Shown here piece after piece: positions 1 through 64,000 of a stretch of DNA of 64,000 bases. A model generated the notes under the pieces. It was given only the letters and a program-made list of their open reading frames with translations. It ran no database searches and had not been told where the DNA came from. Origin of the DNA: a virus; IMG/VR virus record IMGVR_UViG_3300044940_000489, positions 55,537 to 119,536 of that record. One strand, given 5' to 3'. The position numbers and the translations under genes were made by a program. Numbering within the stretch: the first letter of the stretch is position 1; each line of letters begins with the position of its first letter.

Positions 1-864
1 ACTTTTTTGGCCGTGAACAACAGAGTGCGTTCCAGAGTGCAAGATGTCTTTGACTGGCATCCATCTACTAATTACTATGCCATGCCCTGCTTCTTGACCG
101 GGAATCTTGTCTCCCCTCTCATGAGCAAACCGATTGGCCATATCCCAATCGCTTGTCCAGGACGATAGCGGCGCTACAGGAATCTTGAGATGCTTATTAT
201 CGACTTCATTAGAAATATGATCGTGAGCCAAAGCATTTTTTATGTGTTTTGCATAATTGCCGCCAACCCCACGATGAACTAGTACATGAGGCTCTCCACC
301 GATATTCTTTTTTTTCAGAAAATCGTCATTCATTACGTGGCGCTGGACTTCTTGGGCATAAGCTTTTAAATGCGGCAGAATATGGGACTCAGATTCTCCT
401 GTATTGCCGCGATGATCTTTAATAGATTCATGGGCTCCTGTCAGCATTGACTTAACAGTGGCGAAATGCTTGGGGTCTACGGCCTTTTCATATCCATTCC
501 ACCAATCTGCGGCCTGCTTAAGTGGCTCATACTGCTCTGTATATTTAAAGTTGGGATGCCCCATAAACTTTTCTTGCTCATAATGAGAATCTCTAGATGC
601 ATACGCCAATCTATTTAAGGTTTCTGCACTTAGATTTTCAGGCAAATTACTAGCAAGCTCAAAAAGAAACCCGGTTCCCAAATCTGGCTTACGCTCAATC
701 CTATTTAATACCATGTTAATTGCGTATTCAGGCATTTCTCCCGAGGACGGCAGCCTTTGAAGGGCATCCCAGTTAGTTGGCAGGCGTAATGCAGTGTTTA
801 TGGCACTATCCCAATCGCCGTTTTCAATATGCTGATACATTTGTTTTTCTAAGTCTCTATACAT
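1..864 (-). CDS. Putative ADP-ribosyltransferase (R-S-E clade) domain protein, truncated by the window edge
   Basis: Not in the ORF track. ATG at 864 overlaps the previous stop (TAATG) and the frame stays open to position 1 (MYRDLEKQ...). Contains VLVHRGV, PLSSWTSDWDMANRFA and GIVISRWMPVKDIL; the catalytic Glu would lie outside the window. Confidence 0.6.
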   Translation of the reverse strand, partial: MYRDLEKQMYQHIENGDWDSAINTALRLPTNWDALQRLPSSGEMPEYAINMVLNRIERKPDLGTGFLFELASNLPENLSAETLNRLAYASRDSHYEQEKFMGHPNFKYTEQYEPLKQAADWWNGYEKAVDPKHFATVKSMLTGAHESIKDHRGNTGESESHILPHLKAYAQEVQRHVMNDDFLKKKNIGGEPHVLVHRGVGGNYAKHIKNALAHDHISNEVDNKHLKIPVAPLSSWTSDWDMANRFAHERGDKIPGQEAGHGIVISRWMPVKDILHSGTHSVVHGQKS

Positions 865-3800
865 TAGGCCCACCTGTGGGTAGAGTACTTAATTATATCA
901 TTCCATGGCATATCTATGTCAACATTTTCTACATTTTCTAGTAGATTTTTAAGCTTTTCAATTTGATCTGGGTCCAATTTTTCTTTCTTTTTGAGAGTAT
1001 CTGACCAAGTTGATTTGCCCTTAAGATATGGGTTGTGCTGCGTTTCAAGTTCGCCGTATTTAGAGGGCTTATAGCCCATCTTTTTAGGGTGCTGATTATA
1101 AGTAAATTGCATATGGGCTGGCACTGGCATAGGGAAGGATATTGGGTAAGATTCAATTTCAGATTCACTCAGTAGGGGCCGCTGCTGTCTTATAATTTCT
1201 TTTGACTTGGCTTCCCAGTTTTCTGGAGTCATGCCCTGCTGCTTAATCCAGTTTTTGGCGTGGTTGACCGTTGCCGGGGGAAGTCTATCGCCAACAGATA
1301 GATCATTATTGATTATTTTTCCAATGTCCTGTAAATTGATGTACCCGGAACTTGACATTCCTGACAGATCAGCTTTTTCTTTACTGTCCCAAATGTGAAC
1401 CTTACTGCCAACTCGATTATTGTCTCTTAAGTGCTGCAGGAACGCCTCATGGAGTATTTCATTTGGATGCTTGTTATTAAAAAGTATCTCATTTATTTTA
1501 TTATAATGCTCTTCTGGCCACTTGGCATGCGCGTTTGCGTAAGCTTGCTCGGCCTGCTGTTGGTTAATTTGGCCTGAGCTTAATGCGTCCTTTATCTGCT
1601 TTTGTGCCTGCTTGATAAATGACTGACCAAAATCAGACTGAATTTCATCTATATGTGTATTGCCTTGTTGATCTTGAGTATAGCGAACCCATCCAATAGT
1701 ATTATCAAGAACTGGATGTTTTGAGCGCTTCGATGCCTCTTGCATGTTCTTAAAAGTTCCCCAAACTCCCGACTCTTTCATCTTGTCTGCATGTTCTTTT
1801 GTGAAGTTTAACTGAAATACCTCAGATGGCTCATATGTATGGCGCTGCTCTTCCAGGGCATTCTCATATGCCTGCTCGTGCGTTACACCGTAATCGCCAG
1901 AATCGAAGTTGTCCATATGGCGATCTTTGGCCGATTGAACTTCGCGCTCATAAGAATCTTTATCTAGATACTTGTCGTCCTTCTCTGCCAAATAATCGTA
2001 ATCATCTAAATTGAAGCCGTCTTCCCAGTCTCGTCTGGCATCGTCTAGCGCCTGTTCATATTCTTCATGAGAGTCGAAGTCAGTCTCGTCAAAATCCGGC
2101 TTAAATTGTTTATTATGATATTTTTTGATTTTACCATAATCAAGAAAATCACTCTTGTGTACGCCATAATCTTCTGGATTAAAAGCTTCTAAGTGATCTG
2201 ACAGCATATCCTCAAGGTATCGAGGGCTATCTTCTGAGCCATAGCTCGTTTTACTAAAACCAAATTTCATCTTGGGCTGAGCGTCTATGTGCCTCTGAAT
2301 GTCTTCGTGATGAATATGTCCGGTGCCATCCAATAGATGCGATATTCCTAGGGCTTGCGGGGAGTGTCCGGCCAGCTCCAGATCTTTTTTGTGCATTTTC
2401 CCCTCGGAACCATTATTTATAATGTGGTCTCTTGCTGACCTAAGTTTATTAGTTCCTAAGGCAAATTCAACTTGGTTTGGATCTGTATATATTCCTCTTT
2501 CTCTTAGTTTCTTGGACAAGTGCGTCCTATAATGTGGGCTTACTTGGCGATGAGCAAGCATCAGCTGATCCTCAGTTGTTTTGGGATTGTTGCCAAGCTT
2601 AAGCCAAAACGAATCGTCTTTATAGGGATGTTTTCGGGCCAAAACAGTATTAATTGCCTTTTCAATATGTCTAGGCTCGGCATTAGGGTGATTAATAGCG
2701 TAATTGTTTGCTCTAGTGTCGCCGTGCGAAGCCAGCCAGTTGAGCTGCCAATCATCAAGATTTGCATCCTCATGCACGGGAACGCTTGAGGGTAGGGCTC
2801 CAGAGCTGGAGCTGAGTGCCTTCTGTACTTTGGCTATCCATGCAGCACGGTCCCTATCGATCGCTGGCTTTATGTGCCTGCTATGTTCTGCATTGGGGTG
2901 TATATGTATGCTTTTTCTAATATCTTCATCTGAGTGAGAAGCAATGACATCTAGTACTTCTGGAGAATACTTGCCTCGATACGTTGGATTGTCTAGAAGA
3001 TCATGTAGCCTTGCTTGAGCCTCATCTTTTTCCCAGGAAAATTCTAAATTTTTAAGCGGCTCTAATTTTTGATAAAGATCATTTAATTTACTCTCAAATA
3101 ATTCTGGATCTTGAAATGTTCTGGCTGAGTGCTCTGGCATCGGCCATCCGTTACGGACCCTTGTTGCGGCTTCGTCTTTTATTAAGTCCTCAGTCTTATA
3201 GAGGTACGCCCTTAGCTTTTTAACATCTGAAGCCATAGCCCTATTGGGATCTGGGCTACCCATAGGTTTAATAGACAGATTAACCGACGGTAATCCATTT
3301 AAGTTTTGCCAAGCCTTATGGGCGTTCTGAGATACCGCGTAGTCGCTTTCTAGTCTGCCGTGATGCGCCAAAGCAGCTGCGTATGCGAGCTTACCGTGAC
3401 CGTGCCCAGCATGTTGTGGATTTACGTGAGACTCTGTGACTATTGGTTCATTTGTGTATGGCTCGATACTAACTTGGACTCTCGCCATATGAGTATCGTG
3501 TGGATGCTTAGAATCCGAAACAGCGTGATAAAAAATAGGAGATTTTTCTGGGCCATAATGTCCAGCAAAAGTATGATGATACAATCCGTTTTTAAGCTGC
3601 TTTGAGGACACGTGTTTATACGATTTAGGTATATCGTGCCAGCCGTCAAAGGACTCTAAGTTAGTGTTCTCAACCGGTGCCTTTTGTAGCTTCTCAAACT
3701 CCATATCAAAGTCTGCATCGTCAATTGACTTTTTAAGCTTAGGGGGGCTTAGGTCAATCTGATGTCCGTGATTCTCAGATGCAGGGGCCTCTTTTAGCGC

Positions 3801-6710
3801 AGAATCGTGGCCATAAACGGGCATGCCATAGCCTTCGTTCATAATTTCCTTGGCAGACATGCGAGCGGCCACAAGATTAGCATTATGCTTCTGCTCTTTC
3901 TCTTCTGGATTCATTCTTTTAAACCCAGAACTTGATCCCTCAATGTAACTAGATACTGAAGGATAGTTCCTTAGGGCATGTGTGGGGTCTAAATTAGAAA
4001 GCCGCTGATGGTGCTCACGAAACTTTGTCGTATGGTGATCTGCTAGTTTTTGGTGCAAATCAATGGTATCTGCGTCCATCGGAACGCGCCGATCGGATAT
4101 TCCAGCCATAGGCGGATAGACTTTGGCTGCAGCTAAATTTTTATGAGCCTGAGCCAGCCAAGCGTGCGTATCCATTCCTGCTGCATGATCCTCAAGGAGT
4201 GCACCGACTGGAGTTCCAGTTGTTTTTCTTCCAATCTTTTTACGGCCCCCTTCAGTAAGGGGAAGCTCTTTATTATGGACTGGCTTAAAGCCCATAGATC
4301 TAGGCACTTTCTGGTAGCTCTCTTTATACACCGTATGCACTTTGTCAGCATTTGTGTGAGATGCCTTAGATTCTGGCGAGTGAGTGGATATTATGTTCAC
4401 TCCGTTATCTTTGGCCATCGAAATTACTTTGTTGATAAGAGCTTCTCGCCAGTTCTTATGGTAATTAATAATCTTGTTGACGTGCTCGGCCTCTTCAGAC
4501 TTATCATTTTGATCCAAATAATCTCTGGCTGCAGATCCGAAATCTGACTGAACTTCATCAATCATCCAGTGTCCTGGCTCATGAGTATCTACTCGTGCCC
4601 AAGCAATCGTATTAAGATTAGTGGGATGACCGGATCTTTGCGATACTTCTTGAATTTTTTGAAATATTTTGTACGTGTTTGGATCTGCCTTAATTGGAGC
4701 AATAGACTCATTTGAGTGGTCTAGGCGAACGACAACCTGATCTCGATTGTTAATATTCTGCATCTTACTGCCATCCCATACTCCGTAAGAAATATTATAG
4801 TTGGTTTTAGGAATGGAGTCGCGAATCTTCTGCAATTCTTGTGAGGATAGTTTTCCTTTTTCTCCAAAGATCTTTTTCCAATTATCTTTAATATTTGGAT
4901 GTATTTTATTTAAATGTCCAATATCAATAGAGCCGCCATTAGCGTCCGCATAATGCTGTGCCAATTCTAAATGATGCTGTAGATCACCGTAAGCGTGCGT
5001 ATTATTGCGATTTGGTATCAGCTCATCAAGTTTAGGTTTTAATGCAGCTTCTTTTTTAGCGGCCTCTAGGCGGGCCCTCTCTTCGGCAGTCCGTTTTTTA
5101 TTTTCAATGTGCTCATTAACAGCCGGGAGCTTATCTTTCAGATGTTCAGGGAGAAAATCATAGTCTAGGTGCGCATTCTCCATTCTTTCGTCATGCATTC
5201 TTCTGGCTATTCTAGACACATCATCGGATATTGATTCTGAATGGCCTTCATAAATTCTATCCATAGTCCGATCATCTAGGTGATCTTGTGGATTGGCACG
5301 CCTGGCCTCTAAAGCAGAATTATAGGCTTCCTGGGCCTCATCTCTTCGGGCATCATAATCGGGATGGTCTTCAATGGAGTACGTGAAATCGTCGTCATCT
5401 GTTTGCCAATTATAATTTTCAGCAAGATGATTGTTGATCCATTCGTCTTGTTCCATTCCATCCATTAGATCTGAGTCTTCTACGTTGTCTCTTATGTATT
5501 CACTTAATGGGTACTCTTCTTCTGCCTGATCTCTGGCATCTTCATAATAGTAATCATAGCTATTCTGAAAATCGTTTTGATTTTGAATCTTTGTTTTAAG
5601 CTGTTCTAAATCGTATCCGTGCTCATGGTTATCGTTTGCCCATTTATTGTGCATTTCAATTTGATGTTGTGGGTCTATATGCTTATTATGAAATAATGCC
5701 CATTTTTGCTCAAAATTGCCATGACGTTTAATATAATCAATATGTTCTGGCGTTAAATGTGGCGAATTCCTAAGTATTTCCTTAGAAATGTCCGTTTTAT
5801 ATCCAAAGCCCGGGCTCATTAAATTATAATTTGTATCCGGCGAAGAGGCCATCTCTTCCGCATCATCTATATCATATAGCTTAGCACCTTCATGCCCTAT
5901 ATATTTAGATATTATAGAATTTCTGTATGAGTGATCTTCTTCTCCAAGTAAATTTTTTGATGGTTTAATGGATGACAGTAGTTGTGGGAAAGCAGTAGCT
6001 CCTGCTTTGTTGTTATCTAGTATGTGCTTAATGTGCCTATTTTCGAGCAGATTTTTGGATGGGTCATTATGTTTTGAGTATTTATTAAGTGCTGCAACAT
6101 CATTAGATTTTAATTTGTAATTAGTATTATATATAAGATGGTCGGCCAAGTCTTTATCGAAGAGCTTATGATTAATAAATTGGGATAAATCAATGTCCTT
6201 ATCGGCACCGGTCTTAAAAATTTTAATTACATGATCTTTATTTAAGTTTTTTTGATCCGCTAGTGGAGTCAGATGCTCTCGGTAGGTTGAAATTGGAAAT
6301 GAATCATGATTATCAATTATATGATGAATTGCCTCTGAAGATATTGGATAATCATTAATAATGTGCCGCAATCTGCCTTCATCAATATCCACATGTTTTG
6401 AGGTGGGTTTAACGCCGCCTTGCGACTGCGCAATGTGCGACAAAACTTTAGCCAGAGCCAAATCATTATTTTTCTCGTTATTGTGTCTAGACTCATTTAG
6501 GTATTTTTTTAGTTGTGATATATCAAAATCGCTATGTCCGTAAGCGCCGGCCAATAAGTTGATATATTCTTTATCGGTCATTTTGTGTCGGAAATACGCC
6601 GGGATGGCAGTATCGTCTGGTTTCCAAATAGCTTCGCCACTCTTGTCTTGTAGTGTGGGGTGCTTCAATTTGGCAATATATTTTGGTTCTGGAACTTTAA
6701 ATTTAGCCAT
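864..6710 (-). CDS. Giant (1948 aa) polyvalent, probably virion-internal protein with a duplicated E(I/V)QSD module and a GNAT-like module
   Basis: Two copies of HP...NTI(A/G)W(A/V)R...IDE(V/I)QSDFG...P(R/K)xMG(F/Y)KP; GNAT motif A-like VNPQHAGHGHGKLAY; His-rich with acidic tracts; located in the structural operon. Confidence 0.7.
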   Translation of the reverse strand: MAKFKVPEPKYIAKLKHPTLQDKSGEAIWKPDDTAIPAYFRHKMTDKEYINLLAGAYGHSDFDISQLKKYLNESRHNNEKNNDLALAKVLSHIAQSQGGVKPTSKHVDIDEGRLRHIINDYPISSEAIHHIIDNHDSFPISTYREHLTPLADQKNLNKDHVIKIFKTGADKDIDLSQFINHKLFDKDLADHLIYNTNYKLKSNDVAALNKYSKHNDPSKNLLENRHIKHILDNNKAGATAFPQLLSSIKPSKNLLGEEDHSYRNSIISKYIGHEGAKLYDIDDAEEMASSPDTNYNLMSPGFGYKTDISKEILRNSPHLTPEHIDYIKRHGNFEQKWALFHNKHIDPQHQIEMHNKWANDNHEHGYDLEQLKTKIQNQNDFQNSYDYYYEDARDQAEEEYPLSEYIRDNVEDSDLMDGMEQDEWINNHLAENYNWQTDDDDFTYSIEDHPDYDARRDEAQEAYNSALEARRANPQDHLDDRTMDRIYEGHSESISDDVSRIARRMHDERMENAHLDYDFLPEHLKDKLPAVNEHIENKKRTAEERARLEAAKKEAALKPKLDELIPNRNNTHAYGDLQHHLELAQHYADANGGSIDIGHLNKIHPNIKDNWKKIFGEKGKLSSQELQKIRDSIPKTNYNISYGVWDGSKMQNINNRDQVVVRLDHSNESIAPIKADPNTYKIFQKIQEVSQRSGHPTNLNTIAWARVDTHEPGHWMIDEVQSDFGSAARDYLDQNDKSEEAEHVNKIINYHKNWREALINKVISMAKDNGVNIISTHSPESKASHTNADKVHTVYKESYQKVPRSMGFKPVHNKELPLTEGGRKKIGRKTTGTPVGALLEDHAAGMDTHAWLAQAHKNLAAAKVYPPMAGISDRRVPMDADTIDLHQKLADHHTTKFREHHQRLSNLDPTHALRNYPSVSSYIEGSSSGFKRMNPEEKEQKHNANLVAARMSAKEIMNEGYGMPVYGHDSALKEAPASENHGHQIDLSPPKLKKSIDDADFDMEFEKLQKAPVENTNLESFDGWHDIPKSYKHVSSKQLKNGLYHHTFAGHYGPEKSPIFYHAVSDSKHPHDTHMARVQVSIEPYTNEPIVTESHVNPQHAGHGHGKLAYAAALAHHGRLESDYAVSQNAHKAWQNLNGLPSVNLSIKPMGSPDPNRAMASDVKKLRAYLYKTEDLIKDEAATRVRNGWPMPEHSARTFQDPELFESKLNDLYQKLEPLKNLEFSWEKDEAQARLHDLLDNPTYRGKYSPEVLDVIASHSDEDIRKSIHIHPNAEHSRHIKPAIDRDRAAWIAKVQKALSSSSGALPSSVPVHEDANLDDWQLNWLASHGDTRANNYAINHPNAEPRHIEKAINTVLARKHPYKDDSFWLKLGNNPKTTEDQLMLAHRQVSPHYRTHLSKKLRERGIYTDPNQVEFALGTNKLRSARDHIINNGSEGKMHKKDLELAGHSPQALGISHLLDGTGHIHHEDIQRHIDAQPKMKFGFSKTSYGSEDSPRYLEDMLSDHLEAFNPEDYGVHKSDFLDYGKIKKYHNKQFKPDFDETDFDSHEEYEQALDDARRDWEDGFNLDDYDYLAEKDDKYLDKDSYEREVQSAKDRHMDNFDSGDYGVTHEQAYENALEEQRHTYEPSEVFQLNFTKEHADKMKESGVWGTFKNMQEASKRSKHPVLDNTIGWVRYTQDQQGNTHIDEIQSDFGQSFIKQAQKQIKDALSSGQINQQQAEQAYANAHAKWPEEHYNKINEILFNNKHPNEILHEAFLQHLRDNNRVGSKVHIWDSKEKADLSGMSSSGYINLQDIGKIINNDLSVGDRLPPATVNHAKNWIKQQGMTPENWEAKSKEIIRQQRPLLSESEIESYPISFPMPVPAHMQFTYNQHPKKMGYKPSKYGELETQHNPYLKGKSTWSDTLKKKEKLDPDQIEKLKNLLENVENVDIDMPWNDIIKYSTHRWA

Positions 6711-7321
6711 TATTCTTTACCAAAAGCTCTACCTAAATGATATAAAAACATGTGATCGTGGTGCCCAATTTTTTGGGCATGATCTTTAGCCTCTTGTATG
6801 GCTATTGATCTATTGTGTCTGTGCGCTTCCTGAAGTCGCCTAATTTCATCAGAGACGATTCCTAGTTCTTTATCCCACTCGCTCTTTTTAAGTTTATTAG
6901 ATTGATCTCCAAAATTAAAGTTTAACTTAAAGTGAACTGGACCTTCGTCCGTGTGCATGACAGAGTGGTCTCCATCTGGTTTTTCTTTATAAAACTGCAC
7001 TCCACTTCCATGCACAGAAGTACCAGCTTGAGGTCCATTCAAATATTTAAGTTCGTGTTTATTGTCCATTGAATGTATGACTGACTCCTGCCCTAGTTGT
7101 CTAGCCATTTCAGTCAGTCCTTTTACATTCTTTGGGTGCCTGACAAGAATAGAGCGCTCGTGCTTCCCATCATAATGACCATGCAAATCTAGTGCATCCT
7201 CTCCTGATTGCCTTAGAAACTTTACGGCCTCTTCAGTGCTGGGTACGCCGGAAGCGGTCACCTGATGCTTCGGATTTTCTACAGAGAAAATAAAATAATG
7301 TCCAGGCAATACATGCTTCAT
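6710..7321 (-). CDS. Possible SAM lyase (T3 SAMase-like) fold protein
   Basis: YFIFSVENP...GHYDGKHERSILV...MARQLGQESVI matches the GxY...ExS/T...Q(E/D)(S/C)V pattern of phage SAM lyases. Confidence 0.45.
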   Translation of the reverse strand: MKHVLPGHYFIFSVENPKHQVTASGVPSTEEAVKFLRQSGEDALDLHGHYDGKHERSILVRHPKNVKGLTEMARQLGQESVIHSMDNKHELKYLNGPQAGTSVHGSGVQFYKEKPDGDHSVMHTDEGPVHFKLNFNFGDQSNKLKKSEWDKELGIVSDEIRRLQEAHRHNRSIAIQEAKDHAQKIGHHDHMFLYHLGRAFGKE

Positions 7322-8769
7322 GGCATTTCCTCTCTGTGTACTGGAATGCTATGGAACAATGCGACCACATTAGGAAGTGTACTTTTAGAGTTGTAAAACC
7401 CGTGATAGCCTGCGTCTCTTATTTTGCCTAAAACCATGTCTGAATTGTAAGCCCCATTATTTGCGTCAACAGCCGCCTTAATGTGTCCCTCATGGTCATT
7501 TGCAAGATCATAGAGCTTATGCGTTTCAGGCAAAGTTACATGATATTTGCTTACTGCACCTTGAGTTACCAAATGCTCTGGCTCAGAATCGGCCCTATAG
7601 AAATAGCTTCTGCGTACTTCTGGAACTCCGTGCCTCGTTTCTTGGGACGGAGCGCCTGTTCCCATGTAATTGGGGTCAATCTGTTTGAGGCCCTTAACTC
7701 TTGAGAAATGTATTAAATTTACTGGAGCGGATTCGCTTCTCTGGAGCTGTTCTGTGGCCGGCCTAAAATTATTAAGCAAGAATCCAGCTTTAGGGTGATA
7801 CCTAAGCAGTCCTTCCTCAAGCATTTTAATGACCAATTGCCCCTCCGGAGAATTCCTATTATTTAAGGATTCGTGCCCATGACTGCCGCTATGCCTAACC
7901 ATTATATCGCTAATTGGCTTATTTTTCAAATATTTAGATTGATCTTCTTTAACGTATGGCGTAACTAGATGTTTGTGATCGTGATAGGCTTTAGACCAAT
8001 GTGGACGACTATCTTCTAGTAAATGTTGGACAAGATTTAGCTCTGCGTTTCCTCGCCCTGGATAGCCACTTTGTCCTGCAGGATTGCCATTGCCGCTTCG
8101 ATCTCTTCCTCGCTCCAAATCATATTCAAGTCCTGGCCGTAAGCCTCTACTACGGATCGGATCTCTTCCTTGGTCATCTCTGATACTTTTTTGGACATTT
8201 GGTGACTCCTTTATATTAAAAATGAAGTCTGTTGGTCCTGTAGCAAGTCCGTGCCGCTGCTTAGCCGTAATCTTCAGTTGATTGGGCTTGCTTGTATCTA
8301 TATTAAAGTTATCATCGTTTAAAAGCAAGCTTTTTAGGTGTCTGGCTCTCAAAACGTGACGGTTCTTTTCGCGGTCATGGGTCGGTATAACGTGCCTATT
8401 GGGGTCTTTTTGTATTCTTTGAATTACTGCTTCCATAGCTTTTTTATGCTGCGGAGTAGGCATTTTATTCAGCACGGATTGTATCAATTTGGGATCATTA
8501 ATATACTTATCGTGATTGCTTGCAATTTCTGGTCCATGTTGCCATACCCACTGATTGTTCCAGCGGACAGACTCATACCCTTTGGTGGGATGAGTTTGCT
8601 GGGCCCCAGTTGGGAATTCTCCCGCTTTTTCTAATGGCTCTTCTTCGTAAAGCGAAATTATGACTTTTGTCGTATAATTTTTTTTTATAGGCTCAGGCCT
8701 GTTGACTTCTTGTGCGGCCAACTCTTGTAGTTTCTTAATTTTAAGAATAAGATCCCGCACGTTCGCCAT
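7318..8769 (-). CDS. Virion-associated protein with C-terminal ART-PolyVal-like domain
   Basis: C-terminal LIHFS...RSYFY...YHVTL...LYDL...IRDAGYHGF...VVALF pattern; ATGA overlap with the downstream gene. Confidence 0.5.
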   Translation of the reverse strand: MANVRDLILKIKKLQELAAQEVNRPEPIKKNYTTKVIISLYEEEPLEKAGEFPTGAQQTHPTKGYESVRWNNQWVWQHGPEIASNHDKYINDPKLIQSVLNKMPTPQHKKAMEAVIQRIQKDPNRHVIPTHDREKNRHVLRARHLKSLLLNDDNFNIDTSKPNQLKITAKQRHGLATGPTDFIFNIKESPNVQKSIRDDQGRDPIRSRGLRPGLEYDLERGRDRSGNGNPAGQSGYPGRGNAELNLVQHLLEDSRPHWSKAYHDHKHLVTPYVKEDQSKYLKNKPISDIMVRHSGSHGHESLNNRNSPEGQLVIKMLEEGLLRYHPKAGFLLNNFRPATEQLQRSESAPVNLIHFSRVKGLKQIDPNYMGTGAPSQETRHGVPEVRRSYFYRADSEPEHLVTQGAVSKYHVTLPETHKLYDLANDHEGHIKAAVDANNGAYNSDMVLGKIRDAGYHGFYNSKSTLPNVVALFHSIPVHREEMP

Positions 8770-8779
8770 GGCCTGTCTC

Positions 8780-9661
8780 TTAAATATGTGACATGAAAAT
8801 TTTGCTACCGAAGTAAGATTTGATACTTTGCTCCAGCTCTGCGATTTGCTTCTCTAGATCCTGTGCCCTCAGTGCGAACTGCTGGTTTCCCGGTCCACCC
8901 AAAGACTGAGAGGCCCCATCAATTCCGATGCTTTTAGAGTTATATTTATTAGTCGGCCCCAGCATGCTCAATATCATGAGAGCGGCTCGATATCCAATCA
9001 AGTTATTAATAGGCCCAGGTACGGCATTATCGTCAAATCCAGTGGTGAACTTTACATACCAGAAGGCTGGCATAAATCTTAATTGCTGAAATACAGTTAG
9101 AAGTGCTGCTGCTGCTCCATTATAAGAACCAACCTGCCCAACTCCTGTATAAGATGTTTGCAGAGGAATCGTATGTATTACGCCTTTATGGCCCATGCTG
9201 TCAATATCAAGCCATGCAAGGGGCATTCTGTAAATAAGTTTACCGTCTTCTTCGCCAGCTGCAGGGGATGAGTTCTCAGTAGATTCGCTCTCTACCGTTC
9301 TAATGGATACTTCTTCAATAGAATAAATATTGGGGTATCCTAAGTCTAATTGGCCAAAGCCTTGGGACCACTTAGTTCTATCAAACTCAAGCCTTACTGC
9401 TCTCTGCGTTTGAAAAATATCAACTTTACACCGAAGCTCTACTTCGCCAGCTGCTTTTCGGATGATCGATTTAAGAGTGTCATCCGACATTACTTCACCT
9501 GTCAATGGCGACTTAAGTGGAATTCCAAAAAGAAATTCTGCCTTGAGCCTCTCTGGCGAAAGGAAGCTCTCTGCTCGCGAATAGCCACCGGCTCCGCCAT
9601 CGGTAGCCCTGGATGGCCAAGCACTGGCAATTCTTTTCTTGCTTTTAGAATAGTCAGCCAT
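8780..9661 (-). CDS. Putative neck / head-completion protein
   Basis: FLFGIPL...A.GEVEL, FTTGF...VPxxINxLIG and SIGIDGASQS resemble post-capsid neck proteins of SPO1/Twort-like myoviruses; GGAG RBS. Confidence 0.6.
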   Translation of the reverse strand: MADYSKSKKRIASAWPSRATDGGAGGYSRAESFLSPERLKAEFLFGIPLKSPLTGEVMSDDTLKSIIRKAAGEVELRCKVDIFQTQRAVRLEFDRTKWSQGFGQLDLGYPNIYSIEEVSIRTVESESTENSSPAAGEEDGKLIYRMPLAWLDIDSMGHKGVIHTIPLQTSYTGVGQVGSYNGAAAALLTVFQQLRFMPAFWYVKFTTGFDDNAVPGPINNLIGYRAALMILSMLGPTNKYNSKSIGIDGASQSLGGPGNQQFALRAQDLEKQIAELEQSIKSYFGSKIFMSHI

Positions 9662-9670
9662 TTAGGCTCC

Positions 9671-10084
9671 TTAGCACTGGTATCGAGAATTATCGGAATT
9701 AGAAACTAGTATAACTTGTTGTCCAAGGCCTTTTTTGATGTTTGAGCCTTCGGTTAGTGTAATCCTAAGATTTGTTCCGCCAAGAGATTGCGTTTCTAGT
9801 GCAGTAAGCGAAAACTCCCAGATTGATGGATCTAGTGAGAATGGCTGTGTGGCGGATTTAGTCACTGTACCCGCAGAGTCAACGGATTGGATAACGGCTT
9901 CCAAAGTAGCCCCAGAAGCTGGCATATATCGGTCGCCAAGAAGATTCTGCTGCCTAACAGTATCCAGATCAACTAGCTGGAACCTAACCGTTGCAGTCTC
10001 ACCCGTCTCAATCGATAGTTGATTAAGATACTTTAAATTATTAATCGTAGACGCGCTATCTATGATTCTTAATCCTAATTTCAT
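9671..10084 (-). CDS. Putative virion structural protein (beta-rich)
   Basis: 137-aa ORF co-oriented in the structural operon. Confidence 0.55.
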   Translation of the reverse strand: MKLGLRIIDSASTINNLKYLNQLSIETGETATVRFQLVDLDTVRQQNLLGDRYMPASGATLEAVIQSVDSAGTVTKSATQPFSLDPSIWEFSLTALETQSLGGTNLRITLTEGSNIKKGLGQQVILVSNSDNSRYQC

Positions 10085-10093
10085 GAATTCCGC

Positions 10094-10393
10094 CTATGCA
10101 GTAATGGTTAGCGCCTTTAGAATTAGCGTAATGAGAGTACCGGCACTGGCCGTTACGATTGCCACAAGGAGCTTGTTTTGAACTTTATTGCTTTCATTGA
10201 GCTGTTTAAGCTGGGCGGCGTAATTTTCTTCATTTGCCTCTAGCTGAACAACCCGTCCAGTAAGCCGGGTCAGGGCATCGGCTACCTTTTCATTAAGGCT
10301 ATCGTATCGGCGCTGCTGCTCTTCAAGCTTTCCGATCCTGAATTCAAGGAATCGGGCCTCAAGCTGCTCCAGCTTTTTAGTATCGTCAGACAT
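10094..10393 (-). CDS. Coiled-coil protein with C-terminal transmembrane helix
   Basis: Heptad-rich N-terminus and hydrophobic tail LLVAIVTASAGTLITLIL. Confidence 0.55.
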   Translation of the reverse strand: MSDDTKKLEQLEARFLEFRIGKLEEQQRRYDSLNEKVADALTRLTGRVVQLEANEENYAAQLKQLNESNKVQNKLLVAIVTASAGTLITLILKALTITA

Positions 10394-10434
10394 TTAAAAG
10401 TATCCCGTTTAAGTAGTCAGAATTACTTTTAAAT

Positions 10435-10452
10435 ATTAAGTTTTGGGCTTAA
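10435..10452 (-). promoter_or_regulatory. Candidate phage late promoter, copy 1 (TTAA-N6-AACTTAAT)
   Basis: The same spaced motif lies upstream of four structural genes (also 18215, 19197, 25444). Confidence 0.55.
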
Positions 10453-10462
10453 ATATTGGATT

Positions 10463-10648
10463 TTATTGATTTTTATTGGCATCCTGAAATGCCATATTTA
10501 TCTCATTTTCAATATACTTAAATAGTTCGGATAGTTCAGATTCCATGGCCTGGGCGGACTCTTCTGCCATTAGGTCAAGGATTTCGGTCTCATTGAAGTC
10601 AGTGGATTGGTCTGTTTGGGTATCCTCTTTTATTACTACTTTTGGCAT
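10463..10648 (-). CDS. Small acidic hypothetical protein
   Basis: Start re-called at MPKV behind an AGGGGG RBS. Confidence 0.45.
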   Translation of the reverse strand: MPKVVIKEDTQTDQSTDFNETEILDLMAEESAQAMESELSELFKYIENEINMAFQDANKNQ

Positions 10649-10794
10649 ATTGGAAGTGCCCCCTATGCAATAAATATAGCAAAGGCACCCAAATAAATCC
10701 ATAGAAATTGACCGTCTGGATCAAAATAAGACATCATAGCTGAAAACCATCATAATAAGTAGCAATATAGCTATAATGAATTGAAATATCCCCA

Positions 10795-11115
10795 TTATTG
10801 ACCCAATTTCATTGCGGCACTCTCAAGATTATCTAGGATTCCGCTATTGATTAGAGCCTCGGCTTTAAACGGCCCAGCTACAAAATTACCGGAAAGTCTT
10901 CGCCCTTCTTCAAAAATACTGGTAGTGGGTACCGTCTTGTTAATAGATATTTCTACTAAAAAGCTGGAATCGGGGCTTAACTTCTCGCTCGAAGTGAAGA
11001 CTTGGATTTTAATATCATTGCGCTCTCTAATCCAGAGAAATCCCTTCTCATTTTCTGAAGCTACATCATACTTATTGAATTCTTTGAACATTAAGTAATC
11101 ATTTATATTCTTCAT
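10795..11115 (-). CDS. Hypothetical protein
   Basis: Start re-called at ATG 11115 (ATGA overlap with the upstream gene). Confidence 0.55.
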   Translation of the reverse strand: MKNINDYLMFKEFNKYDVASENEKGFLWIRERNDIKIQVFTSSEKLSPDSSFLVEISINKTVPTTSIFEEGRRLSGNFVAGPFKAEALINSGILDNLESAAMKLGQ

Positions 11116-11405
11116 TCTAGCGCAATCCTTTCGGTGGGGTCGTCCCACTGCGTTGCCCATAATTTTATAGACATAGACTCATTTTCTGACATTTTATTTT
11201 TTAAGAGCCATACAGCCGGAAGCTGCACAGCATCTTCCTCCTGTATCAGCCCCCTATTTCTGGTATATCTTTCTTCCCAAATCCAATATCCAGAAAATGT
11301 CATGAAATAATCAATAATTCTGCCATCGTCTTCTGTCCAGCTTACGAATTGAACGACATCGTCTTTAACAACAATTTCTACTCGCTCTTCCCATCCTGGC
11401 GCCAT
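11112..11405 (-). CDS. Hypothetical Trp-rich protein
   Basis: Overlapping chain of small co-oriented ORFs. Confidence 0.55.
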   Translation of the reverse strand: MAPGWEERVEIVVKDDVVQFVSWTEDDGRIIDYFMTFSGYWIWEERYTRNRGLIQEEDAVQLPAVWLLKNKMSENESMSIKLWATQWDDPTERIALE

Positions 11406-11608
11406 ACTTCAGTCTCCGGTAATCTTTCTAAATTGATAGTTGATATAAGAACCATCTTATCCCATTTCTTTATGTAAAGCGACTGTGATTCTGAAATATC
11501 TATATCAACCAAAATGCCTGCTTGCGGAGGAACAAGTCTTGTATAGTGCAGGTCATTAACTGCCAGTGCGACACCGTGCTTTTCGTCATTATAGTAATAG
11601 ACCTTCAT
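11378..11608 (-). CDS. Hypothetical protein
   Basis: ATGA-coupled small ORF. Confidence 0.55.
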   Translation of the reverse strand: MKVYYYNDEKHGVALAVNDLHYTRLVPPQAGILVDIDISESQSLYIKKWDKMVLISTINLERLPETEVWRQDGKSE

Positions 11609-11832
11609 ATTAAGCGTCCTGGATATTTTTGGCCATTTTGGTCCTCAATAATCTCATGCCATTTTGGAATTTGATGATTTTTTGCAGCCGCCTGAACGGC
11701 AGCAATCATATATCTCTCAAGATGGGACGCTTGAGAAAGTATTGCTTCTTTAAGCTTTGGCTCAATAGTCTCTGATGAGTTTATGAGCATAACTATATTG
11801 GCGGTTCCATTAAACTCTAAGGGGATTTTCAT
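11605..11832 (-). CDS. Hypothetical protein
   Basis: ATGA-coupled small ORF. Confidence 0.55.
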   Translation of the reverse strand: MKIPLEFNGTANIVMLINSSETIEPKLKEAILSQASHLERYMIAAVQAAAKNHQIPKWHEIIEDQNGQKYPGRLI

Positions 11833-12113
11833 TTCGTCATCCCCTTAATCTTACTTTCCACTTTAAGGCCAATCTCGTGGCAAAAAGCGGTTAGATCCGA
11901 TTCCGACGCATTGATAGAAATATAATTTCTTTTGTGTGCATCCAATATAGTTTCTGCACAGGCCGCTTTTGCTGCCGAGCCGGAAATAGCTACGGCTACG
12001 GTCATATTATTAAATAACGAGAATCGATCATTCTGAATGGCTGGTTCTTTTTTGTTAAGAATATATGTCATGGCACTAAAAAAAGTGACGATTGCAAATA
12101 CTACGTATTTCAT
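11829..12113 (-). CDS. Hypothetical protein with N-terminal membrane anchor
   Basis: AAGGAG RBS; hydrophobic N-terminus. Confidence 0.6.
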   Translation of the reverse strand: MKYVVFAIVTFFSAMTYILNKKEPAIQNDRFSLFNNMTVAVAISGSAAKAACAETILDAHKRNYISINASESDLTAFCHEIGLKVESKIKGMTK

Positions 12114-12125
12114 TTATAGCTCCTT

Positions 12126-12170
12126 CTGACATACTACCCCGCCTAAAGGCATGGGGTTTTTGGTTCTATC
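12126..12170 (-). mobile_element. 45-bp single-hairpin non-autonomous IS200/IS605 derivative (PATE-like)
   Basis: Minus strand reads TTAT|GATAGAACCAAAAACCCCATGCCTTTAGGCGGGGTAGTATGTCAG. It has the same left terminus, TTTA-loop hairpin and TGTCAG right terminus as the elements at 56326 and 57793, and the same left end as 63642. Confidence 0.8.
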
Positions 12171-12199
12171 ATAATACCAATAAAAAAACTAGTGGTCAA
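12171..12199 (-). promoter_or_regulatory. Sigma70-type promoter TTGACC-17-TATTAT with extended -10 TG
   Basis: Read on the minus strand upstream of the 12113 operon. Confidence 0.7.
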
Positions 12200-12283
12200 G
12201 GTTTATTCTTTTGCGTATTATTTTGATTCTATTTATTGCTTTTGGCGAAAAACTGCATAATAATGTGTTTATACGGAGGTATT

Positions 12284-12514
12284 ATGATTCAATTCATTAT
12301 AGACAAGCCACTGGCATTTATTGGAATAGTTATCTTGATCTGGGCCCTTATTAATATCTTTTACTTGTACTTTGCAAATAAAAAGACTGACGGAGGCGCA
12401 TCTTCGCTTATTAATAGATATATGACCTATAAGCTATTTAAAAGATACAATTCCAGGCAGTACGAGGAAATGACCAGAGATCTAAATACCAGAAAGTCTT
12501 ATGAAGAAGCGTAA
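12284..12514 (+). CDS. Small membrane protein leading into the QL mini-gene array
   Basis: GGAGGT RBS before ATG 12284; one TM helix; ends KSYEEA like the array units. Confidence 0.6.
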   Translation: MIQFIIDKPLAFIGIVILIWALINIFYLYFANKKTDGGASSLINRYMTYKLFKRYNSRQYEEMTRDLNTRKSYEEA

Positions 12515-12674
12515 GCAGATTAATGGATATTTGAGGAATCAGTTGACAAATCAGCTGTGGTATCGGTTGGGTGGACAGCTTTGGGGACAGTTGGGGAGGC
12601 AGTTGTGGGATCAGTTGTGGGATGAGTTAGGGCAGCCCCTTTATAGGGGCATTAAATATTATGAAGAAACGTAA
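12501..12674 (+). CDS. QLxx-repeat mini-protein 1 (57 aa)
   Basis: Hand-translated, not in the ORF track: MKKRKQINGYLRNQLTNQLWYRLGGQLWGQLGRQLWDQLWDELGQPLYRGIKYYEET. Confidence 0.65.
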   Translation: MKKRKQINGYLRNQLTNQLWYRLGGQLWGQLGRQLWDQLWDELGQPLYRGIKYYEET

Positions 12675-12774
12675 ACATGTTAATGGGCAGTTGTGGGATC
12701 AGTTGGGGAGTCAGTTTGGGGAGCAGTTGAGGTATCGGCTTTATAAAGGCATTAAGTATTATGAAGAAGCGTAG
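12661..12774 (+). CDS. QLxx-repeat mini-protein 2 (37 aa)
   Basis: Hand-translated: MKKRKHVNGQLWDQLGSQFGEQLRYRLYKGIKYYEEA. Confidence 0.65.
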   Translation: MKKRKHVNGQLWDQLGSQFGEQLRYRLYKGIKYYEEA

Positions 12775-12928
12775 GCATTTGAGGGATCGGTTGTGGTATC
12801 AGTTGAGGGATCAGTTGGGGGATCGGTTAGGTGGTCAGTTGTGGGGACAGTTGTGGGATCAGTTGCAGGTGCCGTTTTTGGGACAGTTGATGAATCAGCT
12901 TTATAAAGGTATTAAGTCTTATGAATAA
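12761..12928 (+). CDS. QLxx-repeat mini-protein 3 (55 aa)
   Basis: Hand-translated: MKKRRHLRDRLWYQLRDQLGDRLGGQLWGQLWDQLQVPFLGQLMNQLYKGIKSYE. Confidence 0.65.
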   Translation: MKKRRHLRDRLWYQLRDQLGDRLGGQLWGQLWDQLQVPFLGQLMNQLYKGIKSYE

Positions 12929-13106
12929 GCGTAGGCAGTTGAGGGATCGGTTGAGGGATCAGTTGAGGGATCGGTTGGGGGATCAGTTAGGTGTTCACTT
13001 GTGGGGACAGCTGTGGCATCAGTTGGGTGGACAGCTTTGGGGACAGTTTGGGGAGCAGTTGAGGCATCGGCTTTATAAAGGCATTAAGTATTATGAAGAA
13101 ACGTAA
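12921..13106 (+). CDS. QLxx-repeat mini-protein 4 (61 aa)
   Basis: ORF track; same MxKR...LYKGIKYYEET frame. Confidence 0.7.
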   Translation: MNKRRQLRDRLRDQLRDRLGDQLGVHLWGQLWHQLGGQLWGQFGEQLRHRLYKGIKYYEET

Positions 13107-13302
13107 GAAGATTGTTGGGCGGTTGGAGGATCAGTTGGGGTATCAGTTGGGGGATCAGTTGAGGGATCAGTTGTTGTCTCAGTTGAGGGATCAGTTGCGG
13201 AATCAGTTGTGGGGTCAGTTGGGGAATCAGTTGTGGCCTCAGTTGTGGGATCAGTTGAAGTATCGGCTTTATAAAGGCATTAAGTATTATGAAGAAACGT
13301 AA
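13093..13302 (+). CDS. QLxx-repeat mini-protein 5 (69 aa)
   Basis: ORF track; same architecture. Confidence 0.7.
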   Translation: MKKRKKIVGRLEDQLGYQLGDQLRDQLLSQLRDQLRNQLWGQLGNQLWPQLWDQLKYRLYKGIKYYEET

Positions 13303-13555
13303 GCCAATTAATAAGCATTTGGCGAATCAGCTGTGGGATCAGTTGGGGGATCAGTTGGGGGATCAGTTGAGGGATCAGTTGTTGTCTCAGTTGAGGGATC
13401 AGTTGCGGAATCAGTTGTGGGGTCAGTTGGGGAATCAGTTGTGGGATCAGTTGGGGGATCAGTTGGGTGGACAGCTTTGGGGACAGTTGGGGGATCAGTT
13501 GCGGGGTCGCCTTTATAAAGACATTAAGAATTATGCAGAAGCGTCAAGCAATTAG
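13289..13555 (+). CDS. QLxx-repeat mini-protein 6 (88 aa)
   Basis: ORF track; same architecture with a degenerate last junction. Confidence 0.7.
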   Translation: MKKRKPINKHLANQLWDQLGDQLGDQLRDQLLSQLRDQLRNQLWGQLGNQLWDQLGDQLGGQLWGQLGDQLRGRLYKDIKNYAEASSN

Positions 13556-13625
13556 TCAACATCCATATAAATAATACAGACCAATAAAGAATTGACAAAT
13601 ACAAAAAAATTAGTATTCTATACTT

Positions 13626-13734
13626 GTTAGCGCATGTTCTTTCCATGCGTCTAACTGGGCAAAAGGGACAAGGAAGATGGGGGGCCTACGGAAGGGCCAT
13701 TTTATACCCGGCACATGATGTGACCGGTTTTTTT
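13626..13734 (+). ncRNA. Candidate ~110-nt structured small RNA
   Basis: TTGACA (13592)-16-TATTCT upstream; 5' hairpin GTTAG-CGCATG/CATGCG-t-CTAAC; ends in a CCGG-CACA/TGTG-a-CCGG stem plus T7. Confidence 0.5.
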
Positions 13735-13772
13735 ATTGCCTAAATATCGTTTTTATGGCATACTTATAGCAC

Positions 13773-15371
13773 ATGAAGCACGACCCAAAAATCTTTATTC
13801 CCAAAATCAAAGAGCTTGCAGGTCAGGGCCTAACGACCATGGCAATCGCCAATGCACTAAAAGAAACTTTTGAAAACGCGCCAACAAGAATGACAATAGC
13901 CTCTTGGGTTAAGAAGTTTAATATTCCAGTTAGGACTAAAGAAGACCATGACAAGCAAAGATATAATGAGGTACTCGAACTTCTGAAGAATGGTGTCAGG
14001 ACTAATGAAATTAGAGAGCGCGGATATAGCCACGAACTTATAGCCAAGGTGTCCAGGGAGCAGAAGCTTGAGAGGCCAGGGCGCGCAGAGGCAGCCGAGG
14101 AGCGAGCGCTTAGCAAAGAGGAAGTGCTTGAGCGATTGCCTAAAGACCAGAAGTATGAGTACTTGGGCAGGGAATACGGTAAGTACAAGATCATGGCTGA
14201 AGATGGCACCGTGTTTTATAAGAGTGCCACTCGACTTCATCAGGGGCAGCCGAAGCAGGTGCGAAGTGCCAGTGCTTTTGCAAAAAAGCTTTTTAATCAA
14301 ACTGGGAAGACATTGGTCGATGAAAGTTTTACTGGTGTAAAGAACCAAGCCTCGGCAATATGTCCAAGCGGCAAGCATATTATTACGTATGCAATGGCTG
14401 AGGGCGCTCTGCAAAATTACAATTGTCCACATTGCAACAATACAGGCATTTCTCGGGCTGAGCGAGAGCTGTCTGCATGGATAGAATCTTTTGGATTAGT
14501 TACAGAGAGGTATAAAATACCTAAAGAAGAAATATCTCCTGGTAAGCATAAGGAGATTGACATATACATACCATCCATGAAGATAGGCATCGAGTACTGT
14601 GGCCTATACTATCACTCAGAAAAGCCCAGAGCCGATAAGGTAGGTGATCTGGAGTACTTGTCATATTTAAATGAAATAAAAAACAAGCACAACACAAAGA
14701 GACTGCTGTGCCAGAAAAATGGGATAAGACTTATAACGGTTTTTGAAGATGAATGGATATCCAGGCAGGATCAGGTTAAGGGCTACCTAAAGTCTGTATT
14801 TGGGGTCAATAGCGAGAAGGTAGATGCCAGGAAATGCACAGTGGAGCTATTGGACACGAAGGTAGCAAATAGATTCATAGACGAATACCATATACAAGGA
14901 TCTGCTTCGACAACAGTTGAAGCGGCTTTTGGACTTAAGATCAATGACAAGATTGTTGGAGTTATAACTGGCAACAGGCACCATAGATCTTTGGGGTCCG
15001 GCACGCTAGTACTTGGGCGTTTATGCTTTTTATCCGGCGTGAGCGTGCGCGGAGGATCGTCAAGGCTGCTGTCTGCCCTTATCAAATGGGGACAAGATAA
15101 TGGGTACGGCAAGATCGTCTCATGGTCTGACAATAGATGGTCAGAGGGCAGAGTATACGAGGCTTTAGGATTTGAATTAGAGGACGAAAGTGGTCCAGAT
15201 TATAGTTACGTTAGGGCTGGCGTGAGGGATCGTAGATTCGCCAAACAGTCACTCAAGAAGACTGCTGAAGAACGGAATGGGAACCAGACTGAGCGAGAGC
15301 TTAGGATGTCGCAGGGATATTTTAGAATATGGGACTGCGGCAAGAAGCGCTGGGCTATTCGCATAAAATAA
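13773..15371 (+). CDS. Free-standing Hef/DUF559-like homing endonuclease with C-terminal GNAT-like domain
   Basis: N-terminal HTH-like region, CPHC, S.AE.EL...EIDIYIPSMKIGIEYCGLYYH, LITVFEDEW, ARKC...GGSSRLL...G.VY..LGF...IWDCG; antisense to the capsid gene. Confidence 0.75.
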   Translation: MKHDPKIFIPKIKELAGQGLTTMAIANALKETFENAPTRMTIASWVKKFNIPVRTKEDHDKQRYNEVLELLKNGVRTNEIRERGYSHELIAKVSREQKLERPGRAEAAEERALSKEEVLERLPKDQKYEYLGREYGKYKIMAEDGTVFYKSATRLHQGQPKQVRSASAFAKKLFNQTGKTLVDESFTGVKNQASAICPSGKHIITYAMAEGALQNYNCPHCNNTGISRAERELSAWIESFGLVTERYKIPKEEISPGKHKEIDIYIPSMKIGIEYCGLYYHSEKPRADKVGDLEYLSYLNEIKNKHNTKRLLCQKNGIRLITVFEDEWISRQDQVKGYLKSVFGVNSEKVDARKCTVELLDTKVANRFIDEYHIQGSASTTVEAAFGLKINDKIVGVITGNRHHRSLGSGTLVLGRLCFLSGVSVRGGSSRLLSALIKWGQDNGYGKIVSWSDNRWSEGRVYEALGFELEDESGPDYSYVRAGVRDRRFAKQSLKKTAEERNGNQTERELRMSQGYFRIWDCGKKRWAIRIK

Positions 15372-15398
15372 AAAAGCCAGGATTTCTCCTGGCTTTCT
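15371..15398. terminator. Intrinsic terminator between the convergent endonuclease and capsid genes
   Basis: AAAGCCAGGA-TTTC-TCCTGGCTTT; the longer U-tract is on the minus (capsid) strand. Confidence 0.8.
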
Positions 15399-15426
15399 AT
15401 TATACCGATCTTGCGATCAATATTAA

Positions 15427-16818
15427 TTAGGGGAGTACGTTGTCAACAAGGATGCTGAAGCGTGGCAACTTAGCAACCACACAAGCAAAGCGGAAGAACG
15501 CTTTAGGCTTGCTAAGGTCGGTCATTGCAAGCTCAACAGACTTGTAAGGAGACAACTCGTGAATCTCGATTCCTCGCATATCAAGAGCGAATGCAGTGAT
15601 ACCTTGGCTCAATCGGTTGTTCAAGTCGATGAAGGATACTGCAGACAAAGCATTAGCCTTGATTCGTCCAACCAATGATTTGCGAGTTCCGCCGGCAGCT
15701 GTGCGGTACACGTTAAAGTAACGCGCAACGACGCCAGAAGCAGGAGTGATTGTCAGAGTCACTTGGTTACCGGCTGCAGCGATAGTAACTGCTAGGTCAG
15801 CAGAAGCTGGGCTTTCGCCAAGATCACCGACTGCAGAAACTGAATAAGTGTAGACTTCAGCTGCAGCAAAGCTAGTGCTTCCAGCAGACTGTGCAGCAGC
15901 TACAGTTGGAGCGCCAGGAGTGCCAACGCGAGCGCGTGCAGGAGCAGTCTTAGCAGACAAGAACCGGCTAGATTCCAAAGCGATAGCTCCACCAGCCACG
16001 AATTGCTCTTTCAAAGAAGCGCCAGTGGCGTTTTGAGGAGAGCCCGCAAGAACAATGCGCTCTTTGTTGAAGGCGATCTTGTTGTATGCAGAGTGTGTCA
16101 ATGGATCAAGATACAGCTTCTCAGGAGCACCGTGGTTCATTTGAGCACGTGCATAAACGTCTTCGATTGTAGACTGTGACAGAACTCCACCTTGGTTAAT
16201 GGCTACAGAACCGTCAGCTCCGTATTCATTAAACATAAGATCTTGAGTGCTGGTTTCAGAATCAGAAACTCGGATTTGAGGATCAAGACCCATCATTCCT
16301 GGCTCGTCTGCAGACATAGCAAGAGGGTTTCCATCAAAAAGACCAGCGTTAGAGTACATAGCTTTGCCACGGAAAAGGTGGAATTCGATGTCTCCAGCGA
16401 TCTTAAGAGCAGCGTCAGCTTCAACGCGATCTTCAGCTTTTACGCCGTCGAAGGCTTGAATCATGTTAGCTTGCATAGTGAATCGGCGGACATGCACATA
16501 GTACGCCATAGGGACTACAGCACGTACGAATGAGCTTGTCTCTTCTTGTCCAACTGCACCTTCTAGTACAGCTGATCCACCGAATATACCGTAGTCAAGC
16601 TGACGGTTGTACTGGACAAGCGTTCCTTTAGCGGGAACAACTTTTAGCTGCTTTTGCAGTTTAATTTTGCTGTCATCAAATGTTGCAACATTCATGACAG
16701 GGCTCAGGTCTTCCATCTGAAGAGCGGAACCTTGAGTAAGAGCACCAGGAGCAGCGTTGTATCCGCCCGCTTCAAGCGCCTTTTTTAGTTCTTCTAATTT
16801 TTGAATTTCTGTAGACAC
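15427..16818 (-). CDS. Major capsid protein
   Basis: Follows protease and scaffold; N-terminal LKKAL.AG...G.ALQ.EDL resembles Twort/SPO1-like capsid proteins; Ig/FN3-like insertion (YTYSVSAV...YFNVYR); AAGGAG RBS with GTG start. Confidence 0.85.
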   Translation of the reverse strand: MSTEIQKLEELKKALEAGGYNAAPGALTQGSALQMEDLSPVMNVATFDDSKIKLQKQLKVVPAKGTLVQYNRQLDYGIFGGSAVLEGAVGQEETSSFVRAVVPMAYYVHVRRFTMQANMIQAFDGVKAEDRVEADAALKIAGDIEFHLFRGKAMYSNAGLFDGNPLAMSADEPGMMGLDPQIRVSDSETSTQDLMFNEYGADGSVAINQGGVLSQSTIEDVYARAQMNHGAPEKLYLDPLTHSAYNKIAFNKERIVLAGSPQNATGASLKEQFVAGGAIALESSRFLSAKTAPARARVGTPGAPTVAAAQSAGSTSFAAAEVYTYSVSAVGDLGESPASADLAVTIAAAGNQVTLTITPASGVVARYFNVYRTAAGGTRKSLVGRIKANALSAVSFIDLNNRLSQGITAFALDMRGIEIHELSPYKSVELAMTDLSKPKAFFRFACVVAKLPRFSILVDNVLP

Positions 16819-16830
16819 AGCACTTCTCCT

Positions 16831-17646
16831 TTATTGGCTTACTATTTTAAGAACTTGTGAATTACGTTTTTTTGTTGCAAAGTAATCAAGCATGGCTTCT
16901 CTTTCAGACTTGCTCAATACAGCCATCTTCTTTGGATCGGCTGATACTTTAACAAGCTTTTCGTGAAGCTCGGCGTCGGTAATTTCCTCATTTTTCTTAA
17001 GAGGAGCGTCGTCGCCTTTCTTGACATAATCGACTGCGTCGATGTTTGTGATAGCTTTACTTACTGGACGTGAAGCCATTTTTTCAATGATTTCACTCAT
17101 AAGCTTGATAGACTCCTTAGCTTCAGCCAATTCTTTTTCGGCCTTAGCTAGGCGACCATCTTCTCGCTTTTCAGACATCGCTAGCGGAGCCGGCTTGTCT
17201 TTGGAAGCTTCTTCTTTGGCTGGGGCCATTTCAGGAGCTTCTTCAGCTTTCGGACTGCGTTCTGACATTTCCGCTTCAATCGCTGCCTTAAGAGACGCAA
17301 GCATTTCATCGTCAAGATCCTTTACCATTTCTTCTAAAGATGCTTCCTCTTGCTCAGCTTCTGCTGGAGCTTTAGGTGCATCTTCTTCGGCTTCTGGTGC
17401 TTGGTTTTCGTATGAAGAATGTTCTTCATCCGCCTTCGCAACGGCTGATTGTTCCATTTCCTCTTTGGATTCTTCCTTAGATTCTTCGGATTCTACAGCC
17501 GATTTTTCTTTTTTGGACTCTTCTTTGCTTTCTTCCTTAGACTCTTCAGCTTTTTTTAGGCTAGCTTCTTCGGATTTTAGCAATTTGTCCAGATCTTTTG
17601 AAACTTCTGCGAGAAGTTTCTCCAGATCGTATTTTTCTGCTGACAT
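16831..17646 (-). CDS. Putative capsid scaffolding protein
   Basis: E/K/A-rich low-complexity coiled coil just upstream of the capsid gene; start re-called behind AAGGAG. Confidence 0.7.
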   Translation of the reverse strand: MSAEKYDLEKLLAEVSKDLDKLLKSEEASLKKAEESKEESKEESKKEKSAVESEESKEESKEEMEQSAVAKADEEHSSYENQAPEAEEDAPKAPAEAEQEEASLEEMVKDLDDEMLASLKAAIEAEMSERSPKAEEAPEMAPAKEEASKDKPAPLAMSEKREDGRLAKAEKELAEAKESIKLMSEIIEKMASRPVSKAITNIDAVDYVKKGDDAPLKKNEEITDAELHEKLVKVSADPKKMAVLSKSEREAMLDYFATKKRNSQVLKIVSQ

Positions 17647-17679
17647 GTGCCAACTCCTTTCTGGTTGAATATATTCCAA

Positions 17680-18165
17680 TTATTGTCCAGAAAGTGGCCA
17701 CTGAAGGTCAGGCTCGATTCGGTCAATCAAAACGCAAGTAGAGCTTGTGTTAACAGTTCCGTCAGCCAAGAACAAAGAAAGAGCTGGCTCAACAGCTAGG
17801 TCTGTGAGGTACAGCTCAACTTTAATTCCTAGGCGGAACAGCTCATTCAAAATTCTAGCTTGATTTGAAGCAGTAAGCTGAGAAGCGATTGGCGTAGCGC
17901 TATCTCCTTCAGAGATCATCTGAGCGACCATTGGAGTGTACACTTTTTGTGCTCCACCAACAATGTCGGAAAACTGTGTACCCTGAGCTACGATGCGGAT
18001 AACAGCTTTTTGTTCAGTAGACGACCATGAAGAATCCTGTTGGATTTCCAAGCGAGCACCAGCGGCATCAACCGAGTCACGGACGATGTATCCAGCAGGC
18101 ATGCGCTTTGAAAGTCGGTCTTTCAAAGAACGAACTAGGCTTTGCGATTTTGCTATAGCAGACAT
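17680..18165 (-). CDS. Putative head structural protein
   Basis: AAGGAG RBS; lies between protease and scaffold. Confidence 0.55.
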   Translation of the reverse strand: MSAIAKSQSLVRSLKDRLSKRMPAGYIVRDSVDAAGARLEIQQDSSWSSTEQKAVIRIVAQGTQFSDIVGGAQKVYTPMVAQMISEGDSATPIASQLTASNQARILNELFRLGIKVELYLTDLAVEPALSLFLADGTVNTSSTCVLIDRIEPDLQWPLSGQ

Positions 18166-18214
18166 TTAATTACTCCTTGCGGGTGTGTATGTATTGGAAT
18201 AATACCGGATTATT

Positions 18215-18232
18215 AGTAAGTTATTTTACTAA
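18215..18232 (-). promoter_or_regulatory. Candidate late promoter, copy 2 (TTAG-N6-AACTTACT)
   Basis: Shared motif upstream of the scaffold/capsid operon. Confidence 0.5.
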
Positions 18233-18245
18233 ATAGCCAATATTA

Positions 18246-19187
18246 TTATTGTTTTTTAAATTTTAAGTAAAAAGCTTCGGCCTCTTGTTCGTACTTGGCC
18301 AAATACCTCTTTTTTAAGGCCTCTAGGATTTTATCCAAGTCCTTATCATTCGCCCCGGGCAAAGCCTTCTTAAGCTCTGCTCGTGTAGGCATTTTGCGGA
18401 ACATTTTAGTTAGCCTGCCCAGCTCAGATTCGCCTTGTAGGGCCGATCCCTGAGTTAGGCTGCTGGGCGCTGCATTTGCCCCGCCAGCAGTCAGAGTCTT
18501 TTTTAGCTTGGCATGTGCTTCAGCCAATCTATCTATCCGACTCATACTTCCCTGCAATACGAATTGCATATCAATAGATTTGTAAAGAGGCTCTATGACT
18601 CCCTCGGCAGCCTCATGTTTTGCCATTGGCTTGGGGGCTCCTGGAGCAGAGTGATCCTCTACTATATCCATTGTAGCGGTTCTATTGCATGGCTTTATAG
18701 TAGCAGCCATTCCGCGAATAATAGTTTTCTTTAAGATATTGCCGTCCCTTTTAAGGGTACTGCCCTCAACACTTAGGCCCAGTCTGAACGGTGCGTCGGA
18801 ACGATTAAGTGCCCTAGCAATACTGGCGGCGGCCCTAGCGTTATCATGCGCATCTGGTCCATCCCAAATTTCTAGCTTTCCATAAATAAGGGGTCGCTGA
18901 ATTTTGGACCAGGCCTTAAGTTCCCTTTCGTTGGCGCAGTCTTCTTTAGAGAAGATCTTTTTTGCGTCAAGCACCCTGCCTATGATGGATGAGAACCCCT
19001 TTGCATGATCTGGCGTATCGGCTTTCTCAATGTCTTTTGGAGAAATATGCTCAGTATTAACTAAGGCCTTTCCGGACTTAAGCTCTGATATATCTGCACC
19101 CGAAATATCAAGAATTTCCCCAGAAGTATCGGGCACTTCCGATCCAAATACACCTTCTAGGATAAGGTTTTTCTTAAGAGAAGACAT
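18246..19187 (-). CDS. Prohead protease
   Basis: EG.FGSE..DTSGE, VNTEH, IIGRV, LGLSVEG, A.T.KPCN: HK97/U35-like maturation protease pattern. Confidence 0.8.
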   Translation of the reverse strand: MSSLKKNLILEGVFGSEVPDTSGEILDISGADISELKSGKALVNTEHISPKDIEKADTPDHAKGFSSIIGRVLDAKKIFSKEDCANERELKAWSKIQRPLIYGKLEIWDGPDAHDNARAAASIARALNRSDAPFRLGLSVEGSTLKRDGNILKKTIIRGMAATIKPCNRTATMDIVEDHSAPGAPKPMAKHEAAEGVIEPLYKSIDMQFVLQGSMSRIDRLAEAHAKLKKTLTAGGANAAPSSLTQGSALQGESELGRLTKMFRKMPTRAELKKALPGANDKDLDKILEALKKRYLAKYEQEAEAFYLKFKKQ

Positions 19188-19196
19188 ATTTAATAT

Positions 19197-19214
19197 ATTA
19201 GGTTTTAGGCTTAA
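19197..19214 (-). promoter_or_regulatory. Candidate late promoter, copy 3 (TTAA-N6-AACCTAAT)
   Basis: 9 nt upstream of the protease ATG, with no SD. Confidence 0.55.
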
Positions 19215-19251
19215 GTCATTGTATTTATTGTATTATTTTGATATTTTGAAT

Positions 19252-19303
19252 AAAAAACTAGACTTTATTATTTTTTTACGAGATACTGGCTTTAACAAGG
19301 GGG
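19252..19303 (+). promoter_or_regulatory. Duplicated promoter+RBS cassette, copy A (TAGACT-17-GATACT...AAGGGGG)
   Basis: Near-identical to 20144-20195. Confidence 0.7.
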
Positions 19304-19304
19304 T

Positions 19305-19586
19305 ATGCATATGATGCACGAAATAAAAATAAACGAAACAACTAACCTTATTGATGTTGTTAGCTACAAAACCGACCTTGTTAATGAAAAGATTGTTCGA
19401 GTAGTATTGAATGAATCTAACGGCATGACTAAGCAGCAAGCAGTGACCTACATGATGGCGCTTGGCATTAATTCTTTAGAAATCGCCTTGGCTCTGGATG
19501 AGATGGAGCACAACGGACATAATGTGGCAAGCTTCGGTGCTCAGGGTAACTTTGTGTTTTCTGCGTTTGAAGGTTTTAGGAACTAA
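19305..19586 (+). CDS. Hypothetical protein
   Basis: Directly behind promoter/RBS cassette A. Confidence 0.6.
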   Translation: MHMMHEIKINETTNLIDVVSYKTDLVNEKIVRVVLNESNGMTKQQAVTYMMALGINSLEIALALDEMEHNGHNVASFGAQGNFVFSAFEGFRN

Positions 19587-19587
19587 T

Positions 19588-19875
19588 ATGTCTAAGGTTA
19601 TTAAGCTTTTTAGTAATAATATCTATGATTTCGCCCAAGCAAATAAGCTGTCATTGGTATGCCGATGGAATGCCGATACTTTGACCTGGGAAGCCGCGTT
19701 TGATAGATGTTTGCTCAAAACGCCTGATACCGGCGCCTACTTGAGCGGCAAGATTGGACTTGGCAAAACGGCACATGAGGCTATCAGTGAGTACTGGAAT
19801 ATTATAAATGGGAATACATTAGTGCTAGAGCCATTTGGCGGCAGCAAAAGAAGAAAAGAAATACCGGTTATTTAG
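19588..19875 (+). CDS. Hypothetical protein
   Basis: Start re-called at MSKV right after the previous stop. Confidence 0.55.
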   Translation: MSKVIKLFSNNIYDFAQANKLSLVCRWNADTLTWEAAFDRCLLKTPDTGAYLSGKIGLGKTAHEAISEYWNIINGNTLVLEPFGGSKRRKEIPVI

Positions 19876-19884
19876 GAGAGAAAT

Positions 19885-20145
19885 GTGGTGAAAAATTATA
19901 AGTATATAGTCGAGTTTCCAAAAAGTTTTGAGGCTAACACATTAGATGAGATTATAGAAAGAACTGGGTGGAGCAAGGGTACAATACAGAGAATTTTGAA
20001 TGGCAATTCCAGGATTCCTGTCGAAATTAGAAGATCCGGAAAACCTAGCAGCATTATGAATAAATTTAGGGCCAAAAACACAAAAACACCTAATGATGAG
20101 CTACCTTTGGGGTCTGGCAATATCAAAACGATACGGGAAGATTAA
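19885..20145 (+). CDS. Small HTH DNA-binding protein
   Basis: TLDEIIERTGWSKGTIQRILNG helix-turn-helix; AGGAG RBS. Confidence 0.65.
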   Translation: MVKNYKYIVEFPKSFEANTLDEIIERTGWSKGTIQRILNGNSRIPVEIRRSGKPSSIMNKFRAKNTKTPNDELPLGSGNIKTIRED

Positions 20146-20195
20146 AAAACTAGACTTTATTATTTTTGTGCGAGATACTTGTTTTAACAAGGGGG
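20144..20195 (+). promoter_or_regulatory. Duplicated promoter+RBS cassette, copy B
   Basis: AAAAAACTAGACTTTATTATTTTT...CGAGATACT...TTTAACAAGGGGG. Confidence 0.7.
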
Positions 20196-20199
20196 ATGT

Positions 20200-20487
20200 A
20201 TGGGATTGATATTTGGTAGCAGAAAGAAACTGATTGTTACACTGGCAGCACTCGTTCCTGCCGCTGCAATTGTTGATATGCTTCTTTTGAAATTGTTATT
20301 TGGTGAAGGGGTCGATAATTTTGCTAATGGCGTAATTATCGCTGGAGCTGTATTGGCAGTAGTAAATTCTACTGTATTGGGCATTATGAATCTAGTCGAG
20401 GCGAAGCGAGATGCGGATGCAATTAAAAGAGCTATGGAGCAGTCTTTTGAGGAAGACTACGAGTCGGATTCCGAGGAGACGGCCTAA
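20200..20487 (+). CDS. Two-TM membrane protein with acidic tail
   Basis: Two hydrophobic segments; behind cassette B. Confidence 0.6.
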   Translation: MGLIFGSRKKLIVTLAALVPAAAIVDMLLLKLLFGEGVDNFANGVIIAGAVLAVVNSTVLGIMNLVEAKRDADAIKRAMEQSFEEDYESDSEETA

Positions 20488-22322
20488 CGGTCTCCTCTTT
20501 GCTTTTTATACTCGTCGTAATCCTTACCTTTATATACAATTTTACTGCCTTCAAATCCGAATCCTGGCATTAAGACGGTTAGAATATCGCGACAATTGCT
20601 GGAAACAATGCCACGAGCCACAAAAGATGCGTCCTCTTCTACGGTTAGGCAATAGACTCTTCCATTGTTTCTAGTTCGGCCATATTTTATGGACAGTATT
20701 TTTGTTTCTTGAAATGAATATATTCCATCGTGATTGTTCAGTATATTTTGTATATCGGCAATAACTCTATCTTTTTTAATGTCCGAAGATTTTTTAAAGC
20801 CGTACCTTAATACGGACCAGCCTTGATTTTTAAGCCATGAGTCCCTGGCTTGATCTTTTGCTATCCTGTCTCCTTCATGGTATTTGCCATCTATCTCAAT
20901 TGCTATTTTATCCTCTACTAATGCTATATCTATGCAGTATCTGCCGACTTGATATTCCATTTCAACAGTTTTCTGTCTATAAAAATCTTTAATCCAAGAA
21001 TATACGTAACGCTGCTTTTTTGATATGCGAGTTGAGGCAGAGGCCTGCATCATCTGCGGCAATCTAGATATTAGTTTATCTCTTTGTTGCGCCCTTCTCT
21101 CTTCATTCCAATACTGTGACGCAAAATAAGACCTGGCACCATTTTCATATGCTTTTAAAATGCCCTGAGAGCAATTTGCCGCCCGAATACTTTTCTGTTC
21201 TATGGATAGCGTATCGTGGTAATGCTTGACTTGGGCACGCATCAGTTCATTGAAGCATGCCTGAGAGCATGTTTTGGACATTTCAAAGCCTACGGAATGC
21301 TTGAATTTGGTTTGCTTTCCACAAACCACACACGGATAATTCAACTGAATAAATTTATCTTCTTCCGTTAAATCTTTTGCTTCTATCCAGCCTCTCTGGG
21401 TTAAAAATTTATGGTCGGGAGTGACATGGTGTGCAAATCTTCTGCCATTATACTCATAATGAATTATCATGTTTTTTTTGTTGGTATATGGCTCATTAAT
21501 AACGCCCACAACTTTTTTAAATTTACCTGTATGCGTTAGTACCTTTTCTCCAACTTTAACATTTTTAATTGCCTTCCAGCCTGTCTCGGTTAAAACTGGC
21601 ATGCGCCCCTCTGTAAAACAATTGGGATGGGTCGGGCTTACGCTAGCATCTGGATTTTTCCAGTGTCCGGGACTGCCCGAAAGTTCACTCATCTTGTAGA
21701 CTTTAGGCGTAATTTTGTCTGGCATTGTCCAAAGGCGCCAGCAGATCCGGCAACGCTTTTCATCGAGTACGCCAATCTTAAAAACGACAGGGTCGTCGAT
21801 GCCAACCGATTTAGCTGCACCCAAAATGCCATCGAACGCACCTATATTTTGTGCATTATGAAGTTCATGGGTGACCAGAACGTCTGCAGCCTTCTTAATC
21901 TTGTCTCTTTGATCCTTTAATTCTTTTGAGATAGAAGCTAGGATCTTTTGTCCCTCTGGCTGCCTAATGTAATCTTCTGGCTTCTGATTCTTTATCTTAG
22001 CTTCTACGGTCAAATTGTCGATTTTTTCGCCAACAATCCTAGTAGTGTCTGCTATTGCTTTTTGCTCTAGGGCATCTATATACTTTTCTGCAATATCCTT
22101 AAGCTTGCTAATAGACTTATCATCTGGCCGCCCAGGCTTTATATCATTAACTGTATTGGCATGAGAATACAGATGCCCTATTGTAGTATTGGGATCAAAG
22201 TTCTTTAATAAAAACAAGAACTGAGTGGAAACTTTATCTGGTCCCAAAAGATGCATCTTAAGGGACGAGAACGTCTTCTTTATATTATCTTCTATTATTT
22301 TTTGTAGCTGCTTAGTCAGCAC
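20484..22322 (-). CDS. MuF/SPP1-gp7-like head morphogenesis protein containing an intein
   Basis: CRIC and THPN|CRD extein motifs; directly downstream of the portal. Confidence 0.8.
   Translation of the reverse strand: MLTKQLQKIIEDNIKKTFSSLKMHLLGPDKVSTQFLFLLKNFDPNTTIGHLYSHANTVNDIKPGRPDDKSISKLKDIAEKYIDALEQKAIADTTRIVGEKIDNLTVEAKIKNQKPEDYIRQPEGQKILASISKELKDQRDKIKKAADVLVTHELHNAQNIGAFDGILGAAKSVGIDDPVVFKIGVLDEKRCRICWRLWTMPDKITPKVYKMSELSGSPGHWKNPDASVSPTHPNCFTEGRMPVLTETGWKAIKNVKVGEKVLTHTGKFKKVVGVINEPYTNKKNMIIHYEYNGRRFAHHVTPDHKFLTQRGWIEAKDLTEEDKFIQLNYPCVVCGKQTKFKHSVGFEMSKTCSQACFNELMRAQVKHYHDTLSIEQKSIRAANCSQGILKAYENGARSYFASQYWNEERRAQQRDKLISRLPQMMQASASTRISKKQRYVYSWIKDFYRQKTVEMEYQVGRYCIDIALVEDKIAIEIDGKYHEGDRIAKDQARDSWLKNQGWSVLRYGFKKSSDIKKDRVIADIQNILNNHDGIYSFQETKILSIKYGRTRNNGRVYCLTVEEDASFVARGIVSSNCRDILTVLMPGFGFEGSKIVYKGKDYDEYKKQRGDR
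20595..21620 (-). mobile_element. Intein (342 aa) with DUF559/Vsr-like endonuclease
   Basis: Starts CFTEG..VLTETGW..IK.VKVGE.VLTHTG; block B VTPDHKFLT; EYQVGRYCIDIA...IAIEIDG.YH; ends VYCLTVEEDASF.A.GIVSSN|C. Confidence 0.9.
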
Positions 22323-22331
22323 AGATCGCTC

Positions 22332-24416
22332 CTAGTGGTTGTGACCTTCGTGCGGGTCCTTGCCTGTCAGAGCTTCTTCGATAGAATTAATCATGTCTTT
22401 CGACTGTTCGTCAAGTTCCTTAAGAATTTTAGCCTTAGCCAGCTTATGCTTTTTCAGCAGCTCTTTTCTTGTGACTGGCAACTTGGACTCTGACTTATTC
22501 AGACTTTCGCCCAGCTGTGCTATTGCAGAATCTAGATCTGATGACTCGTTTTCTTCTTGCTCTGGCTGCTGCTCTTGCTGCTGGGCACCTTGTTCTGGCT
22601 GTTGGGCCCCTTGCTGTTGCTGAAGTGCCGCCTGCTGCTGCATAGTAGCTTGTTGCATTTCGGCTTGCTTTTTCATGATGAAAACTTGAATGCTTGTTTG
22701 ATCGCCCATGCAATATGCAAGTTCTGGGTCCTGGTCGGCAGCTTTAAATTGTTCGCCGCCGAAAGCTTTTAAGATCTGGCCCTTAGTGTAATATTTTTCA
22801 AGAACCTGCAAATAAGCAGGATTCATTGGGAACTGGCCAGCCAATGGAACCGCGTCTTTTTCAACCCTCTCCATGATATCGTTCATGGAAAGATAGAGGG
22901 CCTGGTCCTGCTGAAGTCTAGTTGCTTCCTTTTCTGGAGAATCAGCGTCCAGCCCCTCTAAATCAATTCTTAGATATTTTGACCACTGTTCGTTAATTTT
23001 TGGCAAAAGACGCTCATTGAAAAAGTCTTCATAGAGCATAAGAAGCGGCCTTAGCCCAATGTCTCGGGCGGCCATAAGCTTCCACTCATTGTTGGATTCA
23101 GATAGAGACTGGCTATTGGTTCCGCGTGAAAGGTATGAAAGAGCCGCGACTTCGTCAGGAGACATCTGGTAGGCAGCGAAAATCATACGTTTATTCAAGT
23201 CGGCAAGGTACTGGAATTCCATATCCCTATTGCCGCCGTCTAGTGGCTGGATTTCTAGAGCATCGTCTACTCCCATTCCAAACACCGGAACACGCCATGC
23301 AGAGTTGACTGAATTTATATGGGCCTGCATTTGCAATTTAATATTGTCAATATCTTGCTTGCTCAAATCATTTGATTTAAAGATCATTACGTTTCTGGCA
23401 GCTCTGCCATTAACGAAATACATCTTATTATGAGAAGTTAAATTGATGTGGGTTGTAACGGCGGACAATATGCGCTCTACTGGGGATACTGGATATCCAT
23501 TTCGATTGATATCCGTAGAGGGATTCATATTCATAACTACAAGTTCTTCATCTGTAAAAACTTGTCGCGGAATTCCATCAATTACCTGAACCCAAGAATA
23601 TTCGTCTCTACTAAAACGGTCAACATCGACCAGAAGATTGCCCTCACCTTTAATTTTTTGTAAAAGTGCTCGGGCTTCTTTTCTAATATTAAGGGCTTCA
23701 GCAGACTCCCCGCGCTGCTTTTGAACTTGATGAATAGTAAGTGCATCGACTGATCGCCAACTGTGGAAGTCGCCTTTTCCGTCTTTTCGGATTTCTGCTG
23801 CGAATGAGCCGCCAAGCAATGCATCTTCGATTGTTGACATCAAGAATTGACCCAGCCCCTGTCGCTCCGTGTCTTTGAGACCATCTGTGCGGCCACAATT
23901 AACCATAAGCTCTCTTAGGGCCGGTATGGCTTCTTTTTTAAGTTCTTCAATTTGCTCTTTAGTAAGTTGTCGGACTGCTTCTGGCTTAATATTAACTGCA
24001 AATCCAACATCAAAGCGATTGGCTCTTGGCCGTGAAAACATTAGCATTTGGCGGGCCCGAACTGGCAATATAACGCCGCCAATCAATTCTTCGGTGTCCC
24101 TTAGCCTCTTGAGAATGTCTACAGGTATAAGATTTTGTCTTCTTCTGAAGATAGAGGAGAGATTCCCCTCTTGCTTATTGGGATCTACATCAAAACTAAG
24201 CTGCTGGGCGCTTTCAATGTCTCTAGATTTTTTTAGAACCTCTAGAATTGAAGCGATAGTATCACCGCCACCGTTTTGACGGATAGGCATCATAGTAATG
24301 AGTCCAGCTTTAATGCCGTCAGCGGATTCAGTTTTTTGTAAGTTTTCTTTCAGCAAGTCCTGAACTGCTTCGCGAATCAGTTCTGCTGAGATATCTTTTT
24401 TATTATTTTCAGACAT
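22332..24416 (-). CDS. Portal protein
   Basis: GYPVSPVE, N.MYF.NG, DMEFQ, AYQMSPDE and GLRPLL motifs; Gln-rich C-terminal linker. Confidence 0.85.
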   Translation of the reverse strand: MSENNKKDISAELIREAVQDLLKENLQKTESADGIKAGLITMMPIRQNGGGDTIASILEVLKKSRDIESAQQLSFDVDPNKQEGNLSSIFRRRQNLIPVDILKRLRDTEELIGGVILPVRARQMLMFSRPRANRFDVGFAVNIKPEAVRQLTKEQIEELKKEAIPALRELMVNCGRTDGLKDTERQGLGQFLMSTIEDALLGGSFAAEIRKDGKGDFHSWRSVDALTIHQVQKQRGESAEALNIRKEARALLQKIKGEGNLLVDVDRFSRDEYSWVQVIDGIPRQVFTDEELVVMNMNPSTDINRNGYPVSPVERILSAVTTHINLTSHNKMYFVNGRAARNVMIFKSNDLSKQDIDNIKLQMQAHINSVNSAWRVPVFGMGVDDALEIQPLDGGNRDMEFQYLADLNKRMIFAAYQMSPDEVAALSYLSRGTNSQSLSESNNEWKLMAARDIGLRPLLMLYEDFFNERLLPKINEQWSKYLRIDLEGLDADSPEKEATRLQQDQALYLSMNDIMERVEKDAVPLAGQFPMNPAYLQVLEKYYTKGQILKAFGGEQFKAADQDPELAYCMGDQTSIQVFIMKKQAEMQQATMQQQAALQQQQGAQQPEQGAQQQEQQPEQEENESSDLDSAIAQLGESLNKSESKLPVTRKELLKKHKLAKAKILKELDEQSKDMINSIEEALTGKDPHEGHNH

Positions 24417-24441
24417 ACCTATTCCATATTAGAATAGCAGG

Positions 24442-25437
24442 TTATTCAGCTGAGGCAACTAATACTTTAAGTGAGGAAAGCGACAGATTTTTAATAACTA
24501 GACTAAAAGCAGAGCCCTGCTTTAATAAAAGCGCCGGCTTTTCTGGATTACCAATGACTTCGGGCTCGATCTCGCTGAGGTCTCCTATATCGCCATTAAA
24601 TCTAGCCGCACACTTATCTTGGGCAGCAATTAAAACAAATTTTTTCGCAGATGAGTAGAAAACAAGTCCAGAGACTCCGGGCGTGACGGACGTTTCTAGT
24701 GGAATCCCATTAGGTGCAGCGACTGAGATCTCGAACCAAGAGGGCGTAACCTCTGTGATAGAGTAAGTCCCAAACACTGATGAGGAGAATCCTGCGCTAA
24801 TTTTAACTTTATCGCCGACCTGTATTTGATTGCCAACGGTTCCATTGCTATACACCAGAAAATCAGAGGCTGTGTTCACGGTAAAAGTCTGTGCAACAGC
24901 GTTTAGATTTTGATATGTCAAAGAAGTAGCAGTTTTTGAAAGTATCGTAAACTTCCCTCTATTTGCGATAGATGCTCCGGAAAGTGGAAGTAGATTCAAA
25001 ATGTCGCCAACTTGTACCGATGTGGTATCGATTGGAGTGCCTCCAGTATTGGTAAGAGTTGCTATCGGGCCGTTAACTGTGATTGCAAAGACAGAGGTAT
25101 TATCAATGCCAATAGCCCTATCATTTCTAAAAACCGGATTTGTTCCAGAGACGTATGTAAATCTATAAATATTTTTATTGGGGTCAGGCTTTGAGCTAGT
25201 AAAGGCCGTATCCGAAGCTATCGCGGTAGTGCGAGTTCCATCAAAAACTGTAACTGTGGCGCTAGGTGGAATCAGGAAGGACTCGGAAATTGCTTCTTGT
25301 ACCGGCAAACCTGCGACCTTGTATTGCAAGTCAAAATTGCGAACCAATGGATTGTTAGAGGCGTTTAAGTCCTCGTAAGCAATTGAATTTACTTGAAGAT
25401 TTAGCTTGCCCAAAATAAACTCCTCATTTTTAAACAC
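24442..25437 (-). CDS. Beta-rich virion structural protein
   Basis: T/S/G/V-rich with two VGD repeats; lies between terminase and portal. Confidence 0.55.
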   Translation of the reverse strand: MFKNEEFILGKLNLQVNSIAYEDLNASNNPLVRNFDLQYKVAGLPVQEAISESFLIPPSATVTVFDGTRTTAIASDTAFTSSKPDPNKNIYRFTYVSGTNPVFRNDRAIGIDNTSVFAITVNGPIATLTNTGGTPIDTTSVQVGDILNLLPLSGASIANRGKFTILSKTATSLTYQNLNAVAQTFTVNTASDFLVYSNGTVGNQIQVGDKVKISAGFSSSVFGTYSITEVTPSWFEISVAAPNGIPLETSVTPGVSGLVFYSSAKKFVLIAAQDKCAARFNGDIGDLSEIEPEVIGNPEKPALLLKQGSAFSLVIKNLSLSSLKVLVASAE

Positions 25438-25443
25438 TTAAAA

Positions 25444-25461
25444 ATTAAGTTTAATAACTAA
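25444..25461 (-). promoter_or_regulatory. Candidate late promoter, copy 4 (TTAG-N6-AACTTAAT)
   Basis: 6 nt upstream of the GTG start. Confidence 0.55.
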
Positions 25462-25487
25462 ATATTTGTAAATACTAAGCTTTTTGA

Positions 25488-27377
25488 TTAATCTATACTC
25501 CAAAATACGCCTTTTCCCTGAGATTCTTGAGTATTTGTTGCGGCAGTGCCCTCATTAAGACTTTGCTTAATTTGATTACTCAGCCACTGCTCTTGCTGCT
25601 TCCTAATCTTTTCGCCTTCTTCTGCGGCCATAGCATGGCGCTGCTGAGCCGTCATGACCCCAAATGGTAATGGCGACGCTGGGGTTTCTCCCGAAATAAG
25701 CCCATTCTTTTTGTCCCATCGATTCTGGGCTGCGTATCTTAAAGCAGAAATACTATCATCAAATATATCATTTACTTTATCAGTCAGGTCGCCAGATCCG
25801 TCGTGCTTAAAATGATATTTTTCAAAGTTTGCAATAAGCGAATCGCATCGTCCCGACACCCCAAACAGTTTTGTTGAGCCAACTGTGGGGGATAGCTTGC
25901 CACGTATTAATGTGATGCCTTTTTCTATATCTTTAGTAAAATTAGTCACAACGGCACAGAACTTGCCACTTGCAATCATTTTGTTCATGGCTGGAGCTTC
26001 TGTATCTGGGAATAGATGCGTAAATTGATATTTTTTATGAAGTCGCTTCACCAATTCTAATACTTCCTGCGGCTCTAGTCCGGCCTCTTCAACACTGGCC
26101 ATAATATATGCATTCTCTCTTGAATCTTCATAAACCACTACTACAGCCGTGGGGTGCGTATATCCATGGTCCAGACCTGCATACTTTTTCACTCCTGCTT
26201 CATTCATTACACGTATTAAATCGTCTTCAGTGAAGCCCTCAGGAGCTTGATTGCCACTGAATATTTCATATATTTCTGCAGGAGTTTTTTCAAATACATC
26301 TCTCTTGAATTTAGGGAATACTTGACCTTCGGCAGATGGAGAAATACTCATACTTTGAGAGAGCCACCATTCAAGGGACGGGGCCTGCTTAAATTGCTGA
26401 ATCACGGACTGTACTGGCCTCATACTTCGGCAAGTGGAGGTTTGTTTCTTAAGATCGCCTGCACACTGGGCCCTTAGCGGACAAGTGTAGCACCCCTTAT
26501 AGGCGCTTACTTTGGTTAGTTTAGATTGCTGCTCAGGATTCAGTTTTTGGTATTCTGACTCAATGTAGGCAGTGTTCTCTAAAGCATCGACATACATTTC
26601 TAGTGGTTCAGTGGTCGAAAGAGAATCCGGGCACCGCCTAGTATTTTCAAAAACTGTCCAAAAACGAAATTCTACTCCTGACTTATCTTTCTTTTCATAC
26701 TCCTGCTCAATGACTGTATATTTGCCTTTTCTTGAGCTAATCCCAAATTTAACCCATGGCTTTCCGTCGTGAGTATAGATAGGAATACCCGATACGTCCT
26801 CATACGCTTTTACCTTATCAGGGGATAGCGAGCCAAGCTCATCCAATGATACGGCAGGCTGATGCGGACCTTGTACTGACATAGGTGAAATTGGCAAAAT
26901 TTCGACCTCTACTTCTTCTTCGTCAATTACAAATACAGTTTTTTCTTGAGTAGGCTTATCTTTTAGGTAGTCCTTAATGTATTTTCTATTAACGAATTTA
27001 GTAAAATACTGATAAGCACGCTTGGCTTGCGCTTTAGTACCACCAAGATGTACTACGCCGCGCTTAAAGTGAAGTGGTAAAAGAATTTGCAGAACAGCGG
27101 CAGAAAGAGTTTTTTGCGAAGATCGTCCGGCAATATAGAATACAGATTTTGGCTCTAGGGCCTCATTATCACAGCAAAACTGATAAATTTCCCATACCAT
27201 ATCTAGAGGATTCGTTGTGGCAAATCTAGATACAGTACAGTCTGCTAGATCTACGTTTAAGAAGAATAGTAGCCAATTCTTAAGATCCTCTCGGGTCTTA
27301 ATGCGTTTTTTAAGCAGTGACCTTATAAACTTGTCTCTTTCCTCATTTGGAAGAAAGTTCAAGGCATTGTCACTCAT
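25488..27377 (-). CDS. terL: Terminase large subunit
   Basis: Walker A-like AGRSSQKT, Walker B VSLDE, nuclease AGLDHGYTHPTA and DDSISALRYA. Confidence 0.85.
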   Translation of the reverse strand: MSDNALNFLPNEERDKFIRSLLKKRIKTREDLKNWLLFFLNVDLADCTVSRFATTNPLDMVWEIYQFCCDNEALEPKSVFYIAGRSSQKTLSAAVLQILLPLHFKRGVVHLGGTKAQAKRAYQYFTKFVNRKYIKDYLKDKPTQEKTVFVIDEEEVEVEILPISPMSVQGPHQPAVSLDELGSLSPDKVKAYEDVSGIPIYTHDGKPWVKFGISSRKGKYTVIEQEYEKKDKSGVEFRFWTVFENTRRCPDSLSTTEPLEMYVDALENTAYIESEYQKLNPEQQSKLTKVSAYKGCYTCPLRAQCAGDLKKQTSTCRSMRPVQSVIQQFKQAPSLEWWLSQSMSISPSAEGQVFPKFKRDVFEKTPAEIYEIFSGNQAPEGFTEDDLIRVMNEAGVKKYAGLDHGYTHPTAVVVVYEDSRENAYIMASVEEAGLEPQEVLELVKRLHKKYQFTHLFPDTEAPAMNKMIASGKFCAVVTNFTKDIEKGITLIRGKLSPTVGSTKLFGVSGRCDSLIANFEKYHFKHDGSGDLTDKVNDIFDDSISALRYAAQNRWDKKNGLISGETPASPLPFGVMTAQQRHAMAAEEGEKIRKQQEQWLSNQIKQSLNEGTAATNTQESQGKGVFWSID

Positions 27378-28008
27378 CTTCTGGCTCCTTGGAATTTTTT
27401 CCAGCCAATGCGGCCAGTATCTGAGATTGCATGCTGTCTGTTATCTTTATGTTTTCGGCGCCCTGAACATTAACATTTACGGATGATTGAGTCTTGATCT
27501 CTTGCTTCGTAACTCTCTCTTCTCCTGTAATCTTCTGTAATATCTCAATTAAAGTTTTGTAGCTGGTAGAGCCCGTAACGAATGTCTCGGGCTTGTCCTC
27601 TTCTTTGCCGGTTTGCATATATCTCATCATTTTTTCATTTTCAGATTTATGCACAACAGACAGCTGATTAGTAATAAATTCGATAGCCTCAAGCTTATGC
27701 TTAAGCAGGCGCTCCCTGGTTCTGGAAGCCAATTCCTCCATGTATCTTTCTTTTTGGGAATCCCAATCGTATTTTTTTCTACAGTATAGGATATCCACCT
27801 CTGTGAATGGCGGATTGGCCTTAGCAATACTCGCACAAGAGTATCCCTCAAGGTAAAGGGCCATCATTTGGGCAGATAAAGTCGCGCCAACCGGCCTTAC
27901 GCCGGTTTCTTTGGCTTCCTCCAGAAGAGCTATCTCCCGCTCCGTAAAGCTATCTGGATAGGCCGTGCCTTCAGCGTCACTTTTTATGGTTATATTTTTG
28001 TTCGTCAT
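27370..28008 (-). CDS. Putative terminase small subunit
   Basis: N-terminal HTH (LYLEGYS...IA...W); immediately upstream of and overlapping terL. Confidence 0.55.
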   Translation of the reverse strand: MTNKNITIKSDAEGTAYPDSFTEREIALLEEAKETGVRPVGATLSAQMMALYLEGYSCASIAKANPPFTEVDILYCRKKYDWDSQKERYMEELASRTRERLLKHKLEAIEFITNQLSVVHKSENEKMMRYMQTGKEEDKPETFVTGSTSYKTLIEILQKITGEERVTKQEIKTQSSVNVNVQGAENIKITDSMQSQILAALAGKNSKEPEDE

Positions 28009-28426
28009 AATACATTTCTACTGTGGTATCTGGCCACAGCATATCTTGCGTCCATGTTTCCAAATTAATAAAAGCCTGTTTCATTTCGTTTTTATATTTC
28101 TTTCCTGGGGCGTATATCAGCTTAAGCGGAGAAAACTTGCTTCTTTTTACGGGCTTTGTTTCATAAGACACAGAGCCGTCGATTTCGACTGTGCCCTCAG
28201 CCGATAGCTTGTAGTATTTCTTAGTATAAACCCAATATGTAACTTTTTTTAAGTTGGGCTCTACCATTGCATATCCGTCAATAGAGATATTGCAGCAAGC
28301 TATGGGCCAATACTTCAGCTGTAACTCGTGAAACGAGTGCAATACTCCGTATTTCGTAAAAAGCAACTTTGCTAGCATGTACTGGTTTTGCCGAGATTCG
28401 GAACTAACTTCTGAAGCCTTAGCCAT
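27977..28426 (-). CDS. Hypothetical protein
   Basis: Overlapping co-oriented ORF. Confidence 0.5.
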   Translation of the reverse strand: MAKASEVSSESRQNQYMLAKLLFTKYGVLHSFHELQLKYWPIACCNISIDGYAMVEPNLKKVTYWVYTKKYYKLSAEGTVEIDGSVSYETKPVKRSKFSPLKLIYAPGKKYKNEMKQAFINLETWTQDMLWPDTTVEMYYDEQKYNHKK

Positions 28427-29406
28427 ATAGATTCCCTTATATTTTGTGGTTCTTCAATAATATTAAATACATAATAATGCAGCAACTGTTCTATTGTATT
28501 TTTTCCTGCATCAGCGTCAATCTTGCTATTAAATGTTTTCAATATATTTGGAACTATCTTTAAATTTTGAGCAGATTCCAAATCTTTTGATATATTTTTA
28601 CAAAACTCTTCCGTCCCAGTCAGAGTGACTCTAATTTTAGATAGCGGATCATTATTGTTTTTAAGGGCTGACACTATTGAACTGCTATCTTGTCCTTCCA
28701 CTATTTCGGCCCTATACTGGGTTCTTACCCAGCCTAAAGTACTAACTGGGATTAGCGAGTCCGAGTCCGAGTAATGTATAAAAATATTTTTAGATTCTTT
28801 CGATCCCAGTTGAAAAAACTCGGCTGAGCTTACTGGCCTTGGTGTCCCTATATATGTAATATTGGCTACGGATTGCGATGAATGTATATGTCCTGCTATA
28901 ACCCTTTTGTACTGAGACACAGATTCTACTGAGAAACCGTCTGGGGCATAGAATCCATTCTCGTAAGTGGCGCCGTTAAAAGTTTGATGACAAACTAAAT
29001 ATTGTGCGTCAGGCAGTAATTTTTTAAAATCGTCTTCTGAATGAGTGAATCCTATTAATCCATACGGCCCCAGTACCAATGGGCCGCTATTTTCATCAAT
29101 TACGGTTACTAAATGCGAAAGGGTCTGCCGCACTGCATTAATTTTAGTAGACGTAGGGGAGCTGCCATCATGATTTCCTGCAAGTATATAAATTGCATTA
29201 CTTTTGGAAAGCCTGCGCAGATTGTCTTGGAGCAGATCCACTACTTCTTGCCTTACAACCGAATGGGTATGGAATATATCCCCTAAAAACACAATGGCGT
29301 CAACTGCATGCTCTGTTGCAGTTTTTTCAATAAGTTTAAAGAGATTGGAAGTCTCCTCTAGATTATTTACTTGTACATGTAAGTCGCCGACCAATAGTGC
29401 CTTCAA
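28372..29406 (-). CDS. SbcD/Mre11-like metallophosphoesterase nuclease
   Basis: GDLH, LGDIF, AGNHD and GHIH motifs. Confidence 0.85.
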   Translation of the reverse strand: MKALLVGDLHVQVNNLEETSNLFKLIEKTATEHAVDAIVFLGDIFHTHSVVRQEVVDLLQDNLRRLSKSNAIYILAGNHDGSSPTSTKINAVRQTLSHLVTVIDENSGPLVLGPYGLIGFTHSEDDFKKLLPDAQYLVCHQTFNGATYENGFYAPDGFSVESVSQYKRVIAGHIHSSQSVANITYIGTPRPVSSAEFFQLGSKESKNIFIHYSDSDSLIPVSTLGWVRTQYRAEIVEGQDSSSIVSALKNNNDPLSKIRVTLTGTEEFCKNISKDLESAQNLKIVPNILKTFNSKIDADAGKNTIEQLLHYYVFNIIEEPQNIRESIWLRLQKLVPNLGKTSTC

Positions 29407-29407
29407 G

Positions 29408-29698
29408 TTAAGCCTCTTTTTTTTGAACAGCTACAGCTAAGCTAATAGGCAACAGCACAAACTCGACTCCATTCAAAGAAGATATTTTTTGTACAGTTGG
29501 GTGATTATAAATATCCCCACGAAAATACACAATATCGCCTCGCTTGAGGTCGTTTGGTCCATCCATTACCAATTCGGAGCTTACTAAATCTCTGAAAAGC
29601 TTGTCCGTCCTAACAAATCTAGCATTAGCGCTCTCAACCTGCTGTGCATGATTAAATTGAATAGGCTTAATAGCGATATTGTCATGTAATGTCTTCAT
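29408..29698 (-). CDS. GroES-like co-chaperonin
   Basis: 96 aa; MKTLHDNIAIKP...LKRGDIVYF...NGVEFVLL parallels the GroES pattern; a GroEL gene is nearby. Confidence 0.7.
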   Translation of the reverse strand: MKTLHDNIAIKPIQFNHAQQVESANARFVRTDKLFRDLVSSELVMDGPNDLKRGDIVYFRGDIYNHPTVQKISSLNGVEFVLLPISLAVAVQKKEA

Positions 29699-30695
29699 GC
29701 TTAATGACTCCCTTTAGGACTAGTATTTTTTTTTGAACAATAGACATTTTATCAATATTTTCAGATATTTGCAACAGTAAATTTTTAGCTTCTACAAGAT
29801 CATATGCAGAGGCAGCCTCGCCGTTATCTAAGTCCACGAAATCAGACACTAAATGGTCCTCGTATCCGTTTATTGGTGCATCTAGCGAAAAGTACTTGGT
29901 GGAATTAATTAGATCTGCTATATCTTCTTCTGCTATTTTTAAGACTTCCGACAATTCCGGTACGTTAATTGATCCAGTCTGCTTTTGAAGTGCCTTTTTT
30001 AATGAGTAGAGCTTCTTTTGGCCATGGCTGCCAAGCGTAGCAGCGGAAGAATGCGAGGTTTGAACTGTTAGCAGATGGCTTAATATGAATCCAACGGCCA
30101 TTTGATGGAACTTAGAGTTGGCTCCGAGCACATATTTGTCTACCGCATTTAGTAATCCCTCGTTGGCTGCGGATATAAAATCTGAAAAATCAACTGATCC
30201 CGATTTATTTTTAGAACTGAAGACCTTTGCCTTATTAAGTGCCATGTACAAGTATTGATTTATAATCTCATTACGAATAACTGACATTTCATTCATTAGC
30301 TTAGACACTTTATCTTTTTTTGGGCCGGATACGCCCTCTAATTTTCTCATTGCAAAGGCACAGAATCTAAAATTGATGGGCAATCGGTACATATCTTTCA
30401 TGTTGGCCCTTTTAATTGCCTTATTGACTACTGGCATAAAATTAGAAAGGCGCTCTCTAAAATATCCTCTGGCCTCTCTCAGGTCCGAGGACTCTACGTT
30501 AATGTAGTAAACGAAGGCTCTGTAAACTTCTCGTCCTTCTTTAAAGGATCGTAGGCACTTGGCAAATTCTTTTTCTAATTTAATAAGATTTTTAAATTTA
30601 TCATTCGTATCAAAATCAGTACTATATTGCGCCTCTGCGGCCAATTCTTTTAGGTATAATTGCAAAATATTGATTTCTTCGGCTTGATTTTTCAT
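29682..30695 (-). CDS. Phage sigma70-family factor
   Basis: Region 2 DFSDFISAANEGLLNAVDKY and region 3 FSLDAPI; appears to end before a full region 4.2 HTH. Confidence 0.8.
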   Translation of the reverse strand: MKNQAEEINILQLYLKELAAEAQYSTDFDTNDKFKNLIKLEKEFAKCLRSFKEGREVYRAFVYYINVESSDLREARGYFRERLSNFMPVVNKAIKRANMKDMYRLPINFRFCAFAMRKLEGVSGPKKDKVSKLMNEMSVIRNEIINQYLYMALNKAKVFSSKNKSGSVDFSDFISAANEGLLNAVDKYVLGANSKFHQMAVGFILSHLLTVQTSHSSAATLGSHGQKKLYSLKKALQKQTGSINVPELSEVLKIAEEDIADLINSTKYFSLDAPINGYEDHLVSDFVDLDNGEAASAYDLVEAKNLLLQISENIDKMSIVQKKILVLKGVIKHEDIT

Positions 30696-32149
30696 GTGAT
30701 TTCCGTACGAGATACTGGCCCCACCTCTTTATAGTAGCCTTCGCGTACCATGGCGTGATTGCGTAGCTGGGGCACATCTTTAATAATAAAATCAACAATT
30801 TTGGCCTCAGTCTTGCCAGACGCGGCATGTATTCTGGTGCTGCGTCCGATGGGCCCCTGCTTTACCTTGGTTCCTGCCCTATTACCTTGCCAATTAATAG
30901 TTAGCCTTACTGGAAGAAAATTGGTACCAGTCGAGACGGCGGAAGTCCCGACAACGCACATGATCTTGCCTTTATTAAAGTCTTCGCAAATCTGAGTGAC
31001 ATCTGAATCTCCGGATGCATACTGATAAGCCGTGCGCATGTGCTTTTTTAAGAGATGTTCTTGGCTATGCTCATCTACAAGGATTAAAGTTGGCATTCCT
31101 GCATTTACAGCCTTTTCTGCCATATCGGATATAATTCTTGCTATAGTTTCATTATTATATAAATGCACTTGATTCATCTTCACCATATTATTGCTGTTGT
31201 ACTCTGGATTAGGTGAGCCGACCTCAATCATTAGAGTAGACAACTTTGCCAGGAATCCTTCTTCTTGAAGCTCCTGAATAGTTTTAAGATACACGCAAGG
31301 GCCGATAATGGCTTCTAAAAGCGTATTTTTGCCGTCATTTCTCTCTGGCGTTGCAGTTGTAAACCATCTGTAAGGAACTTTAGAGAGCAGGTCATGGCAT
31401 ACTTTTTCAAAAGTATTGGCCGGTGTCAGGTGGCATTCGTCGAATATCATGGCATCAAAATTAGAGATATACTTAAATGACTCACTATTCTCTGTGACTC
31501 TAACCAGAGACTGTGCCGTTGCTACGACAATTTTTTTGTCGTACTGCTTTTTACTTCCACCGTACATGCCAACATTTTTCTTTCCAAATGCCCTTATAAG
31601 GTCTTCGTGTAGCTGATCGCATATAGAACTTGATGGAGCGATAACTATTGTCTTAAGTCCCAATCTTTTGACCAAATTAGTTATAACGATACTTTTGCCC
31701 GAACCAGTCGGAAGGCTTACGTGCGAATGCGGATTTTCTAGCAATCGCTCAACCGCAGCCTCCTGATAATAATACATAGAATATTTTGGAACTTCGTTCC
31801 ATGGTATTAGTTTAGGCTGTGGGTATACGACATTATTTTCAACTTGGCAGTCAAAACTTGCTTTAAGTCTATTCGCCAATCCAGGATATGTCCATAGCCC
31901 GTACTCGTCTTCAAATAGAACCGTTTTAACGAGCTGCTTATTAAGATTGGATAACTGATTTTCTACCCACTCATTGCCATATCTTTGACGCAAATAAAAA
32001 TTTTTTTTGAGATTTTTAATTTGCATCTCAACAGTTTTGTCTTTAAAAGACAGCATTTTTCTTAAAGAGTCTACCTGGGACTGTGAATCCACATATATTC
32101 TCATTTTTATGGGCGTCTCTATAATAATTTTCACCCTGTGGATCTCCAA
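30692..32149 (-). CDS. SF2 helicase (UvsW-like)
   Basis: PTGSGKS, FDECH, TATPER and Q..IGR.TR motifs. Confidence 0.9.
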   Translation of the reverse strand: MEIHRVKIIIETPIKMRIYVDSQSQVDSLRKMLSFKDKTVEMQIKNLKKNFYLRQRYGNEWVENQLSNLNKQLVKTVLFEDEYGLWTYPGLANRLKASFDCQVENNVVYPQPKLIPWNEVPKYSMYYYQEAAVERLLENPHSHVSLPTGSGKSIVITNLVKRLGLKTIVIAPSSSICDQLHEDLIRAFGKKNVGMYGGSKKQYDKKIVVATAQSLVRVTENSESFKYISNFDAMIFDECHLTPANTFEKVCHDLLSKVPYRWFTTATPERNDGKNTLLEAIIGPCVYLKTIQELQEEGFLAKLSTLMIEVGSPNPEYNSNNMVKMNQVHLYNNETIARIISDMAEKAVNAGMPTLILVDEHSQEHLLKKHMRTAYQYASGDSDVTQICEDFNKGKIMCVVGTSAVSTGTNFLPVRLTINWQGNRAGTKVKQGPIGRSTRIHAASGKTEAKIVDFIIKDVPQLRNHAMVREGYYKEVGPVSRTEIT

Positions 32150-33516
32150 TAAGGTAAGTTTTTATATCTCTTAACTTCAGAAAAATTCTTTAAAAAGCTA
32201 TTAAGCTGCTGCTTATATTTATTACGATTATATCTAATTTCTAGTATTGACTCAAATTTTTTCTGCTTTGTAGAGTAATGTGTATTGTATGCAAAATATA
32301 ATTCTCTGGGATTTTCTACTAGGGAAGATTCAGCAGCATGGGCTTCTGCTCGCTTAAATAAATACTCAGCGGCAAAATCAAACGCCATGGCAATTTTATT
32401 TTTAGTTTCAGAGTTTTTAGCCGCCATAAATACTTTTTCAATATTATTGAATGTTATTCGGCGCTTAGGCTTGTAAATCGCTTTGCTGCTTGCCACTCTT
32501 ATTTGGTATGTCCTAGACCTAACTCCTGGGCAAAATGTCGCATCTGTGCATATACGCCACTTTAATTTAACTGCCGCATCAGACAGCATCTTATACCCTG
32601 TATGGAACCATTTCTTTTCTAGTGCTGCGTTTATCTCTACTGGACGTTTAACGCGATTTTGAATAGTAGACATTAAAGCCAGATATTTTAAGTACCTCAA
32701 ACAACTTTTAACTGTAATCCTGTACTTAGCTAGCTGTTCAGAAAAATCCTCCGGAAAATAGCCATTTTTTTTAATAATTTTAAATTTTAATATTTTTTCA
32801 CATTCATTATAAAGCCTTTCTGCAGCTGACCTGAACGCCTTTTCGTCTTTAAAATACCTTAGAAAGACTCCTGCGTTATTGGCATTGCAGTATCTCAGAA
32901 CTTCCTCTACTGTCAATTTTTTAGCCATTTTTATGGCTGTATCCTGATTTTTAATAAAATATTCAAAATGAGTTCTTTTTCCTAAAATGCCTTTTACAAG
33001 CTTCGGCTTAGATAGCATATATTCGATTTTAGGTACAAAGTATTTAAAAAACGAATCTCGATTAAATACTTTAAAATATTTAGGAAATCCAGATTTTGAA
33101 AGATCAACTTGAGCCTCTACCAGTTTATCTCTTAGTACTCTAAATAAAGCATATAGGGCCATTGTATTAATATTAATTTTATTGTCTTTAAACTCAAAAA
33201 TCTCAGAATTAGATCTATTTAAATCTATTAGATTTCTATTCATTTCCCCCGTAAACCAATAATGAAGGGCGTAAGACTTCTTGCTATGAAAAAATGGCCT
33301 AATAAGTTCTCCATGCTTTAAAGAGCTGTAGTACCCTTTAAAAAAGAAATCAAATAACTTTTTTTCATATATTAAAGAATCCCTTCCATCTGAATCAGTT
33401 TTAAACATAGGGTGATGCATTTGAGCAAAAATAGCCAAATGAGCATTATTAAGATCTTCTTTAAAAGAACTTAAAGAATATGAAAGTAGGTATTCTTCTA
33501 ATTGCATTCCCCTCAA
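32131..33516 (-). CDS. Basic, AT-rich hypothetical protein
   Basis: 461-aa K/F/Y-rich ORF; GGAGGGG RBS before a TTG start. Confidence 0.6.
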   Translation of the reverse strand: MRGMQLEEYLLSYSLSSFKEDLNNAHLAIFAQMHHPMFKTDSDGRDSLIYEKKLFDFFFKGYYSSLKHGELIRPFFHSKKSYALHYWFTGEMNRNLIDLNRSNSEIFEFKDNKININTMALYALFRVLRDKLVEAQVDLSKSGFPKYFKVFNRDSFFKYFVPKIEYMLSKPKLVKGILGKRTHFEYFIKNQDTAIKMAKKLTVEEVLRYCNANNAGVFLRYFKDEKAFRSAAERLYNECEKILKFKIIKKNGYFPEDFSEQLAKYRITVKSCLRYLKYLALMSTIQNRVKRPVEINAALEKKWFHTGYKMLSDAAVKLKWRICTDATFCPGVRSRTYQIRVASSKAIYKPKRRITFNNIEKVFMAAKNSETKNKIAMAFDFAAEYLFKRAEAHAAESSLVENPRELYFAYNTHYSTKQKKFESILEIRYNRNKYKQQLNSFLKNFSEVKRYKNLPYWRSTG

Positions 33517-33697
33517 ACCACCCCTCCTTTACCTCATAGAGGTATCCTTTCTATGAGGATGGTGCATTTTTACGCTTAAACACAGTATTAACATAAATGA
33601 TTACCCAGTCAACCATAACAGTTAATTTTTTGTTGATTAGATCTTAAAAAATGGTAATATAAACATAACGATAGACTTATAAGGAGATTTATACTAC

Positions 33698-36460
33698 ATG
33701 AAAGAATTTGCTAAATCAAAAACCGCAAGCAAAACAATAACTTCTGATTCAAATAAGATTCAGAAGGTAGTATTAGAGACCCTTCATCAGGCTAGTCAGC
33801 TCGTAGGCTCAACCTTGGGTCCTAACGGCAAAATCGTTTTAATTGAGCGTCAAGAAAATATTGGGCCATATGTTACCAAAGACGGTATTACAGTTTTTAA
33901 TTCCATGGCTTTTGCAGATCCCACGAAACAGGCAATTCTAGAAGCAGCTAGGGATAGTTCTTCAAAAACTAATGTGGAGGCAGGTGATGGACCACAGCCA
34001 TTATATAGTAAAGTTTTGACTCCAAGCGGCTTTGTCCAAATGAAGGACGTATCCGTTGGCATGAAAATTAGCGGAACAAACGGAACTACTCAGACCGTTT
34101 TGGGGGTATATCCAAAAGGCCTAAAAGAAATATACGAAGTTGAATTTGAGAATAAGGGCGTAGTCGAGTGCTGTGAAGATCATATTTGGTCGGTATCGTA
34201 TAATAAAAATAATAAAAATAAGACAACCAAAGAACTTTACAGGGATTATGTAAAAACAAGTGGCGGATATAAGAAATATAAGTATTTCGTGCCACGAACT
34301 GTAGTTGAATTTAAGAGCAGCGAGACAGCAATGCCACTGGACCCATACCTAGTAGGACTATTGATTGGGGGCGTGACGGTAAGGGATTCTGGAAGCTTTG
34401 AGCTATTTTTAGGCGCTGACAAAAAACATATTATTGAAAAATTAGTTGTTCCAGCAGGTATTACTAAGTCTGTTCAATTTATTAAAGACGAAAATTATTA
34501 TAGAGTGCAGCTTGCAGGAACTGACAAGCACAATCGCTCTATTCAGCATATTTTGAAGCAAATAGGGCTCAAAAATGCCCCCAGCAGCACAAAGCATATA
34601 CCACAAGCTTATTTATACAGCTCAATGACTGCTAGAAAACAATTGCTACAGGGCCTTATAGATTCTGACGGGTACATCAATAAGAAAGGCATGTTTGAGT
34701 TTAATACTACATCAGAACAATTCGCACATGATGTCAAGCAGCTTTGCAGCAGCTTGGGCCTTACTACGCTTATTAGCAGGAAAAACCGCTCTAAAGTTAA
34801 TCCTGATACTACGAGCATTCGCATTGCTCAATTGAAAGGCCATAAATTAGGAGACAAGATTATTCGCATCACTCCAACCGGACGCTTTACGGAAATGCAA
34901 TGCATCAAGGTAAGCAATCCGGACAGCCTGTACATAACTGATAACTATGTCGTCACTCACAATACTACTTCCGCTACAATTTTGGCAGAAGCCCTTATTA
35001 GGCTTGGATTGAACTATCTGCGCGAAAATCCTAGGGTTTCCACTCAAAAGGTAATGAGAGAGCTTGAGCAGGCGTATAATGAGTTTGTTGTGCCATTTAT
35101 CCAAGACAACGCCATTAAGATTACCACTGAAAACGACGAGGACCTTTTAAAGAAGGTAGCCCTTGTAGCCACTAACTACGACCAAGAAATGTCAGAAGCA
35201 GTAATTCAGGGATTTGGCGAAGTTGGGCACAGCGGGAATATTACTATCGCAGAGGCTCCCGGAGTTAGTGGTTTTGAAGTTGAAAAGGTAGAGGGCTTCC
35301 ACATTGCAAAGGGATTTGAAGAGACTTGCGGTCGTTTTATTGAAGAGTTTATTAACGACAAGGGCAATTACAGAACCCTGCTCGAGCGCCCCAAGTTCTT
35401 GCTTTATAATGGTAAAATTAACGATATTAGCCAAATCATGAAAGTTCTTGAGATTTTTGGCGATGCGTCAGATAGCGTTAAGTACGGAAAGAACGCCATT
35501 AGCCCCAACTTAGTTGTCGTAGCGCATCACTTCTCTGAGTCTGTCCTGGCTATTCTGGCAGCTAATTTTAGAAACCCCACTTCAATAAACGTATTGCCTC
35601 TGAAGACTCCAATGACGATTCAGGCTAATAGCCCATATCATTTCTTGCTAGATCTGGCAGCTTTTGCCGGAGCCACAGTTTTTGACCCGCTTTCTAGACC
35701 GCTAGAAACAGTGGAAATTGCCGATCTTGGCCTCGATACTATGCAGCTATTCGAGTTTGGTCGATTTAAGAGTACTGTAATAGGTCGCCCAGAAGAGATG
35801 TTTTTAATGCCACGAGTTGAGGAGCTGCAGCATCAGCACAGAAACGCCGAAAGCAGTATGGACGCAGAGCTTCTTAATGAGCGAATTGCCATCCTTACGG
35901 GCGGGATTGCACGAATTAAAGTACTGGGAAGCTCCGAAGCCGAGCTTAAGGAAAAGCGCCACAGGGTGGAAGATGCTGTTGCGTCTATTAAGGGTGCCAT
36001 TAAATACGGAGTTCTTCCAGGATGCGCAAAGACCATGCTTACGCTGTCCAAATTGATTAGCGCCAATGAAGATCTGCCTCGCTCAGTCAGGCACATTATG
36101 GGCAAGGCTTTTGCTGAGCCATTCCGTCGTATTTTGGATAACGGAGGCTATCACGCAGATGAGATTAAAGAAGTGGCGCAAAAGATTACATCGCAAAACT
36201 TCTATTATACCTACGACGCTCTAAATCAGAAGTTTGGCGATGCCATTGAGCTTGGAATCTTGGATTCGGCAGCAGCAGTTAATATGGCCATCAAAAATAG
36301 CTTGTCTGTGTCTAAAATGCTAATGGGACTAAGCGGAGTCGTTGTCTTTACTAGGGATGCAGAGCTTGAGCGCCAAGAAGCCAGGGACTACTATTCTGAA
36401 CAAAGAGCTATGAAGGAAGCAATTGAAAATCAAGAACGAGACATGTGGCAGCCAGATTAG
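33698..36460 (+). CDS. groEL: Phage GroEL-like chaperonin with intein
   Basis: TLGPNG, VTKDG.TV, AGDG|TTSAT, ERIA.L.GGIA.I, RVEDA and GVLPG motifs; 596 aa after splicing. Confidence 0.9.
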   Translation: MKEFAKSKTASKTITSDSNKIQKVVLETLHQASQLVGSTLGPNGKIVLIERQENIGPYVTKDGITVFNSMAFADPTKQAILEAARDSSSKTNVEAGDGPQPLYSKVLTPSGFVQMKDVSVGMKISGTNGTTQTVLGVYPKGLKEIYEVEFENKGVVECCEDHIWSVSYNKNNKNKTTKELYRDYVKTSGGYKKYKYFVPRTVVEFKSSETAMPLDPYLVGLLIGGVTVRDSGSFELFLGADKKHIIEKLVVPAGITKSVQFIKDENYYRVQLAGTDKHNRSIQHILKQIGLKNAPSSTKHIPQAYLYSSMTARKQLLQGLIDSDGYINKKGMFEFNTTSEQFAHDVKQLCSSLGLTTLISRKNRSKVNPDTTSIRIAQLKGHKLGDKIIRITPTGRFTEMQCIKVSNPDSLYITDNYVVTHNTTSATILAEALIRLGLNYLRENPRVSTQKVMRELEQAYNEFVVPFIQDNAIKITTENDEDLLKKVALVATNYDQEMSEAVIQGFGEVGHSGNITIAEAPGVSGFEVEKVEGFHIAKGFEETCGRFIEEFINDKGNYRTLLERPKFLLYNGKINDISQIMKVLEIFGDASDSVKYGKNAISPNLVVVAHHFSESVLAILAANFRNPTSINVLPLKTPMTIQANSPYHFLLDLAAFAGATVFDPLSRPLETVEIADLGLDTMQLFEFGRFKSTVIGRPEEMFLMPRVEELQHQHRNAESSMDAELLNERIAILTGGIARIKVLGSSEAELKEKRHRVEDAVASIKGAIKYGVLPGCAKTMLTLSKLISANEDLPRSVRHIMGKAFAEPFRRILDNGGYHADEIKEVAQKITSQNFYYTYDALNQKFGDAIELGILDSAAAVNMAIKNSLSVSKMLMGLSGVVVFTRDAELERQEARDYYSEQRAMKEAIENQERDMWQPD
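33992..34963 (+). mobile_element. Class-3 intein (324 aa) with LAGLIDADG-type endonuclease
   Basis: Starts PQPLYSKVLTP (no Cys/Ser at position 1); W in CCEDHIW, C in EMQCIKV, T in VVTHN|T; LQGLIDSDG. Confidence 0.9.
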
Positions 36461-36483
36461 AAACTTTTTAATAGGGGATAGCT

Positions 36484-36771
36484 ATGCTTATTAAATATAA
36501 ATGCAATCTTTGCGATAATGAAATTCAAAAGTATTTTCATAAAACTGATAAGCAGGCCAATTTTCTTAATTGCCAATGTGGTGGCGTTCTTGAGCGCCAA
36601 GTTCCAGATTTTGGAACAACTAGCCTAGAATACGTTGACAATGGAGTGTCTGCAAAAAGGGTGGAGCTAAGAAAAGATGCCGTGCTACGCGCAAAAGAGC
36701 GTGGCGATAAATATATTGAGGCTAAGGCTAATGCTGCTACAGTTTTAGGCAAAAAAGAAGGCCAAGACTGA
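36484..36771 (+). CDS. Zinc-ribbon (FmdB-like) protein
   Basis: YKCNLC...CQCGG.LER. Confidence 0.65.
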   Translation: MLIKYKCNLCDNEIQKYFHKTDKQANFLNCQCGGVLERQVPDFGTTSLEYVDNGVSAKRVELRKDAVLRAKERGDKYIEAKANAATVLGKKEGQD

Positions 36772-38948
36772 TGCGCATTGCACTAAAAAAAATAAACATA
36801 TCTGGATTCCTGGATATAGATCAGGATCAAGAGTACATCTTTGAGCAGAGCGGCATGGTTGGAATATTTGGAAAAAACTGCGACACCGGCTCATCTAATG
36901 GAGCCGGAAAAACGTCATTTATTACAGCCATACCTGCGGCAATATATGGAACAGCCTATATACCGTATTCAGTTAAAGATCTCAAAAATCGCTATTTAGA
37001 TATTAGTCCAAGAATCCTGCTCGAAATGGAAATAGATGGGGAGCCTTTTATTATTGACCGAACCTTTGGTGGAGCAGTCAAGATTAAAAAGGGCAGCTCT
37101 GACTGGGAGAGCGGAACGGCCAAAGACATGCAAGAGCGCATTAACAAAGCAATTGGACTAACGCCAGACCAGTTACTGGCCCTGACCCTTAGGTCACAGG
37201 GCAATTTTGGCGGCTTCTTGCTTATGAAAGATTCTGAAAAGAAAGATTTCTTGTCTGGTTTTTTTGAGCTGGATCTATTAGAAAAAGCGCACGAGGAAGT
37301 GCAGCGCCAGCTAAAGTCTGCTATGCCAGTACTGGATTCAATAAATAAAGATTTAATTTGGGAAAATAGCCAACTAGATGCTTGCTCTAAGCAAGTGGAT
37401 GCCCTGCTCAGCGAAGTCAAATCCCTTAGCAATCTAGACAAAAAGAACTGGATTAATAATATTTTAAGTCAAATCCACAAAAATAATATTTCTGTAAAAG
37501 AGCTAAAACTAAAGCTGAACTCAGTACAGGACTCCCCTGAGATACGAGAAATATTACTGGCATGCGAGGATATCGTCAGGCAAATAAATGAAAAGCAATC
37601 TGAGATATCGTCACTAAAGCAGCAGCTTACTCCAGAAAGCGACACGCCAGCGCCCATCCCGGAAAATCTGTCATCGGCGTTGCATCGAAAGAGTACTGAG
37701 CTAGATGAAGCAAAGCAGCGCTTGCATCAAAAGCTTAAAATATCAGAATTATTACAGTCACAGAAGAGATCTGTTGCGGTCATGTCTGAAAAAAAAGCTT
37801 CCGCTTCCTCTGAATTGTTGGCAGCCCAAAAGCAGCTGGAGAGCCTTAGGCATCAGCAGAAATGTTATACTTGCCATCAGCCCCTGCCGGAATCATTATA
37901 CGAGGACCAACTTGCTATTATTAACAGAAAAATTGATGAGTTAAATTCAATTATTGAGCAATTCGATCAGCAAATTGCTGGGGCAAACTTGTCAAAACTA
38001 GAGGCCGTCCTAGAGTCTTTTAGTGACGCAGAGAAAAATATCCAGTCTATTCAGGACGAGCTTGCGATGATAAACGCAGAAATAATTTCATTTCAAAAAA
38101 ATTCTTTAAATACTCTTGCAAAAATATCAAATGATTCTATTAAATCTAGAATATTGGGTGCACAGCAAGTAATAGCGTCTCTTGAAAGAACTCTCATTAC
38201 TCAAAAAAACACCGCATCAGAATTAGCCCGTCAGGCAACAAGATCAATAGAATCAGATATTGCCAGGCTTGAGGGGGACACATCTTCGCTCCAAAAAGAA
38301 TTAGAAAACCATCAAAAGTACCTTGCTCTAGTTAGAGAGCGCCTGGATTATGAACAAAAACGATTAAACCTGAGTCAGGACAAGATCCGGGGACTGGCGG
38401 ACAAGCATGCTTCCACAAGTGCCGAAATCGAGATTCTTCAGAAGACGGCTGAGGCACTGTCAAAGAACGGTTTTGTAGGATATTTATTTGATGGAATTCT
38501 TGCAGAGCTTAATTCCGGCACAAATCAGATTCTTAAAAGTATGCCGCTAGTGTCTAATTTTTCTTTGTATTTCTCGCCAGATAAAGTGTCTCAGTCAAGT
38601 GGTAATATCAGCAAGGTCATATCGTATCAAATCTACTCAGGAAATCATCCAGTAAACTTTGAATCTTTATCAGGGGCCGAAAAGATATGCGTCGTAATGG
38701 CAGTAGATGAGGCACTGGACGACGTTTTGTCCAGGCGCCTGGGAGTAAAAACTGGATGGAAAATCCTTGACGAGCAGCTTATGTACGTAGACGAGCAGAA
38801 CAAATCTGCTATACTGGACTTCCTATCTAATAGGTATTCCGACCGCTCGATTTATATTGTGGATCATGCATCTGAATTTAATGCGGCTTTAGAAAAAAGA
38901 GTATATATTATTAAAGAAAACGGCATAGCCAGCATAAGGTCAGCATGA
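36771..38948 (+). CDS. SbcC/Rad50-like ATPase
   Basis: NGAGKT, coiled coil with CYTC hook, LSGAE signature, ILDE and VDH. Confidence 0.9.
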   Translation: MRIALKKINISGFLDIDQDQEYIFEQSGMVGIFGKNCDTGSSNGAGKTSFITAIPAAIYGTAYIPYSVKDLKNRYLDISPRILLEMEIDGEPFIIDRTFGGAVKIKKGSSDWESGTAKDMQERINKAIGLTPDQLLALTLRSQGNFGGFLLMKDSEKKDFLSGFFELDLLEKAHEEVQRQLKSAMPVLDSINKDLIWENSQLDACSKQVDALLSEVKSLSNLDKKNWINNILSQIHKNNISVKELKLKLNSVQDSPEIREILLACEDIVRQINEKQSEISSLKQQLTPESDTPAPIPENLSSALHRKSTELDEAKQRLHQKLKISELLQSQKRSVAVMSEKKASASSELLAAQKQLESLRHQQKCYTCHQPLPESLYEDQLAIINRKIDELNSIIEQFDQQIAGANLSKLEAVLESFSDAEKNIQSIQDELAMINAEIISFQKNSLNTLAKISNDSIKSRILGAQQVIASLERTLITQKNTASELARQATRSIESDIARLEGDTSSLQKELENHQKYLALVRERLDYEQKRLNLSQDKIRGLADKHASTSAEIEILQKTAEALSKNGFVGYLFDGILAELNSGTNQILKSMPLVSNFSLYFSPDKVSQSSGNISKVISYQIYSGNHPVNFESLSGAEKICVVMAVDEALDDVLSRRLGVKTGWKILDEQLMYVDEQNKSAILDFLSNRYSDRSIYIVDHASEFNAALEKRVYIIKENGIASIRSA

Positions 38949-39319
38949 CTAGCGAAATCGATATTGTAACAGGTCTTTGGGACGGTATTACGGACGAAAC
39001 GGAACTGTTTGTACCAATACAGGATGCCCCAAATAAAAAGAACGCAGTCCGAGCGTTTTATGGCGACATATATAAAAATATAATAAGGATACCGGCATTT
39101 CTAGACAAAGCAGAGTGCGATAGATTCTGCATAAAAATTAGCAGTGGTCCAAACAAAAAGCTAAAAACTTACAAAACTACGTATTTCCAGCTCTGTAATA
39201 GCATGGACAGAGTTAGCCGCCACTATTCGGAAAAGCATTTAGAGTGCTGGTTGACTGGAATGACCATGATTGGTAAAGTTATCAGAGTGCAGCAGATATG
39301 GAGCGAATTTATACAATAA
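38945..39319 (+). CDS. Hypothetical protein
   Basis: ATGA-coupled ORF. Confidence 0.55.
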   Translation: MTSEIDIVTGLWDGITDETELFVPIQDAPNKKNAVRAFYGDIYKNIIRIPAFLDKAECDRFCIKISSGPNKKLKTYKTTYFQLCNSMDRVSRHYSEKHLECWLTGMTMIGKVIRVQQIWSEFIQ

Positions 39320-39331
39320 AGGAGCGATAAA

Positions 39332-39619
39332 ATGCAAGATTCACCAACAGAGATGAAAATCAAAAAATTAGAGAAAAAGCTGGATGCAGACTTTATGCTG
39401 GAAGTTCAAAAGTCTGACCCCCAGTCCCTGAAAGACAAGGTACTGAAGTACAGTCGAGAAGTCCAAAATATTGAAGATTCTATGAAAGGCGACGCTAAGC
39501 TTCAGGCCCTTAAGGAGCAGGTGAAGGATTTGGCTGGCGGTTACCGAGATGCCATCAAGTTTACAAAAGCAAGACTTGAGTATACCCTTGCCGTAATGAA
39601 GCTAAACGGAGTAGAGTAA
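39332..39619 (+). CDS. Small coiled-coil protein
   Basis: AAGGAG RBS. Confidence 0.6.
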   Translation: MQDSPTEMKIKKLEKKLDADFMLEVQKSDPQSLKDKVLKYSREVQNIEDSMKGDAKLQALKEQVKDLAGGYRDAIKFTKARLEYTLAVMKLNGVE

Positions 39620-40183
39620 TTGAGAGTTTTGTCATTCGACCCTGCGGGCGAAAAATTTGGAATAGCAGGAGTTCAGAAGACGGATGACAAGTTATCCGTC
39701 TTCTTTCATTACCTGCTGGCCGCACCAGATGATTTTAGCTCATCTCAAAAAGGCACATATATGGCTCATGCTGCCTCAGCTATAGTGGGCATTATTAAAC
39801 CCGATTATATTGTATCTGAGAAGCCATGGGGGGTCGGATACAGCATGCAATCGCTTAAGGAGCTTATTGGAGCCCTTAAGGCAGAGATCTGGAATGACAT
39901 TAAATGGCAGGGCGTCAGTGAGGCGCGTAGGGCCGTACTTGGCGAAGGTTGGGGCGGAGCAAATAAGGCGGAAACGGCCATGTGGCTTTTGCAGTACCCT
40001 TGGGACATATCTTCTAAGCGGTTTATTAATGAGCAATTAAACGCAGCAAATGAAAATAATAAAGATGGATTTGACATTTTAGATGCATTATTGCACGCCG
40101 TGTGCTATCTTATAATCGAGCACGGCCTGGTACCAGTGCACAAGCCCCAAAAGGCTTCCAAAAAGAAAAGGAGGGCTACATGA
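39620..40183 (+). CDS. RuvC-like Holliday junction resolvase
   Basis: RVLSFDPAG, IVSEKP, ANKAE and DILDAL acidic catalytic pattern. Confidence 0.75.
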   Translation: MRVLSFDPAGEKFGIAGVQKTDDKLSVFFHYLLAAPDDFSSSQKGTYMAHAASAIVGIIKPDYIVSEKPWGVGYSMQSLKELIGALKAEIWNDIKWQGVSEARRAVLGEGWGGANKAETAMWLLQYPWDISSKRFINEQLNAANENNKDGFDILDALLHAVCYLIIEHGLVPVHKPQKASKKKRRAT

Positions 40184-40959
40184 GCGGAATATTTGATGAA
40201 TCTGAATATGCCTCTCAAGCCGATTCAGTATTAGATGAAGTCCAATCATCGACTAATGGAGCGGCGGAAGAAAATGGCATCTTATCCGAGGCAATCGCCA
40301 GAATAGAAGAGGCCAATCTGTGGCGATCTTTGGTTTCACAAGAAGTATTCCCTCCCGGATCAGCTCGTGACGAGATTCGCAACAGGGCAAATGCGAAGCT
40401 TAAAATGATCGGGATGACTGAAATTTCTGAGCTTCTTGGAATGTCAAAAAAGTCCCCACAGGCTGTGGCCGCTGAACTGCCATTTAGCAATGCCGAGATG
40501 GAAAATTTAAAGTTTTTGGCCACTTTAGACAGCGAGCAAATAAGGGCTCTTCATGTACTAGTAAACAAAGTATTGAAGCGAGAGCAGTCCGTGCCTGCTC
40601 AGCCAGAGTACAGGCCCGGCGTTAATTTAATAACCCCAGAGCCTGGACCTAAAGTAAATTCAGTCTCTGCCGCACCTAGCCATGCTCAAGCCAAGGTTTC
40701 AACAAATAAAGCTACATCGCCCAAGAAGCCTAAAGCCCCTAAAGGGCAGACTCGACCGGTCGGAGCAAAGCCTCTTCCTATGGTTAGTGCAGACGAGCAA
40801 ATTATGAAGGGCGCTATCAGAGCATCCGCTCCGGTACTTGGCGGGGATCAAGTGGCCAATAGCATGCTTAGTGCTACAATACAGCAGCTTACAAAAGGAA
40901 ACATTTTAGTTGATGCCGGTTCGGCATCCGGGGAGGACGATCCAAATGAGCGATTCTAA
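40180..40959 (+). CDS. Hypothetical protein with Pro/Ala/Lys-rich linker
   Basis: Start re-called at MSGIF behind AGGAGG. Confidence 0.6.
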   Translation: MSGIFDESEYASQADSVLDEVQSSTNGAAEENGILSEAIARIEEANLWRSLVSQEVFPPGSARDEIRNRANAKLKMIGMTEISELLGMSKKSPQAVAAELPFSNAEMENLKFLATLDSEQIRALHVLVNKVLKREQSVPAQPEYRPGVNLITPEPGPKVNSVSAAPSHAQAKVSTNKATSPKKPKAPKGQTRPVGAKPLPMVSADEQIMKGAIRASAPVLGGDQVANSMLSATIQQLTKGNILVDAGSASGEDDPNERF

Positions 40960-41494
40960 AACAACACAAAAATCAACAAAAAGCTACCTAGAGCAATTTT
41001 CTGACCTACAAAAGAATATGGAATCCGTATTCCAGATTCTGCTTAGGCAGCAGCAGATGATACAGTCTCTAGAGCAGCAGCTTGCAAACGTAGACAGATT
41101 TGCGGCTGCGACTGGCGATATGGCCGAAGCTATTGTAAGCCTTATGGAAAACGGTAAGGCTGTGACCAAGTCGTCTGTACTAGATACTGTGTCTAGGCTC
41201 GAAATCGACAGAATGAAGATCCAGGTTCAGAAGCAGATTGATGAAAAGAAAATTGTTGCTATTGAATCTGTTGAGTCCCCGGAATCTCTCCTTTCAATTG
41301 AAAGTGACTCCGAGTTCGGATTCGTCTTTAATACCGCCGCCCGACTTGAAGAAGTCCTTGGGGAATCGCTTATTGGCAAAAAAGTTGGAGATGCAGTCAA
41401 GAGCTTCAAAATCACGGCTATCTATAAAGTTAATCAGCCTCAGCCAGAGCCATCGGTCGCAGAAGTAAAAGAATCTGCACCCGAACAGCAATAA
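40946..41494 (+). CDS. Hypothetical coiled-coil protein
   Basis: Start re-called at MSDS behind GGAGG. Confidence 0.6.
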   Translation: MSDSKTTQKSTKSYLEQFSDLQKNMESVFQILLRQQQMIQSLEQQLANVDRFAAATGDMAEAIVSLMENGKAVTKSSVLDTVSRLEIDRMKIQVQKQIDEKKIVAIESVESPESLLSIESDSEFGFVFNTAARLEEVLGESLIGKKVGDAVKSFKITAIYKVNQPQPEPSVAEVKESAPEQQ

Positions 41495-41517
41495 TTTGTG
41501 AGATTAGGGGTTTTGAA

Positions 41518-43143
41518 ATGAGCAAGGGGCATCAGACAGGCGACGCATTTCCGAAACAGACCATAATCGATGCGTATGCATCTTTAGTAAGAAATGTTAG
41601 CAAATTCCCCACAAGGTCTGATCTGGGAGCCATGGGCGTCTCAAGAGATCAGGTGCGCCATCATTTTGGTACATATGCGAATCTTAGGGAGGCAGTAAAA
41701 AAAGCCTACCCCGAGCTGTTTCGTGGTATTGTATCCGAAAATGACATCATGTCTGCAGAAAATATTGCCAATCTTAAGGCCAAGGTTAAGAAGCACAAGC
41801 GCTTTGTAATTACTACTGCAGTAAACGGACAAGAAGTACACACAGGTTTTTTGGATACTATTAAAAGTTATTGCAAAAAGAACAACGCAATGCTGCTGAT
41901 TATGCCAAGCCACGACCCTGCCCATAATCTGGATAACTCAATTGAGTGGCATTTTGATGAACAGATCGCCTCTGCAAGCCTTGTTTTTTCTGAGCTGTAC
42001 CTGAATTCTAACATTCATCTAAGTTCGATCAGGATTACTGCCAAACAAATTAATCCGCATACTGGATTGGCTAGGTTTGTTCAGGGCGAAGGAAGTGCTA
42101 TTTTCGGCTCGCCCAAGCAAAATTTGGATTACATCCCAGTTTCTAACGTAAAATACCCGCACGCTCTAATGTCCACAGGCGCTATTACCATACCCAATTA
42201 TAGTACTAGCCGTGGAAACAGCTTGCGTAGCGCTTTTATAGCGCAATACGACCACGTTATCGGTGCCATTATTGTAGAGATTCAGGACGACAAGATTTAT
42301 CATTTCAGGCAAGTGCAGGCGGCCCCAGATGGCAGCTTCGCGGATCTAGGAAAGTTATACAAGCCTTCAGGCAAGGTAGAAAAGATCCAGACTAAGCTTA
42401 TTATGGGCGATTACCATGCAGGGCAGCATGACCCTAGTGCGGTAAAGTCCTGGTCCGAACTTGCCGACTACGTCCAAGCTGACGAAGTCTTTTTTCATGA
42501 CCTATTTAACGGACTGTCCGTAGATCATCACTCCCAACATAAAATAATAACTTTGGCAAAAAGATCCAAAGAAGGAAGACTGTCTTTGGAAAGTGAACTT
42601 GAGATTACGGGCCGAGAACTTGATTATTGGGCCAATAAAAAGAGCGTAAAGCGATTGACTATCATTAAGTCTAATCATGACGAGTTTTTGGACCGATGGG
42701 CGCAGGAGGCGCGTTTTAGCCGAGATCCGTTTAATTTTGAGGCAGGATGCAAAATCGCAGCATCTATGGCAGAGGGCGGTGATGCCCTGGAAACTGGACT
42801 CAAGCTGTACGCCAAAATTAAAAATTGGAACAAGCTGCTATTTCTAAAAAGAGACCAGGACTACAAAATAGCCGATATCGTGTGTGGTGCCCATGGAGAC
42901 AAGGGGCCTAATGGTAGTCGAGGAACTAAAGCCAATCTGGAGAATTCTTACGGCAAATGCGTTATTGGGCATTCGCACACGCCAGGAATTTTACGTGGAG
43001 TTTGGCAAGTTGGAACGACTAGCCTGTTTGATTTAGACTACAACGTGGGCCCTTCCTCTTGGATGCATACCTCTTGCCTGGTATACCCAAATGGACAAAG
43101 GCAGCTAATAAACTCAATACAGGGCTCCTGGCGAGTAAAATAA
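41518..43143 (+). CDS. T5 A1-like calcineurin-family phosphoesterase/nuclease
   Basis: RFVITTA, GDYH, HDLF, SNHD, HGDKGPNGSRG, GHSH and YN.GPSSW motifs. Confidence 0.7.
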   Translation: MSKGHQTGDAFPKQTIIDAYASLVRNVSKFPTRSDLGAMGVSRDQVRHHFGTYANLREAVKKAYPELFRGIVSENDIMSAENIANLKAKVKKHKRFVITTAVNGQEVHTGFLDTIKSYCKKNNAMLLIMPSHDPAHNLDNSIEWHFDEQIASASLVFSELYLNSNIHLSSIRITAKQINPHTGLARFVQGEGSAIFGSPKQNLDYIPVSNVKYPHALMSTGAITIPNYSTSRGNSLRSAFIAQYDHVIGAIIVEIQDDKIYHFRQVQAAPDGSFADLGKLYKPSGKVEKIQTKLIMGDYHAGQHDPSAVKSWSELADYVQADEVFFHDLFNGLSVDHHSQHKIITLAKRSKEGRLSLESELEITGRELDYWANKKSVKRLTIIKSNHDEFLDRWAQEARFSRDPFNFEAGCKIAASMAEGGDALETGLKLYAKIKNWNKLLFLKRDQDYKIADIVCGAHGDKGPNGSRGTKANLENSYGKCVIGHSHTPGILRGVWQVGTTSLFDLDYNVGPSSWMHTSCLVYPNGQRQLINSIQGSWRVK

Positions 43144-43148
43144 TACTT

Positions 43149-43466
43149 ATGAAGTATGGCCGCAAAGTTAGGCGCGGCAGATCTGAGCAGGATAATGATG
43201 AAAATCTGCGCGGAATGCTACGCGAATTGCAAAAAATAAATAAACAGCTGCTGGCTGAAAATAAATACCTTAAGAAGCAGCTAGCAATGGCAAATAACAT
43301 ACTGAACCAAGACTCGGAGTCAGTTCAGTCGGTTACACATGCCAAATCTGAAAAAAAGTGCCCAAAGTGCGGAAGTACGAGTTTTAGTGAAGTATCAATT
43401 TGGAATCCAAATGGAGAAATAGAATTTTTAGTGTGTCAAAAATGTTTACACCGAGAGAAGAAATAG
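43149..43466 (+). CDS. Coiled-coil plus zinc-ribbon protein
   Basis: CPKC...CQKC; start re-called at MKYG. Confidence 0.6.
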   Translation: MKYGRKVRRGRSEQDNDENLRGMLRELQKINKQLLAENKYLKKQLAMANNILNQDSESVQSVTHAKSEKKCPKCGSTSFSEVSIWNPNGEIEFLVCQKCLHREKK

Positions 43467-43870
43467 AAAATAAACTTTCTAGCTCAGATTTGTATATATA
43501 TGATTCAATGGTATATAATGCTGGCCTAATTTTTAAAAGTATATCTACATATGAGCAAGGCATATTCGATTGCGAATATGATATAGAAATTCTTACAAAT
43601 TTTGTGTCTTCTAATATGGAAGCGGCTAACCACCTGAAAACACTACAAGTGCCGCCAATAAATAAGATTAAGCAGATTAAAAAAGAAATAGAAACAGCTA
43701 ATAAGCAAATAAAAAACATAAAAGAGCAGATCGTTAAATTCCGCTATATTTTAGATGAGAAGAAAAAAGAACTTGAAGAAATAACGAATAAAATAAACAG
43801 GTTTCTGGCCTCAAGACTGGAAAGCAAAGTAATTGATTATGAAGCGTTTAGATCAAAAAGAAATAAATAG
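43442..43870 (+). CDS. Hypothetical coiled-coil protein
   Basis: Co-oriented ORF; start uncertain. Confidence 0.5.
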   Translation: MFTPREEIENKLSSSDLYIYDSMVYNAGLIFKSISTYEQGIFDCEYDIEILTNFVSSNMEAANHLKTLQVPPINKIKQIKKEIETANKQIKNIKEQIVKFRYILDEKKKELEEITNKINRFLASRLESKVIDYEAFRSKRNK

Positions 43871-44090
43871 AATGATTAGGCAGGACATTGATTTTATCAA
43901 TTCTAAAAAGTATAACTATTCGCTTAAACAATACATGGCCTCATTTCGAGGGCAGAATTCAGATCATAAAATCGCCACACTTCTTAATATGAGTCAATCC
44001 GAGCTTAAGCAAGAAATGAATAATATTTTAAAAATTTATCGACAATCGTTGAATCTTAATGTATCATCAAAAGATGAGCAAAAATTTTAA
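43833..44090 (+). CDS. Small protein, possibly HTH
   Basis: SDHKIATLLNMSQSEL. Confidence 0.45.
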   Translation: MIMKRLDQKEINRMIRQDIDFINSKKYNYSLKQYMASFRGQNSDHKIATLLNMSQSELKQEMNNILKIYRQSLNLNVSSKDEQKF

Positions 44091-47000
44091 AGATCTTACG
44101 ATTTTCGGACCGCACAATCACCCGCTTTCTTTAGATTCCGGAAATACCGTAGAAGGCTTCCTTAGGTCTGCAGCCGTTGATTTTGGAAGAAAAGCCATTG
44201 CAGTTACTGACCATGGAACTCTAGGTGCCATAATCGAGGCACACGATTTTTCTCAAAAACTTCTAAAAAAGAATATTGATATCAAAGTAGTTCCAGGAAT
44301 AGAGCTATATCTTATGCCTGAGCCGTTTGATGACACCGCCGGCTTTAACAAAGACGGAACACCTAAGTTTAACTACTATCACCTAACCGTTCATTTGGAT
44401 GATTTCGACGCATATTTGGACGCCTGTAAACTGTCTCGATCGGCTTTTGATAAAGCAGTGTGGAAGGGCGGCGAATTAAAACCAATGACTACATTTGAAG
44501 AGCTGCGCAGCCTATCTGGCAAAATTACCATATTTAGTGGCTGCATGGTTTCTCCAGTCATGAAGCCCATACTTAAGGGGCGCCAGGATGTCGCCGAGCG
44601 CTATTTTCAGGAGCTTATGGCAATTGCCGGACCAGGGCGTATGTTCATAGAAATATTGCCATATGAAGTCTCTAAAAATTGGAATCGCCAGACAAAGACT
44701 TTTGAGCCAATTAAAAATGAGTGCATACCAGACGGTCACCTTCAGATCGCATGCAATAAGTGGGGATTTTACTTGTCAGAAAAGTACAACATTCCCCTTG
44801 TAATCTCGGAAGACGCGCACTATGCACACGAATCTGAAAAACCCATACAAGATCTTAGACTCAATAAAGATGGCCAAGACAATTGGAAAATGTCGGACGC
44901 TAACTGCCTACACCATACAGACTGGCTATATCAAGAACTAAATAGGCTTCATCCCGAATATATAAATGAATCTAAGTTCTTAGAGATGGTAGACAACGGC
45001 TGGAAAAGCTTTGAAAATTTTAAAAGCTTTAGCCCTAAATTTAAGCACGCCTTACCAAAAATAGATATCCCACACTCCTGCGGCGAACATTGCACTAAGC
45101 ACAACAACCCTGACGATGCCATGGTGGGGTATATAGTTAATAAGATTATACAAAAGAATAAATTCGATATTAAAGATCCTGTATATATGAACAGGCTAAA
45201 GCAAGAGATTGATGCGCTTGCATACAACGGCAAAATCAATATCTTGCCATATTTCCTAGTCTTGGAAGAGATAGTTGATTGGTGCGCCGCAAATGATGTT
45301 CTGGTTGGGCCGGGACGGGGCTCTGCAGCTGGCTCCCTTCTGACATTTGGTCTAGGGATTACATCAGTAGATCCTATTAAAGAGGGGCTGAGTTTTGAGC
45401 GGTTTTTTGATGTAAGCCGCGTTGAAGAGGGGCTTGCTGATATAGACACTGACTTTAGTAATAAAAATAAAGTGGTGGAATTTGTAAAAAATCGATGGGG
45501 AGACAAATTTGCATTTTTGGGCACAGGGACAACATTCAAGACTAAATCGGCATTGAAGGACATCGACCGATTGCTCTATGGGTCCGTTCGAGAAGAAACT
45601 GACAGAATTTGTAAACTTATACCACAAAGCCCACAGGGGGTTAATGAAGAGGATTTTCTGCGCGGATACAAGGACGCTGACGGTAACTGGCAAGAAGGAG
45701 AGCTTCATAAAAATATGGAGCTTCGGGCTTATCTTGAAAATAACGTCCAATCCGCCGCCATGCTGTTTAAGATGGTAGGCCTAATTAGACAAATGGGCCG
45801 TCACGCTGCAGGAGTTCTGATAGCCGACAGGCCAATACACGAGTTTATCCCAGTCATGAAGATCAGTGATGAGATCACTACTCAGCTATTGCCAAAATGG
45901 GTAGAAAAGTGCGGAGGGGTAAAGTACGACTTGCTGGGACTAAATACTCTAGAAGACATACGGATATGCCTTAAAAATATTGAAAAACGTCATGGCCTAA
46001 AGCTAGATCCATGGAATTTGCCCGACGATCCCAAAATATGGGAGGCAGCGGCTAGAGATCCGGAGACCGTTTTCCAATTGCATACAGAAACGGTACGCCC
46101 AGGACTAAGAATGATGAAGCCTCGAAGCGTACAGGAAAGCGCCATTCTTACGGCAGTATTCCGTCCGGGAGCAATGGACGCCCCTTCCGTAGAAGATCCA
46201 CAAGTTACAATGGATAAAATCTTTTTAAATCGATGGACCGGGGCCGCAAGAACTTGGTACATTCACCAAGACTTAGAGCCAATTTTAGGTAATACTAAGG
46301 GCGTAATTGTATTTCAAGAGCAGATCATGGAGATTGCCCATAAGCTTGGCGGCTTAACTATGCCGGAAACGCAGAAACTAAGAAAGGCAATTTCTAAAAA
46401 GGCTTCTGATGACCTGATTATATTACTGAATAAGGTGCAGGATAATTTGGTCGCCAATCGCGGATGGACAGAAAAGCAGGCAGAAGCCGTTTGTGACCAG
46501 ATGAAGGCATCGGGCAAATATGCCTTCAATAAAGCTCATTCAGTTAGCTATATGTATGTAGCCAGGGCTTGTGCTTATTTTAAGTACTACTACCCGCTTG
46601 AGTGGTGGGCCGCCGTACTGACAAATGCGTCTAAAGACGATCTTAAAAAGTATTGGCCTAAAATTTCTAGCTTTACTAGACTGCCGGATATTAACCAATC
46701 AACCGAAGAGTTTCGCATAGTGGATGGCGATGACTCCCAGCCCTATCTACTTTCACCTCTTAATATGATTGAAGGTGTAGGGCCAGCTGCATATAATGAG
46801 ATTATTGCCAAAAGACCCTTCATAAATTTTGAAGACTTTCTCTCAAAAGTTGATCGTCGGGTTGTTAATAAAAGGGTCGCATTTAAGCTAATTCTAAGCG
46901 GCTGTTTAGACCAGTACTTTGGACCGAAAGTAACAGACCTAGAAAAGCTGCAAGAATATATGGCCCTAAAGGCCAAGCTGGAGGGCAAAAAGGTACCAGA

Positions 47001-47490
47001 AGCTATTCCTGATGAATTTAGGCAAATTACCGCCCTAAAAAGAGAGCTGATAAGAAAGAGCGTATTTAAGATCTATAGTGGCGATTTACTAGAGGCCGCC
47101 ACTCCGACTATGCTATTAAATAATATGGCCGAATGGAGCGACAGCAGAAAGCAGCTTTTATATGTAAAGAATCGAAAAATCCCCATAGTGGATATAAACG
47201 GCTACAACGCCAGAATGGATAACTTTGCGGACGACATCTTCGCCGTAGTGGCGTTTGTTGCAGAGACAAAAGAAGTGAGGTATTCTAATAACACTAAGAC
47301 CATGATGAAATTTGTCTTAGAAATAGAGGATCACAGAATAGAGGCAGTTAAGTGGCCGGAATGGAAGAAAACGCATCACGGTATTGATTTCTCGCCAGAC
47401 GAAAGCGCCTGCCTATTAATTATGAAAAAAAGATCAGGTTCAGATCAAGTTAGTATTTTAGAAGCATTTAAAATAGAGGAGATTGTATGA
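44074..47490 (+). CDS. dnaE: DNA polymerase III alpha-like (family C)
   Basis: PHP motifs HNH, TDHG and DAH; GRGSAAGS; DIDTD; RHAAG; KYDLLGL; FQEQ; YAFNKAH. Confidence 0.95.
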   Translation: MSKNFKDLTIFGPHNHPLSLDSGNTVEGFLRSAAVDFGRKAIAVTDHGTLGAIIEAHDFSQKLLKKNIDIKVVPGIELYLMPEPFDDTAGFNKDGTPKFNYYHLTVHLDDFDAYLDACKLSRSAFDKAVWKGGELKPMTTFEELRSLSGKITIFSGCMVSPVMKPILKGRQDVAERYFQELMAIAGPGRMFIEILPYEVSKNWNRQTKTFEPIKNECIPDGHLQIACNKWGFYLSEKYNIPLVISEDAHYAHESEKPIQDLRLNKDGQDNWKMSDANCLHHTDWLYQELNRLHPEYINESKFLEMVDNGWKSFENFKSFSPKFKHALPKIDIPHSCGEHCTKHNNPDDAMVGYIVNKIIQKNKFDIKDPVYMNRLKQEIDALAYNGKINILPYFLVLEEIVDWCAANDVLVGPGRGSAAGSLLTFGLGITSVDPIKEGLSFERFFDVSRVEEGLADIDTDFSNKNKVVEFVKNRWGDKFAFLGTGTTFKTKSALKDIDRLLYGSVREETDRICKLIPQSPQGVNEEDFLRGYKDADGNWQEGELHKNMELRAYLENNVQSAAMLFKMVGLIRQMGRHAAGVLIADRPIHEFIPVMKISDEITTQLLPKWVEKCGGVKYDLLGLNTLEDIRICLKNIEKRHGLKLDPWNLPDDPKIWEAAARDPETVFQLHTETVRPGLRMMKPRSVQESAILTAVFRPGAMDAPSVEDPQVTMDKIFLNRWTGAARTWYIHQDLEPILGNTKGVIVFQEQIMEIAHKLGGLTMPETQKLRKAISKKASDDLIILLNKVQDNLVANRGWTEKQAEAVCDQMKASGKYAFNKAHSVSYMYVARACAYFKYYYPLEWWAAVLTNASKDDLKKYWPKISSFTRLPDINQSTEEFRIVDGDDSQPYLLSPLNMIEGVGPAAYNEIIAKRPFINFEDFLSKVDRRVVNKRVAFKLILSGCLDQYFGPKVTDLEKLQEYMALKAKLEGKKVPEAIPDEFRQITALKRELIRKSVFKIYSGDLLEAATPTMLLNNMAEWSDSRKQLLYVKNRKIPIVDINGYNARMDNFADDIFAVVAFVAETKEVRYSNNTKTMMKFVLEIEDHRIEAVKWPEWKKTHHGIDFSPDESACLLIMKKRSGSDQVSILEAFKIEEIV

Positions 47491-48269
47491 ATAATGCCGA
47501 GTCAATTAAGCAATTGAGGCAAAAGTACACTGAGACAAAATTTGCAGCAGAAATCGAGCTGCAGCAAATTCCACAGAGCACTAGGCCCGGATGGGAAGCC
47601 AAGAAGCGACGCGCAGCCGAAGAGCTACCCAAATTGTCTCTTGATCTGGCCGAATCCATCTTAAGTAACTCAGTGGCTATGCTTCTGTCATCAGATATGC
47701 CGAATCAAGATAAATTCATTGAATATCTGAAAAGCCAAGAGTCCAATACAATAGTTATCGACAATAATGCGTTGGCGGAGTTCTTCTTTAAAAATGTCTT
47801 TCAAGAAAATCGCTCCGATTCATACTCATTTGGGAGCGAGACGGCTGCAAAAATTAACAACTTGCTATACGAAGTTGGCATTCAATTACAATTAGTCGCG
47901 ATTGACGTTATTATGATACCAGGAACGCTGTCCGGCACAGTAAAGGGCCGCAAGGCTGCAGTGGATCGCTTGCGTCAGATTTTCTCGGCAACATATGGGG
48001 ACTCTTTTGAATTTGCCTACCTTAATGCCCAGATTAAGCAGTTGATTTTAAACAATTTATCTGCCGATCGGATGGCGGTAGTCATCACAAATGCTAATAT
48101 GTCTACAGCATCAAAATTATCTAGCGTTATGAGCAGAGTGGTGACAGTGTCTTCTAATGGCGGGAACGGCAAGGTACTAGTTTCGGAAGAGGATACGCCA
48201 GATGCCGTGCTAAAAGCTATTGTGGGCTCATTATCCAAAAAAAGAAAAGTTGACTCTAAAACAAATTAA
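47487..48269 (+). CDS. Hypothetical protein
   Basis: ATGA-coupled to dnaE. Confidence 0.6.
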   Translation: MNNAESIKQLRQKYTETKFAAEIELQQIPQSTRPGWEAKKRRAAEELPKLSLDLAESILSNSVAMLLSSDMPNQDKFIEYLKSQESNTIVIDNNALAEFFFKNVFQENRSDSYSFGSETAAKINNLLYEVGIQLQLVAIDVIMIPGTLSGTVKGRKAAVDRLRQIFSATYGDSFEFAYLNAQIKQLILNNLSADRMAVVITNANMSTASKLSSVMSRVVTVSSNGGNGKVLVSEEDTPDAVLKAIVGSLSKKRKVDSKTN

Positions 48270-48278
48270 TAATATTCT
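48250..48278 (+). promoter_or_regulatory. Sigma70-type promoter TTGACT-17-TATTCT
   Basis: Upstream of the SSB-RecA genes. Confidence 0.6.
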
Positions 48279-48325
48279 TATTTTAAGACACACTAAATAA
48301 CGCCCAAAGCGGCAAGGAGTATAAG

Positions 48326-49297
48326 ATGTCTATTGGTAAGTATGATCCAAATAAAGTTGACCGTCCCACATACGTTAAAAAGAAGTATTTTAACGTACAG
48401 CCAGGCAGCAATGTCTATCGCATTCTTCCGCCTTTTGGCTCACTTAAAGACAGTGGCCAAATCGCCTTCTATCGCGCAGTAATTTTTGTACAGTCCACAA
48501 AAGGGAAGCGGCCAGTTCCAACAATTATGAAAAAGGGTCGAGACGGCAGTATTATTACGCGATGCCCGCTTTTTGACAAAGTCGAAGCACTTAGCAAGTC
48601 AGTAGAGGCAATGGCAGCAGATCCCAATACAGATCCAACCGTGCTTGAAAACCGCAAAAAAATGGTTCAGTCGCTGTCACTTGACCGTGGCTATTATCTG
48701 AATGTCATCAACCAGGCAGGAGAGATTGGCGTACTAAAGATTCGATATACTGCATTCCAAAGCCTAAAGAAACGCCTAGAAGAACTTGCTTCTATGGGCG
48801 TTGATCCGATCAATCCGGGTCCAAATAACGGCGTATATTTTGATTTTAAGCGATACAAAGACGAAAAAGGCAAGACAGTGTACGAGGTTGTCCCTCTGCA
48901 GCGATCTTACAAAGATCCCAATACTGGCCGGTTAATTTCAGAAATGGCAATGGCACCAATTGATGATACTGTGGTCGCTCGCATGGAAAAAGAAGCATTC
49001 GATCTAAAGACTATGCACCGAACCTTTACAGAAGAAGAGATGTCACTCATTGCCACTCTCGATCCTAATACTATAGACCGAGTATTCGCGGCTCCACAAG
49101 AGTCTCGCGAAAGCCTCACTCCAGATGAGTTCGAGGCTGACGGTGAAGAAGAGGCAGCCAGCTTGGCTGTTCCTGCACAAACAACTAATGTAGCTACAGC
49201 CGGAAGACTATCTGCGCCAGTAGCCGCCACTGCGGTAGCACAGCCGATGTCGTCGCAAAGCGTTGTAGATATGTTTTTGTCAGGAAATAACAAGTAA
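48326..49297 (+). CDS. Single-stranded DNA-binding protein (gp32-like)
   Basis: G.N.YRILPP, CPL and YYLNVI motifs, acidic/low-complexity tail; upstream of recA. Confidence 0.65.
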   Translation: MSIGKYDPNKVDRPTYVKKKYFNVQPGSNVYRILPPFGSLKDSGQIAFYRAVIFVQSTKGKRPVPTIMKKGRDGSIITRCPLFDKVEALSKSVEAMAADPNTDPTVLENRKKMVQSLSLDRGYYLNVINQAGEIGVLKIRYTAFQSLKKRLEELASMGVDPINPGPNNGVYFDFKRYKDEKGKTVYEVVPLQRSYKDPNTGRLISEMAMAPIDDTVVARMEKEAFDLKTMHRTFTEEEMSLIATLDPNTIDRVFAAPQESRESLTPDEFEADGEEEAASLAVPAQTTNVATAGRLSAPVAATAVAQPMSSQSVVDMFLSGNNK

Positions 49298-49821
49298 TGA
49301 AAAACGCGTCTAGCTCATTAATAGGCGAACAGAAGATGCTTGAGGTTCCCCGAGGCCGGGGAACCGGTTCTCCAATTGCTTTTAATGCAACGCCAATTTA
49401 TGATGCCGTTAATCAAATCGATCAGGTGAGGCGGGCTACGGCCATAACATCCCCAGATCTAATGGCTACTTTTAATATGGCAATGCACACCACATCCAAG
49501 CTAATCTCGCTAATCGAGCTAGAAAAATCATATGCGGAGGCATCGCTAAGAGAGGCCAAGGCTGTTGCTATCCTGGATAGGGCGGATGCAATGCTTGCAG
49601 CAAGGAATATGAAGTCCACGGCAGACCTGCGGGAAGCCGTAGTAAATCTAGATCCAGATGTTGTTGGCGCCAAAGAGAGACTGGACAATCTTACTGCGAT
49701 GCTCACTTTCTTTACAAATACATATTATGAGCTTAGGGAAGCTTTATACAGTACTAAAAAAATATGCGATATTTATCTAAAATTACCTAACGACCCGAAT
49801 ACAGGGGGAGAGCGTCAATGA
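49297..49821 (+). CDS. Helical protein, possible recombination mediator (UvsY-like)
   Basis: STADLREAVV.LDPDV helical pattern; lies between SSB and RecA. Confidence 0.4.
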   Translation: MKNASSSLIGEQKMLEVPRGRGTGSPIAFNATPIYDAVNQIDQVRRATAITSPDLMATFNMAMHTTSKLISLIELEKSYAEASLREAKAVAILDRADAMLAARNMKSTADLREAVVNLDPDVVGAKERLDNLTAMLTFFTNTYYELREALYSTKKICDIYLKLPNDPNTGGERQ

Positions 49822-50855
49822 GTAGCGTAAATAAATGGATTAATCAGCTTAAAAAACATGCTGCAGCAGTAGACTATGAGGAGTCAGTAAACAGAAAACA
49901 AGTAGTGGCTAAGTCTTCTAGTCCTGGAATTAATTACTTGTTTGGCAAAGCTCATGGGATTAAGCCTGGATATACTGCAATGATTTATGGCCCAGCCAAA
50001 TCTGGTAAATCTTTGTTTTCATTAGATTTTGCGGCACAGCTGCACAGAGACGACCCTAATGCTATCGTGCTTCATTTTGATACAGAATACAGAGAAACAG
50101 TAACAACTTGGGCCCCTAAGTTCGGGATCGACATGAGCAGAATCGTCTCCTACTCTACCAACAATCCAGAGGAGATTTTTGATTTTATTGCTGACGACGT
50201 GCAGGCGATGCTCCAGGAGGGTGCCCCGATTAAGATGATTATTATTGACTCTCTTGCGATGATTAAGTATCCAAAAGAAGCAAATGCGGAGTCCACTACT
50301 AACCTGCTGATAGGTGACGGCGCTGCCTATTTGGCACGCGGCATGAAAGCTATCTTGCCAGTTATCCGTAAGCACGGCATCTACACCATCTTGTGTCAAC
50401 ACGTTAGGGCGAATATGGACCCCAATACTTCCAAATACCGTCCATATGTAATCCCAGGAGGATTCGCTTTAAAGCATTCGGTCGAGTACTGGATGCTGTG
50501 TCAAAAAATCGAATCTAAAGATACAAAGGTTTTTGATACAGATAAGAAAGACGGCTCCGGAAATCCCATCCAAACTGGACACGCAATTCGTGTAAAGATG
50601 GAAGAAAATTCTTTAGGTCCACAAAACAGGGCTATTGAAGTAAATCTTTCATACCAGAACGGTCTCGTTGACCATCATTTGGAAGTGGCTGAACTGGCCA
50701 AGAATATGGGCATCGTAGAGCGACCCAACAACGTCACCTACATTTTTGGCGAGTATAAATGGCGAGGATTCGAGGACTTTGCCAATGCCATTAAGGCGGA
50801 CGAGGCTCTTGCAAGCCAGCTTATTGAAAAAATTAAACAGCAAGATATTACTTAA
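49818..50855 (+). CDS. recA: RecA/UvsX-like recombinase
   Basis: GPAKSGKS, FDTE, IIIDSL and PGG.ALKH motifs. Confidence 0.9.
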   Translation: MSSVNKWINQLKKHAAAVDYEESVNRKQVVAKSSSPGINYLFGKAHGIKPGYTAMIYGPAKSGKSLFSLDFAAQLHRDDPNAIVLHFDTEYRETVTTWAPKFGIDMSRIVSYSTNNPEEIFDFIADDVQAMLQEGAPIKMIIIDSLAMIKYPKEANAESTTNLLIGDGAAYLARGMKAILPVIRKHGIYTILCQHVRANMDPNTSKYRPYVIPGGFALKHSVEYWMLCQKIESKDTKVFDTDKKDGSGNPIQTGHAIRVKMEENSLGPQNRAIEVNLSYQNGLVDHHLEVAELAKNMGIVERPNNVTYIFGEYKWRGFEDFANAIKADEALASQLIEKIKQQDIT

Positions 50856-50881
50856 AATGATATAATTATACGTGGTGTTCG

Positions 50882-51868
50882 ATGGAAAACAAGCTCAGGC
50901 TATTTTTTGAAAAATATAAAATAGTACCCGAGCAAGAGACGGCGCGAAGTTTTCTATTCGACTGCCCAGCCTGCTCAGGCAAAAAGAAGTTATATATTCA
51001 AAAAAAGGATGGCAGAGCCGCCTGCTTTAAGCAAGGAAATCCTGGTCAATGCCCATCTCCTGGGAGCACAGCGGTTTACGCTCTCAGCCTTCTGACCAAT
51101 CTCAGCATCAAGCAATGTAAGGAAGAGCTGTTTGGAGATGTGCCCCAAATACATGAATCTTTAGACGTTAAGCTCGATATCAGCACGGACACAGCCAGAA
51201 CAGAATTGCAGCCGTTAAAACCAGAGCAAATTCCAGCCGACCTGGCGCTCCCCGGCATGCCCGAATTTAATGCGGGACTATCCTACCTGGAGGGACGTGG
51301 ACTGGATTTGGCTACTATAAAAAAATACGGAATAGGTTATTCGCCAAATATGCGCAGAGTAATATTCCCTGTAATTATGAATAAAAAAATGTATGGATGG
51401 CAGGGACGCGCTATTGATAAAGTGGATAAGGCTTACCGGATGTATAATCTACCTGGAGAATGGAAGGCCCGAAGTCTTATGTTTTATGATAATATACTGA
51501 AGTCAGACTTTGCAATTCTAGCAGAGGGGCCGGTATCTGCGCTAAAGTTCGCTAAAGTCGGAAGATTCGTCGCGTCCATGGGAAAAGAAGTGAGTCGCGC
51601 TCAGTTAGAATTACTAGCGAATGCGGGAATTAAGAAGCTATACTTGGCTCTTGATAGGGATGCGTTTGACAAAAACGATAAGATTAGATATTCTATGAGT
51701 GCTCTTGGCGTGGAATGCTATAAAATTCCCGTCCCAGATCATAGAGATGATTTTGGCGACTGCACTTATGAGGAGTGCGAGAAAGCTTTTGGTGAGTCTG
51801 TAATGCTTCAGGATGCCTTAAGCACGGGCGAATGGGATATCAAATTAGATACTAAGAGGTTGTTTTAA
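50882..51868 (+). CDS. DNA primase
   Basis: CPAC zinc finger, YLEGRG, RVIFP...GWQGR, TOPRIM AEG and LALDRD. Confidence 0.9.
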   Translation: MENKLRLFFEKYKIVPEQETARSFLFDCPACSGKKKLYIQKKDGRAACFKQGNPGQCPSPGSTAVYALSLLTNLSIKQCKEELFGDVPQIHESLDVKLDISTDTARTELQPLKPEQIPADLALPGMPEFNAGLSYLEGRGLDLATIKKYGIGYSPNMRRVIFPVIMNKKMYGWQGRAIDKVDKAYRMYNLPGEWKARSLMFYDNILKSDFAILAEGPVSALKFAKVGRFVASMGKEVSRAQLELLANAGIKKLYLALDRDAFDKNDKIRYSMSALGVECYKIPVPDHRDDFGDCTYEECEKAFGESVMLQDALSTGEWDIKLDTKRLF

Positions 51869-53562
51869 TGGCCCTTATCCAGAACGATAAAGATATAGCA
51901 TTGCCTTTCAATGAGGCGTTTCAAGAATCTATAATTGGGCACTGTTTAAATGATTACAAGTTCTTTATACAGTGTAACGACAAGTTAAAGCCACAATGGT
52001 TCACGGCTAATCCCCTCATAGCGAACATTTTTGAGCAAATGCAGAAATCCTACAGGGCCAATAATGTGGCGGTCCGGTCAGCCGAAGAGCTTATGAATGA
52101 ACGCTTCTTCTTGCTTCAAAGCGAATCGGACCAGCAGAAGTACCGAGCTATTCTACAGAAAGCCGAATGGCAAGCTGGCGTGAAGGGCTTTGATCTGGGG
52201 AAGGTCAAAAAACAGCTTACGGGGTTTATCCGGCTGTGTCTATTCAAAGAAGCAATCGAAGGGGCGGCCCAAAAATACCGCTCATCTGGTCTTGATGACG
52301 CATACAGCTGGACTAAGGAGCGAATCAACCTAATTAAAGAAGCCTCTTTTGAGGATGACGCCCAGGTAATGTCGTTCTTACATCCACAAGAATGGCTCGC
52401 AGACGAACTGAAAGAATCCTCGGGCGCTATTTCCACGGGAAATAGGAAACTAGATTTCGCGCTTGGAGGCGGACTCTTTAAGGGCGAGACCACTGCAATT
52501 ATGGCCCCTGTGAATCAGGGGAAAAGCTCGTTCATGATTACGATTGCTAGGCACGCCATAAAGCAGGGCAAAAAAGTTCTTTGGCTAACTCATGAAGATA
52601 ACCCTAAAAAATTACGCCGCAAGATGCTCGCAGCGTTTTTAGGAGTATCCAAAAATACCCTCTCTAACCCAAAGAGCCTGGAAGATCCGCAGTTTAAAAA
52701 GGACATTAATGCGGCGGCATTCTATATTGACCAGCACCTGACCTATATCCCGTATAGTAAGATTTCTGGTATGTATATAGAAGACGTGGCGCAGGAGATC
52801 GAGAAAAGGCACAACGACCTGATTACCTCTACTGGGAAAGGCTACGACCTTATCGTAGATGATTATCCTAAAAAATTAAAAACTCGCAACAGAAATGCCG
52901 AAATGTACAGGACAGAGCTTGCTGAGGTTTACGACGTTTTTAATCACATAGCAATTAATCTAGACGTACATTGCTTTGTGGCCATTCAGACTAACCGCGA
53001 AGGACTCAAGCAAAATCTCGGCAAAGTAAAAAGTGACCAGCTGATCGGCATGGATTTGGTGGATGAGTCGTATGGCATTGCCCAAAACATGGGGAATATC
53101 ATTACGTTGAATCGTAGCCCAGAGGATAAGGTTTTAAATTTGGCTAGACTATCTATCACAAAGTCTCGCAATGATATTACTGACATTGCAGTTGTAACTC
53201 GTACCGCGTATGCCTGCACATTGACTCACGGCGATAAAGAAATGTTTACACCGGACTGCAATTTCTATCTACCAGATCCCGAGAACGCCCTAAAAAAGCG
53301 ATTGGTTGACTACAAGATAAGGATGCTGCCGGACTTCCCTTATAAAAATAGGGGTCATGCGTTAGATACTGGAGAATTCAGAATGCTCGCTTCCTGGGGG
53401 CAGGCGGATAACCGCGTAAGGCCATCGAGCGAAGTCAACGATCTGCTCTGTAAGATTGAGTCGGGCGAAATTAACGATAATGAAGATTATAATAATTTTG
53501 TTAATCAATTTATTTTAGATCCAAACAGAAACCATGAAATTGTGAAGGGAAAGACGGTGTAA
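51868..53562 (+). CDS. DnaB-like replicative helicase
   Basis: LGGGL..GE, APVNQGKS, IVDDY, QTNR and KSRN motifs. Confidence 0.9.
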   Translation: MALIQNDKDIALPFNEAFQESIIGHCLNDYKFFIQCNDKLKPQWFTANPLIANIFEQMQKSYRANNVAVRSAEELMNERFFLLQSESDQQKYRAILQKAEWQAGVKGFDLGKVKKQLTGFIRLCLFKEAIEGAAQKYRSSGLDDAYSWTKERINLIKEASFEDDAQVMSFLHPQEWLADELKESSGAISTGNRKLDFALGGGLFKGETTAIMAPVNQGKSSFMITIARHAIKQGKKVLWLTHEDNPKKLRRKMLAAFLGVSKNTLSNPKSLEDPQFKKDINAAAFYIDQHLTYIPYSKISGMYIEDVAQEIEKRHNDLITSTGKGYDLIVDDYPKKLKTRNRNAEMYRTELAEVYDVFNHIAINLDVHCFVAIQTNREGLKQNLGKVKSDQLIGMDLVDESYGIAQNMGNIITLNRSPEDKVLNLARLSITKSRNDITDIAVVTRTAYACTLTHGDKEMFTPDCNFYLPDPENALKKRLVDYKIRMLPDFPYKNRGHALDTGEFRMLASWGQADNRVRPSSEVNDLLCKIESGEINDNEDYNNFVNQFILDPNRNHEIVKGKTV

Positions 53563-53563
53563 T

Positions 53564-54004
53564 ATGAATAAAGTACTTAAAATGTCACTTATTGGCCTTA
53601 TCCTTTTTGCCCTGGGCGCGGCCTTGGGTAGATACTTGGCTCCAGAAAAAGTTGAAGTATTTAAAGAAGAGGTTATTAAAGAGGTCGAAGTAGTCAAGAA
53701 GGACGTGGTTTACGTAGAAAAAAAGATAACTCGGCCAGACGGAACAATTGAAGAAGAGCGGCGCATTGAGGACAAGTCCGAAACGGAGCGAAGCCGAGAT
53801 CAAGCAAGCAGGGAGTCCAAGATTGTGCAGAATGCCAAACCTCAATGGAAGGTGTCTGGGTTGGTAGAAACAAGCTACTTGAAAAAAAATTCTAGTCCAG
53901 TATATGGCATTAGCGTGGAGCGCCGTATTGCAGGCCCAATTTTTGTAGGGGCTTGGAGCACAACCGGGTCCAATTTTGGAGTATCCGTAGGGCTGGAATT
54001 TTAA
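53564..54004 (+). CDS. Membrane-anchored envelope protein
   Basis: N-terminal TM; C-terminal alternating beta strands ending in Phe (GVSVGLEF). Confidence 0.55.
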   Translation: MNKVLKMSLIGLILFALGAALGRYLAPEKVEVFKEEVIKEVEVVKKDVVYVEKKITRPDGTIEEERRIEDKSETERSRDQASRESKIVQNAKPQWKVSGLVETSYLKKNSSPVYGISVERRIAGPIFVGAWSTTGSNFGVSVGLEF

Positions 54005-54005
54005 C

Positions 54006-54257
54006 ATGAACCGGTGGAGCCCTATTAAATTTACGCATCATGAAATGGCGACTATAGCTGAAATAAAGAAGGCAATAGATAAGGGCTCTATTGGGCAAGC
54101 CAGCCTTAAAGAGACCGCACTAAATGTCTACATGCAGACCCCCGGCAGTTTATTCGGGGGCGAATATCTGGTAGAATATTCTTGGACTACTGCAGTTTTG
54201 GTTTATTTAAAAAATAAAGGCTTTAAAGTGGTGCCGGATGAACAAACGGAAGAGTAG
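54006..54257 (+). CDS. Hypothetical protein
   Basis: Co-oriented ORF. Confidence 0.5.
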   Translation: MNRWSPIKFTHHEMATIAEIKKAIDKGSIGQASLKETALNVYMQTPGSLFGGEYLVEYSWTTAVLVYLKNKGFKVVPDEQTEE

Positions 54258-54468
54258 AGTTATCCCAATTACTTATCGCGGAGAAGAGCTAGATAGCTCT
54301 AATCAGGCCTCTCTTTCATTTGATGCTATTGGAGTAAACGATTACTATCTTATAGATAGATTTTTAAACGGTTTTGAATTTGAAATTAGCTATCTGGATG
54401 ATGCAATAGGTGATCCGATAGCGAATCTTAATTTATATACACACGATCCTATTGATGGTTCCGACTAA
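54238..54468 (+). CDS. Hypothetical acidic protein
   Basis: Co-oriented overlapping ORF. Confidence 0.45.
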   Translation: MNKRKSRVIPITYRGEELDSSNQASLSFDAIGVNDYYLIDRFLNGFEFEISYLDDAIGDPIANLNLYTHDPIDGSD

Positions 54469-54523
54469 ATAAGAATTAAAGCTTATATTTTGAAAAACGC
54501 TTAATAAAATATAAAACACAACG

Positions 54524-55537
54524 GTGAATAAAATGTCTGTTAGCTCTAAAACCTCAAAATCGTTTAAAGTTAAAAAAATAACACAAATTAAAGACTTGCA
54601 GATAGGCGAAGATCTCCCCACTTCTGATCTGTGCATTACAAACGACGATACAATTCTTCAATTTGATTTTATTGAGCCCGAAGAGGACATGGTACCCAAA
54701 GTAACTGTAAAGCCCGGCGTATTCACTATACTTAAGAATTCTGTTGGCATTTCTTTGATACCTACAAAAATGGAAACGGGCAATGCTCTGGAATCAGTAG
54801 ATAATACGGCTCGAATAAAAAAAGAGCTGGAGAGTTTTTATGGCAAACTTCATATATATGAGGAACTTCAGCTGCCAAAGAAGCGAGCAATCTTGCTATA
54901 CGGTGAACCAGGAACAGGCAAAACCTTTTCTATCAAAAAAGCAGTGAACGACCTAATATCTCAAGATCCGGGGGTAACCGTTCTGATTTGGCCAACTTCC
55001 GAGATTAGCTCAGAGGTAGTTTCCAAATTTCTAAGCTTCGCCGCCGACTATACAAAAGACGTAACTAAGGTCGTTTTAATTATGGAAGATATCGGAGGAT
55101 CTGAAGAAGAGGTGTCAAGTCGGGTTCGCGAAGTAAGCTCCGGGATCTTGCAGCTTCTTGATGGAGTTAATGTAGTATTCAGATTGCCAACTTTTATTAT
55201 TGCAACGACTAATTTTCCGCAAAAACTGCTATCCAACCTGGCTGACAGGCCGGGACGGTTCGATGAGCTTATTGATATGCCACCTCCTCCACTGGAGCAA
55301 AAAATAGCTCTTTTAGAGTTTATTGCCAAAAGGCTACTTTCGGATGAAGAAAAAAATGCTCTTAAAATGAAGGGGGCAGACAAGCTCAGTATCGCCCACT
55401 TAAAAGAGATTATTGTCAGGACTAGAATTCATGACAAAACAATTAATCAAGTTGTTAAAGAAATGATTGAGCACAGGGCCAAGTTTGAAGCGGGGTTTGA
55501 AAAGCGACAAAAAATGGGCTTTTTTGACGAGGATTAA
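54524..55537 (+). CDS. Classic-clade AAA+ ATPase
   Basis: LLYGEPGTGKT, VLIMED, LDG, IATTN and RPGRFD. Confidence 0.9.
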   Translation: MNKMSVSSKTSKSFKVKKITQIKDLQIGEDLPTSDLCITNDDTILQFDFIEPEEDMVPKVTVKPGVFTILKNSVGISLIPTKMETGNALESVDNTARIKKELESFYGKLHIYEELQLPKKRAILLYGEPGTGKTFSIKKAVNDLISQDPGVTVLIWPTSEISSEVVSKFLSFAADYTKDVTKVVLIMEDIGGSEEEVSSRVREVSSGILQLLDGVNVVFRLPTFIIATTNFPQKLLSNLADRPGRFDELIDMPPPPLEQKIALLEFIAKRLLSDEEKNALKMKGADKLSIAHLKEIIVRTRIHDKTINQVVKEMIEHRAKFEAGFEKRQKMGFFDED

Positions 55538-56350
55538 ATGAGCACTATTAAAGCTTACACAGAAGAGAGCTTAATGAGCGGCATCGACGAGGCGCGGCGA
55601 AGAATATTCTTCGGAAAGCATCTCAGTGGAGATCCGGATGATACGACGGATTTTACGCAGGCTTCGGTAGAATTGGCAGTAAGAGCAATCCACAAAATGG
55701 CTTCAGACGCGCCGCATAAGCCAATAGAAATTCACATGAATTCCTATGGAGGCGACCCCACAGCCATGCTGTACCTCATGGACGTGATCCTTTCTTGTGC
55801 GTGCCAAATTAAATTTTTTGGTGGGGGCGCAATCGCAAGCTCAGCGACCTGGATTATGGCTGTATGCGATGAAAGGTACTTGTACCCAAATGCCATGATC
55901 TTAATTCACGCCGGTTCGAGTGCGCTTGAGGGCTCACATACTGATCTAGTCATTACCGTTGACAATGAAAAGAGACTGCAGGACCACTTAGAGTCCATAT
56001 ATGCCAATAATTCTAGAATGCCAAAAAGCTTCTGGCATGCAGTAGCTAAAAGGGACCTATGGCTGACGGCTGAGGAAACCATTGCACTGGGGCTGGCCGA
56101 TAAGCTTATTTTGCCCAAAAAGCGGGGGAACTTACGAAAAATAAGGCAGGCCCACTTAGGCCAAAAAAGCAATACGGCAAAAATGAAGAAATTAGTAGTT
56201 AAGTTGTTCGAGCGGATACAGCTGCCATTTGATGTGGAAAATATTACATTGAACGCACCTCCACAAGAGGAGGCCGATCCAAATGTGACCGTTGACTTGA
56301 CAGAGGCCGATAAATTGAGTATTATGATAGAACCAAAAGAAAACCCATGA
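55538..56350 (+). CDS. clpP: ClpP-like protease
   Basis: NSYGG, G.IASSA (Ser), LIH (His), RDLWLTAEE..LGLAD (Asp). Confidence 0.85.
   Translation: MSTIKAYTEESLMSGIDEARRRIFFGKHLSGDPDDTTDFTQASVELAVRAIHKMASDAPHKPIEIHMNSYGGDPTAMLYLMDVILSCACQIKFFGGGAIASSATWIMAVCDERYLYPNAMILIHAGSSALEGSHTDLVITVDNEKRLQDHLESIYANNSRMPKSFWHAVAKRDLWLTAEETIALGLADKLILPKKRGNLRKIRQAHLGQKSNTAKMKKLVVKLFERIQLPFDVENITLNAPPQEEADPNVTVDLTEADKLSIMIEPKENP
56297..56325 (+). promoter_or_regulatory. Sigma70-type promoter TTGACA-17-TATTAT
   Basis: Within the 3' end of clpP; abuts the left end of element 1. Confidence 0.7.
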
Positions 56351-56606
56351 CTTTAGTCGTGGGATGAATTTTTAAAAACTTAATAATATGTTAGTGGCGT
56401 TAATAAGTTTGGTGTAGTATAATATATAATGTGGTACTACCCATGATAGGGACATACTAGCAGCAAACAATATAAACAATTCGCATTAATGCGAACACTT
56501 GGTGGAGAGGGCAGCCTACCAAGTATAAATAAAGCCTGTGGAGCGATCAACGGTAGTTGGAGCAATGAAGCAGGAACCCCATGACTTTAGTCGTGGGAGC
56601 TGTCAG
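56326..56606 (+). mobile_element. Non-autonomous IS200/IS605 element 1 (281 bp; tnpB deleted, omegaRNA-like right end kept)
   Basis: Left end GATAGAAC plus CCCATGAC-TTTA-GTCGTGGG hairpin; tnpB remnant CGTTHDRDILAANNI (56430-56489); right-end hairpin plus AGCTGTCAG. Confidence 0.9.
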
Positions 56607-56629
56607 TGAAAATAATAAGGAGATTCCAG

Positions 56630-57181
56630 ATGGAAATAAACAGCAATAATTCCGAAGCTACAACACAATCTGATGCGCAGGCGACCACAGAGGTTACTGC
56701 AGCAAGTTCAGAGACTGCCACAGCGGCTACTGATACGGCTACCAATAAAACCGCTAGACAGATAAAAAATATTCGACGGAATCAAAAGAGATCACAAAAG
56801 GTGTGGTCTTTTTATATGCAAAAAGAGTCGAATCGAAGGCGCAAGCTCAAAACTCAATTAGAGGTACTTAGGGGCCAAATCGGCACTAAGAATTTTAAAC
56901 TACTTAAGACGTTGGCCACAACAGTCTCAGAGGCCACTAAAGACGAAAATGGCAATATAACTTCACCAGAATCTCGAAGCATTAATTATGAAATGCTCCT
57001 GAAAGAGGGGAAAAATTTAATTGTAATGCTAAGAGAAGAGCGCATGCGAGAAGGCAAGAGAAGCAGAAAGACCGGCACGTCTCGAAATAGGGCCCGCCAT
57101 AATTCTGCCTTCAGGTTCCTTTCTGCCAGAAACCTGGCGGCCTCGTCTGAGGAAGTGACTAAAACTGTAAAATCTGAATAA
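56630..57181 (+). CDS. Hypothetical basic protein with Thr/Ala-rich N-terminus
   Basis: Start re-called behind AAGGAG. Confidence 0.6.
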   Translation: MEINSNNSEATTQSDAQATTEVTAASSETATAATDTATNKTARQIKNIRRNQKRSQKVWSFYMQKESNRRRKLKTQLEVLRGQIGTKNFKLLKTLATTVSEATKDENGNITSPESRSINYEMLLKEGKNLIVMLREERMREGKRSRKTGTSRNRARHNSAFRFLSARNLAASSEEVTKTVKSE

Positions 57182-57441
57182 TGGGCCTGAGTTTCATAGC
57201 CATACCGATAATAGGCTCCGTAATCATGATGATTCTCGGGATCTCCTGGGAAGAGGCATTTTTACTTATGGGGCCCCTAATGTTAATCATTATTAGCCGC
57301 TATCTAACGACTAAAGCAATTGAAGAGCAGATTGCAGAAGAGCTTTCTGCCAAAAAATCTGAATGTCCGCCACACGAATGGCTCACTTCAGATGGAATAA
57401 TTAAATGCAAAAAATGCTTATTTAGAGTGGGTATCGACTAA
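57181..57441 (+). CDS. Two-TM protein with C-terminal Cys/His cluster
   Basis: CPPHEW...CKKC. Confidence 0.55.
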   Translation: MGLSFIAIPIIGSVIMMILGISWEEAFLLMGPLMLIIISRYLTTKAIEEQIAEELSAKKSECPPHEWLTSDGIIKCKKCLFRVGID

Positions 57442-57776
57442 TGTCTGAGCTTAAAAGCACCGGAATTAGGGTGTCTAAAGAATTCGCCGAGTCCTTGGCT
57501 CGGAAAATTAAAGATATACGGTACCGCTACGATATACCTCCTAATGCCCCTCTAATGAAGGGCAAGCTCTTTTGGGACGACGAAACGGTCTTAGAAATGG
57601 TAGTCTCTTCCGTAACCTCTGGCGGCCTCTTAACAGACGAAGACATGATTGGGGCCAGCCTTAATTTTGACCCAGCTTTTATAAAAGACGGTAAATACGA
57701 CAAATTAATACACGCCTGCTTAACCAAGCTGGCACAAATCGACTACAAACGCGAAACCAGCCTTGACTTCCATTAA
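57441..57776 (+). CDS. Hypothetical protein
   Basis: TAATG-coupled. Confidence 0.55.
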   Translation: MSELKSTGIRVSKEFAESLARKIKDIRYRYDIPPNAPLMKGKLFWDDETVLEMVVSSVTSGGLLTDEDMIGASLNFDPAFIKDGKYDKLIHACLTKLAQIDYKRETSLDFH

Positions 57777-57792
57777 TAAATAGTGCTATTAT
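57763..57792 (+). promoter_or_regulatory. Sigma70-type promoter TTGACT-18-TATTAT with extended -10 TG
   Basis: Abuts the left end of element 2. Confidence 0.65.
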
Positions 57793-58078
57793 GATAGAAC
57801 TAAAAGAAAGCCCATGCCTTTAGGCGTGGGATGAATTTTGAAACAAGGTAATATATAATAAGTTTCTTCAAAGTGATGTATAAATTAGTGACAGAGAACC
57901 AAATCACTAATTTATGCATTGAAGACAAAAGTCTTCAATATAATGAAGAATGTTGTATTAAAACAGAAACTTGGAGGAGAGGTCAGCCCTCCAAGTATAA
58001 ATAAAGCCTGTGGAGCGATCAACGGTAGTTGGAGCTATGAAGCAGGAACCCCATGACTTTAGTCGTGGGAGCTGTCAG
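57793..58078 (+). mobile_element. Non-autonomous IS200/IS605 element 2 (286 bp; tnpB deleted, omegaRNA-like right end kept)
   Basis: Same termini as element 1; internal YKLVTENQITNLCIED resembles TnpB RuvC-II; the last ~110 bp are nearly identical to element 1. Confidence 0.9.
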
Positions 58079-58084
58079 AGGGCT

Positions 58085-58972
58085 ATGTTTAATTTTAATA
58101 CGCCAGCAGCACTAAAGAAATTCCTGCGCAGAATAACATATATAAATACAGTGCTTTTCATAGTAGCCTCTATAATGATTCTTATGGCGCTTACTATGAA
58201 AACAGCTCATGGCGATGTCTGGCAGCACCGCCACTCTCCGCCTAAGCTCAGGCCAACTAAGGGGTCCATCACAGTAATGGTTGTTGATACTGGCGTAACG
58301 CCTAATAACCCCGTCATATCTCCATACTTGGTTAAGCCCGTTCAAATTCAAGATGTAGACACGCATGGCCATGGAACTCATGTAACGTCCCTAATTGTCG
58401 GGGGAGCCGGTACCATGAGAAAGGACGGGGAAGTTCATTTTAGTTCTTTGGTCTGCCCAGAAGTTCGCGTTATAGCCTGCAAATTTTATGATCCTAAAGC
58501 TATTACGAAAATTAATTTAGACAACAGCATTGCGTGTTTCCAGAAGGCTTTGGAGCTTAATGTAGATATAGTTAACTACTCGGCTGGCGGACCGGATTCC
58601 CTAGAGGAAGAGAGACTGGCTATAGAAAAGCTTCAGGAGAATGACATAATATTGGTAACTGCAGCGGGAAACGAGGGGTCAGATCTTAAAATATATCCAT
58701 ATTACCCAGCTAATTATCAATTAAAAAATATGGTAATAGTTGGGGCCTTGGGCCTCCCACCTAACAAGTTTAATGCGTATCAAAGATTTAAAAGCTCTAA
58801 TTTCGGAATATTTGGAATGTATTGGGAAATAGGCGAAGCAGTTTTGGGGTATAACCACTTGAACAAGCCGCAGTACATGACCGGAACATCTCAGGCCACC
58901 GCTTTAGCCACTAACCGCATACTAAGGCAAAGATGCGAGGAAATGAAACAGAAAGACAAAAAGGAGAAATAA
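58085..58972 (+). CDS. S8 subtilase with N-terminal TM/signal
   Basis: VVDTG, HGHGTHV, AAGN and GTSQAT. The ORF-track start (58010) lies inside element 2, so the start is re-called to MFNF. Confidence 0.9.
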   Translation: MFNFNTPAALKKFLRRITYINTVLFIVASIMILMALTMKTAHGDVWQHRHSPPKLRPTKGSITVMVVDTGVTPNNPVISPYLVKPVQIQDVDTHGHGTHVTSLIVGGAGTMRKDGEVHFSSLVCPEVRVIACKFYDPKAITKINLDNSIACFQKALELNVDIVNYSAGGPDSLEEERLAIEKLQENDIILVTAAGNEGSDLKIYPYYPANYQLKNMVIVGALGLPPNKFNAYQRFKSSNFGIFGMYWEIGEAVLGYNHLNKPQYMTGTSQATALATNRILRQRCEEMKQKDKKEK

Positions 58973-58973
58973 A

Positions 58974-59285
58974 GTGAACTACTTCGATAATGATATGCTA
59001 GCCGGTTTGGTTGTGGCCGCTTCTGCAGCCTTATTATTGGGCAAATGGATGCTTTTGGGGACCTTTATGAGGGAGATCCGAAGTCTCCGTTTTCTTAATG
59101 ATTCAGCCACGATGTCCGCATCATTAAGAATGGATGATATTGATACGGAGATTGACAAATTGAAGGCAGACATTGTATTATTAAAAAATCAACAAAGGAG
59201 CAATAATGAGTCATCCGGCGCACAATCCAAGTCAAAGCCTAGAGCATCTGGCTCTGGAAATCGCAAAAGCAAAAGCAGAAATTGA
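58974..59285 (+). CDS. TM plus coiled-coil hypothetical protein
   Basis: AAGGAG RBS with GTG start. Confidence 0.55.
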   Translation: MNYFDNDMLAGLVVAASAALLLGKWMLLGTFMREIRSLRFLNDSATMSASLRMDDIDTEIDKLKADIVLLKNQQRSNNESSGAQSKSKPRASGSGNRKSKSRN

Positions 59286-59571
59286 TTCTATGCGGCCTCT
59301 GTATGAAAAGCTTGACGCCCTCACGCTACAGTTTCGAGAGCTGGCTGGCGAGCAAGAAGTGTTAGTTCCGGACACCATAGTAGACTTGCCGGGGAGACCC
59401 TCTATCTCGGTTCCGGCACAGTTCATTAAAGTAGTAGATAATTTTATGGACAAAAATGTAGTTTTCCGTCCAGCCGCAGTTAGAAGATTTGAAGTGAATA
59501 CGGAGACCGAGATTCAACGCAAACTAAAAGTAGCAAAAGCTGCAAAAAAGCTAGAAAATGCTAAGATCTGA
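59206..59571 (+). CDS. Hypothetical protein
   Basis: AAGGAG RBS. Confidence 0.6.
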   Translation: MSHPAHNPSQSLEHLALEIAKAKAEIDSMRPLYEKLDALTLQFRELAGEQEVLVPDTIVDLPGRPSISVPAQFIKVVDNFMDKNVVFRPAAVRRFEVNTETEIQRKLKVAKAAKKLENAKI

Positions 59572-59923
59572 CGCCGAATATTTTATGAATAATTGGGACA
59601 AAAATGTCTCAAAGGTTTTTAGATGGCGGCGTCCCTTTGTGCCAGACGAGTATTTAGCTTTTTTTATAGATGAAAAAAATAGGTATAAGGTTAACGAATC
59701 GGTTTCAACTAAAACCATGAAGAGCCTTGATAAAAACGAAATGATTACATTGCTGGTAAGTGAAGAGCTGTATTTCATGAAAAATTATGATTTCTATTGC
59801 AATCTTTTGGAAATGAAAACTGGTGGATGCACATGTGGTGCATGGGCTCTTCCAGGATATGAAAATCTGCATAACAATCAATGCAATTTAAGATATAAAA
59901 ACTTAACGGAGGTGAAGAAATGA
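59558..59923 (+). CDS. Hypothetical protein with CTCG...H...C cluster
   Basis: Possible metal-binding tail. Confidence 0.55.
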   Translation: MLRSDAEYFMNNWDKNVSKVFRWRRPFVPDEYLAFFIDEKNRYKVNESVSTKTMKSLDKNEMITLLVSEELYFMKNYDFYCNLLEMKTGGCTCGAWALPGYENLHNNQCNLRYKNLTEVKK

Positions 59924-60345
59924 AAGCCATAGTTTGGGTTGGCCTCAATCCTTCGCCCAAGAACACGACTCCAGAGACTGCTTTTGTAGGGTCTCCTAGC
60001 GGCAAAAACTTGGCCAAGTGGCAAGTTGAAGTAGACAAAAAAGTAAAAAGCCCCCTGCATCATAAAATGTATAATCTTTGTACAGTCGTCAGTTCTAGTG
60101 AGCGAGCTATTTCGCAAGAAATGGCAGACGTAGGGGCGATTGCCAGGATTTTGAAGCATTACAGAAATAATGACACAATCGTTGCGCTCGGCAATAAGGC
60201 CTCTAAGATACTCTTGGCAAACAATATCCCACACATTAAAATGCCTCATCCAAGTCCCGCAAATAGGCAGCTAAACAACCATGTTTTTATAAAAAATAAA
60301 CTAAAATATTTAAAAAATAATATTATGGGGAGTAAATTAAAATGA
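59920..60345 (+). CDS. Uracil-DNA glycosylase-like fold protein
   Basis: VWVGLNPS, F.G.PSG..L, IVALG..A and MPHPSPAN. Confidence 0.75.
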   Translation: MKAIVWVGLNPSPKNTTPETAFVGSPSGKNLAKWQVEVDKKVKSPLHHKMYNLCTVVSSSERAISQEMADVGAIARILKHYRNNDTIVALGNKASKILLANNIPHIKMPHPSPANRQLNNHVFIKNKLKYLKNNIMGSKLK

Positions 60346-60578
60346 AAAGATACAGAGTAATATGGAGTGTACAGACTAACGAATTCGTTGTACCAGAATT
60401 AATGGCTAAGCCCATCGGAAGCAACGAGGCATCCTTTGTTGATTTCGATGATCTGGATGAGGCGAGAGCCTTCCAAAAGGGTATCCGTGCGCTCTCCGAT
60501 AGATATGGCCAGATATATGGCATGTCTAAATTTATAGTAAACAATGGCCCATTGATAATTGATAGATTAGGCGAATAA
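60342..60578 (+). CDS. Hypothetical protein
   Basis: Coupled ORF. Confidence 0.5.
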   Translation: MKRYRVIWSVQTNEFVVPELMAKPIGSNEASFVDFDDLDEARAFQKGIRALSDRYGQIYGMSKFIVNNGPLIIDRLGE

Positions 60579-60599
60579 ACCTAGATCGGTAAATACAAA

Positions 60600-61064
60600 A
60601 TGAGATTGCCGCTGGTTTTGCATCCTGATCCAAGACTTTTAATAAAAAGTACGCCAATTGAGGCGGCCAAGATTGCGCATGAAGTGGCGTTTGTCAGAGA
60701 TTTGGTAGAAACGATGATTTATGAGGGGGGCATTGGCATATCGGCCCCTCAAGTTGGACGAAATGTACAAATAATAGCTATATCTACGATTCAATCGGAC
60801 CCCAAGCACGGGATTCCAGCAACGGTAATGTTTAACCCAGAAATCACTTATTGCTCTGATAAAAAGAGCGTTTTCGATGAAGGATGCCTGTCATTTCCTG
60901 GGGAGTCCTGCCAAGTCACAAGAAGTTCATTAATACGCGTTAAATTTTTTGACTCGAATGGCAATTTGAGACATAATACATATGTAGGCATCACCGCTAT
61001 CTGTATTCAGCACGAGATCGACCATTTGCAAGGCATAACCATGAAAATGCGATCTAATAAATAA
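60600..61064 (+). CDS. def: Peptide deformylase
   Basis: GIGISAPQVG, EGCLS and QHEIDH. Confidence 0.95.
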   Translation: MRLPLVLHPDPRLLIKSTPIEAAKIAHEVAFVRDLVETMIYEGGIGISAPQVGRNVQIIAISTIQSDPKHGIPATVMFNPEITYCSDKKSVFDEGCLSFPGESCQVTRSSLIRVKFFDSNGNLRHNTYVGITAICIQHEIDHLQGITMKMRSNK

Positions 61065-61079
61065 TAGAAAGGACATGAT

Positions 61080-61472
61080 ATGTCTGACCAAACATCCGCT
61101 AAACGATCTGAGATTCTAACGCCAGTAGCTGGATTGTCCGTTTGGGAACTGACCCCAGATATGAAGCAGACACTGAGCGACCTGTCTAAAGAAGTATTTG
61201 GCAACAGCAGAGCCTGGGAAAAACTAATCAAAAAGGGCGAGCTGATCCAGGATACTGAAAATAAAAAAGCAAAGCGATGGGTTCCGCTAACCTTGGAAGA
61301 AGTCGCCACTAGGATGTTTATTATTAAAGAGCAAAGAGACTTGGAAGCCAAAATGGCGTCGGAGTCAGAAAAACAAGGAGAATCGAATGCTCAATCTAAT
61401 CAAGAAGTCGGCAGCAGCGCTGGCGATGATGGCACTGCTAGTTCCACAGTTGAGTCGGGCTCAGCTGACTGA
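61080..61472 (+). CDS. Hypothetical protein
   Basis: AAGGA RBS. Confidence 0.55.
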   Translation: MSDQTSAKRSEILTPVAGLSVWELTPDMKQTLSDLSKEVFGNSRAWEKLIKKGELIQDTENKKAKRWVPLTLEEVATRMFIIKEQRDLEAKMASESEKQGESNAQSNQEVGSSAGDDGTASSTVESGSAD

Positions 61473-61815
61473 AATTACTAATGCCAACGCAGAATCAATA
61501 CTAAAGCAGTCCAAGACTCTGGTACTGGTCTTGTTTTATGCCGATTTCTGCGGCTACTGCAAACAACTCGAAGCAGAACTGGTAAAGAGGCAGCCGCAGC
61601 TTAGCGGTAAGCTTCTGCTCGCAAAAGTAGATATCGTTTCCAATGGTATTGGGCTGCCAGCCGTACCCGTACTAGTTCTTTTTGATGGCGGATCGGCGGT
61701 TGATTCAGTAGTCGGGTTTAACCTTGAAGAAACGGATCGCCTGATTGCGCTGGCCACTAAAAGAGGAACAATTCCGCTTAGGCCTTCGCCAAACGCCAAA
61801 GAGGCAAGAAAATAG
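61387..61815 (+). CDS. Thioredoxin with signal peptide
   Basis: FYADFCGYC, AVP; N-terminal signal ending SRA. Confidence 0.8.
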   Translation: MLNLIKKSAAALAMMALLVPQLSRAQLTEITNANAESILKQSKTLVLVLFYADFCGYCKQLEAELVKRQPQLSGKLLLAKVDIVSNGIGLPAVPVLVLFDGGSAVDSVVGFNLEETDRLIALATKRGTIPLRPSPNAKEARK

Positions 61816-61818
61816 TAT

Positions 61819-62022
61819 ATGTGCATCATCTGCGTCGAGTTAGACAAGGAACGCATGACTAAAAACGAGGCCCTTCGCGCCATAGGAGAGCTATCTATGT
61901 CAGATAAGAATGACACAGAGCATTTGGAAGAGCTAAAGTCTTCACTAGAAGGCGCCCCTGAGCTTCCTCAGGGGTCTGGCGAGCTTTATGATAAGCTGCG
62001 GGCGGTTTGGCGAGGAATGTAG
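61819..62022 (+). CDS. Hypothetical protein (MCIIC)
   Basis: Co-oriented ORF. Confidence 0.5.
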   Translation: MCIICVELDKERMTKNEALRAIGELSMSDKNDTEHLEELKSSLEGAPELPQGSGELYDKLRAVWRGM

Positions 62023-62030
62023 GTGGGGCC

Positions 62031-63035
62031 ATGTTTGACTTTGGATTTGGGGACTCTCCTGGCATAAGGTCACTGCTTAAGTCAATTCGCGGCAGTGGAA
62101 GAGTAGAGCTGGAAATTTCAGATCTATATTATCAACATAAAACTGGCAACGCACTGCTAGTCACTCATTTAAAAACACTGATTAGCAGATTTGCTGGTAA
62201 ATGCTATGACCACGTATTCGTTACCGCAGGTGCAGAGCACGCCATAAATACTTTGCTTAGAGCCCTTCGGCCAACGCTAACTAAAATAAAAAACACTAAT
62301 TTAACTGCTATCTCTTTTGAGTCCCCCTATTTCAGTCACTACGCCGATATGGCCGAAAGAGCCGGATATTTTCGCATAAGTGGCAGCTTGCCGGGCCTTG
62401 ATTACATTCGCCTTATTGATTCCCCATCTAACCCAGAGGGCAAAATCAGAGCCGATGATGGATCGGCCAGCACTATGGCCAAATATGTAATTTGGGATGG
62501 GGTTTATCATAATGACATTTACTGTAAAAACTTATATTTTAAGCCAGCTCATGATTTTTATGTAGGAAGCATTGGCAAGATGCTGGGCATACCTGGCATT
62601 CGATTGGGTTGGATTGCTTTCGATAATACTGTCAATAAAATCACTAAAAAGCCTGCGGACATTGCAATAGCCCACGAGATCTACTCTGAAACTTTAGGAG
62701 TTAGCGGAGCCTCCCAGATTGCTGCTATAAAAATTATTTCTGAGACGAACATGGATTGCTTCTTTAAGAACGCGGCCTCAACTGTGGACTCCAATAGAGA
62801 GCTTATGACGGGTCTGGAATATCTATCCGGGACAAAAGTTCCGGATAATGGGATGTTCTTTTATATGCAAACAGATAGCTCAATACGTGAGCTTTTTGAC
62901 AGGGTTGGGGTCACTTACATACCGGGCGAACAAATAGGAAGTACTGAGGATTTTATTAGGCTAAATTTGGCTCAAACAAATGATCTTACAAAGAAAATGG
63001 TAATGGCCATTAGATCGGCGGATCGTAAATGCTAA
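62031..63035 (+). CDS. PLP-dependent class I/II aminotransferase-like protein
   Basis: TAGA, SPSNPEG, WDGVY and SIGKMLGIPGIRLGW; start re-called to MFDF. Confidence 0.85.
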   Translation: MFDFGFGDSPGIRSLLKSIRGSGRVELEISDLYYQHKTGNALLVTHLKTLISRFAGKCYDHVFVTAGAEHAINTLLRALRPTLTKIKNTNLTAISFESPYFSHYADMAERAGYFRISGSLPGLDYIRLIDSPSNPEGKIRADDGSASTMAKYVIWDGVYHNDIYCKNLYFKPAHDFYVGSIGKMLGIPGIRLGWIAFDNTVNKITKKPADIAIAHEIYSETLGVSGASQIAAIKIISETNMDCFFKNAASTVDSNRELMTGLEYLSGTKVPDNGMFFYMQTDSSIRELFDRVGVTYIPGEQIGSTEDFIRLNLAQTNDLTKKMVMAIRSADRKC

Positions 63036-63358
63036 CTAGACTATCAATGATGGTAATCTTTTTTGTGACAGTATTAATTTTAGCGCTTAATATTCTTATG
63101 GTTACGCATTTAACTACAAAAACCGTCTACGATATGGACCATATAAGAGCGCAGCACGAAGAAGATATACGGAGCACAATAATGACATCTTGCATATACG
63201 GAACCAAATACAAACCAGAAGTAGCTGCCCCAAGCAAATATTGGGACGAAAATAGCAACGTATACTACTGCAATGAATTTATGAAACGGCAGATGGAAAA
63301 TAATTACCCAGCCATGGTCATGAGACTGGGGCAGGGCAGAAAGAGAGACAGGAAATGA
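63029..63358 (+). CDS. Membrane-anchored hypothetical protein
   Basis: N-terminal TM helix. Confidence 0.55.
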   Translation: MLTRLSMMVIFFVTVLILALNILMVTHLTTKTVYDMDHIRAQHEEDIRSTIMTSCIYGTKYKPEVAAPSKYWDENSNVYYCNEFMKRQMENNYPAMVMRLGQGRKRDRK

Positions 63359-63618
63359 TTGCACCAAAAGTTATTTTTAAGCTCATCCTGGTATGCGCAG
63401 AGCCTCATGTCGAAAATCTGACTAACGTGTGGACTCCACAGGATGAGCTGGAATTTGGCAAGGCAAAAATCGAGTGCTCGGTTCTAGCGGATACCCCATG
63501 TTTAGGGGTCTTCACCAAGACTTTGGACGGCAAGTACGACAAAACCTGCATTAAAAAAAGCCTATTTCAGTACGAATCATACGAAGTGCAGGAATTGCCC
63601 CCTGGATTTAAGAATTGA
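63355..63618 (+). CDS. Cys-containing hypothetical protein
   Basis: ATGA-coupled. Confidence 0.5.
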   Translation: MIAPKVIFKLILVCAEPHVENLTNVWTPQDELEFGKAKIECSVLADTPCLGVFTKTLDGKYDKTCIKKSLFQYESYEVQELPPGFKN

Positions 63619-63641
63619 TGATTAAGATCAATCTAATTTAT

Positions 63642-64000
63642 GATAGAACTAAAAGAAAACCCATGGCTTTAGTCGTGGGATGAATTTTGAAAAAATATAA
63701 TGATATAATAGTGGTGCTAATAAGTTTGGTGTAGTATAATATATATGATTAGATCGTATAAATATAGAATTTATCCAAATAAAGAGCAAGCCCAAAAACT
63801 AGAGCAGTTTTTTGGGACTACACGTTTTATTTATAATTGGGGTTTGGAACAAAAAACCAAACAATATCAACAAGATAAGGCAAATCTATCTTGTTTTGAT
63901 TTAATTAAAAAATTAACAAAACTTAAAAAACAAGAAGAATTTAGATGGTTAAAGGATGTTTATTCACAAAGTTTGCAAGCATCTTTGAGAAATTTGGATA
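63642..64000 (+). mobile_element. IS1341-type (tnpB-first) IS200/IS605 element 3, truncated by the window edge
   Basis: TTAT|GATAGAAC left end and CCCATGGC-TTTA-GTCGTGGG hairpin; shares TAATAAGTTTGGTGTAGTATAATATATA with element 1; no tnpA between the left end and tnpB. Confidence 0.9.
63745..64000 (+). CDS. tnpB: TnpB RNA-guided nuclease, N-terminal part
   Basis: Not in the ORF track. Hand-translated MIRSYKYRIYPNKEQAQKLEQFFGTTRFIYNWGL...LTKLKKQEEFRWLKDVYSQSLQASLRNLD. Confidence 0.92.
   Translation, partial: MIRSYKYRIYPNKEQAQKLEQFFGTTRFIYNWGLEQKTKQYQQDKANLSCFDLIKKLTKLKKQEEFRWLKDVYSQSLQASLRNLD

Follow-up and report, generated by a model that had tools for sequence, protein, structure and literature searches.

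Anatomy of the element family

The window analyzed here is a stretch of 64,000 nucleotides that represents the final 64 kb of a hot-spring phage record of 119.5 kb (119,536 bases; 74% complete). The whole record contains nine copies of a single IS200/IS605-type family, consisting of two copies with tnpB, four gene-less minis (281–310 bp), two solo hairpins of ~45 bp and one odd palindromic hairpin. Copies A, B, C and D lie in the window, where the following features were identified (promoter scores are out of 12):

12126–12170, minus strand: copy A, a 45-bp solo-hairpin remnant, defined by sequence and boundaries
12171–12199, minus strand: promoter-like site TTGACC-17-TATTAT before A (10/12), with TGn before the -10 box; its final T adjoins A
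56297–56325, plus strand: promoter-like site TTGACA-17-TATTAT before B (11/12); its final T adjoins B
56326–56606, plus strand: copy B, a 281-bp gene-less mini of the first type, defined by sequence and boundaries
56497–56606, plus strand: conserved 110-nt right-end block, the presumed omegaRNA scaffold, ending in GGGAGCTGTCAG
56607–56626, plus strand: flank and presumed guide of B, extending over the 5' UTR and Shine-Dalgarno region of the downstream gene, whose ATG is at 56630
57763–57792, plus strand: promoter-like site TTGACT-18-TATTAT before C (10/12); its final T adjoins C
57793–58078, plus strand: copy C, a 286-bp gene-less mini of the second type, defined by sequence and boundaries
58079–58098, plus strand: flank and presumed guide of C, spanning the ATG (58085) of the downstream protease-like gene
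59152–59181, plus strand: unoccupied promoter-like site TTGACA-18-TATTAT (11/12), followed by AAAGGAG-N6-ATG
63615–63644, plus strand: TTGATG-18-TAT/GAT spanning the junction of D (9/12, chance level)
63642–64000, plus strand: copy D, a full-length element cut by the record end, defined by sequence

Comparison of the junctions across the whole record showed TTAT directly 5' of the left end in all nine copies, and comparison of the flanks showed no target-site duplication. B and C each carry the hairpin CCCATGnCTTTAGnCGTGGG close to either end, and D carries it at its left end. IS200/IS605 elements are characterized by imperfect subterminal hairpins on both sides without terminal inverted repeats, and by integration 3' of a conserved motif of four or five nucleotides with no duplication of the target site. 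These features support the family assignment and the insertion rule proposed in the first-pass annotation.

Copy A, which lacks a guide-RNA scaffold, consists of a left-end start, GATAGAACC, one decayed hairpin with three mismatches and a right-end finish, TGTCAG. Copy B retains the left end, a 103-nt leader from upstream of tnpB, the tnpB 3' end and the right end. Copy C differs from B in its middle, shares the same right-end block and is 95–97% identical to two copies beyond the window. The right-end block, which is 93–99% identical across the other copies that have it and gave no match in Rfam, probably represents the omegaRNA scaffold. In copy D, the left-end hairpin (63660–63679) is followed by TATAAT (63735–63740) and the tnpB start codon (63745).

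B and C carry no protein gene while both ends and the 110-nt block are retained, as expected of PATE or omegaRNA-only minis. They resemble the PATE-like elements of Geobacillus stearothermophilus (Meers et al., PMC10055086), which are described as gene-less with both ends and the guide-RNA region retained. The phage family differs in having two deletion types and 45-bp solo hairpins, and the sections of that paper available to us report no link to promoters.

The junctions are each contained within single, independently assembled contigs of run X1 with no differences (55147–56363, 56578–57831, 58050–59485 and 59887–63871). A contig of run X10 links 56325 to 56607 across a weak joint (side 20, depth 2.7) and thereby omits exactly the 281 bases of B. 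This contig hints at an empty-site allele of B in another sample and, by skipping 56326–56606, lends weak support to the precise boundaries of B.

No copy in the record is antisense to both of its neighbouring genes, and element orientation tracks the local gene strand across several strand switches (+,-,+,-,-,+ along the record).

The family encodes an apparently intact TnpB

The sole complete TnpB scored above the cut-off for PF12323, PF01385 and PF07282 (HTH, OrfB_IS605/RuvC and zinc ribbon, respectively) and matched ISDra2 TnpB at 6e-66. D186, E272 and D353 are retained, as are the zinc-ribbon cysteines, and none of these residues varies among 25 homologues. With catalytic residues and zinc ribbon intact and this match to ISDra2 TnpB, the protein is expected to be a cutting, homing nuclease of the type that accompanies IS200/IS605 elements. 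A search of the 119,536-base record, which is 74% complete, for a Y1 (HUH) TnpA with PF01797 gave no match, with positive controls; TnpA may be provided in trans by the host.

ISDra2 uses TTGAT as its target and TAM motif, whereas target and TAM are TTAT here. The phage family further differs from ISDra2 in that no tnpA is found in the 119.5-kb record (74% complete), in its phage host and in the position of half of its copies at -10 boxes. The likeness to the ISDra2 type (PDB 8BF8, 8EX9, 8H1J) includes the HTH, OrfB_IS605 (RuvC) and zinc-ribbon domains of TnpB, the subterminal hairpins at both ends, the lack of inverted repeats and target duplication, and insertion 3' of a short motif.

By analogy with the workings of IS200/IS605 TnpB systems, as described in the available sections of PMC10055086, the sequence flanking each right end may be used as the guide. 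The first-pass annotation had suggested that guides aimed at transcription start regions would let TnpB silence the genes of rivals by binding alone. TldR proteins are nuclease-dead TnpB-derived repressors without catalytic residues, and their RNA guides are likewise directed at promoter-proximal DNA. In an empty allele, the phage guides would indeed span the -10-proximal 5' regions of genes, and the positions thus fit the first half of the suggestion, although they follow merely from where the elements are located. The second half, in which a dead nuclease represses the promoters of rival phages, is very improbable: the catalytic residues lost in TldR are retained in the phage protein and invariant in the 25 homologues, all three TnpB domains are found, the protein matches the active ISDra2 TnpB, and cutting is expected.

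Several element copies lie directly behind promoter-like sites

The hexamers most enriched 16–18 nt after TTGAC include TATTAT (5 versus 0.57 expected) and TATTCT (4 versus 0.33), suggesting that the phage has promoters of the form TTGACn-17/18-TATT[A/C]T. Where the -10 box is TATTAT, it includes the TTAT target of the elements. The four motifs described previously at copies A to D were all found exactly in the sequence. Sigma-70-type -35 and -10 boxes 16–18 nt apart precede A (10/12), B (11/12) and C (10/12), and also two copies outside the window, E and F (both 10/12). Copy E directly follows TATTAT, with TGG before it and a TTGACA-like hexamer 17–18 nt ahead, and copy F is located 4 nt past TTGACT-18-TAGAAT. 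The sites linked to elements are predicted to be active promoters.

The promoter-like site of A is situated in a divergent intergenic region between genes at 11829–12113 (minus strand) and 12236–12514 (plus strand). Since E also lies in a divergent intergenic region, a promoter is needed at both A and E. The site of B overlaps the last codons of a prohead-protease-like ORF (55538–56350; PHROG head maturation protease). That of C, an extended -10 site with TG one base ahead of the -10 box, lies 17 nt past the stop codon of the ORF at 57441–57776. The site at 59152–59181 is the one good site of the TTGACA/TATTAT type left empty in the window.

TTGACN-16..19-TATTAT occurs at only five sites on either strand of the 119,536-base record, and an element directly follows three of them. 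In silico removal of the elements gave 1518 TTAT sites as background, seven of which complete a TATTAT placed 16–18 nt after a hexamer with at most one mismatch to TTGACA; four of the seven are occupied (A, B, C and E). Among TTAT sites in non-coding DNA or ORF tails, a score of at least 10/12, a threshold set post hoc, was reached at four of eight independent occupied sites as compared to two of 246 unoccupied sites (Fisher p = 6e-6). The strictest control comprised the 103 non-coding sites co-oriented with the downstream gene, a set that leaves out B through a crude ORF call; four are promoter-like, and three of the six insertions fall there (p = 4.4e-4). The match to the -35 box was confined to a spacing of 16–18 nt and was absent from eight other spacing windows, except for explained cases (B, F and G). 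Overall, five of the six promoter-like sites that offer TTAT are occupied, as compared to three of about 99 other co-oriented non-coding sites.

A longer transposase target (TATTAT or GTATTAT) that mostly occurs in promoters could in principle produce the same pattern. Four junctions read TATTAT, and three of these have a G two or three bases further upstream. However, ATTTAT or TTTTAT precedes the element at the remaining five junctions, and a near-identical left end in contigs L005/L006 is located after TTTAC. When TATTAT was taken as the target, only six of the 50 non-coding or ORF-tail sites were promoter-like with a good -35 box, and all four TATTAT insertions were among those six (p = 6.5e-5). 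We thus give this explanation hardly any credence.

Chance combined with post hoc choices is also improbable, if less so. TATTAT is common in AT-rich intergenic DNA, TTGAC-like hexamers may occur at the right distance by chance, and the data comprise only eight independent events in one metagenomic record. Sites scoring 9/12 or better show no excess over shuffled sequences, either in the 10 kb around B, C and D (31 versus 23.2 +/- 4.8) or in the scan that covered A (17 versus 14.7 +/- 3.9). A threshold-free rank test was weak (Mann-Whitney p = 0.07), because the remaining four copies, about half, score only 4–7. Against coincidence stand the enrichment at scores of at least 10/12, the specificity of the spacing, the extended -10 TG of A, C and E, the correct orientation and position upstream of genes, and the junctions recovered without differences on single contigs.

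The signal thus persists when position in intergenic DNA, element orientation, spacing and the possibility of a longer target motif are controlled for, and the promoter association is real and non-random in the present genome. The first-pass annotation had named loss of the enrichment under control for intergenic survival bias as an outcome that would speak against it; the enrichment persisted under that control, and the observation is stronger than was claimed. Two parts of that claim were not supported. The promoter thought to be created across the junction of D provides no evidence, since its score of 9/12 is at the level seen in the shuffles. Nor do the data extend insertion at the -10 edge to the family as a whole: four of the nine copies in the record are located away from promoter-like sites, and five junctions of related elements in other contigs all lack a promoter of 10/12 or better within 8 nt. 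In relatives with TTAC as their target, this motif cannot form the end of a functional -10 box.

The association varied with element type, in a pattern spotted post hoc among nine copies. All three minis of the second type, which are without the tnpB leader (C, E and F), are at promoter-like sites, as compared to one of two of the first type (B but not G) and neither full-length copy (D weak, I none). G, the mini away from promoter-like sites, is the most decayed: it is 86% identical to B, its left hairpin is mismatched, and it carries a 7-nt repeat expansion. No plus-strand promoter-like site scoring at least 9/12 was found within B, C or the tnpB leader, and it is by hypothesis that the element types differ in having a promoter of their own or none.

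Targeted insertion or survival of transcribed copies

At all five promoter-linked insertions, no TTAT other than the one used lies between the -10 box and the start codon, so the sequence alone cannot separate targeting of the open complex from selection for transcription.

Targeting is possible but doubtful. TTAT-specific Y1/TnpA transposition would be steered to sigma-70-type promoter DNA melted by RNA polymerase, at the -7/-6 step of TATTAT on the non-template strand. A Y1 transposase needs single-stranded DNA, and the -10/discriminator TTAT of strong promoters should be single-stranded far more often than other sites, in the open complex, by melting behind the departing polymerase or where replication forks stall at polymerase bound to the promoter; insertion would then be much more frequent there. 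The five insertions linked to promoters all lie within the region melted in the open complex (four after -7, one after -3), on the non-template strand. The near-saturation of promoter-like sites readily fits a bias in rate, the reliance on a correctly spaced -35 box points to RNA polymerase, and an orientation that follows the gene strand misfits a simple replication-direction rule. However, in a stable open complex sigma holds the non-template -10 bases inside the polymerase, where access for a transposase-DNA complex looks poor, and a polymerase-stalled fork would bare the edge of the footprint rather than -7. The dependence on element type is not predicted, the good site at 59152–59181 is empty, and the five related junctions lack promoters, though three of them have TTAC or TAAT-type flanks. 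Among the matches listed, no paper joining IS605 with "transcription bubble" was found.

Yeast Ty3 is a retrotransposon that transcription factors tether to its target and that integrates at the start sites of Pol III transcription. It is similar, by analogy only, in placing a mobile element within a few bases of a transcription start; mechanism and lineage are unrelated. In the work of Lavatine et al. (2016, PMC5027513), IS608 targeted stalled forks and strongly transcribed rrn genes; it thus shares a bias of a single-strand transposon tied to transcription and DNA-bound proteins. According to the available sections of that paper, the bias is regional and attributed to the lagging-strand template at blocked forks. 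In the phage, by contrast, insertions lie precisely at the -7/-6 step of sigma-70-type promoters, with the elements oriented in the direction of transcription.

We lean instead, tentatively and at somewhat under even confidence, towards survival and spread of transcribed copies as the cause of the excess at promoters, with insertion itself near-random among single-stranded TTAT sites. An insertion between the -10 box and the transcription start would leave the promoter intact, and transcription would then start within the first bases of the element. Differences among copies would arise in the phage population through survival and spread. A promoterless mini would produce a strong, early omegaRNA with its flank-derived guide only directly behind a host-type promoter. 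TnpB with its intact catalytic residues, acting in trans, would cut the empty allele, recombination with an occupied copy would restore or spread the insertion (homing), and silent copies would decay. In the sections of PMC10055086 at hand, PATE-like elements are described as relying on TnpA and TnpB in trans and as encoding omegaRNAs that act in trans, and TnpB as cutting empty donor joints.

The element-type pattern, the decay of G, the intact TnpB and the hint of an empty site for B favour survival and spread. Against it, co-oriented intergenic sites inside operons are transcribed too, which leaves unexplained why promoter-adjacent sites win by ~30-fold per site over the other some 99 co-oriented non-coding TTAT sites. 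Copy A, being scaffold-less, fits only if the scaffold was lost after insertion by recombination of its two hairpins, and the type pattern is small. The tnpB leader, like B and C, lacks a site of at least 9/12.

Few known genes are as abundant as IS200/IS605 elements and their TnpB nucleases, which are the ancestors of Cas12. Their landing sites are currently ascribed to replication, namely the lagging-strand template and stalled forks. Small TnpB-type elements behind promoters hint at a tie between transcription and the landing or survival of elements. For annotation, a transposon leader would now be driven by five of the six best putative promoter sites with TTAT in this phage. A preference for the -10 box and start, if it proves reproducible, could mean a second, transcription-linked source of target DNA; if true, this would be a target-selection pathway tied to transcription initiation, not previously described for IS200/IS605, by which each guide-RNA cassette automatically gains a promoter. 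Alternatively, guide-RNA minis may be retained only at sites that the host genome transcribes, and the preference would then provide direct evidence, at the population level, of TnpB homing in phages.

The phage record and its gene content

The window corresponds to positions 55537-119536 of a linear viral record 119,536 bases long (42.5% G+C, 74% estimated completeness). Near-identical DNA is present in hot-spring and microbial-mat metagenome runs, with no RNA run among those listed. By gene content the record represents a large tailed phage, with terminase-like and HNH-like ORFs, a head-maturation-protease-like ORF (55538-56350) and long operons on alternating strands. No deposited phage matched the region 55500-58200 by megablast, and no relatives of the protein encoded after the element at 56326-56606 were found in viral contigs. 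A 532-aa ORF (window 13773-15371) matches HNH / homing endonuclease PHROGs at 1e-75; it represents another type of selfish nuclease carried by this phage. A stretch of about 30 nt (window 58944-58975) is the sole matched part of contigs in the metagenome runs X9, X10 and X11, with identical divergence on both sides and an increased read depth in its bin; this short sequence seems to be shared with another abundant genome.

Anatomy of the elements

The hairpin CCCATGnCTTTAGnCGTGGG occurs 12 times in the window, as compared to 0.01 expected occurrences. By reading the sequence and by all-against-genome BLAST we defined a family of IS200/IS605-type elements with the following copies in the record.

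Copies of the element family (A-D in window coordinates, E-I in record coordinates)
Copy A: 12170..12126, minus strand, 45 bp, one decayed hairpin between left-end and right-end termini
Copy B: 56326-56606, 281 bp
Copy C: 57793-58078, 286 bp
Copy D: 63642 to the record end, tnpB start at 63745
Copy E: 20477-20762, plus strand
Copy F: 35282-35567, plus strand
Copy G: 30531-30222, minus strand
Copy H: 30107-30062, minus strand, solo hairpin
Copy I: 37639-36371, minus strand, full tnpB without the left hairpin

At the left end, a start of GATAGAAC (in two copies TATAAGGTC) precedes the hairpin; at the right end, AGCTGTCAG comes after it. Folding energies of the hairpin are -12.6 to -16.4 kcal/mol. 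It was called terminator-like by a scanner, but its T-run begins only 5 nt past the stem. TTAT precedes all nine left ends in the record (ATTAT in four, TTTAT in five), and no target duplication was seen at the nine copies. Copies B and G retain the 103-nt leader located upstream of tnpB in the family, and the middle part of copies C, E and F differs from theirs. A right-end block of 110 nt, the presumed omegaRNA scaffold, is common to all five of these copies at 93-99% identity; Rfam gave no match within 55500-64000.

The junctions of copies B, C and D were bridged without differences by single, independently assembled contigs from run X1, which rules out an assembly chimera. A contig from run X10 fuses 56325 to 56607, the exact inferred boundaries of copy B, which is weak evidence at low depth (2.7, side 20). 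The read depth in X1 was 100-600 for the elements, as compared to about 8.6 for the phage backbone, so that the X1 community must contain many further copies of the family outside this phage.

Several rearrangements were observed at individual copies. The insertion of copy B recasts the end of the prohead-protease-like ORF (window 56324-56350), the last 8 codons and stop of which are the element's left end; without the insertion, the reading frame would extend 14 codons more, into the start region of the next gene. In copy G, a 7-nt unit (ATATATA/TATATAA; record ~30399-30437) is expanded about fivefold where full copies have the tnpB start codon. The record contains two copies of a segment about 115 nt long (TAAATA..TACCTAAATTTAATGC...CCTAATTTTTAT), at record 30108-30221 and 37640-37754 (window ~-25428..-25315 and -17896..-17782). 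Each is bordered by a right end (..GCTGTCAG) to the left and by the left end of copy H or of copy I, which lacks the hairpin, to the right, and we suggest that the duplicate is a composite piece relocated by recombination. Just upstream of the tnpB copy without its own left hairpin, record 37755-37793 contains a nearly perfect palindrome, CTGACATGCTCCCACGCCTAAAGGCATGGGAGCTGTCAG, with one hairpin and right-end termini facing both directions.

TnpB and the missing transposase

The sole complete TnpB in the record is a protein of 396 aa (record 36393-37583, minus strand) that contains PF12323, PF01385 and PF07282 and matches ISDra2 TnpB structures at 6e-66. Alignment to 24 homologues showed no variation at D186, E272, D353 or the zinc-ribbon cysteines. 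The first-pass annotation had proposed that TnpB binding alone could silence genes, as in the TldR proteins, but this fails the defining test, since the catalytic residues D186, E272 and D353 are retained. A domain search that detected its positive controls found no Y1 transposase domain in the record. Thus, mobilization must occur in trans, with the host or the absent quarter of the genome as the source. Except for the absence of tnpA, the elements are ordinary IS200/IS605 members with an ISDra2-like TnpB and PATE-like minis, which are gene-less copies that keep both ends and the presumed scaffold. A perfect TATAAT lies 4 nt upstream of the tnpB ATG, with no Shine-Dalgarno sequence (window 63735-63747 and 56417-56430), suggesting that the tnpB mRNA may be leaderless; no -35 hexamer was found for the TATAAT at these positions.

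Promoter-like sequences at the junctions

Junction sites were scored with a consensus scanner for matches to sigma-70-type hexamers (out of 12). It had been claimed that the family inserts exactly at the 3' edge of promoter -10 boxes, and the four motif strings on which this claim was based are all exact in the sequence.

Sites at the junctions of copies A-D (window coordinates)
Copy A: 12199-12171, promoter-like site TTGACC-17-TATTAT, 10/12, with TG (extended -10)
Copy B: 56297-56325, promoter-like site TTGACA-17-TATTAT, 11/12
Copy C: 57763-57792, promoter-like site TTGACT-18-TATTAT, 10/12, with TG upstream of the -10
Copy D: 63615-63644, junction TTGATG-18-TATGAT, 9/12

As promoter evidence, the string at copy D is unremarkable, because 9/12 sites are equally common in shuffled sequence. 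Copy E directly follows TTGGCA-18-TATTAT within a divergent intergenic region, and copy F is located 4 nt past TTGACT-18-TAGAAT; nothing comparable was found upstream of copies D, G, H and I. The spacers are unrelated among copies, which rules out that the promoter is part of the element. Copies H and I were counted as one event, since their 115-nt left flank is identical.

The record contains 1518 TTAT sites after in-silico removal of the elements. Seven of these fit a pattern of at most one mismatch to TTGACA, 16-18 nt and TATTAT, and four of the seven are occupied (hypergeometric p = 1e-8, 8 events). The sequence TTGACN-16..19-TATTAT is found at only five sites in the record, three of which carry an element, and the -35 match is confined to a spacing of 16-18 nt. 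Among non-coding and ORF-tail TTAT sites, scores of at least 10/12 were obtained for 4/8 occupied versus 2/246 unoccupied sites (p = 6e-6), so that the proposed non-random link to promoters is borne out in this genome. The excess also remains under the suggested control for intergenic survival bias, among non-coding sites co-oriented with the downstream gene: 3/6 insertions are promoter-like, as compared to 4/103 sites (p = 4.4e-4; copy B was left out owing to a spurious ORF). A longer target motif was ruled out, since the excess persists with TATTAT taken as the target (p = 6.5e-5). These values refer to promoter criteria that were fixed only after inspection of the data and to eight events in a single genome, and a rank test of promoter scores was weak (p = 0.07).

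Four points favour the predicted promoters at the junctions. The hexamers most enriched 16-18 nt after TTGAC include TATTAT (5 versus 0.57 expected) and TATTCT (4 versus 0.33), suggesting a real promoter class TTGACn-17-TATT[A/C]T. A TGn motif is present upstream of the -10 in copies A, C and E, and copies A and E are located where divergent operons must begin. Downstream of the single unoccupied TATTAT site (59152-59181) lies AAAGGAG-N6-ATG; strong Shine-Dalgarno sequences point to a host with canonical translation signals. Sites of a second promoter-like class, TTGAC(A/T/C)-16/17-TATTCT (window 13592-13619, 48250-48278, 51666-51694, and 23595-23623 on the minus strand) lack TTAT, and none carries an element. 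When the empty alleles are reconstructed, only 6 nt (copy C) or 12 nt (copy A) separate the -10 from the ATG downstream, and the mRNAs from these predicted promoters would thus be leaderless or nearly so, which is an oddity.

Retention or targeting as possible explanations

Since TTAT is contained in TATTAT, it follows directly that insertion at a predicted promoter of this type would part the -10 from the start site and leave both the -35 and the -10 unharmed. Transcription would then start about 7 nt inside the left end and extend across the hairpin, the scaffold and the guide-forming flank. Tentatively, the excess may be explained by retention and drive of transcribed copies, which would produce guide RNA, be restored after excision when the intact TnpB cuts the empty alleles, and spread during co-infection. 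Cleavage of empty alleles by IS200/IS605 TnpB is described in PMC10055086. All three minis without the tnpB leader are located at predicted promoters, as compared to none of two full-length copies, and copy G, a non-promoter mini, is the most decayed; we count both for retention and drive. However, transcription also reaches sites within operons, and copy A lacks a scaffold.

Targeted insertion into promoter-linked single-stranded DNA would also produce such an excess, but we consider it somewhat less likely. All five promoter-linked insertions are on the non-template strand, inside the -11..+2 region that melts, 5/6 promoter-like sites offering TTAT carry an element, and element orientation tracks local transcription across several strand switches. 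However, the non-template -10 bases are covered by sigma within the open complex, and the promoter pattern varies with element type. Targeting is further favoured by the preference of IS608 for rrn genes and protein-blocked forks, as described in PMC5027513. In each promoter case, the TTAT used is the sole TTAT from the -10 to the start codon, and the exact position can thus not discriminate between retention and targeting.

Relatives of the family elsewhere

Relatives of the family are scarce in the collections searched. The left-end pattern matched four viral loci and one metagenome locus, the right-end pattern one, and the scaffold motif four, of which one (locus L223) is a true mini. The hairpin alone is too widespread (at least 120 bacterial/archaeal loci, mostly right ends), and hairpin-only loci were left out of the promoter test. 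TnpB homologues at 83-91% identity are P0001-P0013. A set of 80 viral TnpB loci showed 43-53% identity; 76 were scanned, and just 2 carry the family hairpin. The left ends of these viral loci vary, and many have TAnnTTTG-type motifs, which we take to be Bacteroidota-type promoters. Upstream sequence was also inspected in Geobacillus virus E3, an Alicyclobacillus phage and Microcystis phage Mic1, with boundaries uncertain save for E3. The IMG/VR contigs L005 and L006 are distant relatives of the phage, whose proteins show 33-41% identity to, and synteny with, record 1573-12680. Their TnpB element is 84% identical and follows TTTAC at another position; a mini is also present.

Junctions of related elements
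L006, full copy: after TTTAC
L006, mini: after CTTAAT
L130: after TTAC
L223: boundary uncertain
Geobacillus virus E3: after TTTAT

None of these five junctions has a promoter that scores 10/12 or more and ends no further than 8 nt away (best 9/12), and a functional -10 box cannot end in a TTAC target. The promoter-edge claim thus holds for the TTAT-using copies of the phage record and is not supported for the family at large. At loose contig ends in runs X1, X9 and X11, left ends occur in other contexts, for example after a terminator-like hairpin or after TTAC (low-agreement consensus; anecdotal), and no TTGAC is visible among the low-agreement fragments listed.

Insertion of IS200/IS605 elements at -10 boxes was not described in the parts of the literature searched; supplementary insertion-site lists might bear on it. 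The new finding is a quantitative, position-exact association of IS200/IS605 elements with sigma-70-type promoters in a phage, in one genome.

Follow-up and report, generated by a model that had tools for sequence, protein, structure and literature searches.

Phage-borne, tnpB-less IS200/IS605-type elements retain omegaRNA-like scaffolds and private putative guides

A 119.5-kb tailed-phage record carried short, tnpB-less elements (minis) of an IS200/IS605-type, TnpB-only insertion sequence family, and we are highly confident that these are PATE-like standalone-omegaRNA elements, namely, non-autonomous deletion derivatives of that family. The analysed window was the last 64 kb of the record and contained three family members (elements 1 to 3). 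Elements 1 and 2 lost tnpB but kept the left end, the right end, a scaffold of about 110 nt, and a private flank-derived guide. On the basis of sequence comparison, we lean slightly toward the view that the mini scaffolds are used in trans by a phage TnpB.

The record contained five minis in two deletion types (type 1, two copies; type 2, three copies), two tnpB copies, and three hairpin-only micro-elements without a scaffold, which was more than the initial annotation had noticed. The copies were dispersed at a spacing of 1.2 to about 90 kb, and the right ends of the five minis and the intact tnpB copy, all six of them 110 nt or longer, showed 94 to 100% identity. TTAT was located directly 5' of 9/9 insertions on the record. 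In the window, the left ends of the three copies started at 56322, 57789, and 63638, each with TTAT followed by GATAGAAC and then a hairpin. All full and mini copies carried the left-end hairpin CCCATGNCTTTAGNCGTGGG and, at the right end, a near-identical one, except that the left-end hairpin was lost from the one complete tnpB copy on the record, whose open reading frame was intact. As in IS200/IS605 elements, imperfect hairpins were subterminal at both ends without terminal inverted repeats, insertion occurred 3' of a tetranucleotide without target-site duplication, and the empty sites were scarless. As in standalone omegaRNAs and PATEs, all five minis lacked an effector or transposase gene and kept both ends and the complete scaffold, with tnpB elsewhere in the genome. 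The Y1 transposase TnpA (PF01797) was absent from the 119.5-kb record (0/1; control, found in 6/14 genomes) and was not found on either of two further viral records that carry related tnpB (0/2). In addition, no resolvase or serine recombinase was present on the 119.5-kb record. The transposase was presumably supplied in trans, either by the host or by a gene in the 26% of the phage that is missing. The coordinates of the window features are listed in Table 1. The micro-element listed there was located behind TTGACC-17-TATTAT, 12 nt before an AAGGAG-led gene.

Table 1. Features of the element family in the 64-kb window
Feature	Position	Strand	Remark
Micro-element	12126..12170	-	Left-end tip, one hairpin, right-end tip; scaffold absent
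Promoter-like site TTGACA-17-TATTAT	56297..56325	+	11/12 consensus positions
Element 1, type 1 mini, 281 bp	56326..56606	+	Limits matched by joint 56325->56607
OmegaRNA-like scaffold of element 1, 110 nt	56497..56606	+	z -3.18
Putative guide of element 1, 16 nt	56607..56622	+	3' flank
Promoter-like site TTGACT-18-TATTAT, TG before -10	57763..57792	+	10/12 consensus positions
Element 2, type 2 mini, 286 bp	57793..58078	+	Joint 57792->58081 in other-sample contig
OmegaRNA-like scaffold of element 2, 110 nt	57969..58078	+	z -4.04
Putative guide of element 2, 16 nt	58079..58094	+	3' flank
TTAT motif of element 3	63638..63641	+	Directly before left end
Element 3, full-length copy cut by contig end	63642..64000	+	Left end (hairpin 63660-63679), tnpB start

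The initial annotation had described two elements that lost tnpB by different deletions. Both elements were real, with their exact limits corrected to those in Table 1, and their distinct remnants were matched to TnpB. Element 1 consisted of a left end with a hairpin at 56344-56363, the tnpB promoter region, a RuvC-III remnant corresponding to TnpB residues 345-396 (with HDRD), and the right end. Element 2 consisted of a left end (hairpin 57811-57830), a RuvC-II remnant, and the right end, and matched TnpB residues 254-277 (RuvC-II region) and 360-396. The RuvC-II remnant was remodelled into a 17-bp hairpin at 57875-57920, and the type 2 interior was strongly structured (interior fold z -7.53).

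A same-family tnpB had also been annotated at 63745. The family assignment held, but this copy, in element 3, was truncated by the contig end, and the sole complete tnpB was outside the window. The ATG at 63745 and the first 85 codons were present, and the open reading frame contained an HTH_OrfB_IS605 domain (E 3.5e-20) and was identical to the intact TnpB copy at 76/85 residues. Its 85 residues were identical to the N terminus (residues 1-85) of P0003, an intact database protein of 396 aa, and an independently assembled contig (59887-63871) reached into element 3. The intact copy (genome 36.4-37.6 kb) encoded a 396-aa TnpB with HTH_OrfB_IS605, OrfB_IS605, and Cas12f1-like_TNB domains (E 3.3e-19 to 1.4e-28), matched ISDra2 TnpB structures (E 6.2e-66), and carried the D-E-D motifs GIDLG, FEDLN, and HDRD and zinc-finger cysteines. 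P0003 carried the same motifs. With the RuvC D-E-D triad, the zinc finger, and full-length similarity to characterised TnpB, both proteins are predicted to be TnpB nucleases. The dN/dS ratio between the intact tnpB copy and a copy in a second phage contig was 0.14 at a dS of 0.57. The stop codon of the intact copy was located within the right-end hairpin, and the scaffold overlapped the tnpB 3' end.

The right ends of elements 1 and 2 (56485-56606 and 57957-58078) were 92% identical over 122 nt, and the near-identity previously noted for the last 110 nt amounted to 105/110. The element 1 scaffold showed three conserved helices and a terminal hairpin with a UUUA loop, with a small hairpin (56480-56495) just ahead of it. 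The same helices were formed in 8/8 copies, with 96.7% of cells paired versus 32 to 46% with the partners slid. The stem variants CTTGGTGG/CTACCAAG and CTTGGAGG/CCTCCAAG represented a real compensatory change, as first annotated: alignment columns 38 and 53 were A-U in 5/8 copies and U-A in 3/8, and the pair was never broken. Both-sided changes were found in four pairs of the scaffold. The reported left-end hairpin variants, GAC/GTC and GCC/GGC, were read directly from the sequences. A model from these copies recognised this fold at the 3' termini of tnpB genes with only 49 to 53% identity. Since it overlaps the tnpB 3' end and the right end and is followed by a flank-derived guide, the predicted RNA is omegaRNA-like. 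It matches the ISDra2 omegaRNA in length, in its position at the tnpB 3' end, and in the UUUA loop 18 to 21 nt from the end (PMC10097598). The two putative guides were distinct, as annotated, because the 3' flanks of elements 1 and 2 differed; their length of 16 nt was inferred from ISDra2. Neither guide had another TTAT-preceded match at ≤3 mismatches elsewhere in the 119.5-kb record.

Each mini of the window lay 3' of TTAT and in sense, abutting the -10 box of a strong promoter-like site. The TTAT of element 1 (56322-56325) and that of element 2 formed the final four bases of the promoter-like sites previously noted ahead of these elements (Table 1). Three of the five TTGACN-17/18-TATTAT motifs on the record were occupied by an insertion, and a hybrid promoter-like site, TTGATG-18-TAT|GAT (63615-63644; 9/12 consensus positions), was present at element 3. 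With strong promoter-like sites ending right at both insertion points (56325 and 57792), transcription of the minis is plausible, and from their sense position right after the TTAT of the -10 boxes they would be expected to form the leaders of the downstream transcripts. We infer that TnpB from full-length phage copies would then bind the mini scaffolds in trans. The loaded TnpB would cut phage genomes in which TTAT is joined to the matching flank, that is, the element-free allele, which could come from a co-infecting relative or arise when a host TnpA excises the element. Recombinational repair templated by the genome that carries the element would copy the mini back, its neighbourhood included.

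Empty sites in relatives were searched for in assembled contigs, rather than reads, of other metagenomes, and joints were found for both window minis. The joint 57792->58081 was present in one contig of run X11, with 98 nt on the shorter side. The joint 56325->56607 was present in one contig each from runs X10 and X11, with 20 to 24 nt on one side and a depth of 2.7. These contigs joined the flanks exactly across both minis, thereby indicating that empty TTAT-plus-guide sites exist in relatives. The better-supported empty site, that of element 2, showed a mismatch to the guide at position 2; guide mismatches weigh most beside the motif, as at this position, which counts against use in trans.

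A competing account, which we consider a serious possibility though not the one we expect to hold, is that the minis are inert hitch-hikers. A host TnpA would have dropped non-autonomous IS200/IS605 derivatives into replicating phage DNA, where they survive only at harmless places between promoter and gene, and accidental TnpB binding would occur with nothing selected. The scaffold would be retained through youth, the need of the right end for mobility, and conversion among copies. The missing Y1 transposase and serine recombinase genes agree with this account, as does the summed family depth in run X1, which was 60 to 728 where unique phage sequence reached about 9; a host pool may have supplied the minis repeatedly. 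Among same-type minis, the functionless middle was 97 to 98% identical, whereas the last 110 nt were only 94 to 97% identical. Thus, the copies look young or homogenised rather than purified, and the selection on the right end that had been proposed was not borne out by this comparison. Right-end alleles also crossed element types: the 30-kb and 35-kb copies agreed at 110/110 positions, and the 20-kb copy agreed with element 1 at 109/110. The three scaffold-less micro-elements persisted at similar sites, a counterpoint to use in trans.

Other observations stand against inert minis. In type 1, type 2, and the mini of a second viral contig, divergence started just upstream of the 110-nt scaffold, and thus all three rearranged forms stop short of it. 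The second contig, whose insertion motif was TTAC or TAAT, carried a mini with a deletion junction also present on this record, and one of the two deletion lineages was common to a distantly related phage. In that mini, the left-end hairpin was weakened (6/8 pairs), whereas the right-end hairpin was perfect and compensated. The complete tnpB remained intact at a dN/dS of 0.14 despite its lost left-end hairpin. In addition, published work (PMC10691335) leads one to expect that TnpB binds the minis in trans if tnpB and the minis are co-expressed. For the scaffold itself, youth with gene conversion would explain the conservation as well as selection would.

It is improbable that the insertions serve as gene-expression modules, that is, as leaders that act as hairpin/T-tract attenuators or add an internal -10, with TnpB on the leader RNA (guide over the ribosome-binding site or start codon) tuning the downstream phage gene. 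Their sense position exactly between the -10 and the gene start would suit such a role. The left-end hairpin with its T-rich tail scored as terminator-like and could stop transcripts from the upstream promoter, which would also count against use of the minis in trans. Moreover, the putative guide of element 1 overlapped the ribosome-binding site AAGGAG of the downstream gene (ATG 56631), that of element 2 overlapped the ATG (58085) of a subtilase-like gene, and the type 2 interior was structured as described above. However, the same pattern is expected from a TTAT target within TATTAT combined with the loss of insertions in coding DNA, and the nuclease triad was intact, unlike that of known TnpB-derived repressors. 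In run X1, independent contigs ended inside the shared hairpins (56363, 56578, 57831, and 58050) and none crossed a whole mini, so that the assignment of interiors to sites rests on the original assembly; nevertheless, it is very improbable that the minis are collapsed or chimeric repeat joins of short-read metagenome assembly, because specific deletion junctions recurred (type 2, three copies; type 1, two copies) and reappeared in the second viral contig, whose variant was visible in the community through loose contig ends, and the empty-site joints agreed to the base with the element ends.

We compared the elements with known systems. The ISDra2 TnpB/omegaRNA system shares the three Pfam domains, the structure match, the D-E-D and zinc-finger motifs, a subterminal hairpin near each end, insertion behind (3' of) a short motif with no duplication of the target, and a scaffold over the tnpB 3' end (about 110 nt here and 116 nt in ISDra2). 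It differs in its motif, TTGAT, in contrast to TTAT here (TTAC or TAAT in the second contig); in addition, tnpA was absent on the three viral records searched, the carrier here is a phage, and the intact copy lacks the left-end hairpin. Standalone omegaRNAs and PATEs, as described in PMC10691335 and PMC10055086, are likewise gene-less, with both ends, a full scaffold, and their own flank guide, and have effector-bearing compatible copies in the same genome; the minis differ in that a phage genome carries them, in their position at promoter -10 edges, and in forming two deletion lineages. The proposed cutting of an insertion-less co-infecting genome, with repair copying the locus, resembles the outcome proposed for free-standing homing endonucleases of T-even phages, as in intronless homing and marker exclusion, but recognition here would be by an RNA guide plus TTAT rather than by protein, and one nuclease would serve several loci. 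TldR proteins, nuclease-dead TnpB-like repressors of phages, share the TnpB-family protein on a phage and the guide beside promoters; here, however, both copies have an unbroken catalytic D-E-D (judged from P0003 for the window copy), and the guides match the insertion flanks of the phage itself, not host promoters.

The initial annotation had further proposed a multi-guide system as a step toward CRISPR arrays. One TnpB family with several scaffold/guide cassettes and an intact D-E-D TnpB was indeed found, whereas the link to CRISPR arrays is an analogy only. A repeated RNA scaffold with variable targeting segments and a RuvC nuclease of the Cas12 lineage are shared, but the units are not clustered, each is a copy of a transposon bounded by ends of its own, the guide is set by the insertion site, and adaptation genes, repeat-spacer periodicity, and any Rfam match are absent. 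Regular repeat arrays occurred in the window only at 12.5-13.5 kb and were unrelated.

The main idea has appeared in the literature before: standalone omegaRNAs functioning in trans have been described (PMC10691335, citing earlier work), as have PATEs encoding omegaRNAs that need TnpB in trans (PMC10055086), and non-restorative homing of transposons into co-infected phages or plasmids is listed as theoretical (PMC13565253, Table 1). The phage setting is what this case adds. An extended reading, which we regard as unlikely, is RNA-guided marker exclusion, in which one or two TnpB genes and at least five dispersed guide cassettes at promoter -10 edges would, during mixed infections, cut and convert every element-free allele of a relative, dragging neighbouring genes along. 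The hairpin-less, purifying-selected tnpB would then be an immobilised, domesticated phage gene, not a transposon passenger.

If the minis are inert, the locus consists of ordinary IS200/IS605 decay products in a phage. Insertion beside promoter -10 boxes gives this element family a concrete rule that can be checked, and TTAT plus 16 nt offers defined targets for which relatives in other samples show filled and empty alleles. If the minis work in trans, they would represent natural transposon homing between co-infecting viruses, with one nuclease and several guides.

Three left ends are present in the window (at 56322, 57789 and 63638), each consisting of TTAT followed directly by GATAGAAC and then a GC-rich hairpin. 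The right ends of the two tnpB-less derivatives with both ends (minis), at 56485-56606 and 57957-58078, showed 92% identity. A right-end query against the whole record detected six right ends of 110 nt or longer with 94 to 100% identity, in addition to hairpin-only matches, and these copies were matched to left ends by left-end searches of the record. The record thus carries more copies than the initial annotation had seen: five minis, two full-length copies and three hairpin-only micro-elements (record coordinate = window coordinate + 55,536). The two deletion types that had been claimed are real, as judged from the remnants and junctions in the record copies. Element 1 and the 30-kb copy belong to type 1, in which the region of the tnpB start codon abuts the RuvC-III segment. 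Type 2, seen in element 2 and in the minis at 20 and 35 kb, has the promoter -10 fused to the RuvC-II segment, and the latter in turn to the scaffold.

Coordinates of the TnpB-family elements and of the promoter-like boxes that they adjoin
Feature	Position	Strand	Basis
Mini (type 2)	record 20477-20762	+	locus reading
Mini (type 1)	record 30531-30222	-	locus reading
Mini (type 2)	record 35282-35567	+	locus reading
Mini, element 1 (type 1)	record 111862-112142	+	locus reading
Mini, element 2 (type 2)	record 113329-113614	+	locus reading
Full-length tnpB copy	ATG at record 37583, right end at 36371	-	locus reading
Second full-length copy, element 3	from record 119178, cut by contig end		locus reading
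Micro-element	window 12170-12126	-	left-end tip, one hairpin, right-end tip
Micro-element	record ~30107-30062	-	left-end tip, one hairpin, right-end tip
Micro-element, palindromic form	record 37793-37755	-	left-end tip, one hairpin, right-end tip
Element at 3' edge of TATTAT -10 box	window 12126-12170	-	
Element at 3' edge of TATTAT -10 box	window 56322-56325		
Element at 3' edge of TATTAT -10 box	window 57789-57792		
Element at 3' edge of TATTAT -10 box	record 20471-20476		

In the type-2 minis (window 57875-57920; record 20.5 kb and 35.3 kb), the RuvC-II remnant is now a 16-17-bp hairpin; this hairpin and an adjoining one of 6-7 bp lie inside a helix of 7 bp, and the folds have z scores of -7.5 and -7.8. 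Outside the window, a spacer of ~133 bp is common to record 30531-30062 and 37793-36371 (both minus strand), and both spacers have a right-end tip before them and TTTAT plus an element after them. The order is mini, spacer and micro-element at 30 kb, and palindromic hairpin, spacer and tnpB without the left-end hairpin at 37 kb; this arrangement suggests that a composite of two elements in tandem was duplicated or transposed. The guide of the 30-kb mini derives from this spacer and has one mismatch to the 37-kb copy, where no TTAT precedes it.

The complete tnpB copy encodes 396 residues with all three TnpB Pfam domains and both cysteine pairs, and matched the ISDra2 TnpB structures (E 6.2e-66). 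The D-E-D check proposed in the initial annotation was borne out by the motifs GIDLG, FEDLN and HDRD in this copy and in P0003, an intact database protein of 396 aa. The 85-residue fragment of element 3 is identical to the complete TnpB at 76 of 85 residues and is the exact start of P0003. P0013, a 313-aa product encoded at the beginning of a different contig, is identical to P0003 from residue 84 on, so that the tnpB of element 3, cut here by the contig end, very probably exists complete in nature. The two copies on the record differ by a dS of 0.31 over the shared 85 codons. Between the intact copy and the tnpB on a second viral contig, dS was 0.57 and dN/dS was 0.14; tnpB is therefore not a pseudogene lineage, the outcome that had been named as counting against the trans-acting nuclease. 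The complete copy has no left-end hairpin, its promoter region following directly after TTAT; by the usual IS200/IS605 mechanism such a copy could not be excised. Another database relative, P0008, which is 84% identical to the intact TnpB, has FENLN at the RuvC-II motif instead of the FEDLN of the others, with the catalytic E retained and the neighbouring D changed to N.

The omegaRNA-like scaffold was examined in eight right ends, six from the record and two from the second contig, whose alignment needed no internal gap apart from a single base in a loop. RNAalifold and single-sequence folds agreed on four helices, with z scores of -3.2 to -5.2 in four of four folds. In the eight sequences, 96.7% of the cells were paired, compared with 90.6% in shuffles (0 of 500 as high) and 32-46% when the partners were slid. 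Both-sided changes were seen in 8 of 34 pairs, a count that was also reached in 22 of 500 shuffles. Clear covariation within the scaffold consisted of A-U/U-A at columns 38/53, which is the compensatory stem change noted initially, C-G/U-A at 83/94, A-U/G-C at 85/92, and a pair in the terminal hairpin. With a covariance model trained on these eight right ends, this architecture was also recovered at the 3' termini of tnpB genes of only 49-53% identity. The extended alignment showed both-sided changes in 28 of 34 pairs; because it was fitted to the model, its figures lean towards structure, and the 30-kb micro-element with its spacer, which is no true scaffold, makes up one of its 13 rows. Conservation extends over a block of 110 nt, whose UUUA loop occupies -21 to -18 and whose last hairpin contains the tnpB stop codon; the divergence of all three rearranged forms starts immediately 5' of this block. 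For comparison, the published ISDra2 omegaRNA has a scaffold of 116 nt made up of four stems and a pseudoknot, a 16-nt guide 3' of it, and a UUUA loop at -20 to -17 (PMC10097598). A candidate pseudoknot between CAGC in the first-helix loop and GCUG in the 3' tail fits by eye, and its bases are invariant in all eight copies, with zero covariation. Rfam at gathering thresholds gave no matches in the whole window.

Contigs, rather than reads, of four metagenome runs were compared with the window at 85% likeness, and the empty sites that the initial annotation had suggested looking for were found for both window minis. For element 2, a 318-nt contig of run X11 extends to 57792, continues with AT and resumes at 58081, a base-exact removal in which guide position 2 is T, not G (98 nt on the shorter side, depth 3.2). 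For element 1, 56325 is joined to 56607 in one contig each of runs X10 and X11, which possibly belong to one campaign; this removal is also base-exact, with only 20-24 nt on one side of the joints at a depth of 2.7, and letters may intervene at the joints. These contigs show a scarless presence/absence polymorphism, and TTAT-plus-guide targets are present in relatives. The predicted empty-site patterns of elements 1 and 2 gave no match each in IMG/VR, a search from which near-identical entries may have been excluded. Self-targeting and targeting of ten related loci were rejected, because the guides had no TTAT-preceded match with three or fewer mismatches in the rest of the record or in those loci. 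In run X1, the element bins sum to a depth of 60-728 compared with ~9 for unique phage DNA, thereby indicating a large reservoir of the family elsewhere in the community.

TTAT, as ATTAT or TTTAT, precedes all nine elements on the record, which has 1,598 TTAT sites. The two best promoter-like sites within 56200-58200 have their 3' ends exactly at the two insertion points. The motif TTGACN-17/18-TATTAT, chosen post hoc once the hits were known, occurs only five times in the record when both strands are counted, three times with an element at the 3' edge, and a fourth element is preceded by TTGGCA-18-TATTAT. A sense-strand start codon begins 7-24 nt 3' of most minis. Part of this pattern must reflect survival of insertions solely within short intergenic stretches; a true target preference may also exist. 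Element 1 replaced the last residues of a Clp-protease-like ORF, whose end now lies in the left-end hairpin (window 55538-56350). When the empty site is translated, this ORF would instead continue to a stop overlapping the start of the next gene.

The window forms the final 64 kb of the viral record (119,536 bp), which lacks end repeats and has an estimated completeness of 74%. The genes of the record are those of a tailed phage, including portal (E 2.5e-23), large terminase (2e-19), a DnaB-like helicase and an SbcC-like nuclease subunit, and those near the elements are Clp-protease-like, S8 subtilase, peptide deformylase, thioredoxin and aminotransferase-like genes. Runs with a matching stretch were labelled as hot-spring and microbial-mat metagenomes. 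A large HNH/homing-endonuclease-like protein (E 1.2e-75; window 13773-15371) is also encoded, and the SbcC-like subunit of a palindrome-specific nuclease (E 1.3e-61; 36771-38948) is of note in a genome carrying many hairpin elements. Direct-repeat arrays at window 12494-13532 (12-nt period, units of ~148-160 nt) are unrelated to the TnpB family.

The second phage, a 20-kb viral contig, carries a full-length copy with 85% protein identity, in which one TAG shortens the C-terminal tail alone, and a mini ~650 bp from it. The remaining genes of this contig follow the gene order of the first 12 kb of the record at 33-41% identity, and the elements of the contig lie between two genes that adjoin each other in the record. 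This mini has the promoter-to-RuvC-II junction of type 2 and retains the long interior hairpin; its left-end hairpin is paired at six of eight positions by reading, and a compensated change keeps its right-end hairpin fully paired. The interior hairpin (L035 ~4640-4680, minus strand) has 13 bp with one G-U pair. In IMG/VR, the exact 37-nt right-end core gave no match, and the TnpB search gave one relative with 53% identity. Protein relatives of TnpB showed 83-91% identity, and the relatives listed from one metagenome scan showed 35-49%. The gapped scaffold pattern gave no match in species-representative genomes. The right-end-tip pattern matched one Selenomonadaceae MAG that has the terminal hairpin and tip in common and nothing more; the tip is therefore common to a wider IS group. 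These pattern searches identified no host. The same MAG (L036 310-447) gave a weak scaffold-model match of 31.9 bits, with a different preceding ORF.

Taken together, the observation of the initial annotation was confirmed and extended: the record carries a family resembling palindrome-associated transposable elements (PATEs), in which the scaffolds are complete, each guide is private to its copy and the nuclease genes are intact; insertion follows a strict rule, and empty sites occur naturally. The interpretation in the initial annotation, a multi-guide system programming a trans-acting nuclease, is partly supported. Several points argue against a selected trans function of the minis. Among same-type minis, the scaffold (94-97% identical) is less alike than the functionless middle (97-98%); copies of different types have the same or nearly the same scaffold allele (110 of 110 and 109 of 110 positions), and scaffold-less micro-elements persist. 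No transposase was found on this record or on two other viral records examined, and new copies are thus probably made through a host enzyme.

In published work, standalone omegaRNAs occur in genomes with effector loci and were functional in trans (PMC10691335), PATEs often encode omegaRNAs requiring TnpB in trans (PMC10055086), homing to a co-infecting phage or plasmid is classed as theoretical, with a plasmid experiment cited (PMC13565253), and a phage-borne tnpB is described in cyanophage A-1(L) (bioRxiv 10.64898/2026.02.14.705889). Our literature search found no description of a phage that carries multiple standalone omegaRNA elements; supplementary lists of PATEs and phage TnpBs may bear on novelty. 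The general idea of standalone omegaRNAs acting in trans is already in print. The locus therefore adds a phage case to a known kind of system, and its natural polymorphism is useful.
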